A stretch of DNA of 64,000 nucleotides, taken from contig OY969814.1 in assembly GCA_963703345.1 (NCBI GenBank), positions 544,001-608,000 on the forward strand, written 5' to 3'. Under the pieces are notes generated by a model. The model was given only the letters and a program-made list of their open reading frames with translations, did no database searches and was not told the origin of the DNA. Shown piece by piece: positions 1-64,000 of the stretch. Made by a program: the position numbers and the translations under genes. This stretch comes from an uncultured Chloroflexia bacterium (GTDB taxonomy: Bacteria > Chloroflexota > Dehalococcoidia > DSTF01 > JALHUB01). Positions within the stretch are counted from its first letter, which is position 1. Each line of letters starts with the position of its first letter.

Positions 1-1168
1 TTGTGGGCGTCAGCGTCCGTGTTGGCGTAGGCGTGGGCGTGTTCGTCGGCGTGGAAGTGGGGGTGGGCGTATCAGCCGGCAGCGACACATAGATCAGGTC
101 CACGACCGACCACGGCACCCATCCGCCGTTGTCTTCGTCGTAGCACCGGATCGCCAGCGGGGCCGTGCTAGTGACGTCGCACAGGTTGAATGGGTCAGTA
201 CCGTTAGAGGCCGCCGAATTGTTGTGGTCGGGCTTGCTTTGCCAGAGTGGCGGGAGGGCAGCATCACTATGAAGGCCGCTGGGCACAGGGTTTGGTGGTG
301 GCGCGGAGGCATTGGTGGTGTGAGTCCAGGGATCGGCGACGGTGATGGTCCCATGCCCAGCAGCACCCCCGGCAGTGTTGTAGCCTACTCCTGCGACCAC
401 GTGGGCGGTCTCGGGAGTGGGGGAAGTGGTTCTCTCCAGCCACAGCAGGACGTCCTTACCGCTGCTCAGTTGGGTCTGGTAGTCCAGGAAGGTGGGCGGG
501 CCGGCGACCTGGTCAACACCGGGCACGTGGCCGGGCGCGACCGCTCCCGGGCCGCAGGGGTTGAGAGTGTTCTGGGTGGGTGCAGCCCTGTTGACTTTCA
601 GCCCGAAGTGACCGGGCGCGCACTTGGCCGGGTCGATGATGTCGTGGACCGCCAGGCCGTTACCGTTGTTTACGTAGGTCTTGAGGCCGATGAGGTAGTC
701 CCACTCCTCTACGCCCTGGCCGTAGCAGTAGTTGGTCTCTAAGCCGTCCTTGCTGCCGTTCTGGTTGGTATCCGTGAACGTGCTCTCGGCGATCTTCCTC
801 AGTACCATGGGGTAACCTATGACCGGAGCCGGAAGGCCGTCAACTGCGTCGCGCGAATCGTACCAGCAGGCGCTTCCGGCGTTCTTGCTGTCGTCGTCGA
901 TATTCTTCCAGGTCTCATCTGGGCCCAGCAGCCCCTGCTGTCCGCTGGCATTATCCGCAAACCACCAGAAGGAGTCGGCGGCCGCTCCCACCCAGCACCA
1001 GGCGTCCGAGTGCTGGCCGAGGTCGGGCATGGAAACCTTCCAGAAGCTCACCGGCGGCGCATCCGCCCGCGCCGTGCTGCCGGCAGTATGCAGCAGGGCG
1101 AGTGTGAGGACCGGGGCTATCGCCGCCAGAGCTGCTGCACCAACTAAAACTGAGAATAGCTTCTTCAT
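1..1168 (-). CDS. Secreted papain/C39-like cysteine peptidase-domain protein with Pro/Thr linker (runs off the left edge)
   Basis: Not in the ORF track. Manual translation from the ATG at 1168 gives a signal peptide (MKKLFSVLVGAAALAA), motifs QHSDAWCW, HVVAGVGY and ADPW, then TPTPTSTPT repeats; the frame stays open to the edge. Confidence 0.7.
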   Translation of the reverse strand, partial: MKKLFSVLVGAAALAAIAPVLTLALLHTAGSTARADAPPVSFWKVSMPDLGQHSDAWCWVGAAADSFWWFADNASGQQGLLGPDETWKNIDDDSKNAGSACWYDSRDAVDGLPAPVIGYPMVLRKIAESTFTDTNQNGSKDGLETNYCYGQGVEEWDYLIGLKTYVNNGNGLAVHDIIDPAKCAPGHFGLKVNRAAPTQNTLNPCGPGAVAPGHVPGVDQVAGPPTFLDYQTQLSSGKDVLLWLERTTSPTPETAHVVAGVGYNTAGGAAGHGTITVADPWTHTTNASAPPPNPVPSGLHSDAALPPLWQSKPDHNNSAASNGTDPFNLCDVTSTAPLAIRCYDEDNGGWVPWSVVDLIYVSLPADTPTPTSTPTNTPTPTPTRTLTPT

Positions 1169-1513
1169 CTCCTTAACCTCTCGCTTTCCGCTGCCCGACG
1201 GGCCCTCCCGGCGCACGCACGTCGCTGGAGTGCGTCCGGCACGGCCCGTCGGGCCAATCGCCGCCGTTCGTTCGGCTTGGATGCGTAAGCGGCATCCCGC
1301 CCCCGACGGCGGCCAACCCCGCTGTCTATTCCTGTCGGCGCCTCCTTTCGGCTAAGGGGTCCTTCCGATTGAATTCCAACGAGCCGACCTATAGAATATG
1401 AAGTGCTAGGGTCTGCGCCCGCATTCCTTAGCCCGGGCCCCGCTGGCCACCACTATGCGGGGCCTCTTCTTGCCGCGTAGGCGATGTTCTAGTGTTCGAC
1501 CTAGCGCACAGAC

Positions 1514-1538
1514 AAAAACCGGCCGGGGAGTCGCCGGT
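1514..1538 (-). terminator. Intrinsic terminator
   Basis: Minus strand reads ACCGGC-9 nt-GCCGGT followed by a T run. Confidence 0.6.
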
Positions 1539-1836
1539 CGGCCTTCATCAAAGGCTTGCGCCCTGGGCCTCTAGCCCTTAGCAATCGCAGACACGCTGCC
1601 GACATCTTGTCCGCCGTGCCTTTTGGCCGCGGTCCGCTTCGCGCCAGCCAGCCGGAAAGGGGAGCCTGCGGTCAGTCTGTACTCTTAGAGACACGCATTA
1701 TACACCGCCTGTCAAGGGGCTACCAGCTTCCCCCTTCGACCCTGTCGGTGACTCGGCGAACCAGAACCTCGCGAAAATTGCCTCCGATGCCTGATCTTTC
1801 ATGGGAGGCCGGAAAGGGGAATCTGCTGGCCGCTCC

Positions 1837-2787
1837 CTACTTGGGGAAGACCGTGCCGGCCATGGCAGCGGCTATTCTCGGCGCCAGCCAGCGCGCCACG
1901 ATGTAGGAGGCTTCCGGCGTGAAGTGGACGCCGTCGTAGCGCATTCGCACGCCGTCGATGTACAGGTCCTCGAACTTGCCGTTTGGACAGACGAAGCTCT
2001 TCAGGTCGATCAGCGACACTCTGTCCGGGTTCTCTTCGGCGAAGCGACGGTACAGGGCGTTGAGCTCGTCGTCGCGCCAGCGGGCGTCCGCTTCCGCCGC
2101 CTTGCCGCCGTCCGACAGCATCAACCAGAGGTCGGGCCGCGGGTACGGCCACGTCAGAAGGATCAACTTCCCGTTCGGCGGCACTACCTTGTCGAGCACC
2201 GATTGCAGGTGATCGAGCACGTAAGCCTTCCATTCGAGCGTGCCGGTCTTGAGAGTAACGCCGTTCACGATGTGGTCGGGATAGTCCCAACCGCCGAACA
2301 CCATGAGGACGACATCCGGCCGATAGTTGACGGCGTCCCATGCCCAACTGGTCCGCCATTGCTGGCACTGCTGCTCGTGCTCGACGGATAGGTGTCCCGT
2401 CATGTCGATCATCATGTCCGCCGGAAGGAAGCCGCAGAAGAGGCCTCCGCGATTCAAGATGGAGAACTTCCAGTCGCGCCCCACGTCCGTCAGGCCCGGG
2501 TCCAGCGCCAGCCCCAGCGAGTCGCCGACGACCATTATGCGGAGAGGCCCCCTCGCCGGGTCGGCTGCCAGCGGCGTGGCAGTCGGCTCCGCGGCTTTCG
2601 TCGCCGAGCGTTGAACCTCCGCGGCCGCGACCTGCCGTTTCGCCGAGGTGCGGGTGCAGGAAAGCGACGTTAGCAGAAGGCAAACAGCGAACACGGCGAC
2701 AAGCAGCAGCGGGGCGGCGCTTCCCGCCCTGACCGAGCGCACTGCCGCGATATGTCGGAGCAGCGCTCTCGATATTGAAGAACGCAT
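1837..2787 (-). CDS. SGNH/GDSL hydrolase-domain exported protein
   Basis: VVGDS block I, YDGVHF block V, N-terminal hydrophobic segment. Confidence 0.8.
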   Translation of the reverse strand: MRSSISRALLRHIAAVRSVRAGSAAPLLLVAVFAVCLLLTSLSCTRTSAKRQVAAAEVQRSATKAAEPTATPLAADPARGPLRIMVVGDSLGLALDPGLTDVGRDWKFSILNRGGLFCGFLPADMMIDMTGHLSVEHEQQCQQWRTSWAWDAVNYRPDVVLMVFGGWDYPDHIVNGVTLKTGTLEWKAYVLDHLQSVLDKVVPPNGKLILLTWPYPRPDLWLMLSDGGKAAEADARWRDDELNALYRRFAEENPDRVSLIDLKSFVCPNGKFEDLYIDGVRMRYDGVHFTPEASYIVARWLAPRIAAAMAGTVFPK

Positions 2788-2929
2788 CGCGAAGCCTCCT
2801 GGAGGCGTCAACGGGAACAGTGACTGGCGAGGGCCGTTGGAACGATTATAGTTGAAGCTGCCTGCCTGTCAACTTCCGCCGACCAGTTGACGACTTTGCT
2901 AAGATGGAATTGAGGGGATGGTGTGAGGC

Positions 2930-3520
2930 ATGGCGATGTCGATGGAAGAGGAAGACGAGGCGAAAGCGGCACCGGGCGAGCTTGAGACGGCTACGTTCGC
3001 CGGCGGTTGCTTCTGGTGCACCGAGGCGATCTTCAAGCGGATTAGGGGCGTTCACTCGGTCACTTCAGGTTACGCCGGCGGCCACGTGGAGAACCCCTCG
3101 TACGGGCAGGTCTCCGGCGGCCGCACCGGCCATGCCGAAGCCGTGCAGGTCACGTTCGACCCGCAAGTCGTCTCCTACGACAGCCTGCTCGACGTCTTTT
3201 GGTCGACCCACGACCCGACGACTCTCGACAGGCAGGGCGCGGACGTCGGCCACCAGTACCGCTCGGCTATCTTCTATCACAATGAAGAGCAGCGGCGCGC
3301 CGCGGAAGCCTCGCGAGACAGATGGCAGGCGTCCGGCAAGTTCAACGACAAGATCGTCACCAGCATCGAGCCGTTCACGCGGTTCTACCCGGCCGAGGAC
3401 TATCACCAGGACTACTACGCCGCCAATCCGCACGCGTCTTACTGCTCGATAGTAATCGAACCCAAGATCCGGAAGCTGCTGCGCGACTTCCGCGATGAGG
3501 TGAAGGAGGAATGCCGGTGA
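2930..3520 (+). CDS. msrA: Peptide-methionine (S)-S-oxide reductase
   Basis: AGGCFWC, TGHAEAV and AEDYHQDYY motifs. Confidence 0.97.
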   Translation: MAMSMEEEDEAKAAPGELETATFAGGCFWCTEAIFKRIRGVHSVTSGYAGGHVENPSYGQVSGGRTGHAEAVQVTFDPQVVSYDSLLDVFWSTHDPTTLDRQGADVGHQYRSAIFYHNEEQRRAAEASRDRWQASGKFNDKIVTSIEPFTRFYPAEDYHQDYYAANPHASYCSIVIEPKIRKLLRDFRDEVKEECR

Positions 3521-3927
3521 AGGGGAGCAAAGTCAAAGCAACCGAGGAAATGAAGAAGAAGCTAACGCCTGAGCAGTACAACGTCTGCTTCTTGAAGGGG
3601 ACCGAGCCGCCGTTCTCCGGCAAATACACGCACAACAAGGAGCCGGGGACTTATCGCTGCGCCGTCTGCGGCAGCGAGCTATTCACGTCCGAGTCGAAGT
3701 TCGATTCCGGCACCGGCTGGCCGTCCTTCGACCGCGCCGAAGGCAACGAGCGCATCGAATACACCGACGACTACGCGTACGGCATGCGACGGACCGAGGT
3801 GACCTGCGCGAACTGCGGCTCGCACCTGGGCCACGTCTTCGACGACGGCCCGACGGCGACCGGTAAGCGCTACTGCATCAACTCGCTATCGCTGGAGTTC
3901 GTCTCGAAAGCGAAGTCTTCCCAATAG
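3511..3927 (+). CDS. msrB: Peptide-methionine (R)-S-oxide reductase
   Basis: KFDSGTGWPSF, two CxxC, HLGHVFDDGP, RYCINS. Confidence 0.97.
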   Translation: MPVKGSKVKATEEMKKKLTPEQYNVCFLKGTEPPFSGKYTHNKEPGTYRCAVCGSELFTSESKFDSGTGWPSFDRAEGNERIEYTDDYAYGMRRTEVTCANCGSHLGHVFDDGPTATGKRYCINSLSLEFVSKAKSSQ

Positions 3928-3930
3928 CGA

Positions 3931-6081
3931 TTAGCGCGCCTTCCGCCAGCGCCTCCGCGCGTACCAGCCGCCCGCCCCGAGAACGATCACTGCAGCCCCG
4001 GCTCCCGTCAGAGCGGCGTAAGGCGGCGACGTTGAGCCGGCCGTCTGCGGAGGCGGCGCGTTCATGTCCGGGGCCTCCGCGATGCCGCCCACGGCAGGAT
4101 CACTCGCAGACGCGGACCGATCCACAACATTGACCTTGACGTAGTCATTGTCCCAGGCGCCTTGGCAATGGTCAGGCCAGGGCGGAATGCCGCAAGCATT
4201 CACCGTGGCAAAGTTCGTGATTACACCGGGCGTGCTCAAAGTTACGTCCACCGATTTCTCGCACGTGTTGCCCGCGGAGATCAATGAGCAGTCGCCGTCC
4301 AAGTTGGGGAGAGCGTCATCAACGACGTTCGCGTACATTGGTCGGTCACCGCTGTTGGTGACAACCCAACGGAAAGTGACCGAATCTCCAACGTGTAAGG
4401 TGATAGGCCCCTGCTGGCCGTTGGCGGTCTCGTCAATGGACGCCTTCGGGGCGGATCTTACGCTTGTGGGCGTGAAGGTGGGAGTGGGTGTCGGTGTGCA
4501 CATGCCAGGAGGACACGGCGTCGCGGTTGGGGTTGGAGTCCCCGTGTCGGTAGGGGTGGGAGTGGGAGTCGGCGCCAGGAGCGTGAAACTGAGATCTCCT
4601 CTGCTCCCGGCAAAGCCTCCTACCTGAAAGTGATAAGTGGTGCCGGCGATAGCATCGAACGTGATGAGAGACGTCAACCCGGGCCCCGAATCATCGTCGC
4701 AGGCCAGGTTGGTCAAGTCCCCCAAATCGCTTCCCGTGTAGACTGCCAGGGCCGAGTCGTAGTCGCTTCCCGCGGTATCGACCTGCAGCATCACGCTTTG
4801 AGACGGCGTGTAACTGTACCACACGGTCGAGCCGATGCTGGCGCAGGGCTGGGGCTCGCTAGTCTGCGATGAGGCGCACATAGTAGATGTGTTAGCCGAA
4901 AACGGTTCTGCCCCTATCCCAGCCGCGTTGGCGAAATAGTCGTTCCCGGGCGGAATACAGGCCTGGAAGTCCAACACGTTCACCGGGCTGACGCTGTCGG
5001 TCGTCGTGCCATCACCTAGTTGGCCGTATCCGTTGAAACCCCAGCACTGGGCGCTGCCGTCGCTGAGCAGGGCGCATGTATGGTTCCAGCCGGTGGCGAT
5101 GGCAACTGCGTTGCTCAGGCCCGAGACCGGCACCGGACTGCCACCGTAGCCCGCGCCCCAGCATTTGGCCGTGCCGTCACTAAGCAACGCGCAACTGTGC
5201 TCCCAGCCGATAACGACAGCGATCACGTTGCTCAGGCCCGAGACCGCCACCGGGCTACTCTGACTAACATTTGTCCCGTCTCCTAATTGGCCGTTATTGT
5301 TGAAGCCCCAGCACTTGACGGTCGCGTCAGCGAGGAGGACACAAGTGTGGCCGAAGCTCCGACCGGGTGCGATGCCGGTGGCGTTGTTTAGACCCGAGAC
5401 TGTGACGGGGGCAGACTGGCTAATCAGTGTGCCGTCCCCAAGCTGACCGAACGAGTTGAAACCCCAGCACCTGACAGTGCCGTCATTGAGCACGGCGCAA
5501 GTATGATATTCTCCGCCGCCAATCGCTACGGCATTGCTGAGATTCGAGACGGCCACCGGGTTGGAGCGATTCATCGTGGTGCCGTCGCCTAGCTGACCGT
5601 GCGAGTTCTCGCCCCAACAGCGCATCGAGCCGTCGCCGAAGAGGGCGCAAGTGTGGTTGCCCGCCGCATTGATGGCGATGACGTTGTTCAAGCCCGAGAC
5701 CGTGACGGGTGTGTGGTGGTCCGCGGTCGTACCGTCTCCGAGCTGGCCATCTCCGTTCCAGCCCCAGCACTTGGCGGTGCCGTCGTTGAGGAGGGCGCAG
5801 GTGTGGCTGGTACCGGCGGAGATCGCGACGGCGTCGGTCAAACCCGAGACCGTGACGGGTGTGTGGTGCTCTGCGGTCGTACCGTCCCCAAGCTGGCCGT
5901 ATCCGTTCCAGCCCCAGCACTTGGCGGTACCGTCGCTGAGCAGAGCGCAGGTATGCTGCCCTCCACCAGAGACAGCGCCGAGGAGGGTTGCAGAGCCAGG
6001 CTTGGGCCGGCCCAGCCCCAGGATTGCGAGCACCGCCAGAAAGGATAGGACTATCGGAATCAAGCGTTTTATGACGCTCAC
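3931..6081 (-). CDS. RCC1/BLIP-II repeat surface protein with PPC-like domain, Pro/Thr linker and C-terminal membrane anchor
   Basis: Seven HTCALL..G..CWG repeats (most followed by GQLGDGT), signal peptide, C-terminal TM followed by WYARRRW. Confidence 0.9.
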   Translation of the reverse strand: MSVIKRLIPIVLSFLAVLAILGLGRPKPGSATLLGAVSGGGQHTCALLSDGTAKCWGWNGYGQLGDGTTAEHHTPVTVSGLTDAVAISAGTSHTCALLNDGTAKCWGWNGDGQLGDGTTADHHTPVTVSGLNNVIAINAAGNHTCALFGDGSMRCWGENSHGQLGDGTTMNRSNPVAVSNLSNAVAIGGGEYHTCAVLNDGTVRCWGFNSFGQLGDGTLISQSAPVTVSGLNNATGIAPGRSFGHTCVLLADATVKCWGFNNNGQLGDGTNVSQSSPVAVSGLSNVIAVVIGWEHSCALLSDGTAKCWGAGYGGSPVPVSGLSNAVAIATGWNHTCALLSDGSAQCWGFNGYGQLGDGTTTDSVSPVNVLDFQACIPPGNDYFANAAGIGAEPFSANTSTMCASSQTSEPQPCASIGSTVWYSYTPSQSVMLQVDTAGSDYDSALAVYTGSDLGDLTNLACDDDSGPGLTSLITFDAIAGTTYHFQVGGFAGSRGDLSFTLLAPTPTPTPTDTGTPTPTATPCPPGMCTPTPTPTFTPTSVRSAPKASIDETANGQQGPITLHVGDSVTFRWVVTNSGDRPMYANVVDDALPNLDGDCSLISAGNTCEKSVDVTLSTPGVITNFATVNACGIPPWPDHCQGAWDNDYVKVNVVDRSASASDPAVGGIAEAPDMNAPPPQTAGSTSPPYAALTGAGAAVIVLGAGGWYARRRWRKAR

Positions 6082-6241
6082 CTCCCAAGACTACTTGCGG
6101 CCCCACAACAATTTCAAGCCGGAACTAGCGGCACCTGCGGCGTGCATCAAGGAAGAGCGGCAATAACTTCCATTCGCTCAACCTCGCTGTTGGCGGGGGT
6201 GAAGCAGCGGAGCTATTCAGCAACGAGCCGTCGATGCGAGG

Positions 6242-6269
6242 ATTATAGCATCGGCAGCACGGTTGTCAA
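6242..6269 (-). promoter_or_regulatory. Sigma70-type promoter for the RCC1 gene
   Basis: TTGACA-16 nt-TATAAT with extended TGn. Confidence 0.7.
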
Positions 6270-6270
6270 C

Positions 6271-6585
6271 TCATAGGGTGGGGGACGTGACGCTTTCCGA
6301 CGCCTCCTCGGAAAGGTGGAGCAGGCCCGCCGCCAACTCTTCCATGCTGTAGGGCCCTTGTCGACGATGGCGCAGCAACGCCTCGATGTTCACCGAATAG
6401 CGGTTACGCCGGCCCTCTTTCTGGCGGGAGATCATGCCGTCCTCTTCCAGAGCCCGGAGAATGGAGAAGGCAGCTCTGTCTGTGATGCCGACGGCGAGAG
6501 AGATGTCGCGCTGGGTTGAGCGAGGGTGGTCGATGACGTGGATCAGGACAAGCGCGTGATTGGTGAGGAAATCCCAATGAGCCAT
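6271..6585 (-). CDS. Winged-helix (MarR/AsnC-like) regulator
   Basis: WDFLTNHALVL...DISLAVGITDR...EGRRNRY; GAGGA-type RBS. Confidence 0.8.
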   Translation of the reverse strand: MAHWDFLTNHALVLIHVIDHPRSTQRDISLAVGITDRAAFSILRALEEDGMISRQKEGRRNRYSVNIEALLRHRRQGPYSMEELAAGLLHLSEEASESVTSPTL

Positions 6586-6605
6586 ATTTTCTTCCTCCAA
6601 AGGAC

Positions 6606-6633
6606 TTGACAAGGCTTAAAAAGGAAGTACAAT
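6606..6633 (+). promoter_or_regulatory. Divergent sigma70-like promoter with no clear downstream gene
   Basis: TTGACA-16 nt-TACAAT; palindrome ATGAAGTTCAT at about 6655-6665. Confidence 0.45.
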
Positions 6634-7190
6634 ACTGGCAAAGAGTAACCAGGTATGAAGTTCATGGTACGCCTGTCTGGAATGTAGTAGCCGGTCTTAC
6701 TTGTCGAGAATCATTGTTCATGATGGACGCTCCAAAGTCAAGCGGTTGGAGCGACAAAAAGATAAAAATCGCGGCAAGGCCGGATTATTAAACGCCGTGG
6801 ACTGGAGAGATCTCTGGGGCCGTCCATTCAGGGAGGATTCGGAGCCCGTCGTCGCAGAGGGGGACTAGGCCACTAGTCGGGCTGGGCGACACGGGCATCA
6901 GTGACCGGGCCTGCGGAGAGCGGCGATGGGCGATCGGATACGGGGTCCGAGGGGTACCCCGCCGGGCGGCTGGCCAGGGTCGGCCTGTCCCGCCCCGTGG
7001 GCCTGGTCATTCCTGAGCACCACATTCACTAGGCTGCGCTGCCTGTAGGACCTGCTAATTGTCCAACCTCCCGCTCGCCGCTGCGTAACGCGCGGTCGCC
7101 GACTTCCCTTAACCTCTGCCTAACACTCTTGGCGAACCTACGAGTGCTATAATTTGATCAGGAAGTCACACCAGAAAGGTCAGGCAGGCA

Positions 7191-7484
7191 ATGAGATTCA
7201 GTTCGGCAAGATCGAGCGTCACGCTGGCGGCGTTGCCGCTGGTAGTTCTCGCTTTTCGCCACGGCGACCATATGGGGGACTGGGGAGGAGGTTGGTGGAT
7301 TGCCATGATATTGATGATGGTGATCTTCTGGGCCGCTGTCATCGCCCTGGCAGCCTGGGCCTTCAGCAGGATCGTCGGAACACATAAGGCCGAGAAGAGC
7401 CCTCTGGACATCGCTAAGGAACGCCTGGCCAGGGGCGAGATATCGGCCGAGGAGTTCGAGCGAATCAAACAGCAACTGGCCTAG
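7191..7484 (+). CDS. SHOCT-domain membrane protein
   Basis: TM helix followed by PLDIAKERLARGEISAEEFE. Confidence 0.85.
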   Translation: MRFSSARSSVTLAALPLVVLAFRHGDHMGDWGGGWWIAMILMMVIFWAAVIALAAWAFSRIVGTHKAEKSPLDIAKERLARGEISAEEFERIKQQLA

Positions 7485-7801
7485 GCGTCGCGCGCGATAG
7501 ACACGAAATCACAAATGAGGCAGGGCCGACAGGTTGCTCTTGCCGGGTCTCTTCTATGTTCAGGATGAGATATGGGCCACTGCGACCTTTAACCGTCGGC
7601 TCTCGAGTTGACGCCGTGAAAGGAAGAGGGTCTTCGGTCGGCCCTCAGGGCGCAGCTACCGCCAGTGTCTCGTAGGCTCCGGTTCCAGAGTCCCGGTCGA
7701 ATGGGCCCGCGGAGTCCCCGTCGAATGCAAATGCAGTGGGGTATCGAGCGGGAACGCCATTGCGCGTAGCTGGCATGTGTGGGTTTCGAGAATTGCCGCG
7801 C

Positions 7802-8632
7802 TCATGTCGGCGCGAGTTGCCCGAAACGCCACACATCGAGGCAGTACGCCACAGGCCGCACTATCTCCTCGTCCATGTTGCTGTAGTGGCGGCTGTACCA
7901 GGATTCGAGTTCGGAGAGGCACTCCGCGAACAGGTCCTCGGGTATCTCCCAGGTCCACGAATCAACCCGGTTGCGAATTCTCTCTAGGTTCTGCGCCGGC
8001 GTCCGGCGGATCTCTCCTTCGGCGAACGGCACCACTCGGCATGAGCCTCCCAGAGTCTGCAGGGTGCCACGGATCTCATCCGTGCTGGGCCTCGTGTGAG
8101 CGACGAAGTTTCGGGCCGCCATCATCTCCCTCAACTTGGACATGGCCGCACGCCACTCTTCCAGCATCGCTTCCCCTACTCTTGCGGCCTCCGTACCGTC
8201 GCATACCAGAATGCCTCCCGGTGCTAGCACGCGGCGCAACTCCTCCAGCGCTGTCTGCCAGGGGGAAACGAGGTGCAATACATGAAAGACCAGCACCGCG
8301 GGGAAGGATTCTGAGGCAAGCGGCAGCCGGGTCGCATCGCCCAGAATCAAGTCTGGCTGCATTTGGCTTGGCTCGACCTGCTCTCGCAGTCGGGCAAGCA
8401 TACGAGGAGAGATATCGATAGCTAGAACCCTGATGCCGCGCTCGGCGAGCGGGCGGGCAATGCGCCCAGTGCCGACGCCCACCTCAAGGATGCGGTCAGC
8501 ACCCGCGGCGGCTATCTCTGAGAGAAGGGCGCCCGTGAGTTCTCGGGCGATTCCTTCCGGCAGCGCCCGCGTCTGGTCATAGGTCTCGGCGGCGCGGTCG
8601 AAACTAATGCTCTCCAAGGTCTGATTCATCAT
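7802..8632 (-). CDS. Class I SAM-dependent methyltransferase
   Basis: SFDRAAETYD, LEVGVGTGRIA, RVLAPGG. Confidence 0.9.
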   Translation of the reverse strand: MMNQTLESISFDRAAETYDQTRALPEGIARELTGALLSEIAAAGADRILEVGVGTGRIARPLAERGIRVLAIDISPRMLARLREQVEPSQMQPDLILGDATRLPLASESFPAVLVFHVLHLVSPWQTALEELRRVLAPGGILVCDGTEAARVGEAMLEEWRAAMSKLREMMAARNFVAHTRPSTDEIRGTLQTLGGSCRVVPFAEGEIRRTPAQNLERIRNRVDSWTWEIPEDLFAECLSELESWYSRHYSNMDEEIVRPVAYCLDVWRFGQLAPT

Positions 8633-8751
8633 GGCACAGCTCGACCTCTGTGAATAGGACGATCGAATCGGCTCGCCATCGGCCCTCCTTTGACACCTTC
8701 AGCGCCCCCTGATATCCTCTGCGCAACCTTCAAGAATGCAAAGGCCTGCGT

Positions 8752-9381
8752 ATGCCCCCCGAGGAGCTGAAGGTCGTCAGGCTGGGGCCTCTGGGCCCGT
8801 TCGATAACAACGCCTACCTGATCGTTGACCCCTCAGGCCGAGAAAGCGTGATCGTTGACGCGCCTCCTGAGGGTGAAAAGACCTTGGAGGCGGCCCAGGG
8901 CACCTGCGTCTCCCGCATCATCGTCACGCACCGCCACGGTGACCACTGGGCCAGCATTGATGCGCTCAGGTCGGCTACGGGTGCCCCTGTCTATTGCCAT
9001 GAGACCGACCGTGAGTCTCACGCCGACAAGGTGGACGGCACGTTAGAAGACGGCGAGGAGATCGCGCTGGGCAGGGGCCGCCTGCGCGCCATCCATACGC
9101 CCGGACATACGCCGGGCAGCATCTGCCTGCTTGTCGGCGGTGTTCTTATCGCCGGCGACACCCTCTTCCCCGGCGGGCCCGGCCACAGCGACCGGCCGGA
9201 GGACCTTCAGCAGGAGATCCGCTCCATTGTCGAGCGCCTGTTCATCCTTCCCGACGAAACGGAAGTCTATCCCGGCCACGGCGACGGGACGACCATTGGC
9301 CGGGCGAAACAGGAGTACGTCGTCTTTGCCTCGCGGGAGCATCCGGGGGACCTCTGCGGCGATGTCCTGTGGGAGGCGTGA
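8752..9381 (+). CDS. MBL-fold metallo-hydrolase
   Basis: THRHGDH, HTPGHT, GDTLF, YPGHG. Confidence 0.92.
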   Translation: MPPEELKVVRLGPLGPFDNNAYLIVDPSGRESVIVDAPPEGEKTLEAAQGTCVSRIIVTHRHGDHWASIDALRSATGAPVYCHETDRESHADKVDGTLEDGEEIALGRGRLRAIHTPGHTPGSICLLVGGVLIAGDTLFPGGPGHSDRPEDLQQEIRSIVERLFILPDETEVYPGHGDGTTIGRAKQEYVVFASREHPGDLCGDVLWEA

Positions 9382-9540
9382 CCGAAAGTGATGTCGAACG
9401 GCTCCCGCTCGGATCTCTGAGCCTACTCTTTAGAGTTACTGCTCTGGACGCGATAACAGGCGTAGGCTCCCTAGGGTAACCCTATGCGTGATAGGCAGAT
9501 GCTCCCACAGCCTGCAGCCCCCGAGAGCACCACACCATGA

Positions 9541-9568
9541 TGCATTAGTGTGGGCGGAAGTCAAGGCG
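9541..9568. repeat. 28-bp dispersed repeat, copy 1 (copy 2 at 10813-10840)
   Basis: TGCATTAGTGTG(G/C)GCGGAAGTCAAGGCG, 27/28 identical. Confidence 0.85.
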
Positions 9569-9642
9569 GCATTGCGTCGGCAGCGTCGCGATGCAACAAT
9601 TCTCCCGGCAGGGTGACGTACCGCTCGACGAAAGGACTTTGC

Positions 9643-10599
9643 ATGTCTGACATCACTCATCGGATGATCACCGCGAACGGCATCAACATTCACATCGCGG
9701 AACAGGGTCAAGGCCCGCCTGTGCTGCTGCTGCACGGCTTCCCGGAGTTGTGGTACTCCTGGCGCCACCAACTCCCCGCGCTGGCTGACGCAGGGTATCA
9801 CGCCGTCGCGGCAGACGTGCGTGGCTACGGCCGCACGGACGCCCCTCAGCCGGTTGAGAGCTATTCGATGCGCAACCTAACGGGCGACGCTGTTGGCGTG
9901 CTGGACGCGCTCGGTGCCGAGAGGGCGGTCGTTGTCGGCCACGACTGGGGTGCGCCGATTGCCTGGCATTGCGCCCTCCTATATCCGGACCGTTTCTCGG
10001 CTGTGGTCGCGCTCAGCGTGCCGTACACGCGGCGTTCGCGGACGCCGCCAATTCAGGCGTTGAAGCGGATATTCACCGACAACTTCTTCTACATCCTCTA
10101 CTTCCAAGAGCCGGGGGTAGCGGAGGCCGAACTCGAGGCGGACGTCCAGAAGTCGATCCGCCTCACTCTGTACACGTGGTCCGGCGATGCGCCTAAGGGC
10201 GCAGCGTTCGCGTCGAAGCCGAAGAGCGCGAAGCTGCTCGAGGGGATGCCGGAACGCGATGAGCTACCCCGCTGGCTGACGGAGGCAGACCTGGCCTACT
10301 ATGTTGCGGAATTTGAGCGCACCGGCTTCCGCGGCGGACTCAACCGCTATCGCAACATGGACCGCGACTGGGAGGAGCTGGCGCATCTGGAAGATGCCAA
10401 AGTGCAGCAACCGGCTCTCTTCATCGCCGGCGACGGTGACCCCGTGCTCGGCTTCACAAGAATGGATGCGATGAGGACGGACGTGCCAAACCTGCGAAAG
10501 GTAGTGATGCTCCCAGGTTGTGGCCACTGGACGCAGCAGGAGCGTCCCTCCGAGGTCAACCAGGAGCTCCTCGAATTCCTGGCAGCACTCAAGCTCTGA
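9643..10599 (+). CDS. Epoxide hydrolase-like alpha/beta hydrolase
   Basis: HGFPE, GHDWGA, GHWTQQE; AAAGGA RBS before the ATG at 9643. Confidence 0.92.
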   Translation: MSDITHRMITANGINIHIAEQGQGPPVLLLHGFPELWYSWRHQLPALADAGYHAVAADVRGYGRTDAPQPVESYSMRNLTGDAVGVLDALGAERAVVVGHDWGAPIAWHCALLYPDRFSAVVALSVPYTRRSRTPPIQALKRIFTDNFFYILYFQEPGVAEAELEADVQKSIRLTLYTWSGDAPKGAAFASKPKSAKLLEGMPERDELPRWLTEADLAYYVAEFERTGFRGGLNRYRNMDRDWEELAHLEDAKVQQPALFIAGDGDPVLGFTRMDAMRTDVPNLRKVVMLPGCGHWTQQERPSEVNQELLEFLAALKL

Positions 10600-10654
10600 G
10601 ATCCTCTCCCTGCAGAGCGAGCATGAACACGGCTATCGTTCTTCGTTCGCCAGA

Positions 10655-10774
10655 GGAATAGCCCCGCTAGCGTGCACCGAGATCTGCTCCTCCTCTCCTC
10701 TCAGTCAGGAAGGCGTGGAGCGCCCGTTCCCAGCCCGCAGCCTCCTCGCCGATCGGGATGATGGCGGCTATCAT
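10655..10774 (-). pseudogene. Putative 5' remnant of a tyrosine-type integrase
   Basis: GAAGGAG RBS, then MIAAIIPIGEEAAGWERALHAFLTE / frameshift / ERRSRSRCTLA / GYS. Resembles, from memory, the N-terminus of Chloroflexota tyrosine recombinases (WERALYAFLAEKERRSGSxRTVxxYS); not verified by search. Confidence 0.5.
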
Positions 10775-10812
10775 GGCCGTTCTCCTTCGCAAGCGTAGGA
10801 TCACGACCGTAT

Positions 10813-10840
10813 TGCATTAGTGTGCGCGGAAGTCAAGGCG
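10813..10840. repeat. 28-bp dispersed repeat, copy 2
   Basis: Matches 9541-9568; lies just upstream of the integrase-like remnant and reads TTGACT on the minus strand. Confidence 0.85.
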
Positions 10841-10961
10841 ACGCCGAGGCTTGTCAGCCCATTCCCGTCATTTGCGATGGCAGAGGCGCGACGGTATACT
10901 CCAGCACAGCCGACCTGCCGATTCCGCAGAAGATCGGCAACACGAGTCCCAGATTGCTGTC

Positions 10962-13610
10962 ATGGATACTTCAAACTCCGAAGCACATGAGTGGCAAGAC
11001 CTCGACCTCGCCGCGGCGGCCCGACTCGAGACCTCGGCCGTACTCGAACAGTTGGGCAGCTCTGAGAACGGGCTCAGCGCGGCGGAGTCGACGACCCGCC
11101 TTGGGAAAGTAGGCCCTAACGCGGTCCGCAGCCACGGCGCGAGCGCTCTCGACGTACTGCTTCGCCAGGTCAAGAGCCCGTTGCTGATCCTGCTTGTCGC
11201 GGCCGCAGCCACGTCGCTGGTCGTTGGGCAGCGAACCGACTCCCTGATCATCTTTGCCATCATGGCCCTCAGTGTCGGGCTCGGGTTCTTCAATGAGTAC
11301 CGGGCCGCGCGCGCTGTAGAAGCGCTGCATTCTCGCATCCGTCACACCGCCGTCACGTCCCGCGACGGCAAAGCCGTCGAGGTCAATCTCACGGAACTGG
11401 TGCCTGGTGACATCGTGGGTCTCACTGTGGGCGAGGTGGTGCCGGCAGATATGCGACTCCTGGAAGCGAGCGACCTGGCCTGTGACGAGGCGATGCTGAC
11501 AGGCGAGGCGATGCCTGCGGAAAAGGGCATCGATCCCTCGCCTCCGTCCGAATCGCCCCTTGACCTGCCGTCGTGCGCATTCATGGGCACCGTAGTGCGT
11601 ACGGGCTCCGGCCGGGGTGTGGTGGTGCAGACGGGCCGGAACACAGCCTTCGGCCGCATCGCGGTGCGCCTCGGCGAGGCGCACGAGGAGACGGGCTTCC
11701 AGGTCGGGTTGCGCCACTTCTCTGTTCTGCTCGTGCAGGTCACAGCCGTTCTAACCATCTCCATCTTCGTGATCAATGCGGTGCTGCAGCGGCCGCTCCT
11801 GGAATCCGCGCTCTTCGCCCTGGCGATCGCGGTAGGGCTGACTCCCCAACTCTTGCCGGCGATCGTTACGGTCAGCCTCTCGACTGGGGCACGCCATCTG
11901 GCCCGCAAATCGGTCATCGTCAAGCGACTGGTCAGCATCGAGGATCTGGGTAACATCGAAGTCCTCTTCACCGACAAGACGGGCACGCTTACCGAGGGCG
12001 AGATCACCTTCTCAGCAGCGCTCGACATCGCGGGCAACCCGTCGAGCGATGTACTGCTAGACGGGCTGCTCTGCAACTCGGCGGTCCGCGACGCCGGCAG
12101 CGTCGTCGGGGGGAACCCCCTCGATCGCGCCCTCTGGGACGCCCCCGGGGCCGCGAGCAGCCCGGTATCGGGCTACGCGCGCCTCGCCGAGGCCCCATTC
12201 GACTATGACCGCCGGAGGATGTCGGTGCTCGTGCAAGACGGCAGCGGGCGCCGCATGATCATGACGAAGGGCGCGCCGGAGTCGGTGCTGGCGTGTTGCC
12301 ACGAGGTGGCGGCAGACGCTCGCACGCTGCTTGACGCCCAGTTCGAGGCCGGCAGCCGGATCATCGCTGTCGCGACGCGTGACGCAGACGGACTCTCGAC
12401 TCTCAGCCCCCAGGACGAGCATGATCTCGTCCTCGCCGGCTTCCTTTCGTTCGTCGACCGAGCAAAGGCCGGCGCAGGCGCGTCCATAGCGCGACTCAAC
12501 GCTCTGGGCATCACCGTTAAGATCGTCACCGGAGACAACGAGCGCGTAGCAAACAAGCTCTGCGCTGAGCTGGGGGTACCCGTGGCCGGCACGCTGACGG
12601 GCGCCGCGTTAGAAAAGCTCAACGATGACGAGCTCGTGGCGGCGTTACCCTCGACCTCGATCTTCGCCCGGGTGACGCCCGAACAGAAATCGCGGATAAT
12701 CCGCGCCCAACGCAAGCTCGGCGTCGACGTTGGCTTTCTCGGGGACGGCGTCAACGACGCAGTGGCCCTGCACGACGCCGACGTCGGCATCTCGGTGGAC
12801 TCTGGCACGGACGTGGCGAAGGATGCCGCCGACATTGTGCTGCTGGACAAGGACCTGGGCATCCTGGCCAACGGCGTCGTCGAGGGAAGGCGCGTATTCT
12901 CGAACACGATCAAGTACGTGCTAATGGGCACGTCATCCAACTTCGGCAACATGTTCAGCGCGGCCGGCGCCTCCCTCGTTCTGTCCTTCCTGCCGATGCT
13001 GCCGTTTCAGATACTCCTCAACAACCTCCTGTACGACATCAGTGAGATGACGATTCCTACGGACAATGTCGACGAGGAGCTGCTGCAGCGCCCGTCGTAT
13101 TGGGATACGGCTTTCATCCGCAAGTTCATGATGTTCTTCGGCCCGATTAGCTCCGCGTACGACTTCATCACCTTTGGCGTCATGCTGTGGGTCTTCAACG
13201 CTGGCGAAGTGCTGTTCCACTCCGCATGGTTCGTCGAGTCGCTCGCCACGCAGACGCTGGTGATCTTCATCATCCGCACCAGGCGCATTCCCTTCTTCCA
13301 TAGTCGTCCCAGCCTCCCTTTGCTGGCGACGACGCTTACCTGCGCCATCGTTGGCCTGGTGCTCCCTTTCTCACCGGTTGCGGGCGTGCTGGGGTTCACC
13401 GCGCTTCCGGCCGGCTTTCTGGGAATCCTGGTGCTGATGATCGTGACCTATCTGGGTCTGGTCGAGGCGGGGAAGTCCCGGTTCTTCCGACCTGTGCCGG
13501 GTAAGCAGCCTCTGGCCCGGCCGCGGGGGAAATGGGAGAGGCGGATTCACCGGGTTGCGGCGCGCTGGAGCCACCCGAAGCTTCCCGGGGCCAGGGCTAC
13601 CCCACGATAG
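10962..13610 (+). CDS. mgtA: Magnesium-translocating P-type ATPase
   Basis: LTGEAMP, AVGLTPQLLP, DKTGTLT, GDGVND, TSSNFGNMFS, NNLLYD. Start codon uncertain. Confidence 0.9.
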   Translation: MDTSNSEAHEWQDLDLAAAARLETSAVLEQLGSSENGLSAAESTTRLGKVGPNAVRSHGASALDVLLRQVKSPLLILLVAAAATSLVVGQRTDSLIIFAIMALSVGLGFFNEYRAARAVEALHSRIRHTAVTSRDGKAVEVNLTELVPGDIVGLTVGEVVPADMRLLEASDLACDEAMLTGEAMPAEKGIDPSPPSESPLDLPSCAFMGTVVRTGSGRGVVVQTGRNTAFGRIAVRLGEAHEETGFQVGLRHFSVLLVQVTAVLTISIFVINAVLQRPLLESALFALAIAVGLTPQLLPAIVTVSLSTGARHLARKSVIVKRLVSIEDLGNIEVLFTDKTGTLTEGEITFSAALDIAGNPSSDVLLDGLLCNSAVRDAGSVVGGNPLDRALWDAPGAASSPVSGYARLAEAPFDYDRRRMSVLVQDGSGRRMIMTKGAPESVLACCHEVAADARTLLDAQFEAGSRIIAVATRDADGLSTLSPQDEHDLVLAGFLSFVDRAKAGAGASIARLNALGITVKIVTGDNERVANKLCAELGVPVAGTLTGAALEKLNDDELVAALPSTSIFARVTPEQKSRIIRAQRKLGVDVGFLGDGVNDAVALHDADVGISVDSGTDVAKDAADIVLLDKDLGILANGVVEGRRVFSNTIKYVLMGTSSNFGNMFSAAGASLVLSFLPMLPFQILLNNLLYDISEMTIPTDNVDEELLQRPSYWDTAFIRKFMMFFGPISSAYDFITFGVMLWVFNAGEVLFHSAWFVESLATQTLVIFIIRTRRIPFFHSRPSLPLLATTLTCAIVGLVLPFSPVAGVLGFTALPAGFLGILVLMIVTYLGLVEAGKSRFFRPVPGKQPLARPRGKWERRIHRVAARWSHPKLPGARATPR

Positions 13611-13892
13611 TCTGAGGTGCCTAGAGGGAGGGAATCTCGCTGCGTTCTGAACCGCTCAGACCATCGCGGCAGTTCACCGACTGACAGGGGATTCGGGAGC
13701 TCTCGCGGGACACCAACCACACTTCGTGTGCGCTCGTCCTGCCTCTGGCTTGATCCCCGGACCCGTGACTGGCGCTCCAGGTTCGTGCGCCCCTGATCCC
13801 CAATCAGCAACGAAAACCGTGCCATTCCTCTGGATTCACCGTTCGTCGCGGCGTAGTATCGGCGGAGACGCGCGAAGTGCGAGGAGGGAATC

Positions 13893-14900
13893 ATGGAGTA
13901 CCGTTCGTTCGGACGGACTGGCGTGAAAGTAAGCAGCCTCTGTCTCGGCTGCATGATGTTCGGCGGCAGGACAGACCCCGCCGAATCGCAGAAGATCATC
14001 GACCGGGCGCTCGAGGCAGGCATCAATTTCATCGATACCGCAAACGTCTACAGCCTGGGCAAGAGCGAAGAAGCGACCGGCGAAGCACTCAAACGCAACA
14101 GAAGACGAGGGGACGTGGTCTTGGCGACGAAGGTGCATTGGAAGATGGGGGAAGGCGTGAACGACTGGGGCAACAGCCGCCGCCACATCATCGAGCAGTG
14201 CGAAGCAAGCCTCCGCCGTTTGCAGACCGACTCCATCGACCTCTATCAGATCCACCGCCCTCAGCCCGACATCCCGATCGACGAAGCGCTGCGTGCCCTC
14301 GACGATCTGATACACGCTGGCAAGGTGCGCTACATCGGCAGCAGCACTTTTGCAGCCTGGCAGGTGGTCGAGTCGTTGTGGGTCGCGAAGGAGCTCGGCC
14401 TGAATCGATTTGTGTCGGAGCAGCCGCCGTACAATCTCCTCGACCGTCGGATTGAGCGTGAGCTGCTGCCTATGGCGCGGACGTTCGGCCTCGCCGTCAT
14501 ACCGTGGAGCCCGCTTGCGGGCGGCCTCCTGACCGGCAAGTACCAGCGCGGTGAGGAGCCGCCTCCTGGCAGCCGGTTCGAGGATTACGAGAACAACCCA
14601 CTCCTCAGACGTCGCATGAGTGAGCGAATCTATGATGTTGTCGAAGGGTTGCAGCCGCTGGCTGAAGAGAGGGGCGTCGCACTGTCCCAGTTCGCCCTGG
14701 CCTGGTGCATGCAACGACCGGGCGTGACGAGCCCGATCATCGGCCCGCGCACGCTGGAGCAACTCGAAGACAACCTTGGTGCCCTCGAAGTCACATTCAC
14801 CGAAGAGGAACTGAAGCGCATCGATCGCATCGCCCGCCGCGGCGACGCTGTCGCTCCCTTCTACGAGGCGGACTTTGGCCCGCACCCGTATCGGATTTGA
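13893..14900 (+). CDS. Aldo/keto reductase
   Basis: FIDTANVY, SLRRLQTDSIDLYQIH, WSPLAGG. Confidence 0.95.
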   Translation: MEYRSFGRTGVKVSSLCLGCMMFGGRTDPAESQKIIDRALEAGINFIDTANVYSLGKSEEATGEALKRNRRRGDVVLATKVHWKMGEGVNDWGNSRRHIIEQCEASLRRLQTDSIDLYQIHRPQPDIPIDEALRALDDLIHAGKVRYIGSSTFAAWQVVESLWVAKELGLNRFVSEQPPYNLLDRRIERELLPMARTFGLAVIPWSPLAGGLLTGKYQRGEEPPPGSRFEDYENNPLLRRRMSERIYDVVEGLQPLAEERGVALSQFALAWCMQRPGVTSPIIGPRTLEQLEDNLGALEVTFTEEELKRIDRIARRGDAVAPFYEADFGPHPYRI

Positions 14901-15300
14901 GAGAGGGCTCCTCCTCCCAAACGGTGGCAGGGGGCAGGGGCGATATGGTGGTACTGAGTCGGCGAAGGCCGGATGTTGAGACAAGCTTCTCTCTGTAATG
15001 TTACTCTTCGGACTCAGGGTACCTTGAGGTCCCTTAGTGTGCGTCCCCGCAACACCGGGGTCCGGGCGCTGGTGCACCCGAGGCGCTGCTGCCTCGGGAA
15101 AGCGACGCAGCTCTCTCACACCAGATGCTACCTGTACGAGTAACATAGAGGGCGGACTCGTTTTTGGGGGGGCGGGTCTGCTCATCTTCTCGCGAAACTG
15201 GACTGCTTGGGTCGAGCCTTCCCTCGCGCTTGACAATTTCGGCACCAAGACTAAGATAGCTCTGCAACTCTCGGTCCATCCATCATCGGGAGTGATCCTG

Positions 15301-15405
15301 ATGGCCCAAGGCTGGAACACCGTCCGCGTGTTCATCTCATCCACCTTCCGCGACATGCACGCGGAGCGGGACTACCTGGTCAGAGTCGTCTTCCCCGAGC
15401 TGCTG
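15301..15405 (+). pseudogene. N-terminal fragment of a DUF4062-domain protein
   Basis: [34 protein letters not shown], then similarity is lost; TTGACA-16 nt-TAAGAT promoter at 15230-15257. Confidence 0.75.
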
Positions 15406-15459
15406 TACGGGGCAGGGACGGATGCCCGCCAGGGGACTTGTCCAGCCGGCGCAGCCAGC

Positions 15460-16537
15460 TTAGGGTCGTGCCTCGTAGAAAGCGTGCGGGGGGTGAGGCA
15501 GGTCCAACCGCCGGAAGCGCGTGAACCCTGCGGCGCTCACGAGTTCGCGCATGGCCGGCTCGGGGAGGCCGAGAGTTCCGAGCCCAGCACCGCCTGGTTC
15601 AGACAGCCCTGAGGACATGCAAACGAGAACGGATATCGCGTATAACTGGGGCGCCAGTGGATTCCTCAGATTCTCCTCAAAGGTGGGCGCGGTGTTGAAG
15701 TCGATAATGAACCAAGTGCCATCGGGGCTGACCGCCCAGCGGATGGCGGCCGCCACCTCTTCGGGTCGCGTCATGTCATGGAGACAGTCGAGCGTAGTGA
15801 CCAGGTCGAAGCTTGCGTCCGCCGGGAGGGGCTCCAGAGCCACGTTGTGAAAGGTAACGTTCGACTGTCCGGCTTCGTTCCGGTTGGCTTCGGCGCGGAG
15901 CAACGCATACTCCGAGATCTCATAGCCGTGGAATTCGGACGAGGGGAAGGCCCTAGCCATCTCAATGAGGGCAATGCCGGTGCCGCATCCTACGTCGGCG
16001 ACCCGCCCGCCCGCCCTCAGCTTGTCCACCACCCCGTCGAGCATCGGCAACGCTGTGGAGACGAGTTCCTGATGGTACCAGTTGCGCAGTGTCTGCTCGT
16101 ACGCATTGGCCATCTCGGGGCCACCGTCATCCCAGGTCAGGCCGAGGCCGGTGCGGAAAGCCTCCGGCAGTCGCCGCGCTCCATCCATGCTGAGCGGCAA
16201 GGAATAGAAGCTGGGGCCCAGGAACAGCGCGTGGTCCTCGTCGGCGAGGAGAAGCGTGGCCGCCGGCGAGAGTTCGAACCGATAATCGTCGCGATAGTAG
16301 ACCACGCCAGCCGCGGCCTGTCCTCGCAGCCACTCGCGTAGCCACCGTTCGTGGAGTCCGGTGTGACCGGCGAGTTCCTCGCTGGTAGCGGCGCCAGTCT
16401 CCTTGAGCGCCCGGTACAGCCCGAGTCTGAGCCCGACGAGAATCATGATGGATACGTGGGCCCCGACCATCAGCCCCACCAGGCGGTCTATTGACGCTCG
16501 GGCCCTCATCGGGGACCGGCGCCTGGCCCGTCGTCAT
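15460..16537 (-). CDS. wHTH plus class I SAM methyltransferase (probable +1 frameshift near the 5' end)
   Basis: [22 protein letters not shown]. The RBS-preceded ATG at 16537 is one base out of frame at the G/C run around 16500-16505. Confidence 0.85.
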
Positions 16538-16644
16538 GACGTACCTCCCCTCAACGCGCAATCCACAGCAGCCCTACCCTAGACGATCGACATCTTCCGT
16601 GCACGGATACGGGGTATGCGGCGCTACCAGTTCGGCAAACCGCA

Positions 16645-18021
16645 TTACGACGACTCCCTCCAGTGCACCTCGTACAGCCGCACGGGGCCCTCGAAGCCGC
16701 GCAGCGCGGCCTCGCCCCGGTCGGCGAAGAGGAACCCCTTGCCTGCCACCAACTGTCGCACGACGTCCGAGGCTAGTATCTCCTCGCCCTTCGCCTGCGC
16801 CGCGATGCGAGCCGCCATAATGACCGCCGTCCCGAACAGGTCCTCGTCCTCCGCTATCGGCTCGCCCGCGTTCAGCCCCATACGGACGCGTATCAGCGTC
16901 TCCGGGTGCTCATCATCGTGGGCGGCGAAGGCCCTCTGCATGGCAACGGCGCACTCCAGCGCCCGCGTCGCCGATGAGAACGATGCCATGAACCCGTCCC
17001 CCATCGCCTTCACCTCCGCGCCACCGTGGGTCCTGAGCGCATCGCGGACGATGCCGTTGTGGGTGCGCAGGAGCTCCTGGGCCTTGGCATCCCCCAGGCG
17101 CTGGGTAAGGGTTGTGGAGCCCTCTATGTCGGTGAAGAGGATGGTGAGAGGCCCCGACGGAGCGGCTACCGTCTCCGACCTCTCGCTCACGCCTACGAAC
17201 TCCGCGATAGCCTTGTACCCAGCCTCGATCATAGGGTCGCCGGGCAGAAGGGTGTGACTTCTGCCCTCCATGGGGAGGAAGCGGGCCCCGGGTATGCTGG
17301 TCGCCAGCTCGCGGCCGGCCTCAAAGGGTACGATGGTGTCGCCGCGACGGTGAGCTACCAGGGTGGGCGCTGTCACCTGCGGCAAAAGATGCCTCACGTC
17401 GATCTCCGCCAGGGCGGATATAAAGGCAGCGGCGTTCTCGGCCGAAGTGGAAACTCGCTGCAGTTCATTGAACTGCCGTATCGACTCCGCGTCCGCGTCC
17501 GGCATGAACAGGCTCGTAAACAACTGGCGGAACGCTGGCAAATCGCTGTCCCACCCCTGGCGGATCAGGGTCAACATGGCTTCAAGCCCTTGGCGGGCTT
17601 CCTGCGTGTCGAGCAGCCAAGCCTCGCGAGCCCAGGAGCCGTAGAGTATGAGGTGGCTGACCCGCTCTGGGTGGCGCACGGCATACGTGATGGCCGTCGC
17701 GCCCCCCTGAGAGATCCCTTGCAGGGCGAAGCGGTCAAGCCCCAGGGCATCAACCACCGCCTCCAGGTCGCGCAGCTGGGCTTCCAGGGAATAGTCGCTC
17801 ACTCGGCGGTCCGACAACCCCATGCCGCGGCCATCATAGCGGATGAGCCGAAAGAAACGGGAACCAGCGTCGATGGAATAGCGCCCCAGCGGGTTCTCCC
17901 ACTCATACTCCAAGTGGGTCATCCAGCCCTGGGCGCGAACCAGCGCAGGCCCCTGGCCCACCATGGCGTAGGCTATGCGCGTCCCATCCGAGCTGGTGCA
18001 GAAGCGGATATGCTGCTCCAT
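16645..18021 (-). CDS. Alpha/beta hydrolase-class III adenylate/guanylate cyclase fusion
   Basis: YDGRGMGLS and GISQGG; ILFTDIEGST, KAMGDGF, DLFG. Confidence 0.9.
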   Translation of the reverse strand: MEQHIRFCTSSDGTRIAYAMVGQGPALVRAQGWMTHLEYEWENPLGRYSIDAGSRFFRLIRYDGRGMGLSDRRVSDYSLEAQLRDLEAVVDALGLDRFALQGISQGGATAITYAVRHPERVSHLILYGSWAREAWLLDTQEARQGLEAMLTLIRQGWDSDLPAFRQLFTSLFMPDADAESIRQFNELQRVSTSAENAAAFISALAEIDVRHLLPQVTAPTLVAHRRGDTIVPFEAGRELATSIPGARFLPMEGRSHTLLPGDPMIEAGYKAIAEFVGVSERSETVAAPSGPLTILFTDIEGSTTLTQRLGDAKAQELLRTHNGIVRDALRTHGGAEVKAMGDGFMASFSSATRALECAVAMQRAFAAHDDEHPETLIRVRMGLNAGEPIAEDEDLFGTAVIMAARIAAQAKGEEILASDVVRQLVAGKGFLFADRGEAALRGFEGPVRLYEVHWRESS

Positions 18022-18142
18022 GGCGACACCTTTCATGCTCGCTGCGTTCCCCAAGAGTGGCCTGGCGAACAACCGGAATCAGCGCTCTGCGCAGTATGCA
18101 ACCCGTTATTGCTGCGGCTCCTCAGCCCGGTCTCTTCCCACT

Positions 18143-21100
18143 CTACGGCCTAGCCAGCAGCGCTTCCGCCATCTCCACGTGCTTGGGCATGCCGATGCGG
18201 CGATACATGGCGATGGCCTCGGTGAGGAGCTCGCGGGCCTTCTCGCAGTCGCCGGGGGCGTCGCGGTCGATGAGCATGCGGGCGTACCAGCGCCGCACCT
18301 CCGGCTGCTGGATGACGTGGGGCAGCTCGTGGGCCTGGCGCAGGGCCGTCTGGTAGTGCTCCTCCGCCTTCTCCCAGTGTTCCCCGGCCGCCGCCGCCAT
18401 CCCCGCCACAGCATGAAGTAACGGAGAGTACCAAAGAACGACGGCTCCGGTATCGACGGCCTCCAGGACCAACGGGTAGAGCTTCGCGGCCTTCTCTCGT
18501 TCACCGAGGACGGTAAGCCCTTCGACCGCCGCGAAGAGCATCGCCCAGGCCCCTATCACGTTGGCCCGGCCGGGCCGCGGCAGCTTCTCCCGACTCTGCT
18601 CCAGCACCGCAAAGGCTGAATCTCTGTCCCCAACGTATGCCTCCCCCAGGAAGAGAGCCCCCCAGTCATAGCCGGCGAGGACCCCTGGCGGCTCCAGGTT
18701 GGCCGCCTCCTGGTATTGCGCGAGCGCCTGCCCCCACTCTCCCCTCCAGAAATGTACGTCGCCAAGGTAGGTATAGGCGTTGGATATCGCGTTGCTGCCG
18801 GTTCTGCGGCAGAGCTCCAGGTCCGCCTTCGCGTACTCCTCGAACCTTTTGATGTCGCCCGTGACCATGAACTGTCCGTTGACTATACCGCGCCTGACCG
18901 ATAGGAGGGCGCCCAGATAGCCCAGACGCGTGGCCAGCGGCTCCACCTCGCGGCCGATCTCGGCGGCTTCGGTGAGGCGGCCGAGATACAACAGCGCGTA
19001 CTGGGTGTTCCAAGAAATATCAGTCAAGCTGCCGAGGTCTCCGGTTTGCCGCAGGATATCCGCCGCCCGCAGGCCGGCGTTGACCGCGTCTAGCGGCTGC
19101 AAGTGCCAGCCGTGGTGGACGGTCTTGTACCCTAGGACCTGCCCCAGTAGGCGCTGATCGCCCAGCGTCTCAGCCATGGTCAGGGCCTCGTCAAGCAGCG
19201 AGGCGCCCGCGCTGTAATCGCCGGAGAGGCTGAGGTGCGACCCAGTGTGGGCGAGAAGGCGGCAGCGGTCGGCGCTTACCCGCTCGCCCAAGGCGGCCAG
19301 GCCACGCCGCCCGATCTCCAGAGATTCGGCCAGCTTGCCGCTGTAGGCCAATTGCAGGGCCAATGCGAAGGAGACGTGGCCCGCCGCCTCGGCGTTTCCC
19401 AACTCGTCGTAGGCGGCCAGCGCCTCGCGCCAATCGGCCATCGCCTCCTCCCAGCGGCCCAGGCTGCGCAGGGCCAGCCCCCGTTTGTAGAGCAGGTCGG
19501 CCCTCCCTCTCTGGTCATCGGCCGGCTGCAAGGAGAGAGCGTCGTCGTAGTGGCGCAGGGCATCCTCGAAGGCCGCTGCCTCCATGGCTCTCTTTCCCGC
19601 CACCGTCAGGTAGCGCGCCGTCTTCTCGGGGTCGGCGGCGGCCCCCGCCTGGTAGAAATGGTGGGCCAGGTCGGTGGCATGCTCCTCCAGGGTGCGGGCG
19701 TAGAGCCGCTCCATCGCCTCGGCTACCCGCAGGTGCCGCCGCTGCCGCCGGGGCAGTGAGAGGCTGCTGACCAGCGTCTGGCGGATAAGCTCGTGGGCGA
19801 AGCTGAAGCGGGCCTCAGGGCCGTCGGCGGTGGAGGTGATGAGGTGGGCCCGCTCCGCCTCGTCGATGGCGTCCAGAAGGGCGTCGGTGCCCACATCGCC
19901 CAGCGCATCCAGCAGCTCGAAGCTGAAGCTGCGGCCGATGACGGCGGCGACGGTCAGGACCCGCCGGCAGTCCTCGCAGACGCGCTCCAGCCGCCGCCCG
20001 ATGACCAGGCGGACCCCCTCCGGCACGTTCAGCTCGCTCACGCGGAGACCAGGGTGCCAGCGGCCTTGAGCGTCGAACAGCTTTCCCTCCTCTGCCAGAT
20101 GCTGGAACACCTCCTCGACGAAGAAGGGGTTGCCCTCCGTCTCACCATAGACGGCCTGCACCAGCGAGGCCGGCGGCTCCTGGCCGCTGAGGGCCTCCAG
20201 CATCGCCGCCACGCCCGCCTCAGGCAGCCGCCGCAGGGCGATGCGGTGGGCCAGGCGCTGGCGGAGGAGCTCCTCCAGGGCCCTGGCCAAGGGGTGGCCC
20301 ACGTCCAGCTCCACGTCTCGATAGGTGCCCAGGATCATCAGGGGCATCTGGCTAACCTGCTGGGCGATGTGCTGCATCAGCAGCAGGGTCGAGTCGTCGG
20401 CCCAGTGCAGATCGTCCAGCACCAAGAGTATGGGCTGCACGCGGGCCGCCCGCTCCAGGAACTCCTGAAAGCTGTTGAACAGATAGCGCCGCTCCTGCTC
20501 AGGCGGCAGCTCCAGAGGCGGTGGGATGTCGGGGAAGAGGCGGCGCAGCTCCGGCATCAACTTGGCTACCTCTGGCGCCGCATCGCCCAGGGCCTCCCGA
20601 AAAGCCTCTCCCGGAACGATGCGAGCCGTACCCTCCAGCGTCTCCACGAAGGGAATGTAGGGCGGTGCCCCCTCCATCTCGTAGCAGTGTCCGGTCAGGG
20701 CCAGCACCCCACGCTGGCGGGCCTCCAGCAGCAGTTCCTCAGCGAGACGTGTCTTGCCCACGCCGGGCTCGCCGCCGATCAAGACCAGGGCGCCCCGACC
20801 GCGGGTCACCTGGTCGAGGCAGCGCCGGAGCTCCGCCCGTTCCGCCTCCCGGCCTACGAAGGGTGTCCGCTCGGGAAGGCGTAGCCCTGCCGGTCCGATG
20901 GCTTCCTCCTCCCACGACACCCTATGAAGCCGCATAGGCCTGGGGAAGCCCTTGAGCTCCACCTCTCCACGGTCCTCCAGTTCCACCTTCGTCGCCTCGC
21001 CCAGGACACCTTTGGCGGTCTCCGAGATCAGAATCTCGCCGGCATCGGCGTGGTCGGCGATGCGGGCAGCCGCGTTCACCGTCGCCCCGAACAGGTCCGT

Positions 21101-21430
21101 CTCCTCCCGAATGACCTCGCCGGTGTTGAGCCCAATGCGCACACGTACGGCCCGCTCAGGGTCCTGCCGGTTGCGTCCTGCTATCGCCCTCTGGATATCG
21201 ACCGCGCAGGCGACAGCCCTTCGCGCGGAGGTGAAGGCGACCATTAGGCCATCGCCGGTGTGCTTGACCTCTTGCCCGCGATGCCGGGTGACCTGCTGGC
21301 GGACCAGCTCATCACAGGCGCGCAGCACCTCACGGGCGGCGTCGTCACCGAGCCGTGTCGCGAGGTCAGTGGAGCCTTCGCAATCCGTGAAGAGGACTGT
21401 GACTGTGCCTTCAGGGATCTCGTGTGCCAT
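18143..21430 (-). CDS. Class III cyclase-AAA (STAND) ATPase-TPR protein
   Basis: LFTDCEGST, KHTGDG, VNAAARI; GEPGVGKT, LDDLHWAD, TEGNPFF; helical repeats. Confidence 0.9.
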   Translation of the reverse strand: MAHEIPEGTVTVLFTDCEGSTDLATRLGDDAAREVLRACDELVRQQVTRHRGQEVKHTGDGLMVAFTSARRAVACAVDIQRAIAGRNRQDPERAVRVRIGLNTGEVIREETDLFGATVNAAARIADHADAGEILISETAKGVLGEATKVELEDRGEVELKGFPRPMRLHRVSWEEEAIGPAGLRLPERTPFVGREAERAELRRCLDQVTRGRGALVLIGGEPGVGKTRLAEELLLEARQRGVLALTGHCYEMEGAPPYIPFVETLEGTARIVPGEAFREALGDAAPEVAKLMPELRRLFPDIPPPLELPPEQERRYLFNSFQEFLERAARVQPILLVLDDLHWADDSTLLLMQHIAQQVSQMPLMILGTYRDVELDVGHPLARALEELLRQRLAHRIALRRLPEAGVAAMLEALSGQEPPASLVQAVYGETEGNPFFVEEVFQHLAEEGKLFDAQGRWHPGLRVSELNVPEGVRLVIGRRLERVCEDCRRVLTVAAVIGRSFSFELLDALGDVGTDALLDAIDEAERAHLITSTADGPEARFSFAHELIRQTLVSSLSLPRRQRRHLRVAEAMERLYARTLEEHATDLAHHFYQAGAAADPEKTARYLTVAGKRAMEAAAFEDALRHYDDALSLQPADDQRGRADLLYKRGLALRSLGRWEEAMADWREALAAYDELGNAEAAGHVSFALALQLAYSGKLAESLEIGRRGLAALGERVSADRCRLLAHTGSHLSLSGDYSAGASLLDEALTMAETLGDQRLLGQVLGYKTVHHGWHLQPLDAVNAGLRAADILRQTGDLGSLTDISWNTQYALLYLGRLTEAAEIGREVEPLATRLGYLGALLSVRRGIVNGQFMVTGDIKRFEEYAKADLELCRRTGSNAISNAYTYLGDVHFWRGEWGQALAQYQEAANLEPPGVLAGYDWGALFLGEAYVGDRDSAFAVLEQSREKLPRPGRANVIGAWAMLFAAVEGLTVLGEREKAAKLYPLVLEAVDTGAVVLWYSPLLHAVAGMAAAAGEHWEKAEEHYQTALRQAHELPHVIQQPEVRRWYARMLIDRDAPGDCEKARELLTEAIAMYRRIGMPKHVEMAEALLARP

Positions 21431-21569
21431 CGTAGCCACCCGCAGCTCTGGATGACGCAATGTTACTGCGTTTGCTAACGATGTCAAGAGGATAGGTTCC
21501 TCTTCGCAGCGGAAGAGGATGTGACGATGCACCCTTAGTGTCACCGATGCGAGAGGGCAGCGCCCTCTC

Positions 21570-22589
21570 TTGACACCCACCGGGCCACAACCGGCGAATG
21601 CGGCGTTCCGAGGCGCGAACGGGAGGATCACGTTTCAGAGTGACCGCGATGGTGCGACGTACGAGATTCATAAGATGAACACTGATGGCAGTGGCCAAAC
21701 GCGGCTGACGAACAATACGGCAAACGATACTTCACCTTCTTGGTCGCCGGATGGCTTGCAGATCGTGTTCGATAGCACCCGGGACGGTGCCACTTACGAG
21801 ATCTACAAGATGAACTCCGACGGTACGGCACAGACACGTCTCACCAACAACGCCGCCAACGATCTGTAGCCAGCCTGGTCGCCGGACGGCTTGAAGATCG
21901 CGTTCGCCAGCGGGGATGGTGTCACGTACGATATCTACAAGATGAACGCCGACGGCAGCGGCCGGACGCGGCTGACCAACGATAGTGCTATCAACACAGC
22001 ACCGGACTGGTCGCCCGATGGCTTGAAGATCGCGTTCGGCAGCGACCGGCAGGGGAACCGCGACATCTATGTGATGAATGCTGACGGCAGCGGCGAGACG
22101 CGGCTGACCAACGATAGTGCTATCAACACAGCACCGGACTGGTCGCCCGATGGCTTGAAGATCGCGTTCGGCAGCGACCGGCAGGGGAACCGCGACATCT
22201 ATGTGATGAATGCTGACGGCAGCGGCGAGACGCGGCTGACCAACAGCGGCGCCGTCAATGCCAATCCTGCCTGGTCTCCCGACGGACATCGTATCGCCTT
22301 CTCCTCCAGCAACCAGGTCTACGTTATGAATGCTGATGGTACCGGCCAGACACGGCTGACCAACGACTCAGCAGACGATCTGTCCCCCGATTGGCAGCCG
22401 CTGTCGGTTGTGGGTGGCGTCGCGGAGCCTCCCGACGTAGCCAGCACCTCCGTTGAACAGGCTGGAGCGCCTGAGGGACGTTCTGGCCGGTCGGCTGGCG
22501 AATACGCGGCTCTGGCTGGCGGCGCGACCGGGCTGGTCATGGCGGCGGGCATCAGCGTTTGGCACGTCAGGAAGCGCTCAAGCCGATAA
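21570..22589 (+). pseudogene. TolB-like PD40-repeat surface protein with an in-frame TAG and no clear signal peptide
   Basis: PxWSPDG repeats continue in frame across the TAG at 21867-21869; C-terminal TM anchor. Confidence 0.8.
21965..22244 (+). repeat. Exact 132-bp tandem duplication (one PD40 unit)
   Basis: Identical units start at 21965 and 22097; a partial third starts at 22229. Confidence 0.9.
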
Positions 22590-22842
22590 GTTGACGACGC
22601 GCCGTTGCGTTGAGTAAGTCGTCCGAAGTGATCGGCTGGGTCGCTCAGGGCAGCGGTCTCGCCAGGATCACGGGATCACCGATGCCATCACCACGGAAAC
22701 ACGATGACTGTTCTGGAGACCCTGCGGTGCGCCGCAGCCGTGCGACACCACGCTGCTGTCTTTTCTCACTACGGGTCTCGTAGTACTATCCCCGCAAACC
22801 ATTCGGGCTCGGACGAACCTTATTGACGCGTAGAGACAGAAC

Positions 22843-24300
22843 ATGAGTATCGACTTCAAATCCGCAGGCCGCGTCGCCCTCATTGCTGGCCTCCTGCTAC
22901 TGATGGCAGCTTGCGGCGGCAACGAGAAGGCTTCTCCCGCCGCGAGCGAGACGTCGCAGCCGGAAGGCATCCACAAGATCCAGCACGTCGTCATGATCAT
23001 GCAGGAGAACCGCAGCTTCGACCACTACTTCGGGACGTTCCCCGGCGCGGAGGGCATACCGATGAAGGACGGCGTTCCCACCGTATGCGTGCCCGATCCT
23101 CGCACCAACCAATGCGTGAAGCCTTACCACGACCCCGACGACCTGAACTACGGCGGACCCCACGAGGCAAGCGCTGCCGTCGCGGACATCGACGGCGGGA
23201 AGATGGACGGCTTCATCGGCCAGCAGATAATAGGCGGGACCGGCGGCGCCTGCGTCATCTTTCCCAACAACCCGAACTGCGGCGTCACCCCTGCCACGCC
23301 GGACGTGATGGGCTACCACGACGCCCGCGAGATTCCCAACTATTGGACGTACGCCGAGCAATTCGTCCTCCAGGACCACATGTTTGAACCCAATGCGTCC
23401 TGGAGTCTGCCCGCTCATCTCTTCATGGTGTCGGAGTGGTCGGCTCAGTGCAGCCGGGCGGACGATCCTGCCAGCTGCGTCAACGCGATGAACGTGCCTG
23501 ACTACCCGCCGGACCTCCACGTCGGTCTCCGACCCGACGGCTCCGTGCCGCGGGCCGACTACGCCTGGACCGACCTGACATATCTGCTCCACAAGTCGAA
23601 CGTGCCCTGGGCCTACTACGTTGCGGAGGGCACGGAGCCCGACTGTGAGGATGACGAGATGGCCTGCATTCCAAAGCCTCAGAGCGCCGGCACGCCGGGC
23701 ATCTGGAATCCGCTGCCCTGGTTCGACACCGTGCGCGAGGACGGAGAACTAGGGAATATCCAGACGCTCGGCAACTTCTACGACGCAGCCAGGAATGGTA
23801 CGTTGCCGGCTGTCTCCTGGATTACCCCTGATGGCAACGCGAGCGAGCACCCGCCGGCGCTGGTCAGCGATGGCCAGGCCTACGTCACGGGCCTGATCAA
23901 CGCCATCATGCAGGGTCCGGACTGGGACAGCACGGCGATCTTCCTGGCATGGGACGACTGGGGTGGTTTCTACGACCATGTGCTTCCGCCTAGCGTGGAC
24001 GAGAATGGCTACGGTCTTCGCGTCCCGGGGCTGGTCATAAGCCCCTATGCGAAGAAGGGCTATATTGACCATCAGACGCTCAGCTTCGACGCCTACGTCA
24101 AATTCATTGAAGACCTATTCCTCGGCGGGCAGCGAATCGACCCGGCAACCGACGGTCGCGCCGACCCGCGCCCCGACGTCCGCGAGAACGCGCCGATACT
24201 TGGGGACCTTCTGCAAGACTTCGATTTCTCGCAGTCGCCGCGCCCGCTCTTAATCCTGCCTGAGCATCCGCCCCCAAGTCCGGCCTCGGTGGGGCCTTGA
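22843..24300 (+). CDS. Phosphoesterase/phospholipase C family lipoprotein
   Basis: Lipobox [31 protein letters not shown]. Confidence 0.92.
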
Positions 24301-24378
24301 CGCTGGGCGCCGATTCGAAAGCGACGAAGGAGCACCAATCGAGCGCTCCTTCCCCATTTCAGATTCAGAAAAGCCGTC

Positions 24379-24545
24379 TGGAGGGCCGTGAGGGATTCGA
24401 ACCCTCGACTCCCGGATTAAAAGTCCGTTCGCCGTTCGGCCCGCACCCGGCGCTGCTCGCCGAATCTGCGGGAAGGGTCAGATGGCGCTCTGCGAGGTCG
24501 AATCCTGCGGTCTTGCCCGTGTGACATCTGACGACCGGATTGTAC
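24379..24545 (-). repeat. tRNA-Lys 3' fragment (24379-24427) plus type A arm
   Basis: 49 nt identical to the tRNA 3' half; the whole 167 bp aligns without net indel to 45399-45565. Confidence 0.95.
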
Positions 24546-24634
24546 GCAGCAGCGAGGTGAAGCCGCAAGGCGCGCTTCTACTGCGGTGCCAGCCGCTACC
24601 AGGGAGGCTTCTCGAGGTGTAGAATAGGCTCCTT

Positions 24635-24808
24635 ATGGAGCCGCGCATACAGTACGCTAAGACCACCGACGGCGTGAGCATCGCCTTCTGGACGATGGGA
24701 GAAGGCACGCCCTGCGTGCACATGCCAAATCTTCCATACAGCCACATCCGACTGGAGTGGCAAGACCCCGGCTGGCGCCGCTGGTATGAGCGGCTGGCCG
24801 ACAAGAGG
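24635..24808 (+). pseudogene. 5' fragment of a hydrolase-cyclase fusion gene
   Basis: MEPRIQYAKTTDGVSIAFWTMGEG, similar to the N-terminus encoded at 18021. Confidence 0.75.
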
Positions 24809-24829
24809 AATTCGTTCTCGTTCTCGTGT

Positions 24830-24906
24830 GCGCTCGTAGCTCGGCTGGATAGGGCGCAGCCCTGCGGAGGCTGAGGTCATGGGTTCGAATCCCGCCGAGC
24901 GCGCCA
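24830..24906 (+). tRNA. tRNA-Arg(GCG), probably degenerate
   Basis: 77-nt cloverleaf: GCGCTCG/CGAGCGC acceptor, CAGCC-CTGCGGA-GGCTG anticodon arm, TTCGAAT, CCA. G at conserved A14 and an A-C mismatch in the T-stem. Confidence 0.8.
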
Positions 24907-25026
24907 CCTTCGCCCACAATCACCAAGAGCGGCAGGAGCCTTGCCCACGTGGGTCGGCGACCTGCCGTTAAGCCCCTATGGGGTCGTCTCCTGAGGAGAC
25001 GATGGGGGACAGGCAAGGAGGTTTCG

Positions 25027-25326
25027 ATGCGAAAGGTGACACTGCTCTACTGGATAGTGGTAGGCGCGTTCCTAGCGTTCGCGCTGGAGGTCTTCTCCGG
25101 CTTCGTCCTCTGGTTGGCCTTCGAGACCGGCCCCGGCTTTGGCGGACGGCGCGGTCTTGCCGGCGTTGAACCGCCCGGTCGGCAGGAGTTCATGCTCATC
25201 AGCCGCCAGAACTGGCTCAATATCCACGACTGGACGGCGGTGGCGCTGATGGTCATCGTTCTCTTTCACTTGATACTCCACTGGCGGTGGATAGTGAACA
25301 CCAGCCGCCGTCTCTTGGCCGGCTAG
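25027..25326 (+). CDS. DUF4405-like membrane protein
   Basis: FSGFVLW...WLNIHDW...HLILHWRWI; GGAGG RBS. Confidence 0.8.
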   Translation: MRKVTLLYWIVVGAFLAFALEVFSGFVLWLAFETGPGFGGRRGLAGVEPPGRQEFMLISRQNWLNIHDWTAVALMVIVLFHLILHWRWIVNTSRRLLAG

Positions 25327-25334
25327 GGGAAGGT

Positions 25335-25685
25335 GGTGGGGATGGCGTCATGGCCGCCTTCACCTCAGCTCGCCACGCCATCGGGTGCGCTCTCCGCTGC
25401 AATGCGGTGACGGAAGGGACTGGGCTCCAGTTGCATCTTGGCATCCACGCCGGTGACGTCATTCGCGAGGGGAACAACGTCTACGGCGGAGCGGTCAACA
25501 TCGCGGCCCGTATAGCAGGGTCTTCCGCTCCCGGCGAAATCCTGGCATCCGACATCGTGCGCGGTCTGGCTCGCACCTCTGCCAGCGTGTCGTTTGATGA
25601 CCGTGGGGAGCACGTACTAAAGGGTGTTGGTGAGCCGCAGCGGCTGTACGAGGTGCAATGGCACCCCGCATTGGACGAGCCGTGA
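25335..25685 (+). pseudogene. 3' fragment of a class III cyclase gene
   Basis: GDGVMAAF, GIHAGD, VNIAARI, LKGVGEPQRLYEV; no start codon or RBS. Confidence 0.8.
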
Positions 25686-25816
25686 GGAAGCGATGACGGC
25701 AGCCCATAGCGGCCGACTGGACGTTCTATGCGCCAGAGTGTCGTTATTCTGTCCGAATCCGGGGCCAGTCGACCGTGTATGATTACGGTTATCCACGGGT
25801 TCAGAGGGCTCGACGG

Positions 25817-25887
25817 TTCAGATTGGGAAAAACCGCCTTGGGTTGCGCGAGCGATTCGAGCCCCTGACTCCCGGATTGGAATTCCGG
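25817..25887 (-). repeat. Degenerate fifth tRNA-Lys 3' fragment
   Basis: GAGCGATTCGAGCCCCTGACTCCCGGATTGGAATTCCGG versus GAGGGATTCGAACCCTCGACTCCCGGATTAAAAGTCCGG; its flank resembles 24358-24378. Confidence 0.65.
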
Positions 25888-26100
25888 CGGTCAAGTGAGA
25901 GAGACCGCCGAAGAATAGACCAGCTACTGGATGCCCCAATCGTATCTGGCCGGCGCTTTCCGAAGATCAACACTCCAATAATTAGGGTGTTATAATCGTC
26001 GAATCCGGCGGTCACGGTTGGCTTTTTGGGGCAGGATTTGAGACGTGGGCTACGAGGAGGTCGCCCCTGAGGAGGGTTTTTGAACCTGGCGAGAGGCTTT

Positions 26101-26294
26101 TGGAGGGCCGTGAGGGATTCGAACCCTCGACTCCCGGATTAAAAGTCAGAGCCTGTACCGCCGGACCTTCAGCTCCGCCCGCAGATTCGAATTCCGCCGT
26201 TTTAGCCGCCTGGCCAGACCGGATTCTCGTCGAGTCCAGTGCTCAGGTTCAGGTGCCCTCCGGAGTACCGGATTCGACGCAGCAATTGTACGCG
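26101..26294 (-). repeat. tRNA-Lys 3' fragment (26101-26147) plus type B arm
   Basis: 47 nt identical to the tRNA; 194 bp collinear with 42632-42825. Confidence 0.95.
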
Positions 26295-26433
26295 AATCTT
26301 CCCACTACTTCAACGATGACTCCGGTGCTCACGTTGGAGCGGTTAGCGAAGAGAGTACCGACCGGAGAGACAGTATCCGTGTCTCTCCAAGCAACTCGGG
26401 CAGGGGCGATGCCAGGTGGGGGGCAGGCCAAGG

Positions 26434-26919
26434 CTATGCCGACCTCTTCCCGTCAGCACTGGGGGCGCTGACGGCCGCTAGCTCACCCGCGATCCTGCCG
26501 GCAGCAGCCGGCAGAGCCCTCTCCACCTCCGGTGTGAACTGCTCGCCGAATGTGTAGGGGTCCTTGACGGCGACCACATATATGAGGAGCTCCTGCGGCA
26601 GCGGCAAGGACAGCTGGCGGGCCAGCTCCAGGGCCAGACGCAGGTTAACGCCGTGGCTTAGCCAGGCGCAACTCCCGCCCAACTCGTCTTCTCGCAGCCG
26701 GCGCACCTGACCGACTGCACTCCCATCACAGATGCTGTCGATGATGACGCCCCGATCGTAGTGAGTCAGAAGCTGAACGGTCTTGAGGCCTGCAACAGCC
26801 GCCTCTACCAGGTCTGCCCTGGGATCGCCGAGCAACTCATGAACACGCCGCGCCACCGAGAGGCCGGTGGCGTCGTCGGAGAGGATGGGGTTGCCCAGTC
26901 CCAGGATCAGTGTTTTCGT
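26434..26919 (-). CDS. Hydrogenase maturation protease (apparent ACG start)
   Basis: The in-frame N-terminus (T)KTLILGLGNPILSDDATG extends the ORF to an ACG at 26919, downstream of GGAGAG. Confidence 0.85.
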   Translation of the reverse strand, partial: TKTLILGLGNPILSDDATGLSVARRVHELLGDPRADLVEAAVAGLKTVQLLTHYDRGVIIDSICDGSAVGQVRRLREDELGGSCAWLSHGVNLRLALELARQLSLPLPQELLIYVVAVKDPYTFGEQFTPEVERALPAAAGRIAGELAAVSAPSADGKRSA

Positions 26920-26920
26920 T

Positions 26921-28408
26921 CTAGTCTCTCCGCAGTTCCTGAACTATCTTCCCCTGAGCATCGTAAATGTTCACTATGAGGGGCATCTCGCCGGGCAATG
27001 CGTGCGTGGCGCAGCCGAAGCAGGGGTCGTACGCGCGGAACGCCATTTCGATGCGGTTGAGGAGCCCCTCGGTGACCACCGTCCCCTTCTTGATCAGCCC
27101 CTGGCTGGCTTTCTTCACCGACATCGCGATGGCACCGTAGTTGTGAGCGGTGCCAACGATGAGGTTGACCTTGCGGGCGACCCCTCTCTCGTCGGCGTGG
27201 TAGTGGTGGATGAGAACACCGCGCGGCGCCTCGACTACGCCTACGCCCTCGCCTGGCGTGGCGGAAGGGATGGTACGAACGTCTGGGCTGGTGATCTCCG
27301 GGTCTGTGGCCAGTTCCACCATGCGCTCGGCGGCGTAGACGAGTTCGACGAGGCGGGCCCAGTGCGTCGCCAAGGTAGCGTGCACCGGCTTGCCCCCCAG
27401 GGTCGCGTACATGCGCTCGTACTCGGCCTGGGCAAGGGGGGTGGCCATCCCATCGGCGGCGTTGAGACGGGCCAAGGGCGCTACGCGGTAGATGCCACTG
27501 TCCTTGCCGTCAACGAGCCCCTGCCAGCCCAGCTTCTTCAAGTAGGTGAACTTGAGGTAGGTCCACGGTTCCACGTGCTCGGCTATGTGCTCCAGGTACT
27601 CCGACGGGTCGAACTTGAGGAACTCCTTCCCCTCCGGGTCCACCACCCGCAGCATGCCGTCGTAGAAGTTCGCTTTGTTGTCGGCGTCCACCAGGCCCAT
27701 GTAGTAGGTCTTGTGGGTGAAGGTATCGGATAGGATCATGTCAAGGTAGGTCTTGTTGGCCAACACCACGTCATCGAGGATCTTGAGAGAGAGCTTGCCG
27801 AATTCCACCGCCGAGCGGGCGATCCCCTCGATCTTGGCCCGCTCCTCCTCAGTGATGGGCTTGCTGACTCCGCCGGGAAGGCCGCAGACTGGGTGAATGT
27901 ACTTCCCCCCGATCATCGCCACCACTTCGTGGCAGAGCGCGAGGTGCTTCAGCACCTCGCCTCCGATCTCCAGGCCTACCTTTTGCACCACGCCGATGAT
28001 GTTTCGCTCAGCCGGAGGAGCGTCAGGACCTACCACAAAGTCAGGACCGCTCAGAGCATAGAAGTGCGTGGCGTGGTCGGCCACGAAGAAGGCGCTATAC
28101 AAGAGCTCTCGGAGCTTCTTGGCCGCCGGAGGGGGGTCTACCTTGAAGACGGCATCCAGAGTCTTGGCGGAGGCGATGTGGTGAGCCGACGGGCACACGC
28201 CGCAGATGCGCGAGGTGATGATCGGCAGGTCTTCGATCTGCCGGCCCTCGCAGAACTTCTCGAATCCCCTCAACTCAGGTACCTGAAAGTAGGCGTTTTC
28301 CACATCCCCCTCCTTGTCGAGGAAGATATCGATGCGGCCATGGCCTTCAAGGCGAGTGATCGGTTCGATGACTATGCGTCTTGTGGTGGGTTCGGAATCA
28401 GTGCTCAT
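26921..28408 (-). CDS. mvhA: [NiFe] hydrogenase large subunit, group 3c-like
   Basis: ITRLEGH, RGFEKF, SRICGVC, EAPRG, RAYDPCFGCATH. Confidence 0.93.
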   Translation of the reverse strand: MSTDSEPTTRRIVIEPITRLEGHGRIDIFLDKEGDVENAYFQVPELRGFEKFCEGRQIEDLPIITSRICGVCPSAHHIASAKTLDAVFKVDPPPAAKKLRELLYSAFFVADHATHFYALSGPDFVVGPDAPPAERNIIGVVQKVGLEIGGEVLKHLALCHEVVAMIGGKYIHPVCGLPGGVSKPITEEERAKIEGIARSAVEFGKLSLKILDDVVLANKTYLDMILSDTFTHKTYYMGLVDADNKANFYDGMLRVVDPEGKEFLKFDPSEYLEHIAEHVEPWTYLKFTYLKKLGWQGLVDGKDSGIYRVAPLARLNAADGMATPLAQAEYERMYATLGGKPVHATLATHWARLVELVYAAERMVELATDPEITSPDVRTIPSATPGEGVGVVEAPRGVLIHHYHADERGVARKVNLIVGTAHNYGAIAMSVKKASQGLIKKGTVVTEGLLNRIEMAFRAYDPCFGCATHALPGEMPLIVNIYDAQGKIVQELRRD

Positions 28409-28452
28409 AGTACCCCTTGCGTCATGACCGACAGAACGCGCTGAGCTCTTGC

Positions 28453-29448
28453 TTATTCAGCCGTTGCCCTGTCAAAAGAAAGGCTCTCAGTCTGACGGAC
28501 CCGTCGCAGCATTGACGCCGGCAGGCCGAAGAGATAGCAGACCCCTAGGAGATCAGGGAGTGTACTCGCTACCCGCTCGATCTCGTCCGGATCCTGAGTA
28601 TCGACGATAGAAGCCAGGGCGCTGAGAAGCTTTCCGCCCTGATCGATCACATTCGGCGGGGGCCCGTAGCAGCCCCGACACGGCATGTTGACCGAAGTGC
28701 AGGGCGCGCCACAGCCGCCCCGCGTGGCCGGGCCGGCGCAGACGATGCCTTGCTCCAGCAGGCAACGCGTCGGGTCCGGCACGATCTCATACGGCCGGTG
28801 GAAGCCCTTGATTCGCTTGTCTTCCTTAATGCGACCGCAGTCGTAGCAGACTGTCCTCTCGGACGCTCCCACGACCGAGCCCGGGGGAGGCAACTGGCCT
28901 GCCATCACGGCTTGCAACACCGCCCAGATTTGCTCCTTCACAGGCGGACAGCCCGGCACGAAGTACTCTACAGGCACCACCTGGTTCAGCGTCCGGACGG
29001 TGTCGTAGAACTCGGGCAGCGTAAGCTCTCCCTCGGGCATCTGATAGCTGAGCTGGGGACGGACGCCGTTTTCGTTGTCTGTGGACGCCGTGTCTCGGTA
29101 GACAAGGTCGAGGATGGACTCCCGGTTGGCGACGTTGGCCAGGCCCGGGATGCCGCCCGTGTGGGCGCAGGCGCCGAAAGCGACTAGCGCCTTCGACTTC
29201 TCTCTTAGCAGGTGCGCCAAGTGCTCCTGCTCAGAGTTTCTGATCGCCCCGTTGAACAGGCAGAGGTCGATGCTCTTGTCCGGCAGCGCCTCCACGTCCT
29301 TGTACTTGAAGTCCATGATGCAGGGCCAGAGAACGATGTCGAAGGCCTCGGCTACGTCCAGGATCTTAGCGTACAGCTCGACGACCGCGATCTCGCAGCC
29401 GCCACAGCTGGCGGCCCAGTACAGAGCTAGTTTCGGCTTCTGACCCAT
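28453..29448 (-). CDS. mvhG: [NiFe] hydrogenase small subunit
   Basis: ASCGGC, FGACA, VPGCPP, CRGCYG. Confidence 0.9.
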   Translation of the reverse strand: MGQKPKLALYWAASCGGCEIAVVELYAKILDVAEAFDIVLWPCIMDFKYKDVEALPDKSIDLCLFNGAIRNSEQEHLAHLLREKSKALVAFGACAHTGGIPGLANVANRESILDLVYRDTASTDNENGVRPQLSYQMPEGELTLPEFYDTVRTLNQVVPVEYFVPGCPPVKEQIWAVLQAVMAGQLPPPGSVVGASERTVCYDCGRIKEDKRIKGFHRPYEIVPDPTRCLLEQGIVCAGPATRGGCGAPCTSVNMPCRGCYGPPPNVIDQGGKLLSALASIVDTQDPDEIERVASTLPDLLGVCYLFGLPASMLRRVRQTESLSFDRATAE

Positions 29449-29466
29449 GACAACCCCCAGGCTTGG

Positions 29467-29907
29467 CTAACGCTGCTCGCTCACTGCTGTTTTCGCATCC
29501 TTCTTTAGCGGGCCCAGTTCCTTTATGGTCTTCGTGAAGTCTGCCACGACCTCGGCAAACCTGGCCCCTTCAGATGCCGAAACCCATTCCAGTCTCAGCC
29601 TCTCGGGCTCGATCCCGAAATCGCTGAGCATCTTTCTCAGCATGTGAATCCTTCTTTGTGCCTTGTAGTTTCCTTCCATATAGTGGCAATCACCCGGGTG
29701 GCAACCCCCGATCAGCACACCATCCACACCCCTAGAGAAGGCCTTCAGAATGAAGGTCGGATCGACCCTGCCACTGCACATCACTCTTATCATCCTCAGG
29801 TTGGGCGGATACTGGATTCTAGAGGTGCCTGCAAGGTCCGCGCCCGCATAGGTGCACCAGTTACAGGCAAAGCCAAGTATCAGGGGCTCAAACCCGTTCC
29901 TATCCAT
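29467..29907 (-). CDS. mvhD: Hydrogenase iron-sulfur subunit delta
   Basis: CNWCTYAGAD, RVMCSGRVD, GCHPGDCHY, WVSASEG. Confidence 0.95.
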   Translation of the reverse strand: MDRNGFEPLILGFACNWCTYAGADLAGTSRIQYPPNLRMIRVMCSGRVDPTFILKAFSRGVDGVLIGGCHPGDCHYMEGNYKAQRRIHMLRKMLSDFGIEPERLRLEWVSASEGARFAEVVADFTKTIKELGPLKKDAKTAVSEQR

Positions 29908-29935
29908 TGTCAGATCCTCTTCTCATATGCTTTCG

Positions 29936-31619
29936 CTACGCTTCCGTCAGAGCCTCTATCTGCGCCAGGATCTCTTGGTCTTCGAAATGATTCATTGTAA
30001 TCGCCCCGGATGGGCAGGCAGCCCCGCAGGTGCCGCATCCTTTGCACACCGCTTCGATGGTGCGGGCAAACGCTTTGCCATTCTCGCTGACCATCTGCAT
30101 GGCGCTATAAGGACAAAGAACGGCGCAGATGCCGCAGCCTCCACAGAGGTCCTCATTGACGGAAGAAGTAATGGCTTCAGGACTCACATGCCCTCTTTTC
30201 ATGGGTACCACTGCTTTGCCGGCGGCGGCGTAAGCCTGGAACACGGCTTCGGACACTTCGACTGGCCATCTGGCCGAGCCACATATGTAGATGCCATCCG
30301 TGGCAAATTCCACGGGCTGCAGTTTCAGGTGGGCCTCCAGGAAGAAGCCCTCCGAACTGAGGGGAACCTTGAGCATCCTGGAGATCCCCGCGTTGTCGCT
30401 CCGCGGAACAAGGGGTGTGGTCAGCACAACCATATCCGACGGAAGCTCCACCAATTTGCCTATCAACTGGTGGTAGACCCTGACACCCTTGACCCCGCCG
30501 TTCGCAACAACCTCGGGCGGGCTCCCCAGGCTGTACCTCACGAACCTGACACCCAGTTCCATCGCCTTTCGATAGTAGTCCTCGAACTCCACCCCATAGG
30601 CCATGATATCGCGATGGAGGATCCAGACGTTCGCCTCGGGGATCATTCTCCTTGATCAGCACAGCATTCTTGATCGCCGTCAGACAGCAGAACCTGCCGC
30701 AGTAGGGCCTTTCGGGGACGCGAGCGCCGACGCAGTTGATCATGACGACGTTCTTAGCCTCTACTGTATGCTGTTTCAGTCGTTCTTCCAGCTCGAGCTG
30801 AGTGAGCACGCCGTCCGTCTCACCGTAGCCGTACTGACCTGCCGGTTTGAGCTCCTCGGCGCCCACAGCGACTATGATGGTGCCGACTCTGAGCTTGCTT
30901 CCCTCCTCGCCTTGCTCCAAAATGACGTCGAAATTGCCTATGAAGCCCTTTACTTCCTTGACCTCTGTGGAGAGATGAGCCGTTATACGCTCATGGTTCC
31001 TCACCTGGTCAATGAGGGGCCCGATCAGTTCTCTGGCCTCTTTGTTGGTTGCGAAGAGTCGGTTTACATCAAGTAGCAGGCCACCGAGCTGTGCCTGCTT
31101 TTCCACCAGGTGGACCTCAAAACCCTGATTGGCCAGGTTCAGGGCTGCGGTCATTCCGGCCACGCCGGACCCGATTACTAGAGAAGCCGGAGTGACTTCA
31201 ATCTCGATCTCTTCCAGCGGCTTCAGTAGCCTGGCCTTCGCCACCCCCATTCTAACGAGGTCTTTGGCCTTTTCGGTGGCTTCCGTGGGGAGGGTCATGT
31301 GCACCCACGAGCATTGGTCCCTTATGTTGACGAACTCGAAGAGATACTTGTTCAGGCCCGCTTCCTGACAGGCAGACCTGAACAGTGCCTCGTGGGTTCT
31401 GGGGGTACAAGATGCCACTATGACACGGTTCAGGTCGTTTTCTTGAATCTTCTTCTTTATGGACGAGATGCCTTCTTCTGAACAGGTGTAGAGGTTGTGC
31501 TCGGCATGCGCTACATTGGGCAGACTCTTCGCGTACTCCACCACTTGGGGCACGTCGACATAGCCGCCGATGTTCCTGCCACAGTGACACACAAAGACGC
31601 CAATCCGGGTATCAGGCAT
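29936..31619 (-). CDS. hdrA: Heterodisulfide reductase subunit A-like protein (split by a +1 frameshift at about 30640)
   Basis: VFVCHCG, SCTPRTHE, NIRDQCSWVH, GSGVAG; C-terminal FLEAHLKLQPV and 2x[4Fe-4S] motifs lie in the second frame. Confidence 0.85.
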
Positions 31620-34326
31620 GCTCAGCACCCCCTGCTAGAACTTCAGCCGCTCGAGCCGCTGACCCGGATGCTTGAACCACCGAGTCCGGGATATCCCGAG
31701 GGCTGTGAGCATAGCCGCAGGCGAAGATCCCGGCCCTGCTGCTGTCCAGCGGGTGGGACAGGCGGTCCGGGATTTCCACGAAGCCGTGTTCATCTAAGGT
31801 TATGCCCAGCCTGGCCGCTAACTCCCGGACGCCCACAGACGGTACCAAGGCTTGGGCGAGGATGACCAGCTCGGTCTCGAAGGTCTTCGTTTCACGCGTG
31901 GTGGTATCCTCGTACAAGATGATCGGGTTGCCGTTCTCGGCAACGTCAATCCTTGCGGGCCGGCCTCTGACATATGTGACGTTATACTCATCTCTGGCAC
32001 GGGCGATGTACTCCTGGAATCGCTTGCCCACTGCCCTGAGGTCCATATAGAAGATGGTGGACTTCGTCCCAGGGTGGTGTTCGTACGCCAGTATGGCCTC
32101 CTTTGTGGCATGCATGCAGCACACGCTTGAGCAGTAGGCCTTGTGCCTGAAGTCTCGGGAGCCGACGCACTGGATGAATGCTATGTTCTTGGCCAGTTTG
32201 CCGTCAGAGGGGCGCATGAGCTCGCCGGCCGTAGGGCCAGAGGCCGAGGTAAGCCTCTCGTATTCCATGGCGGTGATTACGTTCTCTATCCTTCCATAGC
32301 CGTACTCGCCGAGCTTAGAAACGTCGTAGAGGTCTAAGCCAGTCGCGAGGATAACTGCGCCAACGTTGACGTCCAGGTACCGCTCTTCCTGGTCATAGCG
32401 TATGGCCTTGGCCTGGCAGGTCTTCTCACACAGCCTGCAGTCGGAGCAGACGGCGCAGTTTAGACAACGGTTCGCTTCCTCGATGGCCGCCTCCGTGGTG
32501 AGAGCGAGCTCTATCTCTTGAAAGTCCCTCACCCTCTCTTCAGGGGCTCTGAGGCGCAGCTCGACCCTCTCCCGCCGCTCGATCTCCCTCTCAGGGAGAG
32601 GCACGGGAGCCTCAGCCTCCTTCTCCCTCCCCTCCCGCAGGTCGAGACCGTTTATGAACCTGTCTATAGATATGGCCGCCTCGTTGCCTTGGGCGACAGC
32701 CTCTATGATCGATGCCGGGCCCCTGACGATGTCACCACCGGCGAAGACCCCGGGAAGGTTCGTCTCCAGCGTGACTTCATCCGCCCCGATTGTCCCCCGG
32801 GCAGTCTTCTCCAGACCCTCGAAGGCTGACAGGTCTGACCTTTGGCCAATGGCGATGATCAGCGTGTCCCCGGCTAGGGATGGCCCGGAACTCTCTGAGA
32901 ACTTGGGGGCGAACCTGCCACCCTCGTCGTAAACCGAGGTGCAGAGAACTGTTTCCAGCCCTGTCATCCGCCCATTCTCGCTCTGCACCATCTTCGGGCC
33001 CAGTGAACCATGGATGATGACGCCCTCTTCCTCCGCCTCCTCGATCTCCCAGCTATGGGCGGGCATCCTGTCCCTCGAGGTGAGGTCCCTCGTCTCAAGG
33101 CAGACAAGGTGGACCTCCTTCGCCCCCAGCCTCAGGGCGATCCTGGCACAGTCTATGCCGACGTTCCCGCCGCCGATAACTATCGCCCTCTGCCCGAAGC
33201 CTTCCACCTTCCCGCTCGCCTTCGCTTCCTGCAAGAAGGGGAGGCCGTAGAGCACGCCTTTGGCCTCCGCGCCCTCCACCGGGAGCCGCGCTGCGTCCTG
33301 GCAACCTACGGCTACGAAGACCGCCTTGTAGTCTCTCTTGAGTTGATCGAAGGTGATGTCCTTGCCAACTCTCGTGTTTGTCTTCACTTCCACGCCGCTC
33401 GCCAGCACACGGTCCACGTCGTAGCTGGCGATCTCTGTGGGGATGCGATAGTCGGGGATGCAGCCCGTGACCATGCCACCGGCCTTCCCCGACGCCTCGA
33501 AGACGGTGACCGGGTAGCCCATCTCCAACAGTCTCAGAGCGCAGGTGAGGCCTGAGGGCCCTGCTCCAACAACTGCCACCTTCTCCTCGCGCGTGGGCTT
33601 TAGGACCTGTGGAGGCGCCTCGCCGTTTTCCCTCGCCCAGTCTGAGATGAACCTCTTCAGCGCTCGGATGGAAACGGGCTCATCCACGTCCCGGCGGTTG
33701 CACTGATCTTCGCAAGGGTGGTGGCAGGCCCTGCCGCATATTGCTGGGAAGGGGAGCGTTTCGCGTACGACATCCAGGGCCTCTTGGAACTTTCCCTTGG
33801 AGGTCAGGGCAACATAGCCCTGAACCCTCGTGCCGGCCGGGCAGCCATCTCTGCAGGGGGAGATGCCTCTTCTATCGATGACGTAGAGGTTGGGAATCGC
33901 TTGGGCGAAGGGCTTGTAGATGGCCTTTCTCTTGCCCATGCCCTGGTTGAACTCGCTGAGGATCTCAACCGGACATTGCTCTGCACACTCTCCGCAGCCG
34001 GTGCATTTGGTCTCATCGATGTAGCGGGGCTTCATCAGTATCCTGGCCTGGAACCTCCCCAGCTCTCCCTCCACCGCCGCGACCTCGGAGTAGCTCAGCA
34101 CCTTGACGTTCTCGTGGCGGTAGCACTCGATCATCTTGGGGGCGAGGATGCACATGGCGCAGTCGTTGGTGGGGAAGGTCTTGTCCAACTGAGCCATTCT
34201 CCCGCCGATTGAGGGAGACTGCTCCACCAGATAGACTTGAAAGCCCATGTTGGCCAGGTCGATGGACGCCTGGATGCCGGCAATGCCTCCGCCGACTACC
34301 AGCACTGAGTTATTGTTGTCGCTCAT
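31612..34326 (-). CDS. HdrA-like protein with inserted GltD-like NAD(P)H oxidoreductase domain (HdrL type)
   Basis: LDKTFPTNDCAMC; PCRDGCP, ICGRACHHPCE, GAGPSG, GGGNVG; QCVGSR, CSSVCC. Confidence 0.88.
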   Translation of the reverse strand: MSDNNNSVLVVGGGIAGIQASIDLANMGFQVYLVEQSPSIGGRMAQLDKTFPTNDCAMCILAPKMIECYRHENVKVLSYSEVAAVEGELGRFQARILMKPRYIDETKCTGCGECAEQCPVEILSEFNQGMGKRKAIYKPFAQAIPNLYVIDRRGISPCRDGCPAGTRVQGYVALTSKGKFQEALDVVRETLPFPAICGRACHHPCEDQCNRRDVDEPVSIRALKRFISDWARENGEAPPQVLKPTREEKVAVVGAGPSGLTCALRLLEMGYPVTVFEASGKAGGMVTGCIPDYRIPTEIASYDVDRVLASGVEVKTNTRVGKDITFDQLKRDYKAVFVAVGCQDAARLPVEGAEAKGVLYGLPFLQEAKASGKVEGFGQRAIVIGGGNVGIDCARIALRLGAKEVHLVCLETRDLTSRDRMPAHSWEIEEAEEEGVIIHGSLGPKMVQSENGRMTGLETVLCTSVYDEGGRFAPKFSESSGPSLAGDTLIIAIGQRSDLSAFEGLEKTARGTIGADEVTLETNLPGVFAGGDIVRGPASIIEAVAQGNEAAISIDRFINGLDLREGREKEAEAPVPLPEREIERRERVELRLRAPEERVRDFQEIELALTTEAAIEEANRCLNCAVCSDCRLCEKTCQAKAIRYDQEERYLDVNVGAVILATGLDLYDVSKLGEYGYGRIENVITAMEYERLTSASGPTAGELMRPSDGKLAKNIAFIQCVGSRDFRHKAYCSSVCCMHATKEAILAYEHHPGTKSTIFYMDLRAVGKRFQEYIARARDEYNVTYVRGRPARIDVAENGNPIILYEDTTTRETKTFETELVILAQALVPSVGVRELAARLGITLDEHGFVEIPDRLSHPLDSSRAGIFACGYAHSPRDIPDSVVQASGSAARAAEVLAGGAEHA

Positions 34327-35513
34327 CTTCTACCCCTAAGGCACTAGCAACGAATTCTGCCAGATCCATGACGGGAATCTCCACGTCGGGGCCCTTTGCT
34401 TTCCCCTTGCTCACCATCGCACACTTGAAGTGAATTTGGCATTTCGGGCAAGAAGTTATGAGGACCTCGGCGCCGGTGGATTTCGCCTCAAGCAATCGCT
34501 CAACGCGTATCTGTTTGGAGTATAAGTCGCAGTTCGTGAAGGCGCTGGTGCCGCAGCAGAGTGACTCCTCCCTGTTCCGGCCCATCTCGAGCAGTTCTAT
34601 CCCGGGGATAGCCTTCAGCACGTCCCTCGGCGCCTCATAGACCCCCAGATGCCTGCCCAGCCGACAGGGGTCGTGGTATGTGACCTTCCTCTTGACCTCT
34701 TTGAGACCGAGTCCGTCCTTGTCTATCCTGTCGGCCAGAAGTTCGCTGATGTGCTGAAGCTCGCAATCTAGTTCCACGTACTTCGGGTAGTCTTCTTTGA
34801 AGGTCCGGTAGCACTCAGCGCAGGAGAAGACAATCTTCTTCACCCCCGCCTTCTTGATCATCGCGGCGTTCTGCTCCGCCAGCGCCTTGAAGCCGTCCAC
34901 GTCTCCCGTCCAGAGCAGGTCGTGGCCACAGCACTTCTCATCCTCGCGCACGACGGGCTCTATTCCCAGCGAATTGAGAAGCCTGAGGCTCCCTCTTGCG
35001 GGCCTTGAGAGACTCGACGTCAATGTCCTCAAAGACGGGCTCAAAGTAGGGGGCACACCCGACAAAAAACAGGACGTCGCCTTCGGCAGAGACTCGAGTC
35101 CCGTCGGATAGCCACTCCAGCCGTCGCTGGGCGATGGACGAATTCGCCATCAGCCGGCTCAGAGATTGCAGTGTGCCGGAGTGGGCGCAGGCTCCATGCT
35201 GACCACGATTTGACGCCAAGGCCCTGGTCTTCTGAATGAAGAGGGGATAGTCGACATCTGAGGGGCATTTAGAACTACAAGCGTAGCAGGTCAGGCAGGA
35301 GAAGAGCTCGCGAGCGTAAACCAGGTCATCCTCGAGGCCAAGTAGAGCTTTCTCGACCATCACTCGCGGGGAGTAGGCCGGGTTATGCCTTGAAACCGGG
35401 CACGAGCCCGAGCACTTGCCACACTCCAGGCAATAGTATGCCTTGGTCTCATTGATGACTTGCTCCAGGCGAGGGTGTGCCTTCGTCTCCTTGACAACTT
35501 GCTCTAGCGTCAA
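34310..35513 (-). CDS. HdrD/GlpC-like Fe-S oxidoreductase (split by a +1 frameshift at about 35001)
   Basis: Two CxxCxxCxxxCP motifs, FFVGC; then CCG, YHDPC and SCPKC in the second frame. Confidence 0.85.
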
Positions 35514-35932
35514 GCTATGGCCTCCTTTCTGAACGGCGAGGGGCCAAGTTGTTTCAACTGATCAACATACCCTTTGATCGTTTCGGCAAACCCGCCTCCC
35601 TCGGCCGCGGAGATCCACTCCAGCTTCAGGCGCTCGTCCTCCAACCCCAGCGTGTGCAGCAACCTCCTGAGCTTCGCTGTCCTCTCTTCTGCCCTCTTGT
35701 TCCCTGAGATGTAGTGGCAATCTCCGATGTGGCAGCCGGCAAGCAGGACGCCATCAAATCCCCCCTCAAAGGCTTTGAGGACGTAGATGGGGTCGATCAT
35801 TCCACTGCACATCACCCTTATGATCCGCACGTTTGACGGATAGTTGATGCGACTTGTCCCGGCTAGATCAGCCGCTGCATATGAACACCAGTTGCAGGTA
35901 AAGGCGACGATCTGTGGTTCGAATCCGTTCAC
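35510..35932 (-). CDS. mvhD: Hydrogenase iron-sulfur subunit delta (second copy)
   Basis: CNWCSYAAAD, GCHIGDCHY, WISAAEG. Confidence 0.93.
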   Translation of the reverse strand: MNGFEPQIVAFTCNWCSYAAADLAGTSRINYPSNVRIIRVMCSGMIDPIYVLKAFEGGFDGVLLAGCHIGDCHYISGNKRAEERTAKLRRLLHTLGLEDERLKLEWISAAEGGGFAETIKGYVDQLKQLGPSPFRKEAIA

Positions 35933-37917
35933 ACTGGTACTCCCGATAACGCCTCAAGCTCGGCTAGTATTTGTTGACGAGTGAAGTGCCTGATGGAGAT
36001 GGCTCCCGTGGGACAGGTGACGGCACAAACTCCACAGCCTTTGCACAGGGCCTCGTTAATTGAGGACACTGGTATCATCCTCCCGTTGCTGATCAGGGTG
36101 GGGGCATGAAACACGCAGATCTCTTCGCACCGCCCACACCCCTGACATAACGTCTCATCTACGGTGGCCGTGGCCGCCTGCAGCTCCACGCTCCCTTTAT
36201 CGATGAGGGCCAGGGTCTCAGCCGCTCCAGCCAGGGCCTGCGCAACAGTGTCCGGGATGTCCTTTGGGCCCTGGGCACATCCGATTACGAAGACGCCGTC
36301 GTTGGCGGTCGCGACCGGCTCCAGCTTGGCGTGTCTCTCCTGGAGGAAACCGTCGGCGCTCTGAGTGAGGTTGAAGAGCCGCGCCACATCTCGAGCGTCG
36401 GACCGTGCCTCCATGGCCGGGCAAAGAACCACCATGTCCACGGGAACTCGCAGTTGGCGCCCGATCAGCGTGTTCTCGCACACCACGACGAGCTTCCCCT
36501 GTTCCTCCTCGCTGAGGGCGAGATCCGTGACCTGAGCCGGCTTGCCCCGGATGAAAGTCACGCCCTCGCTGCCCTCTCTCTGGAAGAACTCCTCGAATCC
36601 CTTGCCGTAGCAGCGCATGTCTATATAGAACTGGTAAACGTTGGCGTCCTCGATCTTCTCCTTGATCAGATGAGCGAACTTTAGGGCATACATGCAGCAG
36701 ACGCGGGAGCAGTACGAGTGGTATTTCCGGTCGCGGCTACCGACGCAGTGGATGATGCCCACGCTCTTCGGCTCCTGGCCGTTGATGACGATGTGGCCGC
36801 CGGTGGGGCCGGTGGCGTTGCAGAGACGCTCGAATTGGAGGCTGGTGATCACGTTGGGGAACTTGCCGTAGCCGAGTCGGGCGATCTCTGAGGGGTCCAT
36901 CAGGTCGTAGCCGGTGGCCACGACAACGGCGCCTACCTCGACGTCTACAATCTTCTCCGTCTGGCTGAAGTCTATGGCTCCCCGTTCGCAGAACTTCAGG
37001 CAGGCGCCGCACTTGCCGTCTTTGAGAATGTAGACGCAATGCTCCGGGTCAATCACCGGGACGTTAGGGACTGCTTGCGGGAACGGCGTGTAGATGGCCT
37101 TCCGCTGTCCCAGGCCGCAATCGAACTCGCTCTCCGTCTTCCAGGGGCACTTCTCCTGGCAGATACCGCAGCCCGTGCACAGGCTCTCGTCCACGTAGCG
37201 GGGCTTTCTGCGGATGGTAGCCCTGAAGTTGCCCACGTAGCCCTGGACATCCACCACCTCGCTGTAGGTCATTAGCTCGATGTTGGGATGGGACTTCACC
37301 GCCGCCATCCTGGGCGTCAAGATGCAGGCCGAGCAGTCCAGGGTAGGAAAGGTCTTGTCTATCTGGGTCATGTGCCCACCGATGGACGGCTCTCGCTCGA
37401 CCAGATATACTTTGCGGCCCGCATCGGCTACCTTCAGGGCGGCCTGAATCCCGGCGATACCCCCACCGACCACGAGGACGGCAGGCTCGACCGGCACCTC
37501 TCGACTCTCCAGAGGTTCCAGGTAGTAAGCGCGCGAGATGGCGGCACTGATCAGGGCCTTGGCCTTGTCGGTTGCGCCGTCCTTGTGCACCCACGAGCAC
37601 TGCTCACGGATGTTACAGATGTGAAGCTGATACGGGTTCAGCCCGCCGTCTTCAACGACGCGGCGGAAGGTTGGCTCATGCATGCGCGGCGAGCAGGCCG
37701 CCACGACGACACGGTTGAGGCCGAGTTCCTCGATGTCTTGTTTGATGAGGGCCTGACCCGGCTCGGAGCACATGAACTTATAGTTGCGGGCTACCGCGAC
37801 TGAGCCTCGCTCCTGCGCGAAAGCCGTCACTTGCTCAACATCGACTGTGCCAGCGATGTTGCTGCCGCAATGGCAAACGTAAACGCCTATCTTGACGTCG
37901 TTCTTGTCTTCTGCCAT
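35929..37917 (-). CDS. hdrA: Heterodisulfide reductase subunit A
   Basis: VYVCHCG, ACSPRMHE, GGGIAG, DKTFPTLDCSAC, HCVGSR, C-terminal ferredoxin motifs. Confidence 0.95.
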   Translation of the reverse strand: MAEDKNDVKIGVYVCHCGSNIAGTVDVEQVTAFAQERGSVAVARNYKFMCSEPGQALIKQDIEELGLNRVVVAACSPRMHEPTFRRVVEDGGLNPYQLHICNIREQCSWVHKDGATDKAKALISAAISRAYYLEPLESREVPVEPAVLVVGGGIAGIQAALKVADAGRKVYLVEREPSIGGHMTQIDKTFPTLDCSACILTPRMAAVKSHPNIELMTYSEVVDVQGYVGNFRATIRRKPRYVDESLCTGCGICQEKCPWKTESEFDCGLGQRKAIYTPFPQAVPNVPVIDPEHCVYILKDGKCGACLKFCERGAIDFSQTEKIVDVEVGAVVVATGYDLMDPSEIARLGYGKFPNVITSLQFERLCNATGPTGGHIVINGQEPKSVGIIHCVGSRDRKYHSYCSRVCCMYALKFAHLIKEKIEDANVYQFYIDMRCYGKGFEEFFQREGSEGVTFIRGKPAQVTDLALSEEEQGKLVVVCENTLIGRQLRVPVDMVVLCPAMEARSDARDVARLFNLTQSADGFLQERHAKLEPVATANDGVFVIGCAQGPKDIPDTVAQALAGAAETLALIDKGSVELQAATATVDETLCQGCGRCEEICVFHAPTLISNGRMIPVSSINEALCKGCGVCAVTCPTGAISIRHFTRQQILAELEALSGVPV

Positions 37918-37927
37918 CGGCACCCTC

Positions 37928-38839
37928 CTAACCCGGTCCGGAGGCACTGCCGGCGCCGCTCGAAACGGTGGCGCCGACCGCTATCTTTCTGTAAAGGCGG
38001 TCAACAGGCACAGTGTTTCGCTGAAGCCCCAACGCCTTTTCCGGCAGGCCAAAGGCCAGGCCCATTATCTGGGTGAGGAAGAGGATCGGGATCTCGAAGT
38101 GGGTACCCCTGGCCCGCCCTGCCTCCTTCTGGAAGCTGTTGAGGTTGAACATGCAGAGAGGGCAGGCGGTGACGATGCAGTCGGCATCGCCTGCTGCAGT
38201 GAGCAGGTCCCCGATGAGCTTGGCGCCTATACTGCGCTTGGACATGGAAAGGGTGCCACCGCAGCATGCCGTCTTGAGCGGGTAGTCCACAATCTGAGCC
38301 CCAAGGGTCCCCAACAGTTCGTCGAAGCAGCGCGGGTCCTCGACCGAGTCAAACTGGGCATACGTCCACATGCCCTGGCAGCAGCCGTAGTAGGGAGCCA
38401 CCCGCAGCCCGCCGAGAGGCCTTTTGACCTTCTCTGCCACCGCGTCCAAGCCGACATCGTTGATGATGACGTCCAGGACGTGGCGCAGTCGGGCCTTCCC
38501 TGAGTACTGGACCCCTGTCTCGGCCAGCAGGACGTTCACTTTCTCGCGCACGCTGGCGTTGTTCTCGGTGTAGTGAACTGCCCGGATGAGGTTCATGTAG
38601 CACCGGCTACACCCCGTCACAAGGTCACTCTCCGCCCGCTCTGCGAGTGCCAGGTTACGAGCGGGGAGAGCGAGAGAGAGCAGATAGCTGACTCCATTGG
38701 CCATAGCCGCCCCGCAGCAGTTCCAGTCCTCCAACTGGGTTAGCTCCACTCCCAAGTGCCGCATCGTAGCCTGGAGGGATTCCTCGCACTCCTTCGAGGT
38801 ACCGCTTGCGGAACAGCCGGGATAGTAGGCGTACTTCAT
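37928..38839 (-). CDS. hdrB: Heterodisulfide reductase subunit B
   Basis: YYPGC, DWNCCGA, YYGC, CCGG, TACPLC. Confidence 0.93.
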   Translation of the reverse strand: MKYAYYPGCSASGTSKECEESLQATMRHLGVELTQLEDWNCCGAAMANGVSYLLSLALPARNLALAERAESDLVTGCSRCYMNLIRAVHYTENNASVREKVNVLLAETGVQYSGKARLRHVLDVIINDVGLDAVAEKVKRPLGGLRVAPYYGCCQGMWTYAQFDSVEDPRCFDELLGTLGAQIVDYPLKTACCGGTLSMSKRSIGAKLIGDLLTAAGDADCIVTACPLCMFNLNSFQKEAGRARGTHFEIPILFLTQIMGLAFGLPEKALGLQRNTVPVDRLYRKIAVGATVSSGAGSASGPG

Positions 38840-39414
38840 GGCCTGCCCTCGATCTCTGCAGCTTTGCGGAACATCGCTGCTATGGCTTTCTGACTTCGCA
38901 TTTTTGGTGGTCTCAGCGCGATCTTGCCTTTGCGCAGAAGCGTTAGGCCCACGCCCACCTGTTCACGCAAACGCAATGGGTTAGGGGCATAGTAGCGGAC
39001 CAGGAATTCCGCCTCGTGGAAGCGGCCCTGACGCTCAACCGTGTCCATGAAGGCTTGGTACCAGCGTCTGATATGGGGGTCCGCGTGCTTTTCGGCCAGG
39101 CTGAGCCGCTGGATGACGCCCATCATGTCGGTCACCGCCACACCCCTCGGGCAGCGAAACGTGCAGGAGTAGCAGGCGGTGCAGAGCAGCCCCGCGCCAC
39201 TCGCCACCGCTTCCTTCACAAGCCCTAACTGGAGCAGGTTCATGACCTGCCGGGGCGTGTACTTCATCGCATAGGCGGTGCGGCAGCTACCGGTGCAGAG
39301 GCCACACTGGTAACAGAGCGAGAAATCATTTCCCACCAGGTCTGTCGAGGAAGGGGTGTGTCCCGGTACCTGCGGTGTCCATGCCCCCTCGAGTGTCTTC
39401 GGCTGCGCCCCCAT
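38836..39414 (-). CDS. hdrC: Heterodisulfide reductase subunit C
   Basis: CYQCGLCTGSC and CTACYSCTFRCPRG; adjacent to hdrB. Confidence 0.9.
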   Translation of the reverse strand: MGAQPKTLEGAWTPQVPGHTPSSTDLVGNDFSLCYQCGLCTGSCRTAYAMKYTPRQVMNLLQLGLVKEAVASGAGLLCTACYSCTFRCPRGVAVTDMMGVIQRLSLAEKHADPHIRRWYQAFMDTVERQGRFHEAEFLVRYYAPNPLRLREQVGVGLTLLRKGKIALRPPKMRSQKAIAAMFRKAAEIEGRP

Positions 39415-39559
39415 CTTACGTCCCCCTAAAGTGAATAGCCGCGACGGGCTCCAATCCTACGACTTCTTCCATCTTCCTGCCGGTCGCCGGGGACCCCTGG
39501 AGGACGCCCCTCAGAGACCGCAGCGGTGGTATCTGGACATCAACGTTGATGTCTATCCC

Positions 39560-40021
39560 CTATCTCAGATGCCCGCTATCGAATTGGGTGGACAAGAACG
39601 GCGACCTGTACTTCTGTCTCTGCCGCTCGCAGAGTTCTTCTAACGTGGTCGACCCGAGGAATCCCGTCATTATTCCTCCCAGCTCTACCCAGAGGTCGCG
39701 TGCGCCGCAGGTGGCGCAGCGGGGGCAGACCTGCGGACGGTCGACGCACTCAACAGGCGTGAGCGGGCCCTCCAAGACATTCAAGATGTCGAGGATGGTG
39801 ATTTCGGATGCCGCCTTAATAAGTCCGACTCCGCCGCCGGTGCCGCGAACTGCCCTTAACAGGCCCTGCGCCTCCAGTCGCGCAGTCAGGTGTTCAAGGT
39901 ACTTCTTGGATATTTCCTGCCGTTCGGCGATGTCGTTGAGGTGAACGAGGCCCTCGTCGGCGTGCAGAGCAACGTCCAGCATCGCCCTTGTTCCGTACCT
40001 GCCCTTGGTAGAGACTCTCAT
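39560..40021 (-). CDS. Rrf2-family regulator
   Basis: STKGRYG, IAERQEISKKYLE, VRGTGGG, Cys cluster. Confidence 0.95.
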   Translation of the reverse strand: MRVSTKGRYGTRAMLDVALHADEGLVHLNDIAERQEISKKYLEHLTARLEAQGLLRAVRGTGGGVGLIKAASEITILDILNVLEGPLTPVECVDRPQVCPRCATCGARDLWVELGGIMTGFLGSTTLEELCERQRQKYRSPFLSTQFDSGHLR

Positions 40022-40138
40022 GTTTTCGGCCCTTCTGTGGCCACTTACTCTATCGACTTAGTCATTATCATATTCACCCAAGTTCTCGTCGCGCCTCCTC
40101 TAACACGAAGAGAGCTTATGGGGTTGGGTAGTAGGGGA

Positions 40139-41488
40139 TCATGTTCGCCAGCTCCGACCAAGGCGGTCACTGGTCGATGGAGACACGGGCGTTCTCGACG
40201 AAGGGTCAATGATCAGCAGACCGCCGGAATTGGGTGGCGCCGGTTTAGGCAGGCCGCATAGCGTATCTCCGAAAAATCTTTCTAGCTCTCGTATTCCGTC
40301 CGCCAGCGCATCGATTTCCTGGCGACGATTGTAGACGTAGAAGCTGGCACGCGCGGTCGCCTCGACACCCAGCCGCTTCAACAGTGGCTGCGCGCAGTGA
40401 TGGCCTGCCCTTACGGCAATGCCGTGGTAATCAAGGACGGTGGCGACGTCATGCGAGTGAATGTTCTCATAGTTGAAGGCGAGAGCGCCGCCGCGCTTGG
40501 AAGCGTCACGAGGTCCGTAGACGGTGATGCTTGGTATCTTCTCCAGTGTTCGGATGGCATAATCCATAAGGTCGACATCGTGCTGCCGAACCGCTTCCAT
40601 GCCCAGCCCCTCCAGATAATCGATGGCGACACCGAAGGCAAAGACTCCGCCAATATCAGGCGTGCCTGCTTCCCACCGCCAGGGCGCGACATTGTAGGTC
40701 GCCTCTCGGAGCTCGACGTGCGAGATCATGTGCCCGCCTCCGAGAAACGGTCCCATGTTCTCCAGGACGGCTGGTCGCGCGTAGAGTATGCCGATGCCCA
40801 TTGGGCCCAACATCTTGTGGCTGGAGAAAGCGAGGAAGTCACAGTCCAGCTCTTGTACGTCGACCGGCATATGCGGAACGCTCTGCGCGCCATCGACGAG
40901 CATGAGCGCTCCGTAAGCATGAGCAATCTCGCTGATCTCCCGAATCGGGTTGATGGTGCCGAGCACGTTCGACATTTGCGTCAGCGCCACAAGCTTTGTC
41001 TTCTCGCCGATGAGCTGCTGCACGTCGTCCCAGCGCAGCAGGCCCTCGTCGTCGATGTCTATAAAGCGAAGCGTGACTCCCGTCGCCTGCGCCAGCATCT
41101 GCCAGGGGATCAGGTTGCTATGGTGCTCCATGACGCTGAGGACGATCTCATCGCCCTCTTTCACGTGTTGCGAACCCCAGGCATACGCCACGAGGTTGAT
41201 CGCCTCCGTCGCGTTGCGCGTAAAGATGATGCTCTCGGCTGCCGGCGCATTGATGAATCGACGAGTCTTCTCCCGCGCCTCCTCGTAGAGCGTGGTCGCC
41301 TCGTCACCGAGGGTATGGATGCTGCGATGGACGTTGGCGTTGTGCCCGTGGTAGTACTCGACTAGGGCATCAGTGACGGCTAGTGGCTTCTGGCTGGTAG
41401 CCGCATTGTCGAGGTAGACCAGCGGCTTATTGTGGATCATCCGTTGCAGGATGGGGAAATCTCGTCTGATGAGTTCCACGTCTAGCAT
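40139..41488 (-). CDS. sufS: Cysteine desulfurase, SufS type (possible alternative start at 41653)
   Basis: YLDNAATSQKP, MEHHSN, FSSHKMLGP, RAGHHCA. Confidence 0.95.
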   Translation of the reverse strand: MLDVELIRRDFPILQRMIHNKPLVYLDNAATSQKPLAVTDALVEYYHGHNANVHRSIHTLGDEATTLYEEAREKTRRFINAPAAESIIFTRNATEAINLVAYAWGSQHVKEGDEIVLSVMEHHSNLIPWQMLAQATGVTLRFIDIDDEGLLRWDDVQQLIGEKTKLVALTQMSNVLGTINPIREISEIAHAYGALMLVDGAQSVPHMPVDVQELDCDFLAFSSHKMLGPMGIGILYARPAVLENMGPFLGGGHMISHVELREATYNVAPWRWEAGTPDIGGVFAFGVAIDYLEGLGMEAVRQHDVDLMDYAIRTLEKIPSITVYGPRDASKRGGALAFNYENIHSHDVATVLDYHGIAVRAGHHCAQPLLKRLGVEATARASFYVYNRRQEIDALADGIRELERFFGDTLCGLPKPAPPNSGGLLIIDPSSRTPVSPSTSDRLGRSWRT

Positions 41489-41930
41489 CGCCGGCTCCTC
41501 TTTCGAGGCAGACCTCAAGTCCGTCCCGTCGATTCCGATGGCCTGCCTATCAGAGGCTGAATGAGCGGGCGATGTCGGCCCGGTCACCGATCGCTTCGCC
41601 ACACTGGCCGTCGGAATCGAGGTCGTCATACTAGCGGCTGTCACATCCTGCATACGCTCATCACCTCCTGCAGTATCTGACCGTAGATGTCGGGAAAGGT
41701 GTAAGCACCTTGAGCGAGGCGGCGACAGAGGATGCTTTTGCGAAGAGGGACCTGATCTTCTATTACGACGAGCGCGCCACCGCTCAGCCGTACTGCCAAC
41801 GAGCGTCTCTTCAAGATAAAGATTCCCCACCTTTGCTTCGCTGACGGGAATGATGGTCACCAATGGCAGAGCCGGGACGCCGACTGTCTCTCTCCAGCTC
41901 TGGCCTATCGATAAATCTAGAAGCCGCCCC

Positions 41931-41995
41931 CTCTAGGTATTTATGCTTAGACCCCTCTAAGTATTTATGCTTAGTCTCTAGGTATTTATGCCTAG
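41931..41995. promoter_or_regulatory. Three tandem 20-bp palindromic boxes CTCTARGTATTTATGCYTAG
   Basis: Copies at 41931, 41955 and 41976; each contains the near-inverted repeat CTARGTAT-TT-ATGCYTAG. Confidence 0.7.
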
Positions 41996-42166
41996 AACTA
42001 ACCTTTGGCCCAAGTATATGACAGTCTTTCCATATGTCAAGCGCTTCACCTGTAAAAACTTGTCGTTTTGTGGAAATGCAGGTTCGCGCGTGGAGGGAGA
42101 CGACCGATAGCTTACTGAACCCCGTGCGTTTCCGGGAGCGCTCGTCGACCCACCATGAAGATGTCG

Positions 42167-42283
42167 CTCGACTTCATCGGCATCAACCTCTACTCGCGCG
42201 CCGTCGTGGCGGACAACCCGGAAGACAAGAACACGGGCGCGCAGCGAATCGAGCCGCCCGACATCGAGCGGACCGATTTCGGC
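42167..42283 (+). pseudogene. Internal fragment of a GH1 beta-glucosidase
   Basis: LDFIGINLYSRAVV...ERTDFG resembles the GH1 DFxGxNYY...TxxGW segment. Confidence 0.6.
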
Positions 42284-42631
42284 CCATCATAATGATTTAG
42301 AGTTCGGGCTCGGGCCGGGTGGCCAGCGAAGAAGACGCCGCCCGGAGGGCAGTTTTCGTATCTCCTCAAGGGCTCCGGACAGCCGTGATTCGATGCGAAT
42401 CCCGGACTTAGAGTCTGGCACTCTGCCTGGAGAGATGAGGGAAGAGGAGAACGCTCACAAGCGACGGCAATCGTATCTGTTTCAGTGGTCTCAGAAGGCT
42501 GGAGGGGTTCGAACGTCAGGCCTGAAAACTTCGAGTCCGGTGCTCAGATTGGCTCTTTGGGGCGATAATTGGAGGCGTAAGCGAAGAAGAGTCCACGCTA
42601 GAAGGCCGAAATCGAATCTGAAAATGGCCTC

Positions 42632-42825
42632 TGGAGGGCCGTGAGAGATTCGAACCCTCGACTCCCGGATTAAAAGTCAGAGCCTGTACTGCGGAGCCTT
42701 CAGGCCCTACCGCAGATTCGAATTCCGCCGTCTTGACCGCCTGGACCGACCGATTTCTTATCGAGTCCAGTGCTCAGGCTTGAGAGCCCTCTGGAGCACC
42801 GGATTCAACGCAGCAATTGTATGCG
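42632..42825 (-). repeat. tRNA-Lys 3' fragment (42632-42678, one mismatch) plus type B arm
   Basis: Collinear with 26101-26294. Confidence 0.95.
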
Positions 42826-42833
42826 CTAAGTCC

Positions 42834-42869
42834 CGCGATTCCAGACGGCGGCCGCCGTCTGGAATCGCG
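42834..42869. repeat. Perfect 36-bp spacerless palindrome
   Basis: CGCGATTCCAGACGGCGG|CCGCCGTCTGGAATCGCG. Confidence 0.9.
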
Positions 42870-42919
42870 ACCCGGAGATGGCGGTCCTGGGTTGCCCCTC
42901 GCCGCTCTCCCAAATGTGG

Positions 42920-42986
42920 ACGGAACATTGACACCCCACAGGTCCTCGGTGGTCTTCACCACGAGTACGAGTGGGTGGCCGCTTGA
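42920..42986 (+). pseudogene. C-terminal remnant of an rve (integrase core) transposase
   Basis: VLGGLHHEYEWVAA-stop, a typical C-terminus for this family. Confidence 0.6.
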
Positions 42987-43106
42987 CTTGCGCAGATACG
43001 GATGTAATATTGTTGCCCCACAGCCCGAAGCGAAGGATGTCCACATGGTCTGGTTCCGCGCCGGCCGCTGCTATCTCATCGACTTCGTCAATCCGTAATA
43101 GGAGTC

Positions 43107-44399
43107 TTGATCTTGAAACCTTCCTTCTTGCGGATGAGAAGGCTTTACCGTCTTCTCATTGCCGGTAAGTATCAACCCTATGTCTTCGAGGAAGCTACCC
43201 CGGACCTTCCGAATAGTCTCGGTGACATCGGGCTCTATCTCCACATCCCTTTCTGCAAACAGATCTGCCCATTCTGTCCTTACAATAAGGTCTTGCTCTA
43301 CGGTCAGGATGTGGACGCATACGCAGAAGCAGTCAAGAAAGAAGTCGAAATGCACCGGGAGAGGCTGGAGGCCTCAACCGTCACTTCACTATATGTTGGG
43401 GGAGGCACTCCATTGGCCTCCCCAAAGCAACTCCTGGACCTGATAGCTTTCTTGACGCGCTCTTTCCGAATCGGCGCAGAAATTGGAGTGGAGGTTCACC
43501 CGAGTGATGCCAGTGTGGAAAACCTCTCAGCCCTTAGAAGGAGTGGAGTGAATCTCTTAAGCCTTGGCGTTCAAAGCTTCCAAGACGATCTCCTGCAAAG
43601 GATCTCCCGACCATATGACGCGGAGAACGCCAAGGAGGCCCTGGCCAATGCTATGAGTGCTGACTTCGACTCGGTCGATGTGGACCTTATGTTTGGCCTA
43701 CCCGGCGAGACCGAGGACCAACTCGAGCATGATGTGGAGTACGCCTTCCAAGCGGGCATCGGGCAGTTGTCGGCGTATCCCTTGATTGTATTCTCATTTA
43801 CGAAGATGCTGGAGATTCTGGCCAGGAGTGGCACTCGGAAGCCAAGCTGGTGGCAAGAGAGGAAGATGCTTCAGATCATCGAGGAGCTTTCGAAAACCTA
43901 CGGCTATGAAAGAACCTCGATCTGGACATGGACGAAGAAAGAGAAGGCGCAGTATACCTCAGTTACCAGGCAGAACTTCGTGGGCTTCGGGGCTGGAGCG
44001 GCTAGCCGCTTCAGCAACGTTTTCTATTCCAACACCTGTTCGGTGAGCGAGTACGTAAAGGCCGTTGCCGCTAGAAAGCTGCCAATCGCTCTTTGCACCT
44101 CCCTGGACGAAAAGGACCAGATAGCCTGGTGGCTGTTTTGGGCTGCCTACAGGATGTCGATTGGCAGGCAAGAGTTCAAACGTGTGTTCAATCGCGAGCT
44201 AAATGGGAAGTTTAGGCTCTATCTGAAGGCGCTCCAATACTTGGGGATTCTAAAGGAGGAGGGCACCGAGTACCGGCTGACTGACAATGGTGGCTTCCTC
44301 TTTCACTTGGTGGAACAGGGCTATTCGCTGGACTTCCTCGATGGAATGTGGGGTACCCTTTCTTCAGAAGCTTGGCCGAAGAGGTTAGTGCTAGGTTGA
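43107..44399 (+). CDS. HemN-like radical SAM protein
   Basis: LYLHIPFCKQICPFCPY, YVGGGTP, SLGVQSF, DLMFGLPG. Confidence 0.9.
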   Translation: MILKPSFLRMRRLYRLLIAGKYQPYVFEEATPDLPNSLGDIGLYLHIPFCKQICPFCPYNKVLLYGQDVDAYAEAVKKEVEMHRERLEASTVTSLYVGGGTPLASPKQLLDLIAFLTRSFRIGAEIGVEVHPSDASVENLSALRRSGVNLLSLGVQSFQDDLLQRISRPYDAENAKEALANAMSADFDSVDVDLMFGLPGETEDQLEHDVEYAFQAGIGQLSAYPLIVFSFTKMLEILARSGTRKPSWWQERKMLQIIEELSKTYGYERTSIWTWTKKEKAQYTSVTRQNFVGFGAGAASRFSNVFYSNTCSVSEYVKAVAARKLPIALCTSLDEKDQIAWWLFWAAYRMSIGRQEFKRVFNRELNGKFRLYLKALQYLGILKEEGTEYRLTDNGGFLFHLVEQGYSLDFLDGMWGTLSSEAWPKRLVLG

Positions 44400-44438
44400 G
44401 GATCAGCTTTCGAATGGGCGAAAGGGCCCTCCCCGATC

Positions 44439-44621
44439 ATGCAATACGAGGAAGATGGCTTCAGAGAGATCCAACGGAGCTCCACTAAGTTTGGCGCGCT
44501 GGGCAGCCGAAGCGGATGGTGGGGCGTCAGCAGCGCGGCGGAGGCCTTCCTGGACCAGCTAGTCACCTGGCGAGAACTCGGCTTTAACATGTGTTGGCAG
44601 GCGATTCTTCAGAGGACCTAG
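44439..44621 (+). pseudogene. DNA photolyase internal fragment
   Basis: GWWGVSSAAEAFLDQLVTWRELGFNMC. Confidence 0.6.
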
Positions 44622-44788
44622 ATGCGGAAAATGGAGCCAGGGAGCAAACCTGCCGCTCCTTCTGCATGACATTCTCCTGCAAATGCCGGTTGAAGTTGTC
44701 CGCGTCACTGGATAATCCCATCTCCGGACCTCATAATAGAAGTCTACGGTGGCAGATTAGCCAAGAACGCCAGAAAGAAGGAGTAATC

Positions 44789-45187
44789 ATGAAAGGATTC
44801 AACACAAATATAGAAAAGGACACGCTGGAGAATAGAGACTTTCGCAGGGTGCTGTACACCGGCAGGCACAGCCAATTGGTACTGATGAGCCTTCGACCGA
44901 AAGAAGAAATCGGTATGGAAACCCATCTAGACAATGATCAGTTCTTTCGTTTTGAAAAGGGTGAGGGGAAGTGCATCATAGACGGTAATGAATATGCCCT
45001 GAGGGATGGGTCGGTAATTGTTGTGCCAGCTAGCGCCGAGCACAACATAATCAACACCTCCGCCAACCAGGATTTGAAGCTCTATACAATCTATTCCCCG
45101 GCCCACCATAAAGATGGGGTAGTGAGGTCGACTAAAGCAGAGGCCGAAACCGATGCGCCTGAATTTGATGGTGTAACCACCGAATAG
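44789..45187 (+). CDS. Cupin-domain protein
   Basis: FRRVLYTG, SQLVLM, EEIGMETH, HNIIN, LKLYTIYSP; AAGGAG RBS. Confidence 0.9.
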   Translation: MKGFNTNIEKDTLENRDFRRVLYTGRHSQLVLMSLRPKEEIGMETHLDNDQFFRFEKGEGKCIIDGNEYALRDGSVIVVPASAEHNIINTSANQDLKLYTIYSPAHHKDGVVRSTKAEAETDAPEFDGVTTE

Positions 45188-45398
45188 GCAACAATTCCGC
45201 CAAATATGGCAAGCGTGCTATCCGGACGCCGTAACGTCCACTCTTAGGAATTGATGACGCCGCCCTCGGGCACTGGGAGAGAACCGTGACTGATCTGGAT
45301 CACCGACTGCCGGACTGGAAATCCGGCACTCCAATCAAAAGAGGCAGGCGAAGAAGAGTCCACATTGGAGGGCCGAAATCGAATCTGAAAGAGGGCTC

Positions 45399-45565
45399 TG
45401 GAGGGCCGTGAGGGATTCGAACCCTCGACTCCCGGATTAAAAGTCCGCGAGCCATTCGGCCCACGCTCGACGCTGTTCGCCGAATCTGCGGGGAAGGTCA
45501 GATGGCGCTCTGCGAGATCGAATCCCGCGGTCTTGCCCGCGTGGCATCTGACCACCGGATTGTAC
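45399..45565 (-). repeat. tRNA-Lys 3' fragment (45399-45447) plus type A arm
   Basis: Collinear with 24379-24545. Confidence 0.95.
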
Positions 45566-45740
45566 CTTGACGAGGCGTCAACTACAAGCCGTAATACTCC
45601 TGGCTGCTTCGATGTGGAGATGCCTCCTTCTCCCATCGATGATGGACACGATCCTTCGTGCATCTTCGAGGGCGAAACGCTGTGATGCCCGATAACAGGT
45701 ACTTTACGAAACCGTCCCAGGACATGTCAACTGAAGCTCA

Positions 45741-45769
45741 TTGACTTGAGATGCCGCTTGCGGCATAGT
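45741..45769 (+). promoter_or_regulatory. tetR promoter with overlapping palindromic operator
   Basis: TTGACT-17 nt-CATAGT; palindrome ATGCCGC-TT-GCGGCAT at 45751-45766. Confidence 0.55.
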
Positions 45770-45773
45770 TGTC

Positions 45774-46448
45774 ATGATGTCAGCATCAACAGTGATTCCC
45801 GAATCAGTTTCGCGGACAGAGCGAAAGCGCGCCCGAACCCGCGCTGCCCTTATCGCCTCGGCTCGCCGTTTGTTCGCCCAGGTCGGTTTCGAGGCGACCA
45901 CCATTGCGGCGATCGCCGAGTCCGCTGACCTCGGCTTCGGCACCTTCTATCGCTACTTTCCCGACAAGGAGGCGATCCTCAATGCTGTGCTCGAAATCGG
46001 CCGCTCGGAACTTGACAAGGCGCTGACTCACCCCGACAACGAGCGGGCCGAGCCGGCAGAAGCCCTGCGCAGGCTCACGATGCGTTTTGCGCAGGCGGCA
46101 GAACGCAACTACGACGTGATGGCCTTGGGGTTTCGGATGGCCGTCGGGGGCGAGGGTGTCGGCGAGCCCATCCCACCCGACCTCAACAAAGGAGCGCTGC
46201 CGATCTTCTTTCTTCTCGGCGAACGCATCCGCCACATTATTGAGCGCGGCGTCACGGAGGGTGTGTTCGCATGTCCTGACCCGCGGCTCGCATCGCGTTT
46301 CATCACCAGCGCGCACGTTCCTTTCCTTACCCCATACACGAAGCACGACGGACGGAAGATGATCGAAGCGCTCTGCGACCTTGAACTGAGAGCGCTTGGC
46401 GGAGCGAGTGCAGCGTCGCCGCAGCGGACCAAAAGGAGAAACCGGTGA
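45774..46448 (+). CDS. TetR/AcrR family regulator
   Basis: GFEATTIAAIAESADLGFGTFYRYFPDKEAI. Confidence 0.93.
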   Translation: MMSASTVIPESVSRTERKRARTRAALIASARRLFAQVGFEATTIAAIAESADLGFGTFYRYFPDKEAILNAVLEIGRSELDKALTHPDNERAEPAEALRRLTMRFAQAAERNYDVMALGFRMAVGGEGVGEPIPPDLNKGALPIFFLLGERIRHIIERGVTEGVFACPDPRLASRFITSAHVPFLTPYTKHDGRKMIEALCDLELRALGGASAASPQRTKRRNR

Positions 46449-48346
46449 CCCCCATTAAGCTCGAGGACGAACTTGCTCTTTCTGAGAGCAGCTGGCGCCG
46501 ACGCATCATCACCCTCGCCGTGTTGCTGTTCGGAGTGGGCGTCGTCGCCGTCGCGATCTACTACGTCGCATTTAGGAACAGCGCTACCACAGCTACCCGT
46601 TCCACGGAGGAGATCCCTGTAGTCAGAGCAACGATCAGCCAGACGCTGAGCATCTCGGGCGTCGCCGATGCTCAGCTCAACAGCAATCTCACCTTCCAGG
46701 CCACGGGAAAGATCGCCGAAGTCAACGTCAAGGTGGGCGATGCCGTGCGGCAGGGCGACGTCCTCGCCAGCATCGAATCCGACGATCTGGTCAACGCCGT
46801 GTCGCAGGCGCAGGCAAATCAGCGCGCCGCTCAGCTCAAGCTCGACGATCTACTCGGCGGCTCGACCGCAGCCGAAATCGCCGCTGCCGAACAGGCGCTG
46901 GTCTCCGCACAGTCGAATCTCACCAAGGCAGAGAACGATTACGACACGCTGGTGGGCAGTGGCGCTGCAGCCGATGTCGCTGCCGCTCAACAAGCGGTAA
47001 GCGTGTCCGAAGCGCAGCTAGCGAGCGCGAGGAGCGCGCGCGCTAAGCTCGACGACACGCCCAGCGACGCTGACAAGGCAGCCGCCGAAGCAGGCGTGGC
47101 CGCGGCGCAATCCGCCCTCACCGCGGCTCAGAACAGTTCAGCCAGCGCTCAGAACACCCTGACCGCCGCCGATGCCTCGCTCAAGAGCGCGGAAACCAGC
47201 TACTGCGCCACCGATCCTGCGCCGGCGTTTTGCACCACGGCCGTCTCACCCATCTCCTCAGCCGACGCCACACTGATGACTGCTGCCCTTGGCGGTGCGC
47301 ATGCCACACTTGCATCGGGTGTCATCGCTGCAAACAGCGCTTTCCTCAATTCGCAGAACAGCGCGGACTCCGCGGCGTCGGCCGTAACCTCCGCACGGCA
47401 AGCGCTGAGATCCGCACAGGAGAAGCTCAATACCGTGAACGACGGACCGACGAGCGATGACGTTGCCGCTGCCGACGCTGCAGTAACTTCCGCCGAATCG
47501 GCCCTGACCGCCGCGCAGCAGAAGCTCGCGACTGTACAGGGCGGCACCGGTGCGCAACAATCCACGCTCCAGGCGGCCGTCCTCAGCGCCCAGGCCGCCG
47601 TCGATGCGGCCCAGGCGAAAGATGATGAAGCGCACCAGGGCGCGACAGCGAACGCCATCGCGCAGGCGCGCCAGGCCGTCGAAACCGCCGGTCTCGTAGT
47701 CGAAGCGGCGCAGATCCGCCGCCAAAACGCCCAGATCATCGCGCCCTTCGACGGTGTCGTTGCGGCCGTAAACGCTCACGTCGGAGAGATGGCCGGTGCG
47801 GCCGGTGGCTCTTCGACCGCCGCGCCTATCGTCTTGCTCACGCCGAACCTGCTTCGTTTCAAGATGAACGTGCAGGAGACCGACTACACAAACATCAAAC
47901 TCGACCAGACGGGCATGGTTGTCTTCGATGCACTCCCGGGCAGGCCGTTTGCGTTCACCATCACATCGATCAGTTCTGCCGCCATTACGGAGAGCGGGGT
48001 CGTCACGTACGAGGTCGATGCCTCTCTGACGATCCCACCCGATTCTCCCTCCCCTGCAGCCGGTATGAACGGGAACGGGGTCATCACCATCGATTCGAAG
48101 CCGAACGTTCTCGTCGTCCCGGCGCGCGCCATCAAGCGTCGCGGCGCCGATCAGATCGTCTCGGTCAAGCGGGCGAACGGCAACGTCGAGGAACAGGTGA
48201 TCACGACTGGTGTCAGCGACGTCAACAACGTGGAGGTGCTCTCCGGCCTGAGTGAAGGCGACGTGGTCGAGGCCGTCACACTGACGGCGGGGAAGGCTGG
48301 CGTCGCGGCGACGCCTCAACCCACCATGCCGAGCGGCCTGAGGTAG
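46445..48346 (+). CDS. MacA-like efflux adaptor with long Ala-rich coiled coil
   Basis: TM segment, VKVGDAVRQGDVLA, IAPFDGVV, GLSEGD. Confidence 0.88.
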   Translation: MTPIKLEDELALSESSWRRRIITLAVLLFGVGVVAVAIYYVAFRNSATTATRSTEEIPVVRATISQTLSISGVADAQLNSNLTFQATGKIAEVNVKVGDAVRQGDVLASIESDDLVNAVSQAQANQRAAQLKLDDLLGGSTAAEIAAAEQALVSAQSNLTKAENDYDTLVGSGAAADVAAAQQAVSVSEAQLASARSARAKLDDTPSDADKAAAEAGVAAAQSALTAAQNSSASAQNTLTAADASLKSAETSYCATDPAPAFCTTAVSPISSADATLMTAALGGAHATLASGVIAANSAFLNSQNSADSAASAVTSARQALRSAQEKLNTVNDGPTSDDVAAADAAVTSAESALTAAQQKLATVQGGTGAQQSTLQAAVLSAQAAVDAAQAKDDEAHQGATANAIAQARQAVETAGLVVEAAQIRRQNAQIIAPFDGVVAAVNAHVGEMAGAAGGSSTAAPIVLLTPNLLRFKMNVQETDYTNIKLDQTGMVVFDALPGRPFAFTITSISSAAITESGVVTYEVDASLTIPPDSPSPAAGMNGNGVITIDSKPNVLVVPARAIKRRGADQIVSVKRANGNVEEQVITTGVSDVNNVEVLSGLSEGDVVEAVTLTAGKAGVAATPQPTMPSGLR

Positions 48347-48348
48347 CG

Positions 48349-49131
48349 ATGATCCGGTTGAAGGGCATCTCGAAGGTCTACAAGCTCGGCTCTGAGAGTG
48401 TCCACGCTCTTCGCGGCATCGACCTGGAGATCGAGGAGGGCGAGTTCCTGGCGATCATGGGGCCCTCCGGCTCGGGCAAGTCAACGCTCATGAACATCAT
48501 CGGCTGCCTCGATCGCCCGACCGACGGCACGTACGAGCTCGACGGCGTAAACATAGGCAAGCTCAACGACTCACAGCTCGCGACGGTCCGTAATCGGCGT
48601 CTGGGGTTCGTGTTTCAGTCCTTCAACCTGCTCCCGCGCCTCGACGCTGTCAGTCAGGTGGCGATGCCACTCTCGTATCGAGGCGTCACGAACCGAAAGC
48701 AGGTCGCGAGGGTCGCGCTCAGGCTCGTCGGCCTCCAGGACCGCATGCATCATCGGCCCACGCAGCTCTCCGGCGGCCAGCAGCAGCGCGTCGCTATCGC
48801 GCGCGCGCTCGTCGGCAGTCCGGCGGTGATCCTCGCCGATGAGCCGACAGGCGCACTGGACACGAAGACCAGCCACGATGTGATGGAGATCTTCCGCAAG
48901 CTCAACGAAGAGCGCGGCGTCACGATCGCCTTCGTCACCCACGAGCACGACGTCGCGGCGTATACGCGGCGCATCGTCTCGCTGCTTGATGGCGAGATCG
49001 TCAGCGACGCGCCGAACGTCCCCGCGTACCGCCAGACTGCGGAGGCGATCTCGCACCTATCGCCACAGGCGCGACAGACCTCCACGACAACGCCGGCCGA
49101 GCGCCGGATCCTCGGAGCGACTGACGCATGA
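48349..49131 (+). CDS. ABC transporter ATP-binding protein (MacB/LolD type)
   Basis: GPSGSGKST, LSGGQQQR, ADEPTG. Confidence 0.95.
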   Translation: MIRLKGISKVYKLGSESVHALRGIDLEIEEGEFLAIMGPSGSGKSTLMNIIGCLDRPTDGTYELDGVNIGKLNDSQLATVRNRRLGFVFQSFNLLPRLDAVSQVAMPLSYRGVTNRKQVARVALRLVGLQDRMHHRPTQLSGGQQQRVAIARALVGSPAVILADEPTGALDTKTSHDVMEIFRKLNEERGVTIAFVTHEHDVAAYTRRIVSLLDGEIVSDAPNVPAYRQTAEAISHLSPQARQTSTTTPAERRILGATDA

Positions 49132-50456
49132 GCCCGAGCGAAGTCGTCATGACGGCGTTGATCGCGCTGCGCAGCAACATCCTGCGCACTCTGCTCACAA
49201 TGCTCGGCATCATCATCGGCATCAGCGCTGTTATCGTGCTGACGGCTGCGGGCCAGGGCGCGCAGAAGGGCGTTGCTGACCGCATCAAGGGCATCGGCAG
49301 CAACCTGATGTTCATTCAACCGGGCAACGGCAAGACAACCACGGGACTGTGGGTCCCCGGGCAGGGGAGCACTGCACTCTTCCTAGATGACGCCCGCGCG
49401 ATCGACGACGCCCGGATCGACGGCATCGATGCCGTCGCCGCGCAAGGCACGGCGCCCGCACCCGCCATGCCCTGGGGCGCCACCGCGATATACCGCGGCC
49501 AGAATACCAGTACGACGCTGATTGGCACGGAGACGAGCTACCAGTACGTCCGCGACTTCTACGTCGCCGAAGGCCGCTTCATCACAGAAGACGACATCAA
49601 TAAGAAGGCGCTCGTCGTCGTTCTAGGCGCGGAGGTCAAACAACAGCTTTTCGGAGACAAGGACCCTATCGGCGAGAACGTGCGCATAACCGTCGGTCCG
49701 GGGAACTACGCTGTCGGCTTCACCTTCACCGTCGTCGGTGTGATGGAGGAGAAAGGCTCGACCTCATCGACTGACCAGGACAACGTCGTGATCACGCCCC
49801 TCCCGTCCTTTCAGGCGCGCGTGCCCCTAGTCCGCAACCCACGCGGCACCACCGTCAGCCAGGTGAACATCAAGGTGACCAACCCCTCCAAGATCCCTCA
49901 GATTAAGCTGGCTATTACAGACATCCTCCGCAAGCGCCACAACCTGGCGGAAGGGACCGATAACGACTTCCTGATCCAGTCCCAGAGCGATGTCCTAGCG
50001 ACCGCCACCGCGGTCGACCGCACCCTCAGCGTGCTGCTCGTGTCGATCGCACTGATCTCGTTGATCGTCGGCGGCATCGGCATCATGAACATCATGCTCG
50101 TGTCGGTGAGCGAGCGAACGCGCGAGATTGGAATCCGCAAGGCGGTTGGGGCAAAGCGCCGCGACATCCTCCTGCAATTCATGATCGAAGCGCTGGTCGT
50201 GACATTGTTCGGGGGCCTGCTGGGGGTTGCCGTGGGCATCGGCATTACGCAGATCCTACAGCACGACTTCAACTACCACATCAATCTGCTGATCACGACA
50301 CTCAATGTCAGCGTGAGCGGAGGCACGTACGTCATCACACCGCGATGGATCTTCGCCGGTCTGGCCATGTCTGCTGTTACCGGGCTGGTCTTCGGCGTCT
50401 ACCCCGCCTGGCGCGCCGCGAGACTCGACCCGATCGAGGCGCTCCGGCGAGAGTGA
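49128..50456 (+). CDS. MacB-like ABC permease
   Basis: LLTMLGIIIG, VGGIGIMNIMLVSV, ERTREIGIRKAVGA. Confidence 0.95.
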   Translation: MSPSEVVMTALIALRSNILRTLLTMLGIIIGISAVIVLTAAGQGAQKGVADRIKGIGSNLMFIQPGNGKTTTGLWVPGQGSTALFLDDARAIDDARIDGIDAVAAQGTAPAPAMPWGATAIYRGQNTSTTLIGTETSYQYVRDFYVAEGRFITEDDINKKALVVVLGAEVKQQLFGDKDPIGENVRITVGPGNYAVGFTFTVVGVMEEKGSTSSTDQDNVVITPLPSFQARVPLVRNPRGTTVSQVNIKVTNPSKIPQIKLAITDILRKRHNLAEGTDNDFLIQSQSDVLATATAVDRTLSVLLVSIALISLIVGGIGIMNIMLVSVSERTREIGIRKAVGAKRRDILLQFMIEALVVTLFGGLLGVAVGIGITQILQHDFNYHINLLITTLNVSVSGGTYVITPRWIFAGLAMSAVTGLVFGVYPAWRAARLDPIEALRRE

Positions 50457-50827
50457 GCGTCAACTTCCCAACAGCGCCCGGATTCCATTCGCCGCGATCT
50501 GGATGAATTGCGCCTTATTCACAAGCATGGAGCGGGAATCGAGATCGGGTGCCCGCACGACGCACTCTTGGTTTGTGGCGCGGAGGCGGTCCGTGTGACT
50601 GGTGGATTGGAAGTCCGGGGGTCGATTGAGAGAAATCCGCGACGAACGAGCATCTGCGGACGCGGAATCGTATCTGAGCGACGACTCTCGAAGGTCAATG
50701 GCCCCAAAATCCTGCCCCAGAATCTTCGAATCCGGTGGTCAGGGTTGGCTTTTTCGGGCGAGAGTTCGAGGGGTAAGCGATGAAGAGGTGATGTTGAAAG
50801 CGGTTTTCGAATCTGAGAAGGGGGCTC

Positions 50828-50902
50828 TGGAGGGCCGTGAGGGATTCGAACCCTCGACTCCCGGATTAAAAGTCCGGAGCTCTGCCGCTGAGCTAACGGC
50901 CC
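50828..50902 (-). tRNA. tRNA-Lys(UUU)
   Basis: 75-nt cloverleaf GGGCCGT...ACGGCCC-T-CCA; anticodon arm CCGGA-CTTTTAA-TCCGG. Confidence 0.97.
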
Positions 50903-50909
50903 CCAAAGC

Positions 50910-50939
50910 AATATAGAAGACGCTCCGAATGCCTGTCAA
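50910..50939 (-). promoter_or_regulatory. tRNA-Lys promoter
   Basis: TTGACA-18 nt-TATATT. Confidence 0.7.
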
Positions 50940-50988
50940 ACGGTTCGACAACGCGAACGCCCCGCCTTCGCCGGCGATCAAAATCGTA

Positions 50989-51010
50989 GCCGAGGCTTTC
51001 TGGCCTCGGC
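50989..51010 (-). terminator. Hairpin downstream of pyrE
   Basis: GCCGAGGC-6 nt-GCCTCGGC stem; weak T-tract. Confidence 0.4.
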
Positions 51011-51052
51011 CTCCGCTGTAGCGCCTGACCTACGGTAATAGCGTCGACGCTG

Positions 51053-51607
51053 CTATGTCTCCGTCAGCGGCACGCCTTCGCGACAGAGCGGACAATCCGC
51101 CGCTTCGTACGACGGCACGACCAGCTCCAGGCAGGCGAAGAAGGGCAACCCGAAGTCCGCTTTCCCGCCCGTCCGGTCGACCAGAACGGCCACGCCAACA
51201 GGCTCACCGCCGGCTTCTCGGACCGCGTCGATGACCTGGCGAATGCTGCCGCCGGTCGTCAACACGTCGTCGACCACCAGCACCCGCTCGCCGGCGTTCA
51301 CGCGAAAGCCGCGCAGGAAGCGCCGCTCGCTGCCGACGGTCTCGGCGAAAATGCAGCGCACGCCGAGCTGTCGCGCCGCCTCGAAGCTGAGGATGACGCC
51401 GCCGGTCGTCGGTCCCGCAACCAGCTCGACGCCGCTGTTACGGAAGTGGTCCGCGATTAGCCCGCAGAGGCGCTGCGTGTACGCGGGATACTGGAGGACC
51501 TGGAATTTCTCGAAGTAGGTGCCGGAGTGCCGGCCGGAAGTGAGCTTGAAATGCCCCTCGAGTACGGCGCCGGCCTGACGCAGCATCTCTAGGAGCTCAT
51601 CGCTCAA
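51053..51607 (-). CDS. pyrE: Orotate phosphoribosyltransferase
   Basis: GHFKLTSGRHS, VLVVDDVLTTGGS; TTG start overlapping the lepB stop. Confidence 0.93.
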   Translation of the reverse strand: MSDELLEMLRQAGAVLEGHFKLTSGRHSGTYFEKFQVLQYPAYTQRLCGLIADHFRNSGVELVAGPTTGGVILSFEAARQLGVRCIFAETVGSERRFLRGFRVNAGERVLVVDDVLTTGGSIRQVIDAVREAGGEPVGVAVLVDRTGGKADFGLPFFACLELVVPSYEAADCPLCREGVPLTET

Positions 51608-52428
51608 GGCGAGTCCCCCTGCGTCCCCAGCGGCTGGATCGACGGATCGGAGACGAAGCCGAACGAGTTGAACGGCCAGTACGTTACCCACGCCCGCCCG
51701 ATGATGTTGCTCTCCGGGACAAAGCCCCAACTGCGCGAGTCGTAGCTGTTGTTGCGATTGTCGCCGAGGACGAAGTACTCGCCGTCGGGCACGAGCTGCG
51801 GCCCGAAGTCGTGCTGCGTTCGGTCCGGTATGTACGTTTCATCAAGCGCCTTTCCATTGATGAAGACAAGCCCATCGCGGATCTCCACCTGTTCGCCGGG
51901 TACGGCAATGATCCGCTTGATGAAGTCGCGCTCCGGCTGGTTCGGAAAGCGGAACACTATCACGTCGCCGCGACGGGGCGAGCCAAACAGGTAGTGCGGA
52001 CTATCGTCAAAATTGACCAGGGGAAGGAAGTCAAGAAAGCCCAGGTTCACTTTGAAGTAGGACGCTTTGTTTACCAGAATGAGCTGGCCGTCGTGGAGTG
52101 TGCCCTCCATGCTCGACCCCTCGACGCGGAAGTTCTGCACGACCATCCGCAGGCCGATGAAGAGCAGCAGCGCGAAGATGCCGATCTCGACCAGGTCGCG
52201 GATGAGCCTGCCCACGCCGGCGAGTCGCGACTTCCTTCCGACCGGCGGATGCGGCCCTTCGACTGTCCACGGACCGTAGTCGATGGGCAGGCCGGTGTCG
52301 GTGGACCAGATGAAGTCGCTGGAAGCGGAAGCCGCGCTGTCCGAGGAGCGCCGCGAAGACTTGCGCTTCTTCTTGTCGTCAGCCTCGTCGCGCTCCTCGA
52401 TGGGGTTGTCCGGAGGTTCTCCTAGCAT
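51604..52428 (-). CDS. lepB: Signal peptidase I
   Basis: VEGSSMEGTL, GDVIVF, FIKRII, LGDNRNNSYDSR. Confidence 0.95.
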   Translation of the reverse strand: MLGEPPDNPIEERDEADDKKKRKSSRRSSDSAASASSDFIWSTDTGLPIDYGPWTVEGPHPPVGRKSRLAGVGRLIRDLVEIGIFALLLFIGLRMVVQNFRVEGSSMEGTLHDGQLILVNKASYFKVNLGFLDFLPLVNFDDSPHYLFGSPRRGDVIVFRFPNQPERDFIKRIIAVPGEQVEIRDGLVFINGKALDETYIPDRTQHDFGPQLVPDGEYFVLGDNRNNSYDSRSWGFVPESNIIGRAWVTYWPFNSFGFVSDPSIQPLGTQGDSP

Positions 52429-52645
52429 TGCTTTGCCACGATTATAGCACGCCTCCGCACTCCAAACTCCCCGGAAGCCGAATTGTTACCATAACGCGCC
52501 GCCTCAAGCGGCACGCCATTCCATTTACCCTCTTTCGAGCGGCGAAGTCTACCCCCATTCTGTTAAACTTGTCCACACGAGCGGAATCTGGAGGTGCAGC
52601 CTGACCCGCCAAGGCCCTCTCACCGACCTCGACGAAGGCGCGCTG

Positions 52646-53212
52646 TTGCAGCGATGCCGCGCCGGCGATCTCGCTGCCTTCAACGCCCTCGTCGGGGCGC
52701 ACCAGGACACCGTCTTCGGCCTTTGCCTGCGCATGCTCGGCTCGACGCATTCCGCCGAAGACGTCACGCAGGAAACGTTCCTCAGCGCCTACCGGAGCAT
52801 CGAGCGCTGCCGCGGCGACATCTTTCGCGCCTGGCTGCTCCGCATCGCCGTCAACGCCTGCACCGACGAGCTGCGCCGTCGCCATCGCCGCCCGCAGGTC
52901 TCCCTCGACGACCCCTCCACCGGCGCCTCGCCGCTCGACCTGCCCGATCCTTCCGAGTCGCCGGAAGAGACAGCCGTGCGCAGCGAGCTCCGCCGCCACA
53001 TCCAATCGGGCCTGGTGGCGCTCCCTCCCGACCAGCGCGCCGCCGTCGTCCTCCGCGACGTCCAGGGCCTCAGCTACGAGGAAATCGCCCAGGTCCTGCG
53101 CCTTTCGCCGGGCACCGTGAAGTCGCGCCTCAGCCGCGGCCGGGCCCACCTTCGCGACCTGCTCCTCCAGCAGCGGGAACTTTTGCCCCGGCAGTTTCGT
53201 CCTACTGATTGA
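52646..53212 (+). CDS. ECF sigma factor (start may be the CTG at 52601, after GGAGG)
   Basis: AEDVTQETF, AWLLRIAVN, LSYEEIA, GTVKSRLSRGR. Confidence 0.93.
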   Translation: MQRCRAGDLAAFNALVGAHQDTVFGLCLRMLGSTHSAEDVTQETFLSAYRSIERCRGDIFRAWLLRIAVNACTDELRRRHRRPQVSLDDPSTGASPLDLPDPSESPEETAVRSELRRHIQSGLVALPPDQRAAVVLRDVQGLSYEEIAQVLRLSPGTVKSRLSRGRAHLRDLLLQQRELLPRQFRPTD

Positions 53213-53251
53213 AGCCGCCTGTCAGCGACTTCGGAAGAAGAGGAGGACCTT

Positions 53252-54187
53252 GTGAGGTTTCTTGGATTCCGTCGCCATTCTCTGGACGAAAGCGATCTGT
53301 CCGCCTACATCGACGAGGCGCTCTCGGATAGCCGGCGCGGGCGCGTGGAGGCGCACCTCCGCTCCTGCGGCGATTGCGCTCGCAGGCTGGAGGAGTTGAA
53401 GCAGGTTGTAGCGGAGTTGCGCGCCTTGCCGCCCGCGAAGGCGCCGCGCTCGTTCGCGCTCTCGCCGGAGCTTGCGGCGGTCTCGCAGCGTCAGGGGAGC
53501 CTCGCGACTGAAGAACGAAGGAGGGCCGCCAGGCGCGCCTACCTCGGCCTCAGCGGCGCGACCGTCGCGGCTGCGCTCCTGCTGGTCGCTGCGTTCGGAA
53601 CGGACCTCTTCGTCGTATCGAGTGGCGGGCAGCCGACATCGCTGCCGGCAGCCACGTCGTCAGACAAGTCTCTCTCCATGCCACAGGCCGCGGCCGCCCT
53701 TCCGGCGACCACCGTTCCCGGTTACCCCTACGCCAATCAGCCCGGAGCGGAGAATCAGGGTTCAGGACAGATTGCCGTTCCGCCCGCAACGCCGACCGGT
53801 GGCCAATCGGGCACGGGGACTGCCAGCTCGGGACAGCTTGTGCCTCCCCCCGCCGTGCCTCTGGAGAATCAACCGGGCACTGCCGCAACGGCCAGCGCTC
53901 CCACGGACAAGAATGCGCTGTCTACCGAGAATCCGGGTGCGGCCGCAACTGCCAACGCGCTGTCAGAGAAGGACATGCTTCCGTCGGCAAGCCCGCGCGC
54001 CGGCGCTGCCGCCCCGTCATCCGAAGGCGCGCCGGCAGGCCAGCAGGAAGCGCAACCGGCGGAGAAGAGCGCCTCGCATGCCTGGTTGTGGGCGCTGGAA
54101 GGAGCCGCCGGAGGGCTGTTCATCGGCTTCGGGCTTTCCGCGTTCTGGATGCGCCGTCGTTGGATTCGGATCAATCGGGACTCATAG
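53252..54187 (+). CDS. Zinc-finger (zf-HC2) anti-sigma factor
   Basis: LSAYID...HLRSCGDC, TM segments, directly after the ECF gene. Confidence 0.85.
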   Translation: MRFLGFRRHSLDESDLSAYIDEALSDSRRGRVEAHLRSCGDCARRLEELKQVVAELRALPPAKAPRSFALSPELAAVSQRQGSLATEERRRAARRAYLGLSGATVAAALLLVAAFGTDLFVVSSGGQPTSLPAATSSDKSLSMPQAAAALPATTVPGYPYANQPGAENQGSGQIAVPPATPTGGQSGTGTASSGQLVPPPAVPLENQPGTAATASAPTDKNALSTENPGAAATANALSEKDMLPSASPRAGAAAPSSEGAPAGQQEAQPAEKSASHAWLWALEGAAGGLFIGFGLSAFWMRRRWIRINRDS

Positions 54188-54206
54188 GTCTGGAAGGAGT
54201 GACGTC

Positions 54207-54944
54207 ATGAAGAAGAGCATTGCGGTCCTCATTTTGCTGAGCCTGGGAGCGTTCGCAGTCCTGGGCAGCGCCTGCGGAACGGAGAAGGTCACGCTGGCGG
54301 CTCAAGACAACAACACCCAAGGCATCACCGTCAGCGGCGAAGGGAAGGCGAGCGGCACCCCGGACGTCGCGGTGCTGAGCCTCGGCGTCAGCAGCGTCAA
54401 ATCGACGGTGAAGGACGCCCGCGACGACGCCGCCGGCACGATGCAGAACGTCATCAACGCCATCAAGGGCGACGGCGTAGCGGAGAAGGACGTTCAGACG
54501 ACGCAGTACGACATCTCGCCGGAGTATGACTACCCGCCAAACGCGGCGCCGAAGCTAACCGGCTACCGCGTCACGAACACCGTGACCGTCAAAGTGCGCG
54601 ACGTCAACAACACAAGCAAAGTGCTGGACGACGTGACGGCCGCCGGCGGCGACGTCGTCCAGGTGCAGGGCATCAGCTTCACCATCGACAATCCGGAGAC
54701 GCTGCAAGACCAGGCGCGCGGGGAGGCGGTGAACGACGCGAAGGCCCGCGCCCAGCGCATCGCCGACACGGCCGGCGTAAAGCTCGGGGCGCCGATCTCT
54801 ATCTCGGAGGGCACGAACGTTCAGCCCATGCCCGCGATTCTCAACGGCGCCGCGAAGGATTTCGCCGCCGCGCCGTCGACCCCGATTGAGACCGGCCAGC
54901 TAGACGTCGACATCACTGTGCAAGTCGTCTTTGCCATAGAGTAG
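54207..54944 (+). CDS. SIMPL (DUF541) domain lipoprotein
   Basis: LGSAC lipobox, ITVSGEG, GYRVTN, DAKARA. Confidence 0.9.
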   Translation: MKKSIAVLILLSLGAFAVLGSACGTEKVTLAAQDNNTQGITVSGEGKASGTPDVAVLSLGVSSVKSTVKDARDDAAGTMQNVINAIKGDGVAEKDVQTTQYDISPEYDYPPNAAPKLTGYRVTNTVTVKVRDVNNTSKVLDDVTAAGGDVVQVQGISFTIDNPETLQDQARGEAVNDAKARAQRIADTAGVKLGAPISISEGTNVQPMPAILNGAAKDFAAAPSTPIETGQLDVDITVQVVFAIE

Positions 54945-55002
54945 CCCGGCGATCGGATTCTTGCGGGCTAAACGTCCCTGCGACGGGAAAGGAGAGCGAG
55001 GA

Positions 55003-56145
55003 ATGATTCGACGCGCAATCTCGGCCACCCTGTTTGTAACCTTGGTGGGAGTCGCGGCCGCGTTCGTTGTCGCCTGCGGAGGGGGCAACGAGAGCACCGG
55101 TAGCGAAAGCGGGCGCGCGCTGAGCGTGCCGGCGCAGTCAAACGAGACATCGGGCTCCATGCCCGTGCCGGGTCTGGCGCCCATGGCTCCGTCCGGGTCC
55201 GCCGATCAGTCGGCGGGCGAAGCTGATCTGGCGCCCTCGCAGTCGTCCGTGGACCGAAAGGTAGTCCAGAACGCATCGCTGGAGCTAAAGGTCAACGACG
55301 TGCCGCGCGCCTACCAGGACGCCGCCCAGGTGGCGCTCGACGAAGGTGGCCTGGTGCTCGACTCGTCGCTCGCCCCCACGCAAGACAAGCCGGAAGCGAG
55401 ACTTACGCTGCGCGTTCCCGCCGCGAGCTATGAGGACGCGCTGAAGAAGCTGAGCGCGCTGGCCATCAAGGTGGACAATCAGACTTCGAACGCGCAGGAC
55501 GTGACGGACCAGTACACCGACCTGCAGGCGCGACTGCGCAGCGCACAGGCCGTAGAGGCGCGCTACCTGGACCTGCTGAATCGCGCCAACACGATCGACG
55601 ACATCCTGAAGGTGCAGGACCGGCTGGCGCCCGTGCGCCTGGAGATAGAGCAGATCCAGGGGCAGATAAACGTTATGGACAATCTGTCGTCGAACGCGAC
55701 GATAAGCGTGCACCTGTACAGCGAGGCGCCGAAGGCTCCCGCGTCGAACGGCGGTCCCGACCCGCTGGCCGCTGCCGCCAACGGCTGGGAGTCCTCGCTG
55801 CTGTTCCTTCGGGCGGTGGCAACGGGAATACTGGCGACCAGCGCCTTCCTCTGGTGGTTCGCGCCCGTGCTCGCGGTGGCGGTGATAGTGCTTGTCGTGC
55901 GCTACCGTCGAACATCGAGCATGAGCTGCGTCGGCGGTGGGCCGTGCGCGGCTGGCGCCTTGCACGCCGGCGGTTCGGGTTGCCGAACCGCCGGTCCCGG
56001 CCCCCGCCTCCGAATCGAGAACCTGTCGCTTCCGTCGTCGCGACCCGTCGTGGGGACCGACGCCTCGTTTGGGGCTAGGCTTGAAAGAGCGACGCTGTGG
56101 CCTGCGTCACCGGCGAGGGCGGCGTCGTATCGACCATCACGTTGA
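55003..56145 (+). CDS. DUF4349-domain lipoprotein (C-terminus possibly over-extended)
   Basis: VVAC lipobox, LTLRVPA, DVTDQYTDL, C-terminal TM; the tail overlaps the opposite-strand gene. Confidence 0.85.
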   Translation: MIRRAISATLFVTLVGVAAAFVVACGGGNESTGSESGRALSVPAQSNETSGSMPVPGLAPMAPSGSADQSAGEADLAPSQSSVDRKVVQNASLELKVNDVPRAYQDAAQVALDEGGLVLDSSLAPTQDKPEARLTLRVPAASYEDALKKLSALAIKVDNQTSNAQDVTDQYTDLQARLRSAQAVEARYLDLLNRANTIDDILKVQDRLAPVRLEIEQIQGQINVMDNLSSNATISVHLYSEAPKAPASNGGPDPLAAAANGWESSLLFLRAVATGILATSAFLWWFAPVLAVAVIVLVVRYRRTSSMSCVGGGPCAAGALHAGGSGCRTAGPGPRLRIENLSLPSSRPVVGTDASFGARLERATLWPASPARAASYRPSR

Positions 56146-57742
56146 GACAGGCCGGACGCCCGGCCGCGAAAGCCCGTTCCAGCGCCTCGCCCACCTTCAG
56201 GGGGTCATCCACCAGCTCCCCGTAGACCCCAAAGCCCTCCGCCGCGCGCTCGTAATGGACCAGCCCCAGCTCCGTCGCCACCACCTTGGCGCCGCGCAGC
56301 TCCTGCTCGTGCTTCACCATCCCCCAGGCCTGGTCGTTGTTGATGACGACGACTATCGGCAGCTTGTGTCGCACCGCCGAGTCGAACTCCGCGAAGTTCA
56401 GGCCTACCGAGCCGTCGCCGGTCACCACAAGCACTCGCTTCTCCGGATAAGCTATCTTCGCCGCCATGCCGAACGGAATGCCGATTCCCAGGCAGCCGAG
56501 GTAGCCGTAGGACACGAAACGACCGGGCTTGTTCATCGTCGCTGCCATCTGCATCCAGACGAACGTCTCGCCGCCGTCGACGACGAGGATGTCGTCATCG
56601 CCCAGGAAGCGGTCGATTTCCCGCATGAGGCGTAGCGGGTGCATCGGCGGCGAGTCCGACTCCAGCGCGTCCTTGTACAGGAACCGCCAGGCCTGCTGCG
56701 CTCCCTTCAGCGTCGACGCCCAGTCGCTGCGATCGGGAAACTCGCGACCCTCCGCCGCCCGCACCAGCGCCCGCAGCGCTTCGGCGCAATCGGCGACGAT
56801 GCCGAGCTCGATGTCGCGGCAACCGCCTATCTCCGCTCCTTCAACGTCGATCTGGATGATCCTGGCGTCGGCCGGGAGCCAGCTTCCGCCGGCGAAGAAC
56901 AGGCCGATGCGGGCGCCGAGCAGGACTATCAGGTCCGGCGCGTTCTCCGGCTGGAGCGCAAGGACCGCCAGCGTCATGAGGCTGCCGGCGCCCAGCGGAT
57001 GCCCCTCTTCCGGCACCGCGCCCCGCGACGGCCCGTGCCCGAGCACCGGCGTTGAAGTCATCTCCGCGAAGCGACGCAGCGACGCAGCGCCGTCCGCCAG
57101 CCACGCTCCCCTGCTGGCGACGATCAGCGGCCTCTTCGCCTCCGCCAGCATCGTCAGCGCCTTCTCCACGGCCTCCGGCGCCGGCGCGGGTGGGTAGGGC
57201 TTCGTCGCCTCAGGAATGCATACCGACTCCTCGCCCACTTTGCCGAATGCGACGTCGATGGGTATCTCCAGGAACACAGGCCCGGGCCGGCCCGTTGTCG
57301 CCTCGCGGAAGGCGATCGCCGTGTACTCCGCTACTCGCGCTGGCTCCAGCACCGTCCGCGACCACTTTGTGATCGGCTTCAGCAGCGCCCGGCCGTCGAA
57401 GTCCTGGCGCGTCAGCCGCTCCTCGTCCCGCAGGGCGTGCCGGCCGCCGATTATCACCATCGGTACGGCGTCAACGAAGGCGTCGGCGACGGGAGTGACG
57501 ACGTTCGTGACACCCGGCCCGGCTGTAATCACCACCACGCCCGGTTGGCCCGTGAGGCGGGCCCAAGCCTCGGCCATGTGCCCTGCCGCAGCTTCGTGAC
57601 GGGTATCGTACACCCTTATCCCCGCTTCGGCGCAGGCCTGGATGATCGGGTCGATGTGGCCGCCGTGCAGGCCGAAGACCTGTCGCACACCTTCCTTCTC
57701 CAGCATGCGCGCCAGCAACTTGCCGCCGTTTATCTCGCTCAT
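56075..57742 (-). CDS. TPP-dependent enzyme (acetolactate synthase/hydroxyacyl-CoA lyase-like)
   Basis: RHEAAAGHMAE, TAGPG, GRPGPV, GDGSVG...NND. Confidence 0.9.
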   Translation of the reverse strand: MSEINGGKLLARMLEKEGVRQVFGLHGGHIDPIIQACAEAGIRVYDTRHEAAAGHMAEAWARLTGQPGVVVITAGPGVTNVVTPVADAFVDAVPMVIIGGRHALRDEERLTRQDFDGRALLKPITKWSRTVLEPARVAEYTAIAFREATTGRPGPVFLEIPIDVAFGKVGEESVCIPEATKPYPPAPAPEAVEKALTMLAEAKRPLIVASRGAWLADGAASLRRFAEMTSTPVLGHGPSRGAVPEEGHPLGAGSLMTLAVLALQPENAPDLIVLLGARIGLFFAGGSWLPADARIIQIDVEGAEIGGCRDIELGIVADCAEALRALVRAAEGREFPDRSDWASTLKGAQQAWRFLYKDALESDSPPMHPLRLMREIDRFLGDDDILVVDGGETFVWMQMAATMNKPGRFVSYGYLGCLGIGIPFGMAAKIAYPEKRVLVVTGDGSVGLNFAEFDSAVRHKLPIVVVINNDQAWGMVKHEQELRGAKVVATELGLVHYERAAEGFGVYGELVDDPLKVGEALERAFAAGRPACLNVMVDTTPPSPVTQATASLFQA

Positions 57743-57921
57743 CTCGTGATTCCTTTCGCCGCCCTTGAATCCGCTTGGCCGATCATAGCACCAGCCGAGG
57801 AGGAGTCCAAAGACACGTCTCGGGGGCGAGCTGCCTTGACCATGAGCCCATGACCTGCTAGACATATTGTGTGAGTTCACGCTTGCCGCGAATCTGCGGC
57901 ACTCTCCCGGGGAGGCGGTAA

Positions 57922-59826
57922 ATGCAGGGGGTGGATCTCGACGAAGGGCGACCCCGCTGGATCCGACGAATAGCCGTGCTGCTCGTCGTGCTGGTGATCG
58001 GCGGCGTCGCGGCATTCTTCATTAACAGGGCGCTCGCCGGCGACGGCCAGCAGACGCAGCCCTACACGCCGTACACCGTCGGCACCATGACTCTTCGCGC
58101 CATGGTTCAGACCGCCGGCGTCTCCGTCGCCCAGGATGAGGCTGCCCTGAGCTTCACCACTCCCGGCCAGATCGACCAGATATATGTCAACATCGGCGAT
58201 CACGTCTCAGCCGGCCAGCCGCTGATAGGCCTGAAAGCGGACCAGCTTCAGAACGCCGCTTCCACCGCGCAGTCTGCGCTAACGCTGGCCCAGCTTCAGT
58301 TGCAGAAACTCCAGGAAGGCGCCACTGCCACCGACCTGGGCAAGGTGGACGAAGCGGTAGTCGCCACGAACGCCGCTCTCACCAAGGCGCAGAACGACCT
58401 CAAGGACGCCACCGACCCACCGACCGATGCTGAGCTCACCGCCGCTCACCAGGCCGTCGCTGCCGCCGAAGCCGCGCTCTCCGCCGCCGAAGACAAGCTG
58501 GAGACGCTGAGACGGGGTGCCACCGACGCAGACATCGCCGCCGCTCAGGCCGCGCTCGATGCGGCCAAGGCCAAGCTCACGCAGGCGCAAAATGTACAAC
58601 AAGTCGCATTGGCCCAGAAGGCGGATGCTCAAAGCGCTTTCCAATACGCCGGCGGTACCTACTGTAACTTGAGCGGCTCTCTAACTGACATTTGCGACAC
58701 TCTGGAGGCAAACGACTATCAGGACGTGCTCACTACCGACGAAGTGCACGACCTGCTGACCGAGACGCCGGAGCCCACGCCGGCCGCGCTCCTCGAAGCT
58801 GCAATCTCGGCCCTGGTCACCGCAAACGACACCTATCGCAGTGCAATCGCCGCCGTCAGCACCGCCAACGATGCCGTCACTGCCGCTACGTCCGGGCGCG
58901 ACGCAGCGCAGAAGGCGTTGGACAAGGCGAACGACGGAGCCAGCTCTGACGACATCGATGCGGCAAAGCTGGCGGTCACCGCGGCTCAAGCCAGCGTCAA
59001 CGCCAGCCAGGCCGCGCTGCAGAAACTGCTCGACGGGGCCAGCGACACCGATATCGCCAACTTGAAGGCCGCCGTGGACAAGGCTCAGGCGGACGTCCTC
59101 GCCGCCCTGATAGCGCGGGATGAGGTCGGTCGCGGCGCCACCGCGACTGAGCTGGCGATGCAGCAGGAACAGGTGCATCAGGCCGAGCTAGCGCTGCAAA
59201 GGGCAAATCTCACCCTCAAAGACATGACGCTCACGTCTCCATTCGACGGGATCGTCTCGGCGCTTCCCGTGAAGATCGGCCAGGTCGTCAACGCCAGCAT
59301 ACCCGCCGTAACCGTCCTTACGCCGGGCCAGATGGTCTTTGAGCTGAACGTCGGCGAGACGGACCTTCCCTCCATCAGGATCGGCGAGCAGGGCACCATG
59401 ACGTTCGACGCTATTCCAACGAAGGTATTCCCAATTGAAGTGACTGCCGTCAGTCTTTCCCCCGAAACGAATCAGGGCGTGATCATCTACAAAGTCAAGT
59501 GCAAGATAAACGGCGACTTGAACGACCCGAACGGCCCGAACCCCGCGCCGGGCATGAACGGCTCCGCCAGCCTCGTCACCGACACCAGGCCGGACGTGGT
59601 CGCTATTCCCAGCGCCCTCGTCCGCAGTCGCGGCGTGCAGAAGGTGGTTGAGGTGGAGGTTAGCAAGGGCAAGACGGAGATGCGGCCCGTCGTCACGGGT
59701 CTGAGCGACGGCGATAACATCGAGATAACCAAGGGCCTGAGTATCGGCGACATCCTGGCCGTGCATGCCGTCGCAACTCCCACTCCGGCAACGGGAGACC
59801 AACAGCTTCCGGGCCACTTCCAGTAG
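57922..59826 (+). CDS. MacA-like efflux adaptor with long coiled coil
   Basis: TM segment, VNIGDHV, SPFDGIV, TGLSDG. Confidence 0.88.
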   Translation: MQGVDLDEGRPRWIRRIAVLLVVLVIGGVAAFFINRALAGDGQQTQPYTPYTVGTMTLRAMVQTAGVSVAQDEAALSFTTPGQIDQIYVNIGDHVSAGQPLIGLKADQLQNAASTAQSALTLAQLQLQKLQEGATATDLGKVDEAVVATNAALTKAQNDLKDATDPPTDAELTAAHQAVAAAEAALSAAEDKLETLRRGATDADIAAAQAALDAAKAKLTQAQNVQQVALAQKADAQSAFQYAGGTYCNLSGSLTDICDTLEANDYQDVLTTDEVHDLLTETPEPTPAALLEAAISALVTANDTYRSAIAAVSTANDAVTAATSGRDAAQKALDKANDGASSDDIDAAKLAVTAAQASVNASQAALQKLLDGASDTDIANLKAAVDKAQADVLAALIARDEVGRGATATELAMQQEQVHQAELALQRANLTLKDMTLTSPFDGIVSALPVKIGQVVNASIPAVTVLTPGQMVFELNVGETDLPSIRIGEQGTMTFDAIPTKVFPIEVTAVSLSPETNQGVIIYKVKCKINGDLNDPNGPNPAPGMNGSASLVTDTRPDVVAIPSALVRSRGVQKVVEVEVSKGKTEMRPVVTGLSDGDNIEITKGLSIGDILAVHAVATPTPATGDQQLPGHFQ

Positions 59827-59840
59827 CCCCGGCGACAACC

Positions 59841-60575
59841 GTGATCACGCTCGCAGATATTAGCAAAATCTACCGCACCGGCGACGTGCCGATCTACGCC
59901 CTCCGCTCAGTCGATCTGACGATCGAGGACGGAGAATTCGTAGCCATCATCGGACCGTCCGGTTCCGGCAAGTCCACCCTCATGAACATCATCGGTTGCC
60001 TGGACGTGCCGAGCGCCGGCAAATACAGCCTCGACGGCGTCACGGTCAGCAGCCTTAGCGATGGCTCCCTCGCCCGCATTCGTAACCGCCGCATCGGCTT
60101 CGTGTTTCAGAGCTTTAATCTCCTGCCGCGACTCACGGCGTTGGAACAGGTGGAAGTGCCGCTTATCTACCGCGGCGCCCGCAACCGCAGCAAGCTCGCC
60201 AGGCAGGCGCTGGCGGAGGTGGGGTTGGCGAGGCGCATCCATCACCGGCCGACGCAGCTTTCCGGCGGCGAGCAGCAGCGCGTGGCCATCGCCCGCGCCA
60301 TCGTCAGCCGCCCGACCCTTCTTCTGGCAGACGAGCCCACCGGCGCCCTGGACACCAATACGAGCCACGAAATCATAGGCCTTTTCGAGGCGTTGAACCG
60401 GGACCTGGGCATAACAGTCGTCTTCGTGACGCACGATCTGGAAGTCGCAGACCATACCCGGCGCATAGTGAAGCTGCGAGACGGCCAGGTGGTCAGCGAC
60501 GAGACGAATACGCCTGGTTCCGCTCGGTCGGCCGCGCCTCCCGTGAGCGCCGCCTCGACCGGGCCGCCGGCATAG
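59841..60575 (+). CDS. ABC transporter ATP-binding protein
   Basis: GPSGSGKST, LSGGEQQR, ADEPTG. Confidence 0.95.
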   Translation: MITLADISKIYRTGDVPIYALRSVDLTIEDGEFVAIIGPSGSGKSTLMNIIGCLDVPSAGKYSLDGVTVSSLSDGSLARIRNRRIGFVFQSFNLLPRLTALEQVEVPLIYRGARNRSKLARQALAEVGLARRIHHRPTQLSGGEQQRVAIARAIVSRPTLLLADEPTGALDTNTSHEIIGLFEALNRDLGITVVFVTHDLEVADHTRRIVKLRDGQVVSDETNTPGSARSAAPPVSAASTGPPA

Positions 60576-60594
60576 GTAGCCGAACCAAGTTGCG

Positions 60595-61866
60595 ATGAAC
60601 ATATTCGACACCATTCCCATCGCCCTCCGCGCACTCGCCGCCAACAAAATGCGGTCGCTCCTGACTATGCTTGGCATCATCATCGGCGTCGGCGCGGTGA
60701 TTTCGCTGATGGCGGCGGGCCAGGGCGCCCAGAAAGGCATCACCGACCGCATTCAGGGGCTTGGCAGTAACCTGCTTTTTGTCCGCCCGGGCTCCAAGGA
60801 CGACAACCCCACCAATAACCCGCTCGGCGATACGGTCCTGACGCTGGTAAGCACTGACGTTGATGCCATAAACAACCCCGATCGCTTTCCGTATGTTGAA
60901 AGCGCCGTTGGGCAGGTCATATTCACGGCGCCCATAGTCGCCAACGGAAAGAGCGTCAGCACGAGCATCACGGGCGTAACGCCGGGCTACCAGGTCACGC
61001 GCAACCACTACGTGGCCACCGGCAGGTTTATCAACGACGATGATATTACGCGGAAAGGCCTCGTCGCCGACATAGGCCCCAACCTCGCATCGCGGCTTTT
61101 CGGCGACGGCGTTGACCCCACCGGCCGGACTGTCCGTCTGACTGTCGGCGCCTTCAGCGTCTACTTCAGCTTCAACTTCCAGGTGATCGGCGTGATGGAA
61201 CCGAAGGGCGCCAATGGAACCGGTGACGAAGACAACCTGATGATCATCCCCCTGCCCACGATGCAGTCCCGAATACCCTATATTCGCAATCCGAGGGGGG
61301 TGACCAACGTTCACCAGATAACCATCAAGGTCTCCGACTCCAGCAAGTTCCCGCAGGCCAAGGAAGAGATAGCCGCCCTCCTTCGCGACCGGCACGGCGT
61401 GGACAAGAATGACTTCACGATCCAATCCCAGGAGGATCTCGTCTCCACCGCCAGTGAGGTCTCACAGACGTTGACCGTGCTGCTCGCAAGCATCGCTGGC
61501 ATTTCCCTGATCGTCGGCGGCATCGGCATCATGAACATCATGCTTGTTTCCGTGACGGAGAGAACGCGCGAAATAGGCATACGAAAAGCATTGGGCGCCA
61601 GGCGCGTGGACATCCTCTGGCAGTTCGTTGTCGAGGCGCTTACCGTTACGATGCTAGGCGGCCTCGTCGGCGTGGGCACGGGCGTCCTGCTGGCGAAGCT
61701 AGCAAATGGGCAGCACGTCTTCGGCCGGAACCTCTACACCGCCATAACGCCCTTCTCGATCATCGTCGCGTTCAGCGTCTCCGCCGCAATCGGCCTCTTT
61801 TTCGGCATCTACCCGGCGTTCCGCGCCTCACGCCTCAATCCTATCGAAGCGCTGCGCCACGAGTAG
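60595..61866 (+). CDS. MacB-like ABC permease
   Basis: RSLLTMLGIIIG, VGGIGIMNIMLVSV, PIEALR. Confidence 0.95.
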   Translation: MNIFDTIPIALRALAANKMRSLLTMLGIIIGVGAVISLMAAGQGAQKGITDRIQGLGSNLLFVRPGSKDDNPTNNPLGDTVLTLVSTDVDAINNPDRFPYVESAVGQVIFTAPIVANGKSVSTSITGVTPGYQVTRNHYVATGRFINDDDITRKGLVADIGPNLASRLFGDGVDPTGRTVRLTVGAFSVYFSFNFQVIGVMEPKGANGTGDEDNLMIIPLPTMQSRIPYIRNPRGVTNVHQITIKVSDSSKFPQAKEEIAALLRDRHGVDKNDFTIQSQEDLVSTASEVSQTLTVLLASIAGISLIVGGIGIMNIMLVSVTERTREIGIRKALGARRVDILWQFVVEALTVTMLGGLVGVGTGVLLAKLANGQHVFGRNLYTAITPFSIIVAFSVSAAIGLFFGIYPAFRASRLNPIEALRHE

Positions 61867-61877
61867 CTTTCGACCCC

Positions 61878-62534
61878 TCACAGCGTCCCGGTCTGCTCCT
61901 TGAAGAAGCGCACGACCTCGTCGGTCAGCCTGTCCTCGAAACCGAGCCAGAAGTGGTCGGCGCCCGGCACGACGACGATGCGGCTTCCCTCCGGCAGCTC
62001 GATCCCCATTCGCTCCGGATCGCGCGGTGGCGCAATATTGTCGCGCTCACCGAAGACGAAGAGCGCTGGGCGGGAGAGCTTGAGGTGCTGCCCATTCAAC
62101 GGCGGCGAGACCGCGGCGATGGCGCGTAGCCTGCGGTCGCCCGCGGAAAGCGCGACGACGGCGCCGAAGGAGTAGCCCGCCAGGTAGAGTCGCCTTGCAT
62201 CGACGCCGCGGTGCGCGGCAAGGAAATCAAGCGCCGCAACGGCGTCCTCCCGTTCGGCCATGCCGCCCCCGTGCGAGCCGCCACTCGGGCCGACGCCGCG
62301 GAAATTGAAGCGCAGGGTCGCAAATCCCTCTGCCGCCAGAACTTCACAAAGCGCGACGACGACGTTGTTGTGCATATCGCCGCCGTAGAGGGGATGCGGC
62401 TGGAGGACCGCGACCCCTGGAGAAGGAGCGTCTCGCGATGGGGGATAATGGAGCATCCCTTCGAGCTCAAGGCGCCCCGAAGAGAAGACTACAGGTTCGC
62501 TTGCCGGCCGGTCGAAAGCTTCGTCAGATAGCAT
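61878..62534 (-). CDS. Alpha/beta hydrolase
   Basis: PHPLYGGDM, RFNFRGVG, GYSFG, ADHF. Confidence 0.92.
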   Translation of the reverse strand: MLSDEAFDRPASEPVVFSSGRLELEGMLHYPPSRDAPSPGVAVLQPHPLYGGDMHNNVVVALCEVLAAEGFATLRFNFRGVGPSGGSHGGGMAEREDAVAALDFLAAHRGVDARRLYLAGYSFGAVVALSAGDRRLRAIAAVSPPLNGQHLKLSRPALFVFGERDNIAPPRDPERMGIELPEGSRIVVVPGADHFWLGFEDRLTDEVVRFFKEQTGTL

Positions 62535-62560
62535 CTACCGCGATACAAGCGGCCTGCCGA

Positions 62561-63013
62561 CTACTTGAGGCGACGAATATTGGCGTCGCGGAAGCTCCGC
62601 AGCGCCTCCGTCAGGTTCGCGCGCTGCCCCGTGGAAAGAGGCGTAAACAGCTCTTCCGTGGCAGTGCGCAGATGCGGGCGCACTTCGTTCAGCAGCGAGC
62701 GGCCTTTCCTGGTCAGCTTGATCAGCGCCTTACGCCGGTCCTTCGGATCGGCGAGCCGGTCGACGAGGCCGCGCTCGACCATTCGGTCGACCAGCGTGCT
62801 CGTGCTGGGGCTTTCCTGGATCAGCAGTCGCGCCAGTCTGCTCACCATTATCGGCGACTTCATGCCGTCGAGGATGCCAAGGGTGAGCGCCTGCGTTACT
62901 GTTAGGTTCCAGGGGGCAAGGGCGCGCTCGGTGTGCTTGCGCATGATCACGTAGGCAGCCGAAAGCAGTAGCGGCTCTTCGGCTTCGTTCTGGGGCGGTG
63001 GTTCGTTTTTCAT
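62561..63013 (-). CDS. MarR family regulator
   Basis: LVDRMVERGLV...DPKDRR...LTRKG. Confidence 0.92.
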   Translation of the reverse strand: MKNEPPPQNEAEEPLLLSAAYVIMRKHTERALAPWNLTVTQALTLGILDGMKSPIMVSRLARLLIQESPSTSTLVDRMVERGLVDRLADPKDRRKALIKLTRKGRSLLNEVRPHLRTATEELFTPLSTGQRANLTEALRSFRDANIRRLK

Positions 63014-63291
63014 CTCGCAGACCCCATCTTGTATTCTGGCCTTGTCATTATATGATCGTTTTTGTCATTGGAGCAACAACGATTAGTACTCTAGAGTCGA
63101 GAGGTCTACTTGACAGTTGCATCCTTTAGGTTTAGGAATAGAGGTATACTGTATGAGAAGAGCTCGGCCGGGGACGTTCGAGATTAGGAACCAGCATCAT
63201 CAGCAGGACTTGGCGGGTAGCCGCCTCACTATTCAGGGCGCTATGGAAAGAGCCTCTTTCCGAGCGTACCACCAGAAACGGAGGTTGACAA

Positions 63292-63792
63292 GTGGCGACT
63301 AGAACGCGTGTCGTAAAAGCAAAGCCCGGAGATAGGGACAAGGTTCTGGGCGACTGGTATTCCCTCTATCAAGCCTATAACGCCGTCTTCAAGGTCCAGG
63401 AGCTGTCGATCATCCCGCAGGGCATATCGCTGCCGCAACTACAACTGCTTGCCCTCCTGGCCTACGAACGGCGCCCGCTCGCCATTAGCGAACTGGCCTC
63501 TTGGATGGTCAAGGAGCCGAACAGCCTCACCGGCCTCGTCGACCGCACGGAAGCCAAAGGCTGGGTAAACACCCACGGCGACCCCAAGGACCGCCGCAAG
63601 AGGCTCGTCGAGTTCACGACCGGCGGCCGCAAGAAGTTCGAAGAGGCGTTCGGCGTCGCCAACAAGGCCAGCGAGAAGCTCTTCGCCAAACTGGGCGCCC
63701 GCGAGCTGGAGCAACTGAAGGCCTCCTGCCAGAAGCTGCGGGACGCCGCAATGGGAGAGATGGTCCGTAAGCCGACGTTCAGATTGCGCTAG
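63292..63792 (+). CDS. MarR family regulator
   Basis: LVDRTEAKGWV...DPKDRR...TTGG. Confidence 0.9.
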   Translation: MATRTRVVKAKPGDRDKVLGDWYSLYQAYNAVFKVQELSIIPQGISLPQLQLLALLAYERRPLAISELASWMVKEPNSLTGLVDRTEAKGWVNTHGDPKDRRKRLVEFTTGGRKKFEEAFGVANKASEKLFAKLGARELEQLKASCQKLRDAAMGEMVRKPTFRLR

Positions 63793-63871
63793 CGCAAGGT
63801 GGCTTGCGGCCCGGCGAAGCCAACGCTCCGCCCGCTCATCGCCGGACGGCAGTTCGCTATGCAGGGACTGG

Positions 63872-64000
63872 CTAGCGGTGCCAGAAGCGCTCGCTTTCCT
63901 TCTGACGAGCGTAGAAGCGGAATGTGAACGCCCACGTCGCTAGGCCCATGATCACTGCTCCGCTGAGGAAGAACCAGCGCCATATCTGAGACGGCATATC
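63872..64000 (-). CDS. 3' end of a membrane protein entering from the right edge
   Basis: Manual translation gives DMPSQIWRWFFLSGAVIMGLATWAFTFRFYARQKESERFWHR-stop. Confidence 0.5.
   Translation of the reverse strand, partial: DMPSQIWRWFFLSGAVIMGLATWAFTFRFYARQKESERFWHR

What the first reader, a model, noticed from the sequence alone, without database searches (positions are those of the whole stretch)
3931..4098. Candidate new C-terminal sorting signal VGG(I/V)AExPD...YAAL-TM-W(Y/H)xR(R/K)R
Seen: two unrelated surface proteins end with the same tail. RCC1 protein: VGGIAEAPD...YAALTGAGAAVIVLGAGGWYARRRW. PD40 protein (22407-22589): VGGVAEPPD...YAALAGGATGLVMAAGISVWHVRKR. Known: a motif + TM + basic tail is the layout of LPXTG, PEP-CTERM and GlyGly-CTERM signals. 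Inference: a lineage-specific sorting system whose processing enzyme is not in this window. I do not recall a named family for it.
Basis: partly seen in the sequence, partly recalled or inferred. Interest (0 to 1): 0.7.

Follow-up and report, generated by a model that had tools for sequence, protein, structure and literature searches.

The report
VGG tail with caspase-fold sorting enzyme
Twenty-one predicted surface proteins of this uncultured bacterium end in the same unnamed Val-Gly-Gly / membrane-helix / arginine tail, and a membrane-anchored protein with a predicted caspase-like fold, which sits beside such genes and is lost together with the tail in relatives, likely cuts the tail and likely attaches the proteins to the cell surface, which would be a new class of surface-protein sorting system shared by some bacteria and archaea.

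Summary
The tail is real. 21 genes of this genome (11 unrelated ectodomain groups) end in [VI]GG-[IV]-A-E-x-P-D, a 17-29 residue spacer, one membrane helix and W-Y-x-R-R-R. It is conserved as protein, not DNA, and no Pfam or NCBIfam model describes the motif. The genome has no exosortase or rhomboid, and its five sortases have their own PxTG substrates. The likely enzyme lies outside the window: an unannotated single-pass membrane protein with invariant R-x-H and G-C and a predicted clan CD (caspase/CHAT/gingipain) fold. Among 41 relatives, 29 have tail and enzyme, 10 neither, 2 tail only. The enzyme gene directly follows a tail gene in at least 16 of 29 genomes and 47 of 79 metagenome loci. 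A same-genus genome without tails has the gene cleanly deleted and carries PPNTG on a homologous substrate. A shorter VGGxxxP variant pairs with the same enzyme in other Dehalococcoidia and in archaea, where co-occurrence is looser. Cleavage and acceptor are untested. This scan reached the same idea earlier on another genome (e1-1498316).

The parts
3931..6081 (-). Substrate gene: predicted signal peptide, RCC1 beta-propeller, PPC/DUF11-like segments, Pro/Thr linker, VGG tail (716 aa). The candidate enzyme genes are outside the window: G000:C1:938366-939244(+), locus L368, 292 aa, directly after another VGG-tail gene; and G000:C1:1832491-1833396(+), locus L369, 301 aa (window = C1:544001-608000)
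   Evidence: enzyme:
4066..4092 (-). Signature motif VGGIAEAPD (V-G-G essentially invariant; P at +7 97%, D at +8 78% in the best 147 database tails)
4021..4065 (-). Hydrophilic Ser/Gly/Pro spacer, variable in length and sequence
3961..4020 (-). Predicted transmembrane helix YAALTGAGAAVIVLGAGGWY
   Evidence: sequence; hydropathy windows
3931..3960 (-). Basic C-terminal cluster ARRRWRKAR and stop
21570..22589 (+). Broken PD40 (TolB-like propeller) substrate gene: in-frame TAG at 21867-21869, no in-frame signal peptide; tail still intact
22410..22436 (+). Second motif copy VGGVAEPPD
1..1168 (-). Third substrate gene; its tail (VGGVAEAPD...WYARRRWLA) lies just left of the window at G000:C1:543825-543986

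Best explanation
The VGG tail is a C-terminal module shared by unrelated predicted surface proteins, and a co-inherited single-pass membrane protein with a predicted clan CD cysteine-protease fold likely cuts it at or beside the Gly-Gly and likely transfers the protein to a cell-envelope acceptor. Steps: (1) export by an N-terminal signal peptide (predicted, 20 of 21); (2) the helix and arginine cluster hold the protein in the membrane with the motif outside (inferred from topology); (3) the enzyme, anchored by an N-terminal helix with its His122/Cys214 domain on the same outer side, recognises VGG across the spacer (inferred from gene pairing and co-loss; about 0.85 for the pairing); (4) cleavage through a Cys thioester (inferred from fold and invariant dyad; about 0.8); (5) resolution by an amine of a lipid or glycan rather than water, as in PorU and GPI transamidase (inferred by analogy; about 0.6 given cleavage). 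The acceptor is probably not peptidoglycan, because the same enzyme and a tail variant occur in archaea; the cut site and the acceptor are unknown.
For: Tail on 21 genes in 11 unrelated ectodomain groups; synonymous sites in the motif vary about as codon usage predicts (pair identity 0.33-0.60 against 0.38-0.49 expected) while G-G is invariant. Enzyme found by two routes: a family recurring beside tail genes in 3 genomes and absence from tail-less G006. 41 relatives: 29 both, 10 neither, 2 tail only, 0 enzyme only. Enzyme directly downstream of a tail gene in at least 16 of 29 relatives (coordinates against 69) and 47 of 79 metagenome loci. In G006 the gene is missing from a collinear block with 195 bases between its neighbours, and a protein 56-62% identical to VGG-tailed propellers keeps the helix and WYARRRWLR end but carries PPNTG; within G000 paralogous ectodomains carry either tail. 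Model pLDDT 85.6; Foldseek top hits CHAT proteases, E 1.9e-5; VIA Z 15.4 CHAT (rmsd 2.9, 177 aligned), 12.8 gingipain RgpB, 10.8 asparaginyl ligase, 9.7 PIGK. R-x-H in 240 and G-C in 238 of 240 homologues. A motif-to-helix spacer marks signals handled by non-intramembrane enzymes (Haft, 10.1101/2023.06.07.544157).
Against: No cleavage, attachment or expression data. Two relatives with tails lack the enzyme in their assemblies (G019, 240 contigs; G024, 120 contigs). In the archaeal class sample the pairing is loose: 17 both, 6 tail only (one with 8 tail matches), 19 enzyme only, 59 neither; a relaxed search of those 19 found no tail directly upstream of the enzyme; these archaeal matches were not read as sequence. 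The ten tail-less relatives amount to about four independent events, so the Fisher value (6e-8) overstates. 15 of 79 metagenome loci had room upstream but no tail gene. The closest folds (CHAT, separase) are plain proteases, not ligases, and the family has H-S/H-A, not the usual H-G. No partner gene for an acceptor recurs beside the enzyme.
Confidence: 0.5

Rival explanations
1. The same enzyme cuts at VGG but with water: a dedicated sheddase that releases the proteins from a temporary membrane tether into the wall space or medium.
For: Nearest structures are hydrolytic clan CD proteases (CHAT Z 15.4, separase 13.6); no acceptor-synthesis gene travels with the enzyme; several substrates are hydrolases (M28 peptidase, esterase).
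Against: VGG and sortase PxTG motifs replace each other on homologous proteins, which fits a shared anchoring role; one substrate has two cohesin domains, a scaffold type expected to stay attached; the tripartite signals described by Haft end in a new C-terminal attachment where studied.
Confidence: 0.27
2. The tail is an uncut membrane anchor, and VGG is a binding motif for the paired protein, which acts as chaperone, quality-control protease or assembly factor.
For: The helix and basic cluster would anchor the protein by themselves; no cleavage product has been seen; enzyme-only archaeal genomes suggest other roles.
Against: The His and Cys are invariant, so catalysis is under selection; small residues G-G are the only invariant part of the motif across both subtypes.
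Confidence: 0.13
3. The tail is a deviant sortase signal ([LPA]PD[VA] standing for LPxTG) handled by one of the five sortases.
For: Spacer architecture as in LPXTG signals; all tail-positive genomes tested have sortases; [LPA]-P is shared; weak TIGR01167 and GVDTG_CTERM scores.
Against: No PxTG in the motif region of 147 of 147 tails; sortases are in 41 of 41 relatives, tail-less ones included, with 5 in G006; a separate PxTG set exists in G000 and G006; the short subtype pairs with the same new enzyme in archaea.
Confidence: 0.07
4. The tail is a recently copied DNA cassette without selected protein function.
For: Some tails are near-identical among paralogues; one remnant tail without its motif exists at C1:1458166-1458288.
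Against: Synonymous positions are free, the spacer varies in length in frame, sequence after the stop is unrelated, and the motif persists across orders and domains.
Confidence: 0.03

Closest known systems
PorU (PG0026, peptidase family C25, clan CD), the sortase-like enzyme of the type IX secretion system (PMC4560394, passages read)
   Same: A clan CD His/Cys enzyme proposed to cut a C-terminal signal and attach the protein to an envelope amine; the model matches gingipain RgpB at Z 12.8, rmsd 3.1, 177 aligned.
   Different: Here a 270-300 aa single-pass membrane protein in monoderms and archaea, not reaching the C25 cut-off (2 of 39 members at E about 0.06); the signal is a short motif plus helix plus basic tail, not the T9SS CTD (recalled: a folded domain without a helix); no T9SS role.
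GPI transamidase, PIGK/Gpi8 (family C13, clan CD) (PMC9098846, passages read)
   Same: Small residues, hydrophilic spacer and hydrophobic C-terminal tail, cut by a membrane-tethered legumain/caspase-fold enzyme; PIGK matches at Z 9.7.
   Different: GPI-T has five subunits and no consensus motif; here one gene, a fixed VGG motif, a basic cytoplasmic end, and a fold closer to CHAT/separase than to PIGK. A functional analogue at most; no special ancestry shown.
LPXTG / sortase (C60)
   Same: Motif, spacer, helix, basic cluster; about 20 substrates per genome; enzyme of the same topology; motifs exchange on homologous proteins.
   Different: No T-G bond; unrelated enzyme fold; present in archaea; coexists with a full sortase system in the same genome.
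GlyGly-CTERM / rhombosortase, PEP-CTERM / exosortase, MYXO-CTERM / myxosortase (Haft, 10.1101/2023.06.07.544157, introduction and passages read)
   Same: Tripartite signal on many unrelated exported proteins; a Gly-Gly motif as in GlyGly-CTERM; enzyme found by co-occurrence.
   Different: Those motifs abut the helix and their enzymes are intramembrane proteases; here the spacer is 17-29 residues, no rhomboid or exosortase was found in G000, and the motif has no Cys.

Membership tests
LPXTG / sortase substrate | LPxTG-type motif with T-G bond | tested here: not met
   0 of 147 database tails have PxTG within 25 residues of the motif start; none of 21 in G000
LPXTG / sortase substrate | Hydrophilic spacer, helix, basic tail | tested here: met
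LPXTG / sortase substrate | Score over the curated cut-off of TIGR01167 or GVDTG_CTERM | tested here: inconclusive
   Window tail 14.9 against 15.9 bits and 18.9 against 29, matched on the helix part. 11 of 21 isolated tails hit TIGR01167 at E up to 1, best E 8.9e-4, so some probably cross its low cut-off without the motif; bits were shown for member 1 only
LPXTG / sortase substrate | Tail distribution follows sortase distribution | tested here: not met
   Sortases in 41 of 41 relatives, including all 10 without tails; sortase subclasses were not resolved
PEP-CTERM / PGF-CTERM with exosortase or archaeosortase | PEP/PGF/PEF motif abutting the helix, and an exosortase-family gene | tested here: not met
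   No such motif; PF09721 not found in G000, 96% complete, one contig
GlyGly-CTERM / rhombosortase | Gly-Gly abutting the helix, and a rhomboid gene | tested here: not met
   17-29 residues from GG to the best hydrophobic window; PF01694 not found in G000
MYXO-CTERM group / CPBP myxosortase | Invariant Cys in the motif | tested here: not met
   No Cys in the 25 residues from the motif in 147 of 147; the one CPBP gene of G000 also has a 75%-identical match in tail-less G006
Clan CD cysteine protease (enzyme) | Caspase-haemoglobinase alpha/beta fold | tested here: met
   Predicted model, pLDDT 85.6; Foldseek and VIA Z 15.4-9 against CHAT, separase, gingipain, caspases, legumain
Clan CD cysteine protease (enzyme) | His then Cys, each just after a core strand | tested here: met
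   H122 after strand 116-120, C214 after strand 208-211; invariant in alignments A4 and A6
Clan CD cysteine protease (enzyme) | Dyad superposes on known catalytic dyads | not testable with these tools
Clan CD cysteine protease (enzyme) | Proteolytic or transpeptidase activity | not testable with these tools
   needs an assay
Peptidase C25 (PorU) or CHAT family | Pfam match over the cut-off | tested here: not met
   CHAT 5 of 39 members, best E 0.022; C25 2 of 39, best E 0.058; no NCBIfam model
GPI transamidase | Accessory subunits PIGT/S/U/GPAA1 and a GPI-type lipid | not tested
   Not searched; no conserved neighbour gene seen beside the enzyme

The most novel reading that the evidence does not exclude
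A one-gene, caspase-fold transamidase shared by Chloroflexota bacteria and Bathyarchaeia swaps a VGG-helix-arginine tail for a lipid or glycan anchor without needing peptidoglycan: a fifth class of prokaryotic tail-sorting enzyme and the simplest prokaryotic counterpart of eukaryotic GPI anchoring.
Probability: 0.35. Interest if true: 0.92.

Novelty: new variant of a known kind. Interest (0 to 1): 0.8.

Why it matters
Known helix-type C-terminal sorting signals are processed by sortases, exo/archaeosortases, rhomboids or CPBP proteases. This one pairs with an unannotated enzyme family of a different fold, which would add a new enzyme class to the list and give a function to a family of over 1,700 hypothetical proteins and an address label to over 2,000 protein clusters in uncultured peat, soil and sediment microbes. 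The enzyme is small, has one soluble domain and a short recognition motif, so the claim is directly testable in vitro, and a ligase with a new motif would be orthogonal to sortase A for protein labelling. It would also show how archaea and Dehalococcoidia without peptidoglycan display surface proteins.

Tried and rejected
Neighbourhood clustering of 45 tail loci gave no dominant partner at first sight; the enzyme family was a 3-genome cluster noticed only after the G006 comparison. The search for related loci could not use the tail alignments; a degenerate DNA pattern was used instead: 56 of 92 matches were true tails, 54 in records titled Dehalococcoidia/Chloroflexota/Chloroflexia, 1 on a 12-kb Acidimicrobiales contig (no enzyme in that genome) and 1 on a 2.7-kb Bathyarchaeia contig; both may be misbinned; 33 were chance matches and 3 were not read. 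Phylum sample of 301: only single weak tail hits without VGG, with just 21 candidates scored per genome; strong enzyme hits in 5 genomes of the class, one outside it, and 8 distant homologues in one other family. No enzyme relative in viral contigs with a single-protein query. No PDB match by sequence. No fused longer forms found, weak evidence. Complex prediction of enzyme with tail was not available, so no binding model exists. No RNA holder listed. The enzyme tree (quick method only) puts the 7 short-tail metagenome enzymes on one branch with archaeal-named proteins (support 93); it is unrooted, lacks the bacterial short-tail enzymes, and supports no claim on donor or order. Literature: 9 searches found no description of this motif or enzyme; the library lacks most subscription journals, and bioRxiv supplements are closed.

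Full report
Observation. With the whole genome laid (G000, 2.28 Mb, one contig, 96% complete), pattern and HMM searches gave 21 complete tails, all at the very end of their frames, among them the gene at 1-1168 and its neighbour just outside the window. A strict pattern matched 20 of 31,683 ORFs and none in 5 shuffles. The ectodomains fall into 11 unrelated groups: RCC1, NHL/YVTN, Kelch and PD40 propellers, an M28 peptidase, an esterase, VWA, cohesin and TSP3 proteins, and unknowns. 20 of 21 have a basic-then-hydrophobic N-terminus by a hydropathy heuristic (no signal-peptide predictor was available). YAAL is exact in only 6 of 21 tails.

The signal. It reads [VI]GG-[IV]-A-E-x-P-D, spacer, helix, W-Y-x-R-R-R. 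A profile of 52 tails found 2,289 protein clusters at E up to 0.001 among 1.84 billion; of the best 150, 147 have [VI]GG 35-75 residues from the end, none of these has PxTG or Cys near the motif, and the distance from V to W-[YF]-x-R-R runs from 35 to 53 in the 137 that have it. Third codon positions in the motif vary about as genome codon usage predicts, so selection is on the protein. No Pfam or NCBIfam model describes the motif; weak hits to LPXTG_anchor and GVDTG_CTERM rest on the helix and basic end, and some tails probably cross the low TIGR01167 cut-off for that reason. Titled records with the exact pattern are Dehalococcoidia/Chloroflexota MAGs (54 of 56 true matches among 92), so I infer that G000 is a Dehalococcoidia genome.

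Known enzymes do not fit. G000 has no exosortase and no rhomboid, one CPBP protease and five sortases. The sortases have their own set of about 16 PxTG-type substrates, some next to the sortase cluster, and sortases occur in 41 of 41 relatives with or without the tail. Haft notes that signals cut by intramembrane enzymes have no spacer, whereas LPXTG signals do; the 17-29 residue spacer here points to a membrane-tethered enzyme with an outside catalytic domain.

Finding the candidate. G006, of the same genus, has no canonical tail. I fetched all but 881 bases of it and listed G000 genes without a close match (909 by a loose rule that included stretch-boundary artefacts, 190 with a hydrophobic segment). 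One of them belonged to a family already seen beside tail genes in three genomes. G000 has two copies, at C1:938366-939244 (L368) and C1:1832491-1833396 (L369); the first starts 19 bases after the stop of a tail gene. The protein has a basic N-terminus, one helix and a 235-residue domain with invariant R-x-H and G-C. It is annotated as hypothetical and has no Pfam or NCBIfam family. The AlphaFold model (pLDDT 85.6) matches CHAT proteases, separase, gingipains, caspases, legumains and PIGK; the Atlas look-up gave Bathyarchaeota/Chloroflexota clusters first, then C25 and CHAT clusters. H122 and C214 each follow a core strand, the clan CD order; residue-level superposition could not be checked.

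Pairing. In 41 genomes of the order: 29 have tail and enzyme, 10 neither, 2 tail only, none enzyme only. I read tail sequences for 17 of the 31 positives; the other 14 rest on strong matches covering the motif. I moved G006 to negative (its hit is a PPNTG tail) and G027 to positive (one tail). The ten negatives are about four independent events. In 201 genomes of the class, 18 have the enzyme: 11 with the long tail, 5 with a short VGGxxxP[VTP][DN] subtype, and 2 with QGG or AGG variants, the last 7 all directly upstream of the enzyme. Of the 183 without enzyme, one (G024) has tails; 13 other weak hits lacked the motif when read, and the short subtype was not found in any. The enzyme follows a tail gene directly in at least 16 of 29 relatives, and in genomes with a single tail match (G027, G209, G219) that one gene is the neighbour. 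In 79 metagenome loci, 47 have a tail gene directly upstream, 15 have room but none, 17 are too short (some loci are near-copies). In G006 the second copy is gone from a collinear single-contig block, leaving 195 bases between its neighbours, and a homologue of the VGG-tailed propellers keeps the same helix and WYARRRWLR end behind PPNTG. Paralogues in G000 likewise carry either motif (40% over 331 aa; 70% over 307 aa).

Archaea. Low-GC metagenome contigs show the same arrangement with the short subtype, their enzymes are closest to proteins named Bathyarchaeota and Nitrososphaeria, and the two subtypes align over the motif (hhalign 88%, 16 columns). In 101 genomes of the class of G501 (whose record is titled Bathyarchaeia), 36 have the enzyme and 23 the short tail: 17 both, 6 tail only, 19 enzyme only, 59 neither (Fisher 3e-5). 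This is a real but loose association; a relaxed search did not rescue the 19, the tail model had only 12 sequences, completeness was not shown, and I could not read these matches. It is the main result against a strict one-to-one pairing.

Mechanism. Shown: tail, conservation, gene pairing, co-loss, predicted fold and invariant dyad. Inferred: topology, cleavage near GG (the only residues invariant in both subtypes), and transfer to an envelope amine. Precedents for clan CD enzymes doing this are PorU (PMC4560394, passages) and PIGK, whose signal is small residues, spacer and hydrophobic tail (PMC9098846, passages). G000 has Mur ligases and related Dehalococcoidia make peptidoglycan (PMC10284905, passages), but the archaeal cases argue for another acceptor. 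Shedding by hydrolysis is the main rival. Clan CD families and their P1 rules were read in passages of PMC12445089; none has a Gly-Gly rule there.

Novelty and verdict. Nine literature searches found no description (listed under Tried and rejected). The system works like sortase or GPI anchoring but fails the membership tests of every named family. I rate it a new variant of a known kind, with a new enzyme family: interest 0.8.

Noticed in passing
G000:C1:1047020-1052188(+) and 1807341-1808069(+): Two proteins end in PVGGFTGSTGC..., helix, RRR: a VGG start followed by a Cys motif resembling MYXO/JDVT-CTERM signals (resemblance recalled), each directly upstream of a VGG-tail TSP3 gene; possibly substrates of the single CPBP protease or hybrids.
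   Followed up: no
G000:C1:684116-692426: Four tandem sortase genes preceded by three PxTG-type substrates, one (687480-689135) ending at PPRTGDGGYLP without a helix.
   Followed up: partly
G000:C1:1905045-1908743(-), locus L010: A 1,140-aa protein with two cohesin domains carries the VGG tail; part of it is 70% identical to a protein with an LPGSG-type end.
   Followed up: partly
window 21570-22589(+): PD40 pseudogene with intact tail; its 5' end abuts the divergent 1,162-aa guanylate-cyclase/AAA-type ORF at 18143-21631(-) (the label is recalled).
   Followed up: yes
L050 (G020:C10) and L240 (G006:C3:178422-181601): Tails with a VGG-like motif upstream of a sortase motif (LPDTG, MPSSG): possible intermediates between the two systems.
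   Followed up: no
G245, G256, G266, G282, G290, G298, G306, G314 (family f77) and G479: Distant homologues of the enzyme (best E 1e-10 to 1e-16) in 300-700 aa frames in another class of the phylum, and a split match in an 864-aa frame; context unread.
   Followed up: no
G000:C1:1458166-1458288(-): Remnant of a tail (helix end and WYARRRW) without motif or gene.
   Followed up: no
G006:C3:276000-287000: Tandem array of at least eight small secreted proteins with similar PxTG-type sortase tails.
   Followed up: no

Follow-up and report, generated by a model that had tools for sequence, protein, structure and literature searches.

The 26.5 kb behind the tRNA-Lys(TTT) gene of this Chloroflexota genome is probably a stack of four integrase-free units, together with gene-less micro-units, that was built by repeated site-specific insertion and is likely to be movable only with an integrase brought by a visiting element. 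The reading that we favor with some confidence is tandem accretion of units resembling cis-mobilizable elements (CIMEs), transported by integrases that are not resident in the array. The analysis covered the whole 64,000-nt stretch of DNA, referred to below as the window.

Layout of the Array

The intact tRNA-Lys(TTT) gene, the target site, was called by ARAGORN at 50828..50902 on the reverse strand, with pyrE and a signal peptidase gene upstream of it, an arrangement common to relatives. Comparison with this gene identified four copies of its 3' half, all on the reverse strand: 49 identical nt at 24379..24427 (the most distal copy), 47 identical nt at 26101..26147, 47 nt with one mismatch at 42632..42678, and 49 identical nt at 45399..45447. 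Each of the four matches starts at the CCA end, spans the anticodon loop, and reaches into the 5' strand of the anticodon stem. An earlier note on this DNA had described them as direct copies in tRNA orientation ending in the anticodon stem, splitting the region into four units (1.7, 16.5, 2.8, and 5.4 kb) whose cargo is unrelated. Both descriptions were confirmed, the second by ORF annotation and by core-to-core spacings of 1673, 16484, 2720, and 5380 bp. Every unit is bounded by the tRNA or by a 47–49 nt core, so that att sites are retained at both ends, as in CIMEs. The tmRNA gene lies ∼1 Mb from the array; the insertion target is tRNA-Lys, not ssrA.

An assembly artefact is an unlikely source of the repeats, because the arms differ between copies, relatives share the layout, and contigs of run X1 match the arm-to-cargo and tRNA-to-pyrE junctions with 0–1 differences (45424-45894, 50847-51500, and 24468-24860; among the X1 contigs listed, none covers a whole core plus both flanks). 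X1 may be the source sample of the array genome.

Cargo of the Four Units

Unit 1 (cargo at 24605..25791, forward strand) carries pieces of a hydrolase-cyclase gene whose middle is replaced by a second tRNA-Arg(GCG) (24830-24906) and a DUF4405 ORF; an intact version of this cargo forms the tRNA-proximal unit of metagenome locus L146. Unit 2 (26434..41863, reverse strand) is a 16-kb hydrogen-metabolism module of ∼13 genes, encoding SufS, an Rrf2 regulator, HdrC/B/A-like proteins, MvhD/G/A-like [NiFe]-hydrogenase proteins, and a maturation protease. Unit 3 (43023..45187, forward strand; unit GC 53.7%) contains the 3' part of a gene that G012 has in full, a HemN-like radical SAM gene with 96% identity to a gene in a tRNA-Gly unit of another genus, and a cupin gene. 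The four genes of unit 4 (45774..50456, forward strand) encode a TetR regulator, an HlyD/RND-type adaptor, an ABC ATPase, and a MacB/FtsX permease. Two observations derived from other strains (90% likeness) were left out of the evidence: a joint of 42552 to 45381 in X9 and the high depth over Hdr genes in X3 and X4.

Arms and Gene-Less Modules

The conserved arms that had been noticed at unit ends fall into upstream types A and B and a downstream module C, all on the reverse strand. Arm A is found in unit 1 (24428..24568) and unit 4 (45448..45587), the two copies being ∼89% alike, with outward promoter-like motifs TTGCGG-18-TACAAT (24568-24539) and TTGTAG-17-TACAAT (45587-45559), respectively; the unit 4 copy also holds an inverted half-site pair and the motifs CAGATTC and GGGCCG. 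Arm B of unit 2 (26148..26313) has half-site repeats and an outward TTGAAG-17-TACAAT (26313-26285). The arm B copy of unit 3 (42679..42830), ∼82% alike, retains TACAAT and has a palindrome (42834-42869) at the -35 position.

Across relatives, the commonest arm type keeps an outward sigma-70-type promoter motif: of 102 distinct arm-A copies, 88 have TTG at a distance of 17–18 nt upstream of the -10 hexamer, compared with 0–5 of 102 at five control offsets, and these copies span 63 upstream sequence families. Arm A conservation further includes ∼120 nt of half-sites and a fixed spacing to the anticodon loop. An imperfect hairpin is present in the arm, and 22 of 53 arm-A cores have a palindromic insert in the T-loop. 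Half-site matches were concentrated at the junctions (16 of the 21 in the window within 2155 bp of junctions vs. 0.12 expected at the genome rate), an enrichment that is partly circular because the motif was derived from those same junctions.

Module C is 70–86% alike from unit to unit. The copy next to the tRNA (50590..50827) is gene-less and consists of a truncated IntK-type downstream arm, half-site repeats, and a decayed second core whose spacer is different. The copy at 45300..45398 is short, with an internal deletion and a decayed core; that at 42370..42631 ends in a decayed tRNA 3' half, and that at 25817..26100 in a decayed tRNA-Lys 3' half (25817-25886). Since each C module closes with one more decayed core, whose 7-nt spacer differs (most clearly at 25817-25886), the array also holds gene-less micro-units of ∼0.1–0.28 kb. 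Past the far end of the array, a truncated downstream arm (24316..24378, reverse strand) similar to the arm preceding the IntK gene of G003 suggests an older, unbounded unit.

Recombinases in the Genome and in Relatives

The claim that the units lack a recombinase was upheld by a family search of the ORFs and by tblastn. No recombinase family of Pfam matched the 28 array ORFs (56 window ORFs were scanned). Searching with the 10 recombinases of the genome and 3–4 integrases of relatives gave no integrase remnant or stub in the four units; the best match was 29 aa long, at 25792-25878, with an E value of 0.67 against the window and 0.004 against a 600-bp piece. Integrase, conjugation, and mobilisation genes were likewise absent from the four units by Pfam and tblastn, and the proposal that the units are non-autonomous is supported. 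The genome has four PF00239 matches, none of them in the window, and no DsiB serine-recombinase module accompanies the array.

A candidate for the cognate tyrosine recombinase, which the earlier note had suggested seeking in the genome, was found in relatives: IntK, a Xer-like, tRNA-targeting integrase. The genome under study yielded neither a close IntK nor a TraG/VirD4-type match, and no Replic_Relax match, a family that gave no match in control genomes either. Its closest enzyme to IntK (42–47% identical) is located at tRNA-Pro and has a downstream arm that differs from those of the array. Because a close IntK is absent, the array is probably idle at present. No resident integrase common to the family was found in 18 family genomes besides XerC/XerD, and G001, G005, G009, and G017 (83–92% complete) contain solely the two XerC/XerD-type matches.

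The arms of the array are rich in anticodon-stem half-site repeats and match the two ends of IntK-bearing elements. In G003, IntK lies ∼110 bp behind tRNA-Lys and is accompanied by a Replic_Relax relaxase, with an arm-A end 24.9 kb away; this unit is likely the parent or helper type. The C module at 42370..42631 matches the arm preceding the IntK gene of G010 at 29 of 30 nt, and the far-end arms of the IntK elements of G042 and G034 share the promoter, half-site, and CAGATTC layout of arm A. An order-wide search gave 20 IntK loci, 13 of them with a whole tRNA gene (Lys, Arg-TCT, Gly-TCC, Leu-TAA, and Pro); several of the others are preceded by tRNA 3' halves. The apparent 2-kb integrase-only unit of G035 was dropped since its two cores face opposite ways. 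According to the earlier note, full integrase genes inside homologous units would tell against its proposal and point to simple decayed islands. Such genes were encountered to a limited extent: the G003 unit with an arm-A end has a full integrase and a relaxase, and two units of relatives keep integrase stubs.

Two other candidate enzymes were rejected. The integrase at genome position 1938635 was set aside as the cognate enzyme for arms A, B, and C, because the arm type of its relatives differs; these relatives (76–89% identical) precede tRNA-Lys halves in G002, G013, and G015. The core next to the 1938635-type integrase of G002 is also flanked by another integrase, unrelated to the first. 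A viral helper was dismissed after viral_contigs gave 0 matches to the core pattern and to the arm-A pattern; IntK relatives there reached 23–47% identity in their best segments and at most 34% over long alignments.

Units in Relatives and Their Movement

When the arms were compared with relatives, as the earlier note had advised, identical arm types were found to flank different cargo in variable order. An integrase was present in one of 43 complete units (1/24 in family genomes and 0/19 in metagenome contigs, 12 of the latter tRNA-proximal), a proportion in which the integrase-free share is inflated because large integrase-bearing units do not fit in full on short metagenome contigs, and in which the units were found via arms or cores and kin among them are not independent. 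All 12 complete tRNA-proximal metagenome units were small (0.3–2.6 kb) and integrase-free. Many units of relatives have one or two genes. Downstream ends are variable, some cargo following directly after CCA with no recognisable downstream arm, and many arms and cores in the genomes are truncated or dispersed.

Units, or the cargo in them, have changed locus and crossed genus boundaries. Cargo is 92–98% identical between genera whose core genes are 72–79% identical, and units bounded by arms, with a core fragment at each end, are present at unrelated loci. In G003 the Hdr/Mvh unit, flanked by its two arms, lies elsewhere, within a tRNA-Sec island (94.9% nucleotide identity; third-codon identity 0.85–0.96 vs. 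0.73–0.80 for core genes). A katG unit is tRNA-proximal in G006 and ∼0.8 Mb from tRNA-Lys in G008 (0.95 vs. 0.49–0.59). An oxidoreductase unit begins at CCA in both G003 and G013 (0.91 vs. 0.59), and the radical SAM gene recurs in G012 (0.93 vs. 0.53–0.57). The Hdr genes of G013 (0.81–0.96 vs. 0.56–0.60) lack arms, which means that arm-bounded movement is not the only way in which cargo spreads. Neither circular unit junctions, which the earlier note had proposed to look for, nor empty-site junctions were seen among the joints listed from metagenome contigs (X1 depth ∼1–9 outside conserved stretches).

Proposed Mechanism and Alternatives

Under CIME-like accretion, an IntK element would cross over in the anticodon loop, restoring the tRNA and leaving a 3' half at its far end. 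The half-site repeats are putative integrase binding sites. Deletions, plausibly between half-sites, may then have dropped the integrase and left CIME- or microCIME-like units with cores and arms. Such units could be transferred together with an IntK element (cis accretion) or after IntK has excised them on their own (trans). Independent mobilisation in trans, as originally proposed, is plausible; on balance we lean slightly against a real trans route. The arm-A promoter may once have driven the integrase on the circle and may now drive the gene downstream.

The alternative that survives best, though we consider it unlikely, is that the units are dead remnants of decayed islands, the cargo being spread by natural transformation and RecA-type crossover at tRNA halves or arms, and the arms being preserved by their promoters. 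The genome has ComEC, the integrase stubs of relatives mark decay, the truncated or dispersed arms and cores and the T-loop inserts fit such decay, arm-A promoters directly precede NMO and thiolase genes, and the Hdr genes of G013 lack arms. However, allelic exchange poorly explains why unrelated loci contain arm-bounded units that have a core fragment at each end, and the conserved half-sites with their fixed spacing exceed what a promoter needs. Cores of 47–49 nt are also short for RecA exchange across genera at 72–79% core identity.

The earlier note had called the array integron-like. An integron has an IntI integrase gene beside attI, attC sites ending its cassettes, and mostly single-gene, promoterless cassettes. 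The outcome is similar here, in that recombinase-free units form a variable array at a single anchor, with content and order that vary among relatives. The array is not an integron, because it has no resident IntI: the window contains no recombinase, unit boundaries are tRNA 3' halves with integrase-element arms, units can be multi-gene (∼13 genes in unit 2 and four in unit 4), and the arms have their own outward promoter motifs. A looser version gives the role of resident recombinase to XerC/D or the tRNA-Pro integrase. Genes would be captured and reordered continuously, with the tRNA serving as attI and each arm with its 3' half as a cassette site. This version might account for the small integrase-free tRNA-proximal units, the cargo starting right at CCA, and the hairpin in arm A. 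We regard it as highly improbable, given that no recombinase adjoins the array, that four of 18 family genomes have only XerC/XerD-type matches, that IntK scores 52–67 bits against the integron-integrase model TIGR02249 (cut-off 265), that the tRNA-Pro integrase has another downstream arm, and that the arms belong to ordinary integrase-bearing elements. As a system, the integron-like label is not supported.

We give almost no credence to small RNA genes, in which the transcript of arm plus half, made from the arm promoter, would end in a tRNA mimic without a D arm, its GGGCCG paired with the acceptor strand, and would be processed as tRNAs are: type-A copies are predicted to fold into this shape, Rfam scores 24382-24442 as tRNA (29.5 bits, cut-off 29) and shows solely tRNA, and the arm-A promoter is conserved, but the reading was rejected for want of covariation (six acceptor pairs without compensatory change in 53 copies; one of 17 predicted arm-A pairs covarying; hairpin overlapping the -10 box), type-B copies do not fold in this way, the T-loop is frequently interrupted, and GGGCCG persists before a tRNA-Arg half whose acceptor cannot pair with it.

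Comparison with Known Mobile Elements

The array is an unusual form of a known process, the principle of CIME accretion being already published. The formation route of CIMEs is described in PMC5704250 and PMC7563491; the latter cites 215 CIMEs in 303 genomes at Streptococcus agalactiae tRNA-Lys(CTT), and the CIMEs and microCIMEs of the ICESt1/ICESt3 family and of that tRNA-Lys site are given as cargo units of 1.2–13 kb and gene-less units of 130–220 bp (PMC7563491; PMC5704250). As in the CIMEs and microCIMEs of these accounts, the units of the array lie in tandem at the 3' end of a gene, with att sites retained and integrase and transfer genes missing. The array differs from the streptococcal ones in phylum, in the Xer-like type of integrase involved, in the conserved outward arm promoter, and in having one 16.5-kb unit. 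Here 42 of 43 units are integrase-free and mostly beside the tRNA, whereas the S. salivarius CIMEs are described as always distal in a study able to detect only those CIMEs that stand in tandem with ICEs or IMEs. The G003 unit, with its own means of integration and excision, fits an IME as outlined in PMC5704250, unlike the units of the window, which encode neither integrase nor relaxase.

The Dehalococcoides ssrA islands belong to the same broad lineage and, as presented by McMurdie 2011 (PMC3146451), are tandem islands between direct repeats of the target with respiratory cargo. They use ssrA and the serine recombinase DsiB, in contrast to tRNA-Lys, a probable anticodon-loop crossover, and a tyrosine integrase here, where none of the four units has an integration module. 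The premise of the earlier note that such ssrA islands usually carry this module is weak, the cited counts being 16 with and 15 without, the latter proposed as CIMEs (PMC3146451).

Implications

With the IntK of G003 named as a candidate enzyme, together with its likely binding motif and ready-made substrates, single vs. composite movement of integrase-less islands becomes testable. A bolder and rather doubtful proposal is that the operative unit of gene flow in this family is a small, promoter-bearing cassette without an integrase: such cassettes would be excised and inserted singly at tRNA anticodon loops by IntK acting in trans from rare helpers, each cassette promoting the gene that it pushes back, with Hdr-Mvh-type modules spreading between genera. 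If true, cassette flow via a borrowed IntK would amount to an integron-like system without a resident integrase. Since the complete Hdr/Mvh-type electron-bifurcation gene set has recently been exchanged as cargo in sediment Chloroflexota, caution is needed before such genes are taken for lineage traits.

Array at the tRNA-Lys Gene

The window corresponds to positions 544001–608000 of G000, a one-contig genome (2.28 Mb, 95.85% complete, 64.4% GC). The sequencing run that matches it best comes from freshwater sediment (a metagenome) and is possibly the sample of origin. The target-site gene of the array is tRNA-Lys(TTT) (50828–50902, − strand). The last 47–49 nt of its 3' end occur as four direct copies (cores) starting at 24379, 26101, 42632, and 45399, which end within the 5' strand of the anticodon stem. 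From the distal end, unit 1 carries a broken hydrolase-cyclase gene, a second tRNA-Arg(GCG), and DUF4405; unit 2 a SufS-Rrf2-Hdr-Mvh cluster; unit 3 (53.7% GC) a radical SAM gene and a cupin; and unit 4 a TetR-adaptor-ABC-MacB set. Neither a domain search of ORFs nor translated searches with recombinases detected a recombinase gene or remnant in the four units. The six PF00589 and four PF00239 matches of G000 all lie outside the window. The recombinase-free array of unrelated cargo and conserved arms described in the earlier note is real.

Further features were recorded in the window. The second tRNA-Arg(GCG) (24830–24906) matches the native gene at 71/77 nt and, like the DUF4405 ORF next to it, is situated within the broken cyclase gene. 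Two Hdr-cluster genes (29936–31628 and 34310–35513) are apparently frameshift-split and are single ORFs in the related genome G003; small indels distinguish other populations at both genes, and the apparent frameshifts are due to either assembly error or decay. Three 23-nt direct repeats 5' of sufS (41928–41995), possibly operators of a regulator, are retained in G003. Two short repeats at 42880–43026 are present at several further places in G000, one of them closing a reading frame that presumably resembles an IS transposase C-terminus. A paralogous adaptor-ABC-MacB operon (57922–61866) is ∼67–75% identical in DNA to the unit 4 cargo, and 10610–10780 encodes an N-terminal piece of a tyrosine recombinase whose gene is at genome position 1938635 (51% identity across 57 aa).

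Arms and Arrays in Related Genomes

In the tRNA direction, arm A lies 5' of the core in units 1 and 4 and arm B in units 2 and 3; module C lies 3' of every core save the most distal copy. The start of module C matches the arm before the G010 integrase gene at 29/30 nt. Module C runs on for ∼150 nt to a decayed core whose spacer differs, and the array therefore contains gene-less micro-units too. A motif resembling the anticodon-stem half-site is repeated in all arms: 16 of its 21 matches in the window fall in the 2155 bp of junctions (0.12 expected), from which the motif was itself derived.

Arm A was found in 12/17 other family genomes and in none of 75 genomes of other families (E ≤ 1e-6), arm B in 6/17, and module C in 5/17. 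As the earlier note anticipated, the same arms flank differing cargo: arrays with other cargo occur in G001, G003, G006, G007, and G017, and array pieces with other cargo in G002. An integrase was present in 1 of 24 complete units of family genomes and in 0/19 from metagenome contigs, where short contigs favour small units (12 of the 19 are tRNA-proximal, 0.3–2.6 kb, with two near-duplicates).

G000 has a second cluster of four units bounded by tRNA-Lys cores, ∼1.3 Mb from the tRNA (L001:8068–15760; G000:C1 ∼1903067–1910759), with NMO, cohesin-domain, micro-unit, and periplasmic binding protein contents; one core was wrongly called tRNA-Lys by ARAGORN. The cluster, which may be array DNA transported by another island, sits in a 47-kb stretch running from tRNA-Arg(CCG) to a 27-nt repeat of the 3' end of that gene. 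The same stretch encodes primase, two recombinases, and terminase small subunits. Dispersed arms or cores were seen at G000:C1 83750, 179907, 658335, 1081756, 1237526, 1253409, 2277869, and 7972; arm B (2277908) and module C (7972) enclose ∼13.7 kb spanning the ends of the contig. In 22 of 53 arm-A cores of metagenome loci L124–L248, the T-loop of the tRNA half contains a short, GC-rich palindrome as an insert, possibly a REP-like element.

Promoter Motif of Arm A

A sigma-70-like motif opens arm A. In a scan of metagenomes, at least 126 arm-A stretches were found, with 102 distinct copies among the matches listed. TACAAT or TAGAAT is present in 90 of these listed copies, and 88 have TTG 17–18 nt 5' of the −10 hexamer, vs. 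0–5 at control offsets. The motif is kept even though the sequences upstream of the 102 listed copies fall into 63 families. A strict promoter-consensus scan listed the unit 2 arm-B site and missed both arm-A sites. In relatives, arm-A promoter motifs lie directly 5' of NMO and thiolase genes, and truncated ones abutting the start codons (L015:12713–12950, L015:5767–6004, L135, L157) were apparently co-opted. We infer from the sequence motif that the predicted arm-A promoter may function as such.

Candidate Integrase

In G003, a 366-aa tyrosine integrase (IntK) begins ∼110 bp behind tRNA-Lys, with the same half-site motif before the gene. Its unit also carries a Replic_Relax relaxase, and the far end, 24.9 kb off, consists of arm A and a core. 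The top NCBIfam matches of this candidate enzyme are XerC/XerD-type, every one under cut-off. Relatives of IntK (E ≤ 1e-60) occur in 17/93 genomes of the order (the unpublished genome G045 is counted here and in the arm-A tallies; no claim depends on it). The order-wide search found a whole tRNA gene at 13 of the 20 loci listed. Among the closest 37 named loci a tRNA is directly upstream in most. Named records with the family are mostly Dehalococcoidia or Chloroflexia, which suggests that the host belongs to Chloroflexota, most probably to Dehalococcoidia. IntK elements of G042 (∼28.7 kb) and G034 (∼30.8 kb) have the promoter, half-site pair, and CAGATTC motif of arm A in their far-end arms; the arms of the window array are akin to IntK element ends. 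The G042 far end (L414:3860–3936) is a chimeric whole tRNA composed of a tRNA-Arg(TCT)-like 5' half and a tRNA-Lys 3' half. A second integrase type, unrelated to IntK, also targets tRNA-Lys.

Movement of Units and a Proposed Mechanism

Units and cargo have been transferred. Unit 2 has a counterpart in G003 (94.9% identity) with arm B and module C, placed within a tRNA-Sec island and flanked by decayed Lys cores; third-codon identity of its cargo is 0.85–0.96 vs. 0.73–0.80 in four core genes. In G013, of another genus, the Hdr genes lack arms and reach 0.81–0.96 (core, 0.56–0.60). The unit 3 radical SAM gene recurs in G012 (0.93 vs. 0.53–0.57), where it lies in a tRNA-Gly unit and a portion of arm A comes after it. 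A katG unit that adjoins the tRNA in G006 is ∼0.8 Mb from tRNA-Lys in G008 (0.95 vs. 0.49–0.59), and an oxidoreductase unit starts at CCA in both G003 and G013 (0.91 vs. 0.59). Metagenome locus L146 has an intact version of unit 1 in the tRNA-proximal position. Integrase C-terminal stubs in the oxidoreductase unit (15 aa, E 0.002–0.003 on a short subject) and in one G012 unit (46 aa at 96%) point to an origin by deletion.

Tyrosine integrases often cross over in the tRNA anticodon loop, and IntK would do so here. Deletion would then remove the integrase, the units would travel in cis or in trans by means of a visiting helper, and the arm motif would act as a promoter. We regard this proposal as a whole as probable; a real trans route, moving single units, is put forward more tentatively, at somewhat below even weight. 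Several results count against the mechanism. Arms are often truncated or dispersed, downstream unit ends are variable, and cargo also travels without arms. The circular junctions sought at the earlier note's suggestion did not appear: the joints listed for six different runs (contigs only) included neither a circle nor an empty site. ComEC is present in G000; TraG/VirD4-type coupling protein gave no match there, nor did Replic_Relax in a search run without a positive control.

That the units are instead dead remnants swapped by homologous recombination seems unlikely. Still less probable is a platform run by a resident recombinase: the recombinases common to the 18 family genomes are of XerC/XerD type only, and the cognate enzyme sought in G000 did not emerge, the nearest IntK homologue being 42–47% identical and located at tRNA-Pro with a different type of arm. 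We give hardly any credence to arm-plus-half units being tRNA-mimic RNAs.

Relation to Known Systems

Passages of PMC5704250 define CIMEs (att ends kept, integrase gone) and set out a three-step accretion route. Passages of PMC7563491 give CIME and microCIME sizes, cite 215 CIMEs at S. agalactiae tRNA-Lys, and describe CIMEs as always distal. For Dehalococcoides ssrA islands, a passage of PMC3146451 reports 16 with an integration module and 15 without. The window array agrees with a CIME in its retained end sites and its lack of integrase and mobilisation genes, and CIME accretion is a kind already known. The term integron-like is not supported; the array departs from the definition of an integron and resembles one in outcome only. 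No published description of this element family was found among openly licensed PMC papers and bioRxiv. The array type is distinctive in the near-total dominance of integrase-free units, in their tRNA-proximal position, in the conserved outward promoter motif of the arm, in having a named candidate enzyme, IntK, and in the transfer of an Hdr-Mvh module across genera.

Follow-up and report, generated by a model that had tools for sequence, protein, structure and literature searches.

How did four cassettes of accessory genes come to be stacked behind a single tRNA gene, and what do the two kinds of ends that they carry record? In the window, which is the whole stretch of 64,000 nucleotides analyzed here, four cassettes without an integrase are bracketed by tRNA-Lys(TTT) together with four copies of the 3' half of this gene. 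The intact gene (50828-50902, minus strand; ARAGORN, Rfam and site map) is the target, attB/attL, and inverted 12-bp half-sites lie on either side of its anticodon (50856-50867 and 50871-50882). The 3'-half copies, all on the minus strand, are the core proximal to the left arm of cassette 4 (45399-45447), a copy with one substitution (42632-42678), a third at 26101-26147, and the farthest intact one at 24379-24427. We propose that the four cassettes are probably deleted derivatives of two related tyrosine-integrase lineages, probably inserted serially by integrases of helper elements that were not found in the genome.

The reading we favor for the array is accretion of cis-mobilizable islands at a tRNA. 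Direct repeats of the tRNA-Lys gene end, of attL and attR type, flank the cassettes, as is characteristic of CIMEs; the window contains neither a tyrosine nor a large serine recombinase (whole-genome searches with PF00589 and PF07508), and Pfam analysis of 49 selected ORFs of 226 identified no transfer gene. A fifth 3'-half copy (25817-25886, minus strand) is decayed, being 76% identical to the copy at 24358-24427 (p 0.001), and beside it is a short stretch similar to the R0 arm, the right-arm type found before the integrase gene of a complete element in the relative G003. An R0-type right arm lies at 24315-24378, and the array therefore runs on leftward of 24379, where the interval of the first-pass annotation began. 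Cassette 1 (24635-25685, plus strand) holds gene fragments, including a cyclase tail at 25287-25685, an extra tRNA-Arg(GCG) at 24830-24906 and a DUF4405 gene. Cassette 2 (26434-41863, minus strand) encodes a SufS desulfurase, an Rrf2 regulator, HdrABC-like and MvhADG-like [NiFe] hydrogenase proteins and a maturation protease. Cassette 3 (43107-45187, plus strand) encodes a HemN-like radical SAM protein and a cupin, and cassette 4 (45774-50456, plus strand) a TetR regulator, an HlyD-type membrane fusion protein, an ABC ATPase and a MacB/FtsX permease (Pfam).

The left arms follow the order A-B-B-A without net indels, as the first-pass annotation had observed, and the paired segments are equal in length. 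The type A pair (24428-24545 and 45448-45565) is identical at 102 of 118 positions (86%) and the type B pair (26148-26294 and 42679-42825) at 121 of 147 (82%), while identity across types is 57-62%. Both types are found in numerous copies throughout a family, type A in 13 and type B in 7 of 18 genomes. Each arm contains copies of the 12-bp tRNA anticodon half-site. The left arms of cassette 1 (24428-24568) and cassette 4 (45448-45587) have GTC-type pairs, at 24501 and 24530 and, inverted, at 45521 and 45550, respectively; those of cassette 2 (26148-26313) and cassette 3 (42679-42825) have CTC-type pairs, at 26233 and 26263 and, inverted, at 42764 and 42794, with one additional GTC-type site at 42721 in cassette 3. 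In cassettes 1 and 4 the last three bases of the half-site copy are GTC at each end of the cassette; in cassettes 2 and 3 they are mainly CTC. Thus, the proposal of two end classes, matched within each of the four cassettes, holds at the level of the 12-bp site, and the same version at both ends of a cassette likely marks descent from two element lineages. The variants extend to relatives: by a pattern devised post hoc, with the sequences already seen, GTC-type sites occur in 53 of 53 A arms (CTC in 3), in all four typed same-lineage G003-type or R0 arms and in 3/3 M-alpha right arms, and CTC-type sites in 18/18 B arms (GTC also in 6), 4/4 G010-type arms and 13/13 M-beta right arms. Several observations count against the two-lineage reading. 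GTC matches occur in several M-beta arms too, and G003-clade integrases of more distant genomes (L208, L209, L211, L207) have CTC or mixed sites. In the M-alpha arms, the 9-mers shared with left arms are more often B-only than A-only (4 vs 0, 6 vs 2 and 7 vs 0). The G003 integrase arm shares none of the A-specific 9-mers, and a search for these in M-alpha or R0 arms was for the most part negative.

The right arms are more complex than their first description. All four are mutually homologous stacks of 120-141-bp units measuring 263, 263, 122 and 259 bp, counted from the second anticodon-like palindrome as far as the palindrome of the core, which exceeds the extent originally assigned. The M-alpha arm of cassette 1 (25865-26100) has a core-like site at 25866-25892 and GTC-type sites at 25881 and 26002; the M-alpha arm of cassette 4 (50596-50827) has a second core-like site at 50597-50623, two tandem units and GTC-type sites at 50612 and 50729. 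The M-beta arm of cassette 2 (42296-42631) consists of two units (42396-42631) and a decayed third farther left, with CTC-type sites at 42412 and 42534, and its inner unit terminates in a decayed tRNA 3' half (p 0.005, inner tail). The M-beta arm of cassette 3 (45304-45398), with a core-like site at 45305-45331 and a CTC-type site at 45320, lacks one 141-bp unit; a longer form occurs in one contig of sequencing run X6. Because the right arm is itself built from stacked att-like units, the notion of one matched attP for each cassette oversimplifies the arrangement.

Do the right arms pair as the left arms do? The first-pass annotation had assigned one motif block, with a 102-bp spacing, to cassettes 1 and 4 and another to cassettes 2 and 3. 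Motifs and spacing are present as written, but the blocks are not confined to these pairs: the first is also found in cassette 2 at 42531, 101 bp from the core, and the second in cassette 4. Over the intervals originally given, right arms 2 and 4 are the most similar (77/100), the other values being 1 and 4 (71/101), 2 and 3 (57/81), 1 and 2 (64/100), 3 and 4 (49/80) and 1 and 3 (41/80), so that pairwise identity does not cleanly yield the expected clusters (1,4) and (2,3). Finer comparisons favor them. Over the last 60 bp, arm 2 pairs with arm 3 (50/58; next best 44/59), and among 95 gap-free columns of the four-way alignment 10 support 14|23, 3 support 13|24 and 2 support 12|34. A tree of 10 arms, from which cassette 3 was excluded as too short, groups cassettes 1 and 4 with one G006 arm at 100/99; in that tree, the A/B label requires two changes and its clustering is not beyond that of shuffles (193 and 175 of 500), which counts against the two-lineage reading. 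The reported recurrence of CCGGAT/ATCCGG is borne out, a derived pattern, built post hoc with the arms already seen, giving 23 matches in the window (9.4 +/- 2.9 in shuffles), 15 of them in or just beside the arms.

What enzymes could have moved these cassettes? Two tyrosine integrases in relatives, the G003-type at L042:3168-4214 and the G010-type at L085:155-1246, are 45% identical and have the matching GTC and CTC site variants upstream, next to tRNA-Lys-type right arms. Neither is present in this genome, the best G000 matches (47% and 42%) lying at tRNA-Pro. In G003 (contig C19) the order is tRNA-Lys, R0 arm, integrase gene, Replic_Relax gene and a gene resembling those of coupling proteins (below the Pfam cut-off), and the element is closed by an A arm 24.7 kb away; this complete element, with its integrase and Replic_Relax genes, bears the A and R0 arms, as expected of a source of CIME ends. 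The G010 integrase gene is preceded by sequence corresponding to the proximal half of the right arm in the window, and that arm has 13 B-only and no A-only 9-mers in common with the left arms. These shared motifs suggest a link between the B and M arms and the G010-type integrase. This integrase occurs in one of 93 genomes of the order, on a contig without a left arm; no second copy in the 93 genomes, no confirmed relative and no complete B element with its own integrase was found, and a search of viral contigs with three patterns gave no match.

We propose the following sequence of events. Crossover would occur at the tRNA anticodon stem-loop, and the 12-bp repeats would be core-like binding sites of XerC-like integrases, in which Pfam identifies no separate arm-binding domain. 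Lineage A would have used the G003-type integrase and lineage B the G010-type. The 120-141-bp units may be scars that successive integrations and internal deletions left behind. Most left arms terminate in a conserved promoter-like site directed outward, with TTG 17-18 nt before the -10 hexamer in 41 of the 46 A arms that could be scored and in 11 of 12 such B arms; in A arms the spacer is 41% identical, compared with 86% for the arm. On the minus strand, the site of cassette 4 (TTGTAG, 17 nt, TACAAT at 45559-45564) points at the core, and cassettes 1 (-10 TACAAT at 24539-24544) and 2 (26313-26285) have equivalents; a -10-like TACAAT lies at 42816-42821 in cassette 3, followed by a perfect 36-bp palindrome (42834-42869). 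This promoter could be Pcirc-like and drive the integrase gene upon circularization. The G003 element displays that geometry, with the predicted outward promoter opposite the integrase end, and so the placement of Pcirc is matched at the level of sequence.

The first-pass annotation had inferred that each cassette inserted as a unit with a matched attP, possibly through two recombinase variants. The matched ends, the two integrases and the relocation of cassette 2 agree with this, while a general rule across genomes does not emerge. Cassette 2 is a unit: a block at another locus in G003 (contig C4), inside a tRNA-Sec island, is 94.9% identical to it over 15,604 bp and is bounded by B and M-beta ends. 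Across genomes, in 34 cargo clusters, the right end opposite an A left arm may be any of several unrelated types or absent; M-beta terminates two A cassettes, and a single partial B cassette has R0 as its right end. This cross-genome count excludes eight duplicate loci and cassettes with the second end off the contig or more than 26 kb away. The association of left and right ends has a Fisher p of 0.17 or 0.06. End pairing across genomes is a trend, not a rule. We attribute the mismatched ends, tentatively, to later recombination among repeats.

These same mismatched ends could instead indicate one interchangeable system, in which left arm and core suffice, the right arms are relics with no necessary role, and shared cassette ancestry rather than two specificities accounts for the A-B-B-A order. 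In its favor, 14 of 26 A and 3 of 9 B clusters lack a typed right arm (some have short remnants below thresholds), tRNA-Val arrays in the same genome have a conserved arm on one side only, and the right arm of cassette 2 is identical to its G003 copy at 148 of 205 positions compared with 95% for the cargo. However, the 12-bp sites of the right arms and the distances between them are preserved at an overall identity of 53-75%, M arms are enriched with B (5/9 vs 4/26; p 0.03, over non-independent rows), and site variants match at both ends of all four window cassettes. We consider this explanation unlikely. Somewhat less likely still is an elaboration of the two-lineage reading, in which helper-driven cassettes share the tRNA target between two channels, one for each integrase lineage, are addressed at both ends by a three-base difference in core-like accessory sites, hold in the right arm a second core-like site for renewed docking or cargo exchange, receive a promoter from each left arm, and persist and are shuffled as integrase-free satellites instead of decaying.

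We regard as improbable an integron-like capture, in which the second core-like site of the right arm restores a docking site, complete with a spacer of its own, cargo is exchanged there and the arm promoter expresses the neighboring cassette. The second site is indeed a full inverted pair with a 3-bp center in most copies, its spacers recur in groups, the same cargo occupies differing array positions in six relatives, and the cassette 3 radical SAM gene adjoins an A arm fragment in G012. Yet no recombinase resides beside the array, three of four window cargoes run opposite to the arm promoter, and truncated integrase genes adjoin arms, as deletion derivatives would: 43-residue N-terminal pieces at L111 and L176 and a C-terminal piece at L072. 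Finally, the idea that left arm and tRNA 3' half form a small structured RNA gene with its own promoter, A and B being two RNA families, is very improbable: the promoter-like sites are conserved and type A can be folded as a tRNA-like structure without a D arm (29.5 bits against Rfam tRNA), but analyses of folding (two window copies no better than shuffles, z 0.01 and -0.27), strand (no clear preference) and compensatory change (both-side changes in 3 of 39 A pairs, two of these within the tRNA portion, and in none of 51 B pairs, with power limited by high identity) give it no support, and the conserved motifs are repeats in common with integrase upstream regions.

Integrase-less islands accreted at tRNAs are a general phenomenon already described. 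CIMEs have lost integration and transfer genes, retain attL and attR and stack at tRNA 3' ends; elements with different integrases and one target produce chimeric internal att sites, and an ICE-IME tandem occupies tRNA-Lys in Streptococcus agalactiae (PMC5704250). The present array shares with these the stacking of att-flanked, integrase-less elements, and differs in belonging to another phylum, in arms recurring in many copies across a family, in two end classes distinguished by a 12-bp variant, and in right arms that are att-like stacks with a second core-like site; here cis-mobilization is predicted only. The Dehalococcoides ssrA islands, described along with tRNA-fragment arrays, are tandem and delimited by structural-RNA 3'-end repeats, and 15 without an integration module were proposed as CIMEs (PMC3146451, PMC2764846). 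Like the present array, those islands as described there belong to Chloroflexota, carry respiratory cargo and have extra conserved nucleotides beside the repeat. They differ in target (the ssrA T-loop rather than tRNA-Lys at the anticodon), in the conserved sequence described (a 15-bp motif rather than arms of 120-260 bp) and in enzyme (DsiB, which we take to be a serine recombinase, rather than candidate XerC-like tyrosine integrases). DsiB is likened to CcrB in that literature (PMC3146451, PMC2764846). With a tRNA-Lys target and no recombinase-domain gene, the array is distinct from ssrA islands defined by an ssrA site and a dsiB module. In ICEclc, which targets a tRNA, the Pcirc promoter faces outward from the end that lies opposite the integrase gene, and circularization places it upstream of that gene (PMC5812530). 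Our promoter is predicted and is kept in cassettes without an integrase gene. Integrons are promoter-associated cargo arrays with repeated recombination sites, in which accessory integrase-binding repeats resemble core sites. Here, in contrast, there is no adjoining integrase, the sites are tRNA-derived, cargo reaches 16 kb in both orientations, and no covarying attC-like hairpin was found, compensatory change in the arm inverted repeats being almost absent among sequences too alike to give such a comparison much power. A literature search with most subscription papers outside its scope listed no paper on these arms.

The array maps, from sequence alone, a likely route by which accessory metabolism, for example the 16-kb hydrogenase-heterodisulfide reductase block or the efflux-type transporter, moves among uncultured Chloroflexota without its own recombinase. 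We predict that two XerC-like integrases with a common attB are distinguished by short core-like repeats; if true, they would constitute a natural orthogonal recombinase pair and provide a reason why the arms of integrase-less islands remain conserved.

Additional observations concern the joints and the surroundings of the array. No att joints were present among the matches listed for four sequencing runs against 40500-52500. The X6 contig joins the end of cassette 3, the longer right arm, a core and a B arm (single contig, depth 5.3), and a tandem neighbor fits this join as well as a circle. A general rule in which every 263-bp unit arrived at the tRNA by an independent insertion was rejected, since the tRNA half preceding the second site can be recognized for cassette 1 and for cassette 3 (p 0.001 in either case) but is not clear for cassettes 2 and 4 (p 0.15 and 0.06), cassette 4 being nearest the tRNA. 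Such insertion may hold for G000 1909k. For a G000 block (1903103-1910792), insertion away from any tRNA with duplication of 7 bp was considered and discarded, the flank of this block being a decayed tRNA-Lys core (locus L175). The tRNA-Lys arrays of another family of the order have other arms, with just weak A, C or G matches. The region behind tRNA-Lys is hypervariable, with no match longer than 200 bp within the first 1.5 kb or less across 12 loci, and the upstream flank is conserved at 71-89%.

Do the two ends of each cassette behind tRNA-Lys(TTT) carry the same type? The genome, a single contig of 2.28 Mb, has its intact tRNA-Lys(TTT) at 50828-50902 of the window (minus strand); near-perfect copies of the tRNA 3' half, the cores, start at 24379, 26101, 42632 and 45399, and a decayed copy lies at 25838. 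Cassette 1 carries gene fragments, an extra tRNA-Arg and a DUF4405 gene; cassette 2, SufS, Rrf2, Hdr-like and Mvh-like hydrogenase genes; cassette 3, a radical SAM protein and a cupin; and cassette 4, TetR-HlyD-ABC-MacB. The first-pass annotation divided the left arms into type A (cassettes 1 and 4) and type B (2 and 3), and this division holds: 102/118 positions match for 1 versus 4 and 121/147 for 2 versus 3, against 57-62% across types. It also paired the right arms (R1-R4) as (1,4) and (2,3). All four are homologous, and the pairing depends on the measure. Over the intervals originally proposed, identity is 77% for R2-R4, 70% for R1-R4 and for R2-R3, 64% for R1-R2, 61% for R3-R4 and 51% for R1-R3; since R2-R4 ranks first, simple identity fails to give the pairing. 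Near the core, the right arm of cassette 1 has diverged. The pairing is recovered from the informative columns (of 95 gap-free columns, 10 back 14|23, versus 3 and 2 for the alternatives), from the last 60 bp, where cassettes 2 and 3 match at 50/58 positions, and from a ten-arm tree, built without cassette 3 because its arm is too short, that separates an alpha group (1, 4 and one arm from the relative G006) from a beta group (cassette 2 with six further arms; 100/99).

The motif said to recur in the arms and the anticodon stem corresponds to a pair of inverted 12-bp half-sites flanking the anticodon, with copies in the arms. Their GTC and CTC endings were spotted first, and all arms were scored afterwards. 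GTC is found in 53/53 A arms (3 also CTC) and in 3/3 alpha right arms, none with CTC, and CTC in 18/18 B arms (6 also GTC) and 13/13 beta right arms; arms of the same type share ancestry, which makes the counts non-independent. In reverse orientation the GTC-type core half also scores in most beta arms, and a few beta arms have a forward GTC site. Within the window the variant agrees at both ends in 4/4 cassettes, the B arm of cassette 3 having one GTC site besides CTC.

Co-segregation of left and right types stands for the site variants of the window; across genomes it is no more than a trend, in which alpha accompanies A in 3/3 cases and beta accompanies B 5-6 times and A twice (p 0.06-0.17). 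The cross-genome count covers 45 complete cassettes, equal to 34 cargo clusters and 35 cluster-label rows. Among right-arm types, A arms end in T 6 times, G once, R0 once and M (alpha and beta together) 4 times, with 14 untyped; B arms end in M 5 times and R0 once, with 3 untyped. B arms show an enrichment of M (p 0.03, the rows being non-independent). The A/B label shows no clustering on the right-arm tree beyond that of shuffles, and alpha arms share more 9-mers specific to B than to A.

Which recombinases could read these sites? A search of the whole genome returned six tyrosine and three large serine recombinase matches, none inside the window. Behind the tRNA of the relative G003 comes an arm of type R0, which is also the type found at window 24315-24378; next are a tyrosine integrase, a Replic_Relax gene and a weak coupling-protein match, and an A arm closes the element 24.7 kb later. 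The integrase of another relative, G010, is 45% identical to that of G003 and falls on a separate branch of a quick tree; upstream of it lies the proximal half of the right arm known from the window, and this upstream region has 13 9-mers in common with B arms only and 0 with A arms only. Both proteins are XerC-like, scoring below the family cut-offs, with only SAM-like and catalytic domains. Records of related integrases are mostly labelled Dehalococcoidia or other Chloroflexota, and tRNA-Lys(TTT) lies upstream in 7/16 genome loci with such relatives. In this lineage, upstream arms carry GTC sites in 4/4 G003-type cases and CTC sites in 4/4 G010-type cases; in more distant genomes, the sites of G003-clade integrases are CTC or mixed. 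Integrase genes that lie truncated next to the arms point to deletion derivatives. The window's genome yielded no close copy of either integrase (best 47% and 42%), and a complete B element was not found. Separately, both ends of a 7.7-kb contig of G002 (C61, locus L056) fall within a Y6-type integrase gene, and the contig contains a junction of G arm, core and C arm; it may represent a third lineage that targets tRNA-Lys, as a circular or tandem element.

The right arm is composed of 120-141-bp units that align with one another and with the unit ending in the tRNA. A second anticodon-like palindrome opens it, 263, 263, 122 and 259 bp from the core palindrome in cassettes 1-4, cassette 3 missing one unit. 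At the end of the inner unit of cassette 2 a tRNA 3' half can still be recognised (p 0.005), which was not found in cassettes 1 and 4. In one contig of sequencing run X6, a cassette-3 end whose right arm is longer than in the window is followed by a core and then a B arm, which fits an excised circle and a tandem neighbour alike. In the right arms at L151:9800-9880 and L117:5580-5800, a unit of ~26-30 bp beside the 12-bp site occurs in several tandem copies.

The left arms hold a promoter-like site directed at the core: TTG stands 17-18 nt ahead of a -10 hexamer in 41/46 A and 11/12 B arms that could be scored (from 53 and 18), the spacer of A arms being poorly conserved. This predicted promoter has the geometry of ICEclc Pcirc, which circularisation places upstream of the integrase gene (PMC5812530). 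An RNA-structure reading of the arms found no support. A perfect 36-bp palindrome (42834-42869) directly after the cassette 3 left arm covers the expected -35 position and has similar matches elsewhere in the genome.

Comparison of 12 loci shows a conserved flank upstream of tRNA-Lys and differing content behind it. A tRNA-Sec island of G003 contains a block that has B and beta ends and matches cassette 2 at 94.9% identity over 15.6 kb. A 1.2-kb cargo from another array of the window's genome is shared with six relatives (80-93% identity), where its position in the array differs. Judged by its sequence features, all those that could be checked being present, the array appears to work like an array of cis-mobilizable elements (CIMEs). 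CIMEs and integrase-less tandem islands are an already known kind: PMC5704250 describes CIMEs and the accretion at one tRNA of elements with different integrases, PMC3146451 and PMC2764846 describe integrase-less tandem islands in Dehalococcoides, and a preprint describes tRNA-integrated Dehalococcoides elements with XerCD-type recombinases. Our literature search found no paper on these arms; what is new here is the proposed site code of two lineages, a right arm built as a stack of units, and a predicted promoter that the cassettes retain.

Finally, we note several features in and around the array. Window 21550-24378, a broken beta-propeller repeat gene and a phosphoesterase gene terminating in an R0 arm, is likely an additional, older unit to the left. 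A cyclase gene (18143-21631) has a 78% copy adjoining a decayed core at 1910.8k of the genome. The extra tRNA-Arg(GCG) (24830-24906), unlike the genome's other copy at 6 positions, sits with the DUF4405 gene between the start of a broken gene and a cyclase tail. Upstream of SufS, three near-direct repeats of ~18-20 bp seen by eye (41930-41995) are possibly regulator sites. The HlyD-ABC-MacB operon within cassette 4 (46445-50456) has a paralogue outside the array (57922-61866), about 70-75% identical in stretches. Elsewhere, contig G000:C1 holds 11 tRNA-Val(TAC) 3' fragments (1252833-1258635, 1919362-1921910, 1026456, 1981943 and 2126189), most of them flanked on one side by a conserved arm and on the other by unrelated DNA, in arrays of 0.8-2.5-kb units, as well as four tRNA-Pro and seven tRNA-Gly(CCC) fragments. 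At 83750-83917 of the same contig a full A arm and a different tRNA-like 3' half, the latter with a complementary T-stem of its own, are joined at the anticodon stem. Many tRNA-Lys core copies contain a ~20-nt hairpin inside the T-loop (L062:10988, L067:1419, G017:C18 15753 and many metagenome loci).

Follow-up and report, generated by a model that had tools for sequence, protein, structure and literature searches.

An Hdr–Mvh gene cluster in an integrase-less, tRNA-Lys-bounded unit of a Chloroflexota genome and its probable spread between species and genera

We analyzed a 64-kb stretch of DNA (the window) from the genome of an uncultured Chloroflexota bacterium, hereafter G000. Behind an intact tRNA-Lys(TTT) gene lies an array of four stacked integrase-less units, one of which carries 13 hydrogen and redox genes (the Hdr–Mvh unit). 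Two direct repeats of 200 nt (26095-26294 and 42626-42825; 86% alike, 16,531 nt apart) flank these genes, and each consists of the 3' half of tRNA-Lys(TTT) and a conserved arm. Displaced fragments of the target gene, by which tRNA islands are recognized, are thus found at both ends. Identity between the repeats and the tRNA gene does not extend past the anticodon loop (26139-26145 and 42670-42676), and we therefore set the unit proper at 26146-42676 (16.5 kb), equal in length to the span given in the initial annotation (26101-42631) and offset from it by 45 bp. That annotation had described an att-bounded block of 13 co-oriented genes running from sufS to a maturation protease that ends 140 bp from the arm; we find the same gene order, all on the minus strand, the same spacing and the enclosing repeats:

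26101-26145, minus strand: 3' half and anticodon loop of tRNA-Lys(TTT), attR-like, downstream boundary
26146-26300, minus strand: conserved non-coding 'type A' arm, putative P side
26434-26919, minus strand: HycI-type hydrogenase maturation protease
26921-28408, minus strand: mvhA, [NiFe] large subunit, assigned to group 3c from its context
28453-29448, minus strand: mvhG, small subunit
29467-29907, minus strand: mvhD, second copy
29936-31628, minus strand: third hdrA, with N- and C-terminal Fe-S domains and without the inserted ferredoxin domain; frameshifted
31612-34326, minus strand: hdrL (type III HdrA) carrying a GltD domain as an insert (GGGNVG motif)
34310-35513, minus strand: hdrD-like gene, Fer4 dicluster and two CCG domains; frameshifted
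35510-35932, minus strand: mvhD, first copy
35929-37917, minus strand: canonical hdrA, type I
37928-38839, minus strand: hdrB, two CCG domains
38836-39414, minus strand: hdrC
39560-40021, minus strand: Rrf2-family regulator with a C-X6-C-X5-C motif
40139-41494, minus strand: SufS-family cysteine desulfurase, above the TIGR01979 cut-off
41933-41995, no strand: three tandem 18-bp near-palindromes 5' of sufS, candidate Rrf2 operators
42400-42631, minus strand: non-coding arm after the tRNA half, putative P' side, with a homologue in genome G003
42632-42676, minus strand: 3' half and anticodon loop of tRNA-Lys(TTT), attL-like, upstream boundary
42677-45443, plus strand: neighboring unit with radical SAM and cupin genes
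45444-50872, plus strand: tRNA-adjoining unit with a TetR regulator and MacAB-like efflux genes
50828-50902, minus strand: intact tRNA-Lys(TTT) on which the array is anchored

Further copies of the type A arm occur at 42677-42825, at C1:180005 and C1:2277900 of G000, and in G003, G006 and G017; in different species, arms of types A and B share 125-165 bp of conserved sequence. The GC content of the unit is 59.7% (versus 64.4%), a value equally low in 9 of 567 genome windows. The backbone picks up again behind tRNA-Lys after ~2 kb in G007, 7.5 kb in G008 and 43 kb in G000. The radical SAM/cupin unit also turns up, with other surroundings, in metagenome loci L191 and L198.

The six HdrABC–MvhADG subunits (hdrC, hdrB, the first hdrA, mvhD, mvhG and mvhA) are encoded by open, full-length reading frames. 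The initial description of the module as complete does not hold for the whole unit: the hdrD-like gene and the third hdrA are frameshifted, and hypD is found at another genome location, with no Hyp-family match among the 13 unit proteins. The shifts are net +1 near 35003-35008 (hdrD-like) and near 30637-30642 (third hdrA), and the G003 versions are unbroken (400 and 561-563 amino acids, respectively). Test ORFs are split in 2 of 12 cases within the unit and in 0 of 63 elsewhere, the latter representing ~48 distinct places with antisense shadow ORFs counted in, which argues that the G000 assembly is not error-ridden. Both frameshifts could stem from a nucleotide run lengthened by one base. Contigs of sequencing runs X2, X3 and X19 are without the extra base at 30642; run X1, the closest strain, covers the position at a depth of 3.2, with no deletion shown there. 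We lean toward real decay, and the HdrL/third HdrA/HdrD branch is probably broken in the G000 strain. The unit does have its own sulfur donor and regulator, as had been claimed (sufS and rrf2), yet without hypD or an integrase it is not self-sufficient. The protease frame has ACG at 26919-26917, where two relatives carry ATG. Three 18-bp near-palindromes are present in G003 and three in G013 as well, and the candidate operator pattern, built from the three copies in G000, has 3 genome-wide matches at ≤2 mismatches, all inside the unit.

We compared the encoded proteins with the methanogen HdrABC–MvhAGD complex (structure 5ODC), whose role and Lys-409 are covered in PMC10734219. Glu-363 and Lys-413 of the canonical HdrA align with Glu-356 and Lys-409 of 5ODC, and the equivalents of both residues are invariant in all three HdrA paralogues (the third taken from G003); the two are proposed marks of bifurcating HdrA in PMC12054007. 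All ten cluster cysteines of HdrB, whose two CCG domains would hold non-cubane clusters, align with 5ODC, and His-154 of 5ODC is replaced by Cys. MvhA has unbroken RICGVC and DPCFGCATH cysteine motifs and scores best among PDB entries against the large subunit of 7T2R (405.7 bits; MvhA of 5ODC, 387.2 bits). The best NCBIfam models of the hydrogenase subunits are VhuA, VhuG and VhuD, and these models together with the gene order (an MvhA-like subunit beside mvhG, mvhD and hdr genes) point to a group 3c-type enzyme. HdrA, HdrB, HdrC, MvhA, MvhG and MvhD all score below the cut-offs that NCBIfam sets for the methanogen families. HdrL has the GltD domain inserted in HdrA that defines this type (residues ~154-560 match GltD/NfnB models and structures) and is without the N- and C-terminal Fe-S domains.

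From these features we infer that the unit encodes an electron-bifurcating HdrABC–MvhADG complex. As predicted from the conserved residues, MvhAG would oxidize H2 and pass electrons through MvhD to the HdrA flavin, which would split them between ferredoxin and a disulfide other than CoM-S-S-CoB, reduced by HdrCB. HdrL and the third HdrA are predicted to be complementary halves that, together with HdrD, would add an NAD(H) port. SufS would provide sulfur for Fe-S clusters under Rrf2 control, and the host would have to provide nickel insertion (Hyp) and Fe-S scaffolding. McrA, DsrC and CdhC have no match in the 96% complete host genome. CoM-S-S-CoB is thus an unlikely acceptor in a host without McrA, and the missing McrA and the scores below the NCBIfam cut-offs both speak against a methanogen CoB–CoM heterodisulfide reductase. 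The same three missing proteins would suit a different function, in which the complex acts mainly as an NAD(H)/ferredoxin-to-H2 redox valve of fermentation (confurcating and H2-evolving) or feeds the MetFV-Hdr complex of the host, rather than serving H2-to-disulfide respiration. The GXGXXG motif of HdrL, read as NAD-preferring in PMC12054007, and a host metF-hdrCB-hdrA/L-mvhD-metV locus at C1:867-875 kb point the same way. However, HdrB retains its full set of cluster cysteines, and hdrCBA-mvhD-mvhGA is the portion kept in G009, G010, G011, G012 and G021. We regard this alternative function as a serious possibility, short of being the preferred one.

We next consider the distribution of the unit, since it had been proposed to move horizontally as one piece. 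One of eight other members of the genus carries it: G003, another species, holds all 13 genes and both arms with 94.9% DNA identity over 15,604 columns, versus 82-84% for its flanking backbone. The G003 copy sits in a tRNA-Sec array, with tRNA-Sec on one side and a Sec 3' half on the other, and not at the tRNA-Lys of that genome, which supports the proposal. The unit is missing from the other seven genus members, including G002 (97% complete, with G003 as its sister in the RpoB tree) and G008 (a single contig), and it is absent from the tRNA-Lys regions of G003, G006, G007 and G008, both flanks of which were examined. It appears highly improbable that the unit owes its position to misassembly at the repeated tRNA halves or is DNA of a foreign organism: the repeats are near-identical over ~47 bp and neither junction is spanned by the compared contigs, but the repeats are short, G000 is one contig with 0.59% contamination, and the independent G003 assembly shows the unit with identical ends.

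The cargo is more similar between carriers than their core genes are. DNA identities to G000 for mvhA and rpoB are 97.0 and 92.3% in G003, 98.1 (over 523 nt) and 82.6% in G013, 90.0 and 81.8% in G016, and 87.5 and 77.5% in G009. In G013, which belongs to another genus, both unit ends are found at 92-97% identity (rpoB, 83%). At fourfold-degenerate sites, cargo identity in G003 is 75.8-95.4% (14 segments) versus 62.7-78.8% for the core, and in G013 it is 79.8-95.9% (6 orthologous segments) versus 42.9-52.8% (3 core genes); these ranges exclude paralogue matches (35-62% protein identity). The G009 version is shorter, lacking sufS and rrf2 as well as the mvhD-hdrD-hdrL-hdrA block. Shorter, arm-less operons also occur in G012, G019 and G023, where mvhA and rpoB have diverged to the same degree (77-79%), in agreement with vertical descent there. 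This equal divergence, and an MvhA tree in which G000, G003, G013, G016, G009, G012, G019 and G023 form one clade (support 100) native to the order, would agree with a cluster that is ancestral in the family and was lost from most species, its att-repeat setting being incidental. Against such a history, the cargo has diverged much less at synonymous sites than the core has in G003, G013, G016 and G009, the flanks differ in each carrier, and G009 and G016 join G011 and G014 in the RpoB tree but G000 in the MvhA tree. We searched for a syntenic, vertically inherited cluster in relatives lacking the att repeats and found none among the close relatives, for which the ancestral reading is already largely refuted; overall, we give it next to no weight. 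Recent horizontal movement of the unit is well supported.

None of the genome matches to tyrosine recombinases (PF00589, six) or large serine recombinases (PF07508, three) lies in the 64-kb window, and relaxase, conjugation and replication genes are absent from the 13 annotated genes that fill the unit. No recombinase remnant was found inside it, the gene remnants at its edges being of other kinds. In G003, an integrase gene at C19:8116-9216 and a Replic_Relax gene are located directly behind tRNA-Lys, and the family of this integrase is found at tRNA-Lys(TTT) in 4 of 20 loci. The G003 copy of the Hdr–Mvh unit ends on both sides in the tRNA half, where a repeat of 7 bp lies, and nothing from the neighboring units was carried along, as expected of a unit-length piece. 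Seven base pairs is short for a repeat in GC-rich DNA. In metagenome loci L189 and L197 the 3' end of the unit (93-97% identity) is followed by a type A arm, and in L189 then by a tRNA-Gly fragment. We consider it probable that the unit is an integrase-less island of the tRNA-Lys tandem array whose Hdr–Mvh cargo recently spread between species and genera by means of an integrase encoded elsewhere. The tyrosine integrase of a helper element, possibly the G003 tRNA-Lys element with its integrase and relaxase, would act on the arms, recombining them at the anticodon loop to free a unit-length circle. This circle could re-enter at tRNA-Lys, or Sec- or Gly-bounded elements could capture it and carry it along.

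Several observations qualify the choice of helper. The G003 integrase element terminates in a type B arm, whereas the Hdr–Mvh unit has type A arms. A whole integrase was found beside type A arms in 0 of 18 metagenome loci, most of them on short contigs, and C-terminal pieces in 4. The G000 protein nearest the G003 integrase is 42% identical and located at tRNA-Pro; the cognate enzyme may thus be missing and the unit fixed in this genome. Part of the window is contained in 20 of the 24 sequencing runs listed (16 studies), six of which we compared (X1, X2, X3, X4, X7 and X19). Neither an excised circle nor an attP junction bridging the arms was found in these contigs. A candidate attP joint in X2 (42819 to 26294) was dropped after re-examination of 42250-42900 in four runs, where no piece joins the unique 5' end to the far arm. 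Contigs of X2 cover the unit and hardly its neighbors, missing cover in contigs being no evidence. In the RNA run X19, related-strain pieces cover much of the unit, which does not show transcription. We also tried a phage vehicle, and exact-pattern searches with either arm motif gave 0 viral-contig matches.

Alternatively, the cargo may have passed from island to island chiefly through homologous recombination or illegitimate capture, with the arms as relics of old integrations and mere patches of homology. The circle was not seen; the cargo of G013 and G016 is near-identical without tRNA-half arms in the flanks examined and adjoins other DNA common to G000 (~92%); and identity along the unit is uneven (80% for Rrf2 and 98% for HdrC at the protein level in G013, 81% at the 5' end in G003), suggesting mosaic replacement. 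These points are offset by the G003 copy, which occupies a new locus with unshared flanks and whose homology stops, on either side, inside the tRNA half, and by the arm conservation across species noted above. We hold the recombination scenario to be unlikely and prefer trans-mobilization of an integrase-less island. A wider version, in which integrase-less cassettes of the Lys, Val, Gly, Pro and Sec arrays are exchanged genome-wide, and whole energy modules travel as unit-length circles that roaming integrase elements mobilize in trans, switch arrays and plug bifurcation into other genera, is possible but less likely than not.

The lifestyle of uncultured lineages is often read from Hdr–Mvh clusters. 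The module described here is an accessory one, is unevenly distributed and has recently passed between genera, and finding it thus says little about close relatives. Having a defined, att-bounded extent of 16.5 kb and a candidate helper integrase, the unit makes the movement of integrase-less tRNA cassettes testable, as well as the substrate of a bacterial HdrABC/HdrL without CoM, CoB or DsrC. Both halves of the finding are of known kinds, namely integrase-less tandem tRNA/tmRNA islands and Chloroflexota hdrABC-group 3c clusters; the novelty lies in the cargo, a module predicted to bifurcate electrons that crosses genera and tRNA arrays. A search of the literature outside subscription papers for hdr/mvh or hydrogenase clusters in tRNA islands or Chloroflexota mobile elements did not find the element.

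We finally compared the unit with known systems, as described in the sources cited. Dehalococcoides ssrA islands, of which 15 are without an integration module and whose respiratory cargo (vcrABC, rdhA) is younger than host divergence (McMurdie et al. 2011, PMC3146451), are from the same phylum and are likewise stacked in tandem behind one RNA gene and flanked by repeated copies of that gene's 3' part. Our unit differs in targeting tRNA-Lys with a break at the anticodon loop, in its candidate tyrosine rather than serine recombinase, in its long conserved arms and in its Hdr–Mvh cargo, which occurs in the arrays of different tRNAs across species. CIMEs are by definition decayed ICEs or IMEs mobilized in cis (PMC5704250). 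The unit resembles them in lacking integration and transfer genes, in keeping both att sites in tandem with other units, and in having a helper element, here a candidate, at the same tRNA in a relative (G003), but it contains no integrase remnant. Prochlorococcus tycheposons (bioRxiv 10.1101/2020.12.28.424599) are similarly tRNA-located and build islands from plug-in metabolic cargo, yet they bring their own integrase and usually replication genes, neither of which is present here. The six subunits, the FAD-site Glu/Lys pair and the HdrB and NiFe cysteines are shared with methanogen HdrABC–MvhAGD (5ODC), and hdrABC–group 3c clusters are known in Anaerolineae and Dehalococcoidia (bioRxiv 10.1101/2021.08.23.457424); the extra mvhD-hdrD-hdrL-hdrA block, sufS, rrf2 and the att-bounded setting distinguish our unit from both. 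Desulfobacterium autotrophicum HdrL (PMC2702500) has the same GltD-like NAD(P)H-binding insert and lies beside hdrA, hdrD and mvhD. Unlike this protein and type III HdrA (PMC12054007), the HdrL described here has a partner HdrA that holds exactly its missing domains, and the two may form a heterodimer. In Hydrogenovibrio SP-41 (PMC6501319), H2 conversion was likewise gained by gene transfer, there with group 1d/2b enzymes, and here with a group 3c-type hydrogenase and Hdr in a tRNA-bounded unit.

The tRNA-Lys(TTT) array lies in a genome assembled as a single contig (G000; 2.28 Mb, GC 64.4%, completeness 95.85%, contamination 0.59%), of which the window covers C1:544001-608000. Because identity to the tRNA ends at the anticodon loop, the array divides there into four units of 5,429, 2,767, 16,531 and 1,722 bp. 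Every tRNA-Lys half has a conserved non-coding arm before it, of type A or type B, and both types occur genus-wide:

50828-50902: intact tRNA-Lys(TTT)
45399, 42632, 26101 and 24379: tRNA-Lys 3'-half copies
near 25838: degenerate tRNA-Lys 3' half
26146-42676: Hdr unit, genes on the minus strand
26146 and 42677: type A arms
24424 and 45444: type B arms

We confirmed the order of the 13 co-oriented Hdr–Mvh genes given in the initial annotation, all on the minus strand, and the distance that it states between the end of the protease gene and the arm, 140 bp. The GC content of the Hdr unit is 59.7%, a value equally low in 9 of 567 genome windows. Between arm and sufS promoter lies a short coding remnant (42165-42285), which matches DNA close to the tRNA-Lys region of the relative G010 at 70% and resembles a family 1 glycosidase motif. 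Elsewhere, a small unit (24635-25685) has hydrolase-cyclase gene remnants flanking a second tRNA-Arg(GCG) and a DUF4405 gene, and MacAB-like efflux paralogue sets, 71-75% alike, are located in the array (45774-50456) and outside it (57922-61866).

The initial annotation had proposed that the module moves horizontally, and its patchy distribution, different sites and excess synonymous identity bear this out: the Hdr unit is real and recently mobile. It is present in one of eight other genomes of the genus (G003), and the 3' 9.6 kb of the unit has matches at E<=1e-150 in 9 of 93 genomes of the order, G000 included. It was not found in G002 (97% complete), the RpoB-tree sister of G003, nor in the single-contig G008, and G005 has only an mvhA fragment (55% identity). 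The backbone resumes behind tRNA-Lys after about 2 kb in G007 and 7.5 kb in G008, versus 43 kb in G000. The G003 copy aligns to G000 at 94.9% over 26112-41707 and at 80.7% beyond that, up to 42547. It is located between tRNA-Sec and a Sec 3' half, with flanks matching elsewhere in G000 at 82-84%; the tRNA-Lys of G003 is on a separate contig with other cargo. Both unit ends in G003 fall inside the tRNA-Lys half at a common 7-bp sequence, which fits re-insertion of a unit-length piece through a different crossover, a fit that is weak on its own.

G013, from another genus, carries sufS to hdrA (92%) and the mvhA-protease end (97%) on two contigs, versus 82.6% for rpoB; G016 contains the hdrL-to-protease part (88%), and G009 holds hdrCBA-mvhD-mvhGA-protease only. 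G012, G019 and G023 have short operons without arms, in which mvhA divergence equals rpoB divergence. No tRNA-half arms were found in the flanks covered for the G013 and G016 copies. These arm-less copies, and the short versions in G009, G012, G019 and G023, speak against an uncomplicated history of transfer. Adjoining these copies, L131 754-3147 (G013) resembles G000 C1:4315-6709 and L136 650-5000 (G016) resembles C1:1028966-1034041, each at about 92%, pointing to a common cargo pool. Among 18 metagenome loci with type A arms, two contain the 3' end of the unit, followed in one by a tRNA-Gly fragment.

We compared fourfold-degenerate sites, which rule out mere protein conservation as the cause of the cargo likeness. 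Identity was 75.8-95.4% for 14 cargo segments versus 62.7-78.8% for 4 core genes in G003, 79.8-95.9% (6 segments) versus 42.9-52.8% (3 core genes) in G013, 66.4-79.6% (6 segments) versus 58.3% (rpoB) in G016, and 61.5-69.1% (5 segments) versus 50.1% in G009. In an MvhA tree of 31 rows, among them 19 of 80 loci, G000, G003, G013, G016, G009, G012, G019 and G023 form one clade (support 100), with G010, G011, G014 and G021 outside. Exchange has thus taken place within the order. Cassette SufS resembles the chromosomal SufS of G007/G008 (81-82%) more than that of G000 itself (66%), and sufS was thus probably recruited within this genus.

We propose that an outside integrase would excise the Hdr unit site-specifically as a circular intermediate. 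None of the six tyrosine and three large serine recombinase matches of the genome falls in the window, where a 57-residue fragment is located near 10610-10780. No excised circle was detected in sequencing-run contigs across the unit ends. In G003, an integrase directly behind tRNA-Lys belongs to a 25-kb element that is a candidate helper; the arm at its end is of type B, and the Hdr unit arms are type A. Twenty loci of the integrase family are distributed over tRNA-Lys(TTT) (4), Arg(TCT) (5), Gly/Leu/Pro (5) and loci that show no tRNA (6). Since the G000 protein nearest to the G003 integrase is only 42% identical and sits at tRNA-Pro, the Hdr unit may be dormant in G000.

Outside called tRNA genes, G000 contains 51 tRNA-fragment matches, with arrays of Lys, Val(TAC), Gly(CCC), Pro(GGG) and Sec fragments, often intermixed and distant from the cognate gene. 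The Sec-array cargo of G000 terminates in a Lys type A arm; in G003, the Hdr unit occupies this Sec-array site. A second tRNA-Lys(TTT) called by ARAGORN (C1:1904771-1904849, L144) consists of a 3' half and a type B arm that mimics the 5' acceptor strand. A tRNA-Gly(CCC) island (L141-L142, C1:2241.6-2277.4 kb) contains DruA, HerA-like, UvrD/PD-(D/E)XK, methylase and integrase genes. Related loci are:

L031 8116-L032 12878 (C19): 25-kb tRNA-Lys element of G003, with tyrosine integrase, Replic_Relax, CHAT and AAA genes
L139, C1:162-180 kb: tRNA-Sec array redox cargo of TauE, DsbA/VKOR, ETF, flavin oxidoreductase, catalase and rhodanese
L148 9101-17444, C1:867-875 kb: metF-hdrC-hdrB-HdrA/HdrL fusion (1552 aa)-mvhD-metV of G000, without a CdhC match
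L149 9059-12859, C1:931-935 kb: second NiFe hydrogenase of G000

Of the HdrA proteins, the first is of canonical type and scores 727 bits against the methanogen complex 5ODC, with Glu363/Lys413 aligned to Glu356/Lys409. These two positions, invariant across the three HdrA paralogues, are proposed marks of bifurcating HdrA according to PMC12054007 (for Lys409, also PMC10734219), and the unit would carry out electron bifurcation. HdrB keeps ten cluster cysteines and has Cys in place of His154. HdrL contains a GltD insert with a GXGXXG motif, read as NAD-preferring in PMC12054007, suggesting an NAD(H) branch. Fe-S domains at the N- and C-terminus are absent from HdrL and present in the third HdrA, and from this complementarity we infer a heterodimer. 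MvhA carries both cysteine motifs; gene context points to group 3c, but PDB scores fail to separate 5ODC from another hydrogenase, 7T2R. McrA, DsrC and CdhC were not found in the G000 genome. Its hypD lies outside the unit (C1:1.51 Mb); those of G011, G019 and G021 are near their operons. Three palindromes upstream of sufS, which have no further match in the G000 genome and which G003 and G013 also carry as triplets, are candidate Rrf2 operators, through which Rrf2 might control the cassette. The large subunit of the second NiFe hydrogenase has an in-frame TGA, common to several genus members and probably encoding selenocysteine.

The hdrD-like gene and third hdrA are frameshifted in G000 and intact in G003. 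They are the only split ORFs among 75 tested (2/12 within the Hdr unit, 0/63 elsewhere). The extra base at 30642 is missing from the contigs of three runs; run X1, from the closest strain (depth 3.2), covers this position without showing the deletion. True decay of this branch in G000 is somewhat more likely than error. The protease gene reads ACG at 26917-26919, where G012 and G023 carry ATG; ACG also occurs there in G003, G009, G013, G016, G019 and the locus L197, and may be a conserved non-canonical start codon holding down protease level.

Our literature search, limited to non-subscription papers, found no description of an integrase-less tRNA cassette that carries an Hdr–Mvh module. As a vehicle, the unit behaves like CIMEs (PMC5704250) and like those ssrA islands of Dehalococcoides that have no integrase (PMC3146451), whereas IMEs and tycheposons (bioRxiv 10.1101/2020.12.28.424599) require an integrase, which the Hdr unit lacks. 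Earlier reports describe hdrABC–group 3c cargo in Chloroflexota (bioRxiv 10.1101/2021.08.23.457424), HdrL in Desulfobacterium (PMC2702500) and transferred hydrogenase clusters (PMC6501319). In the Hdr unit, a known kind of vehicle and a known kind of cargo meet in a combination that is new.
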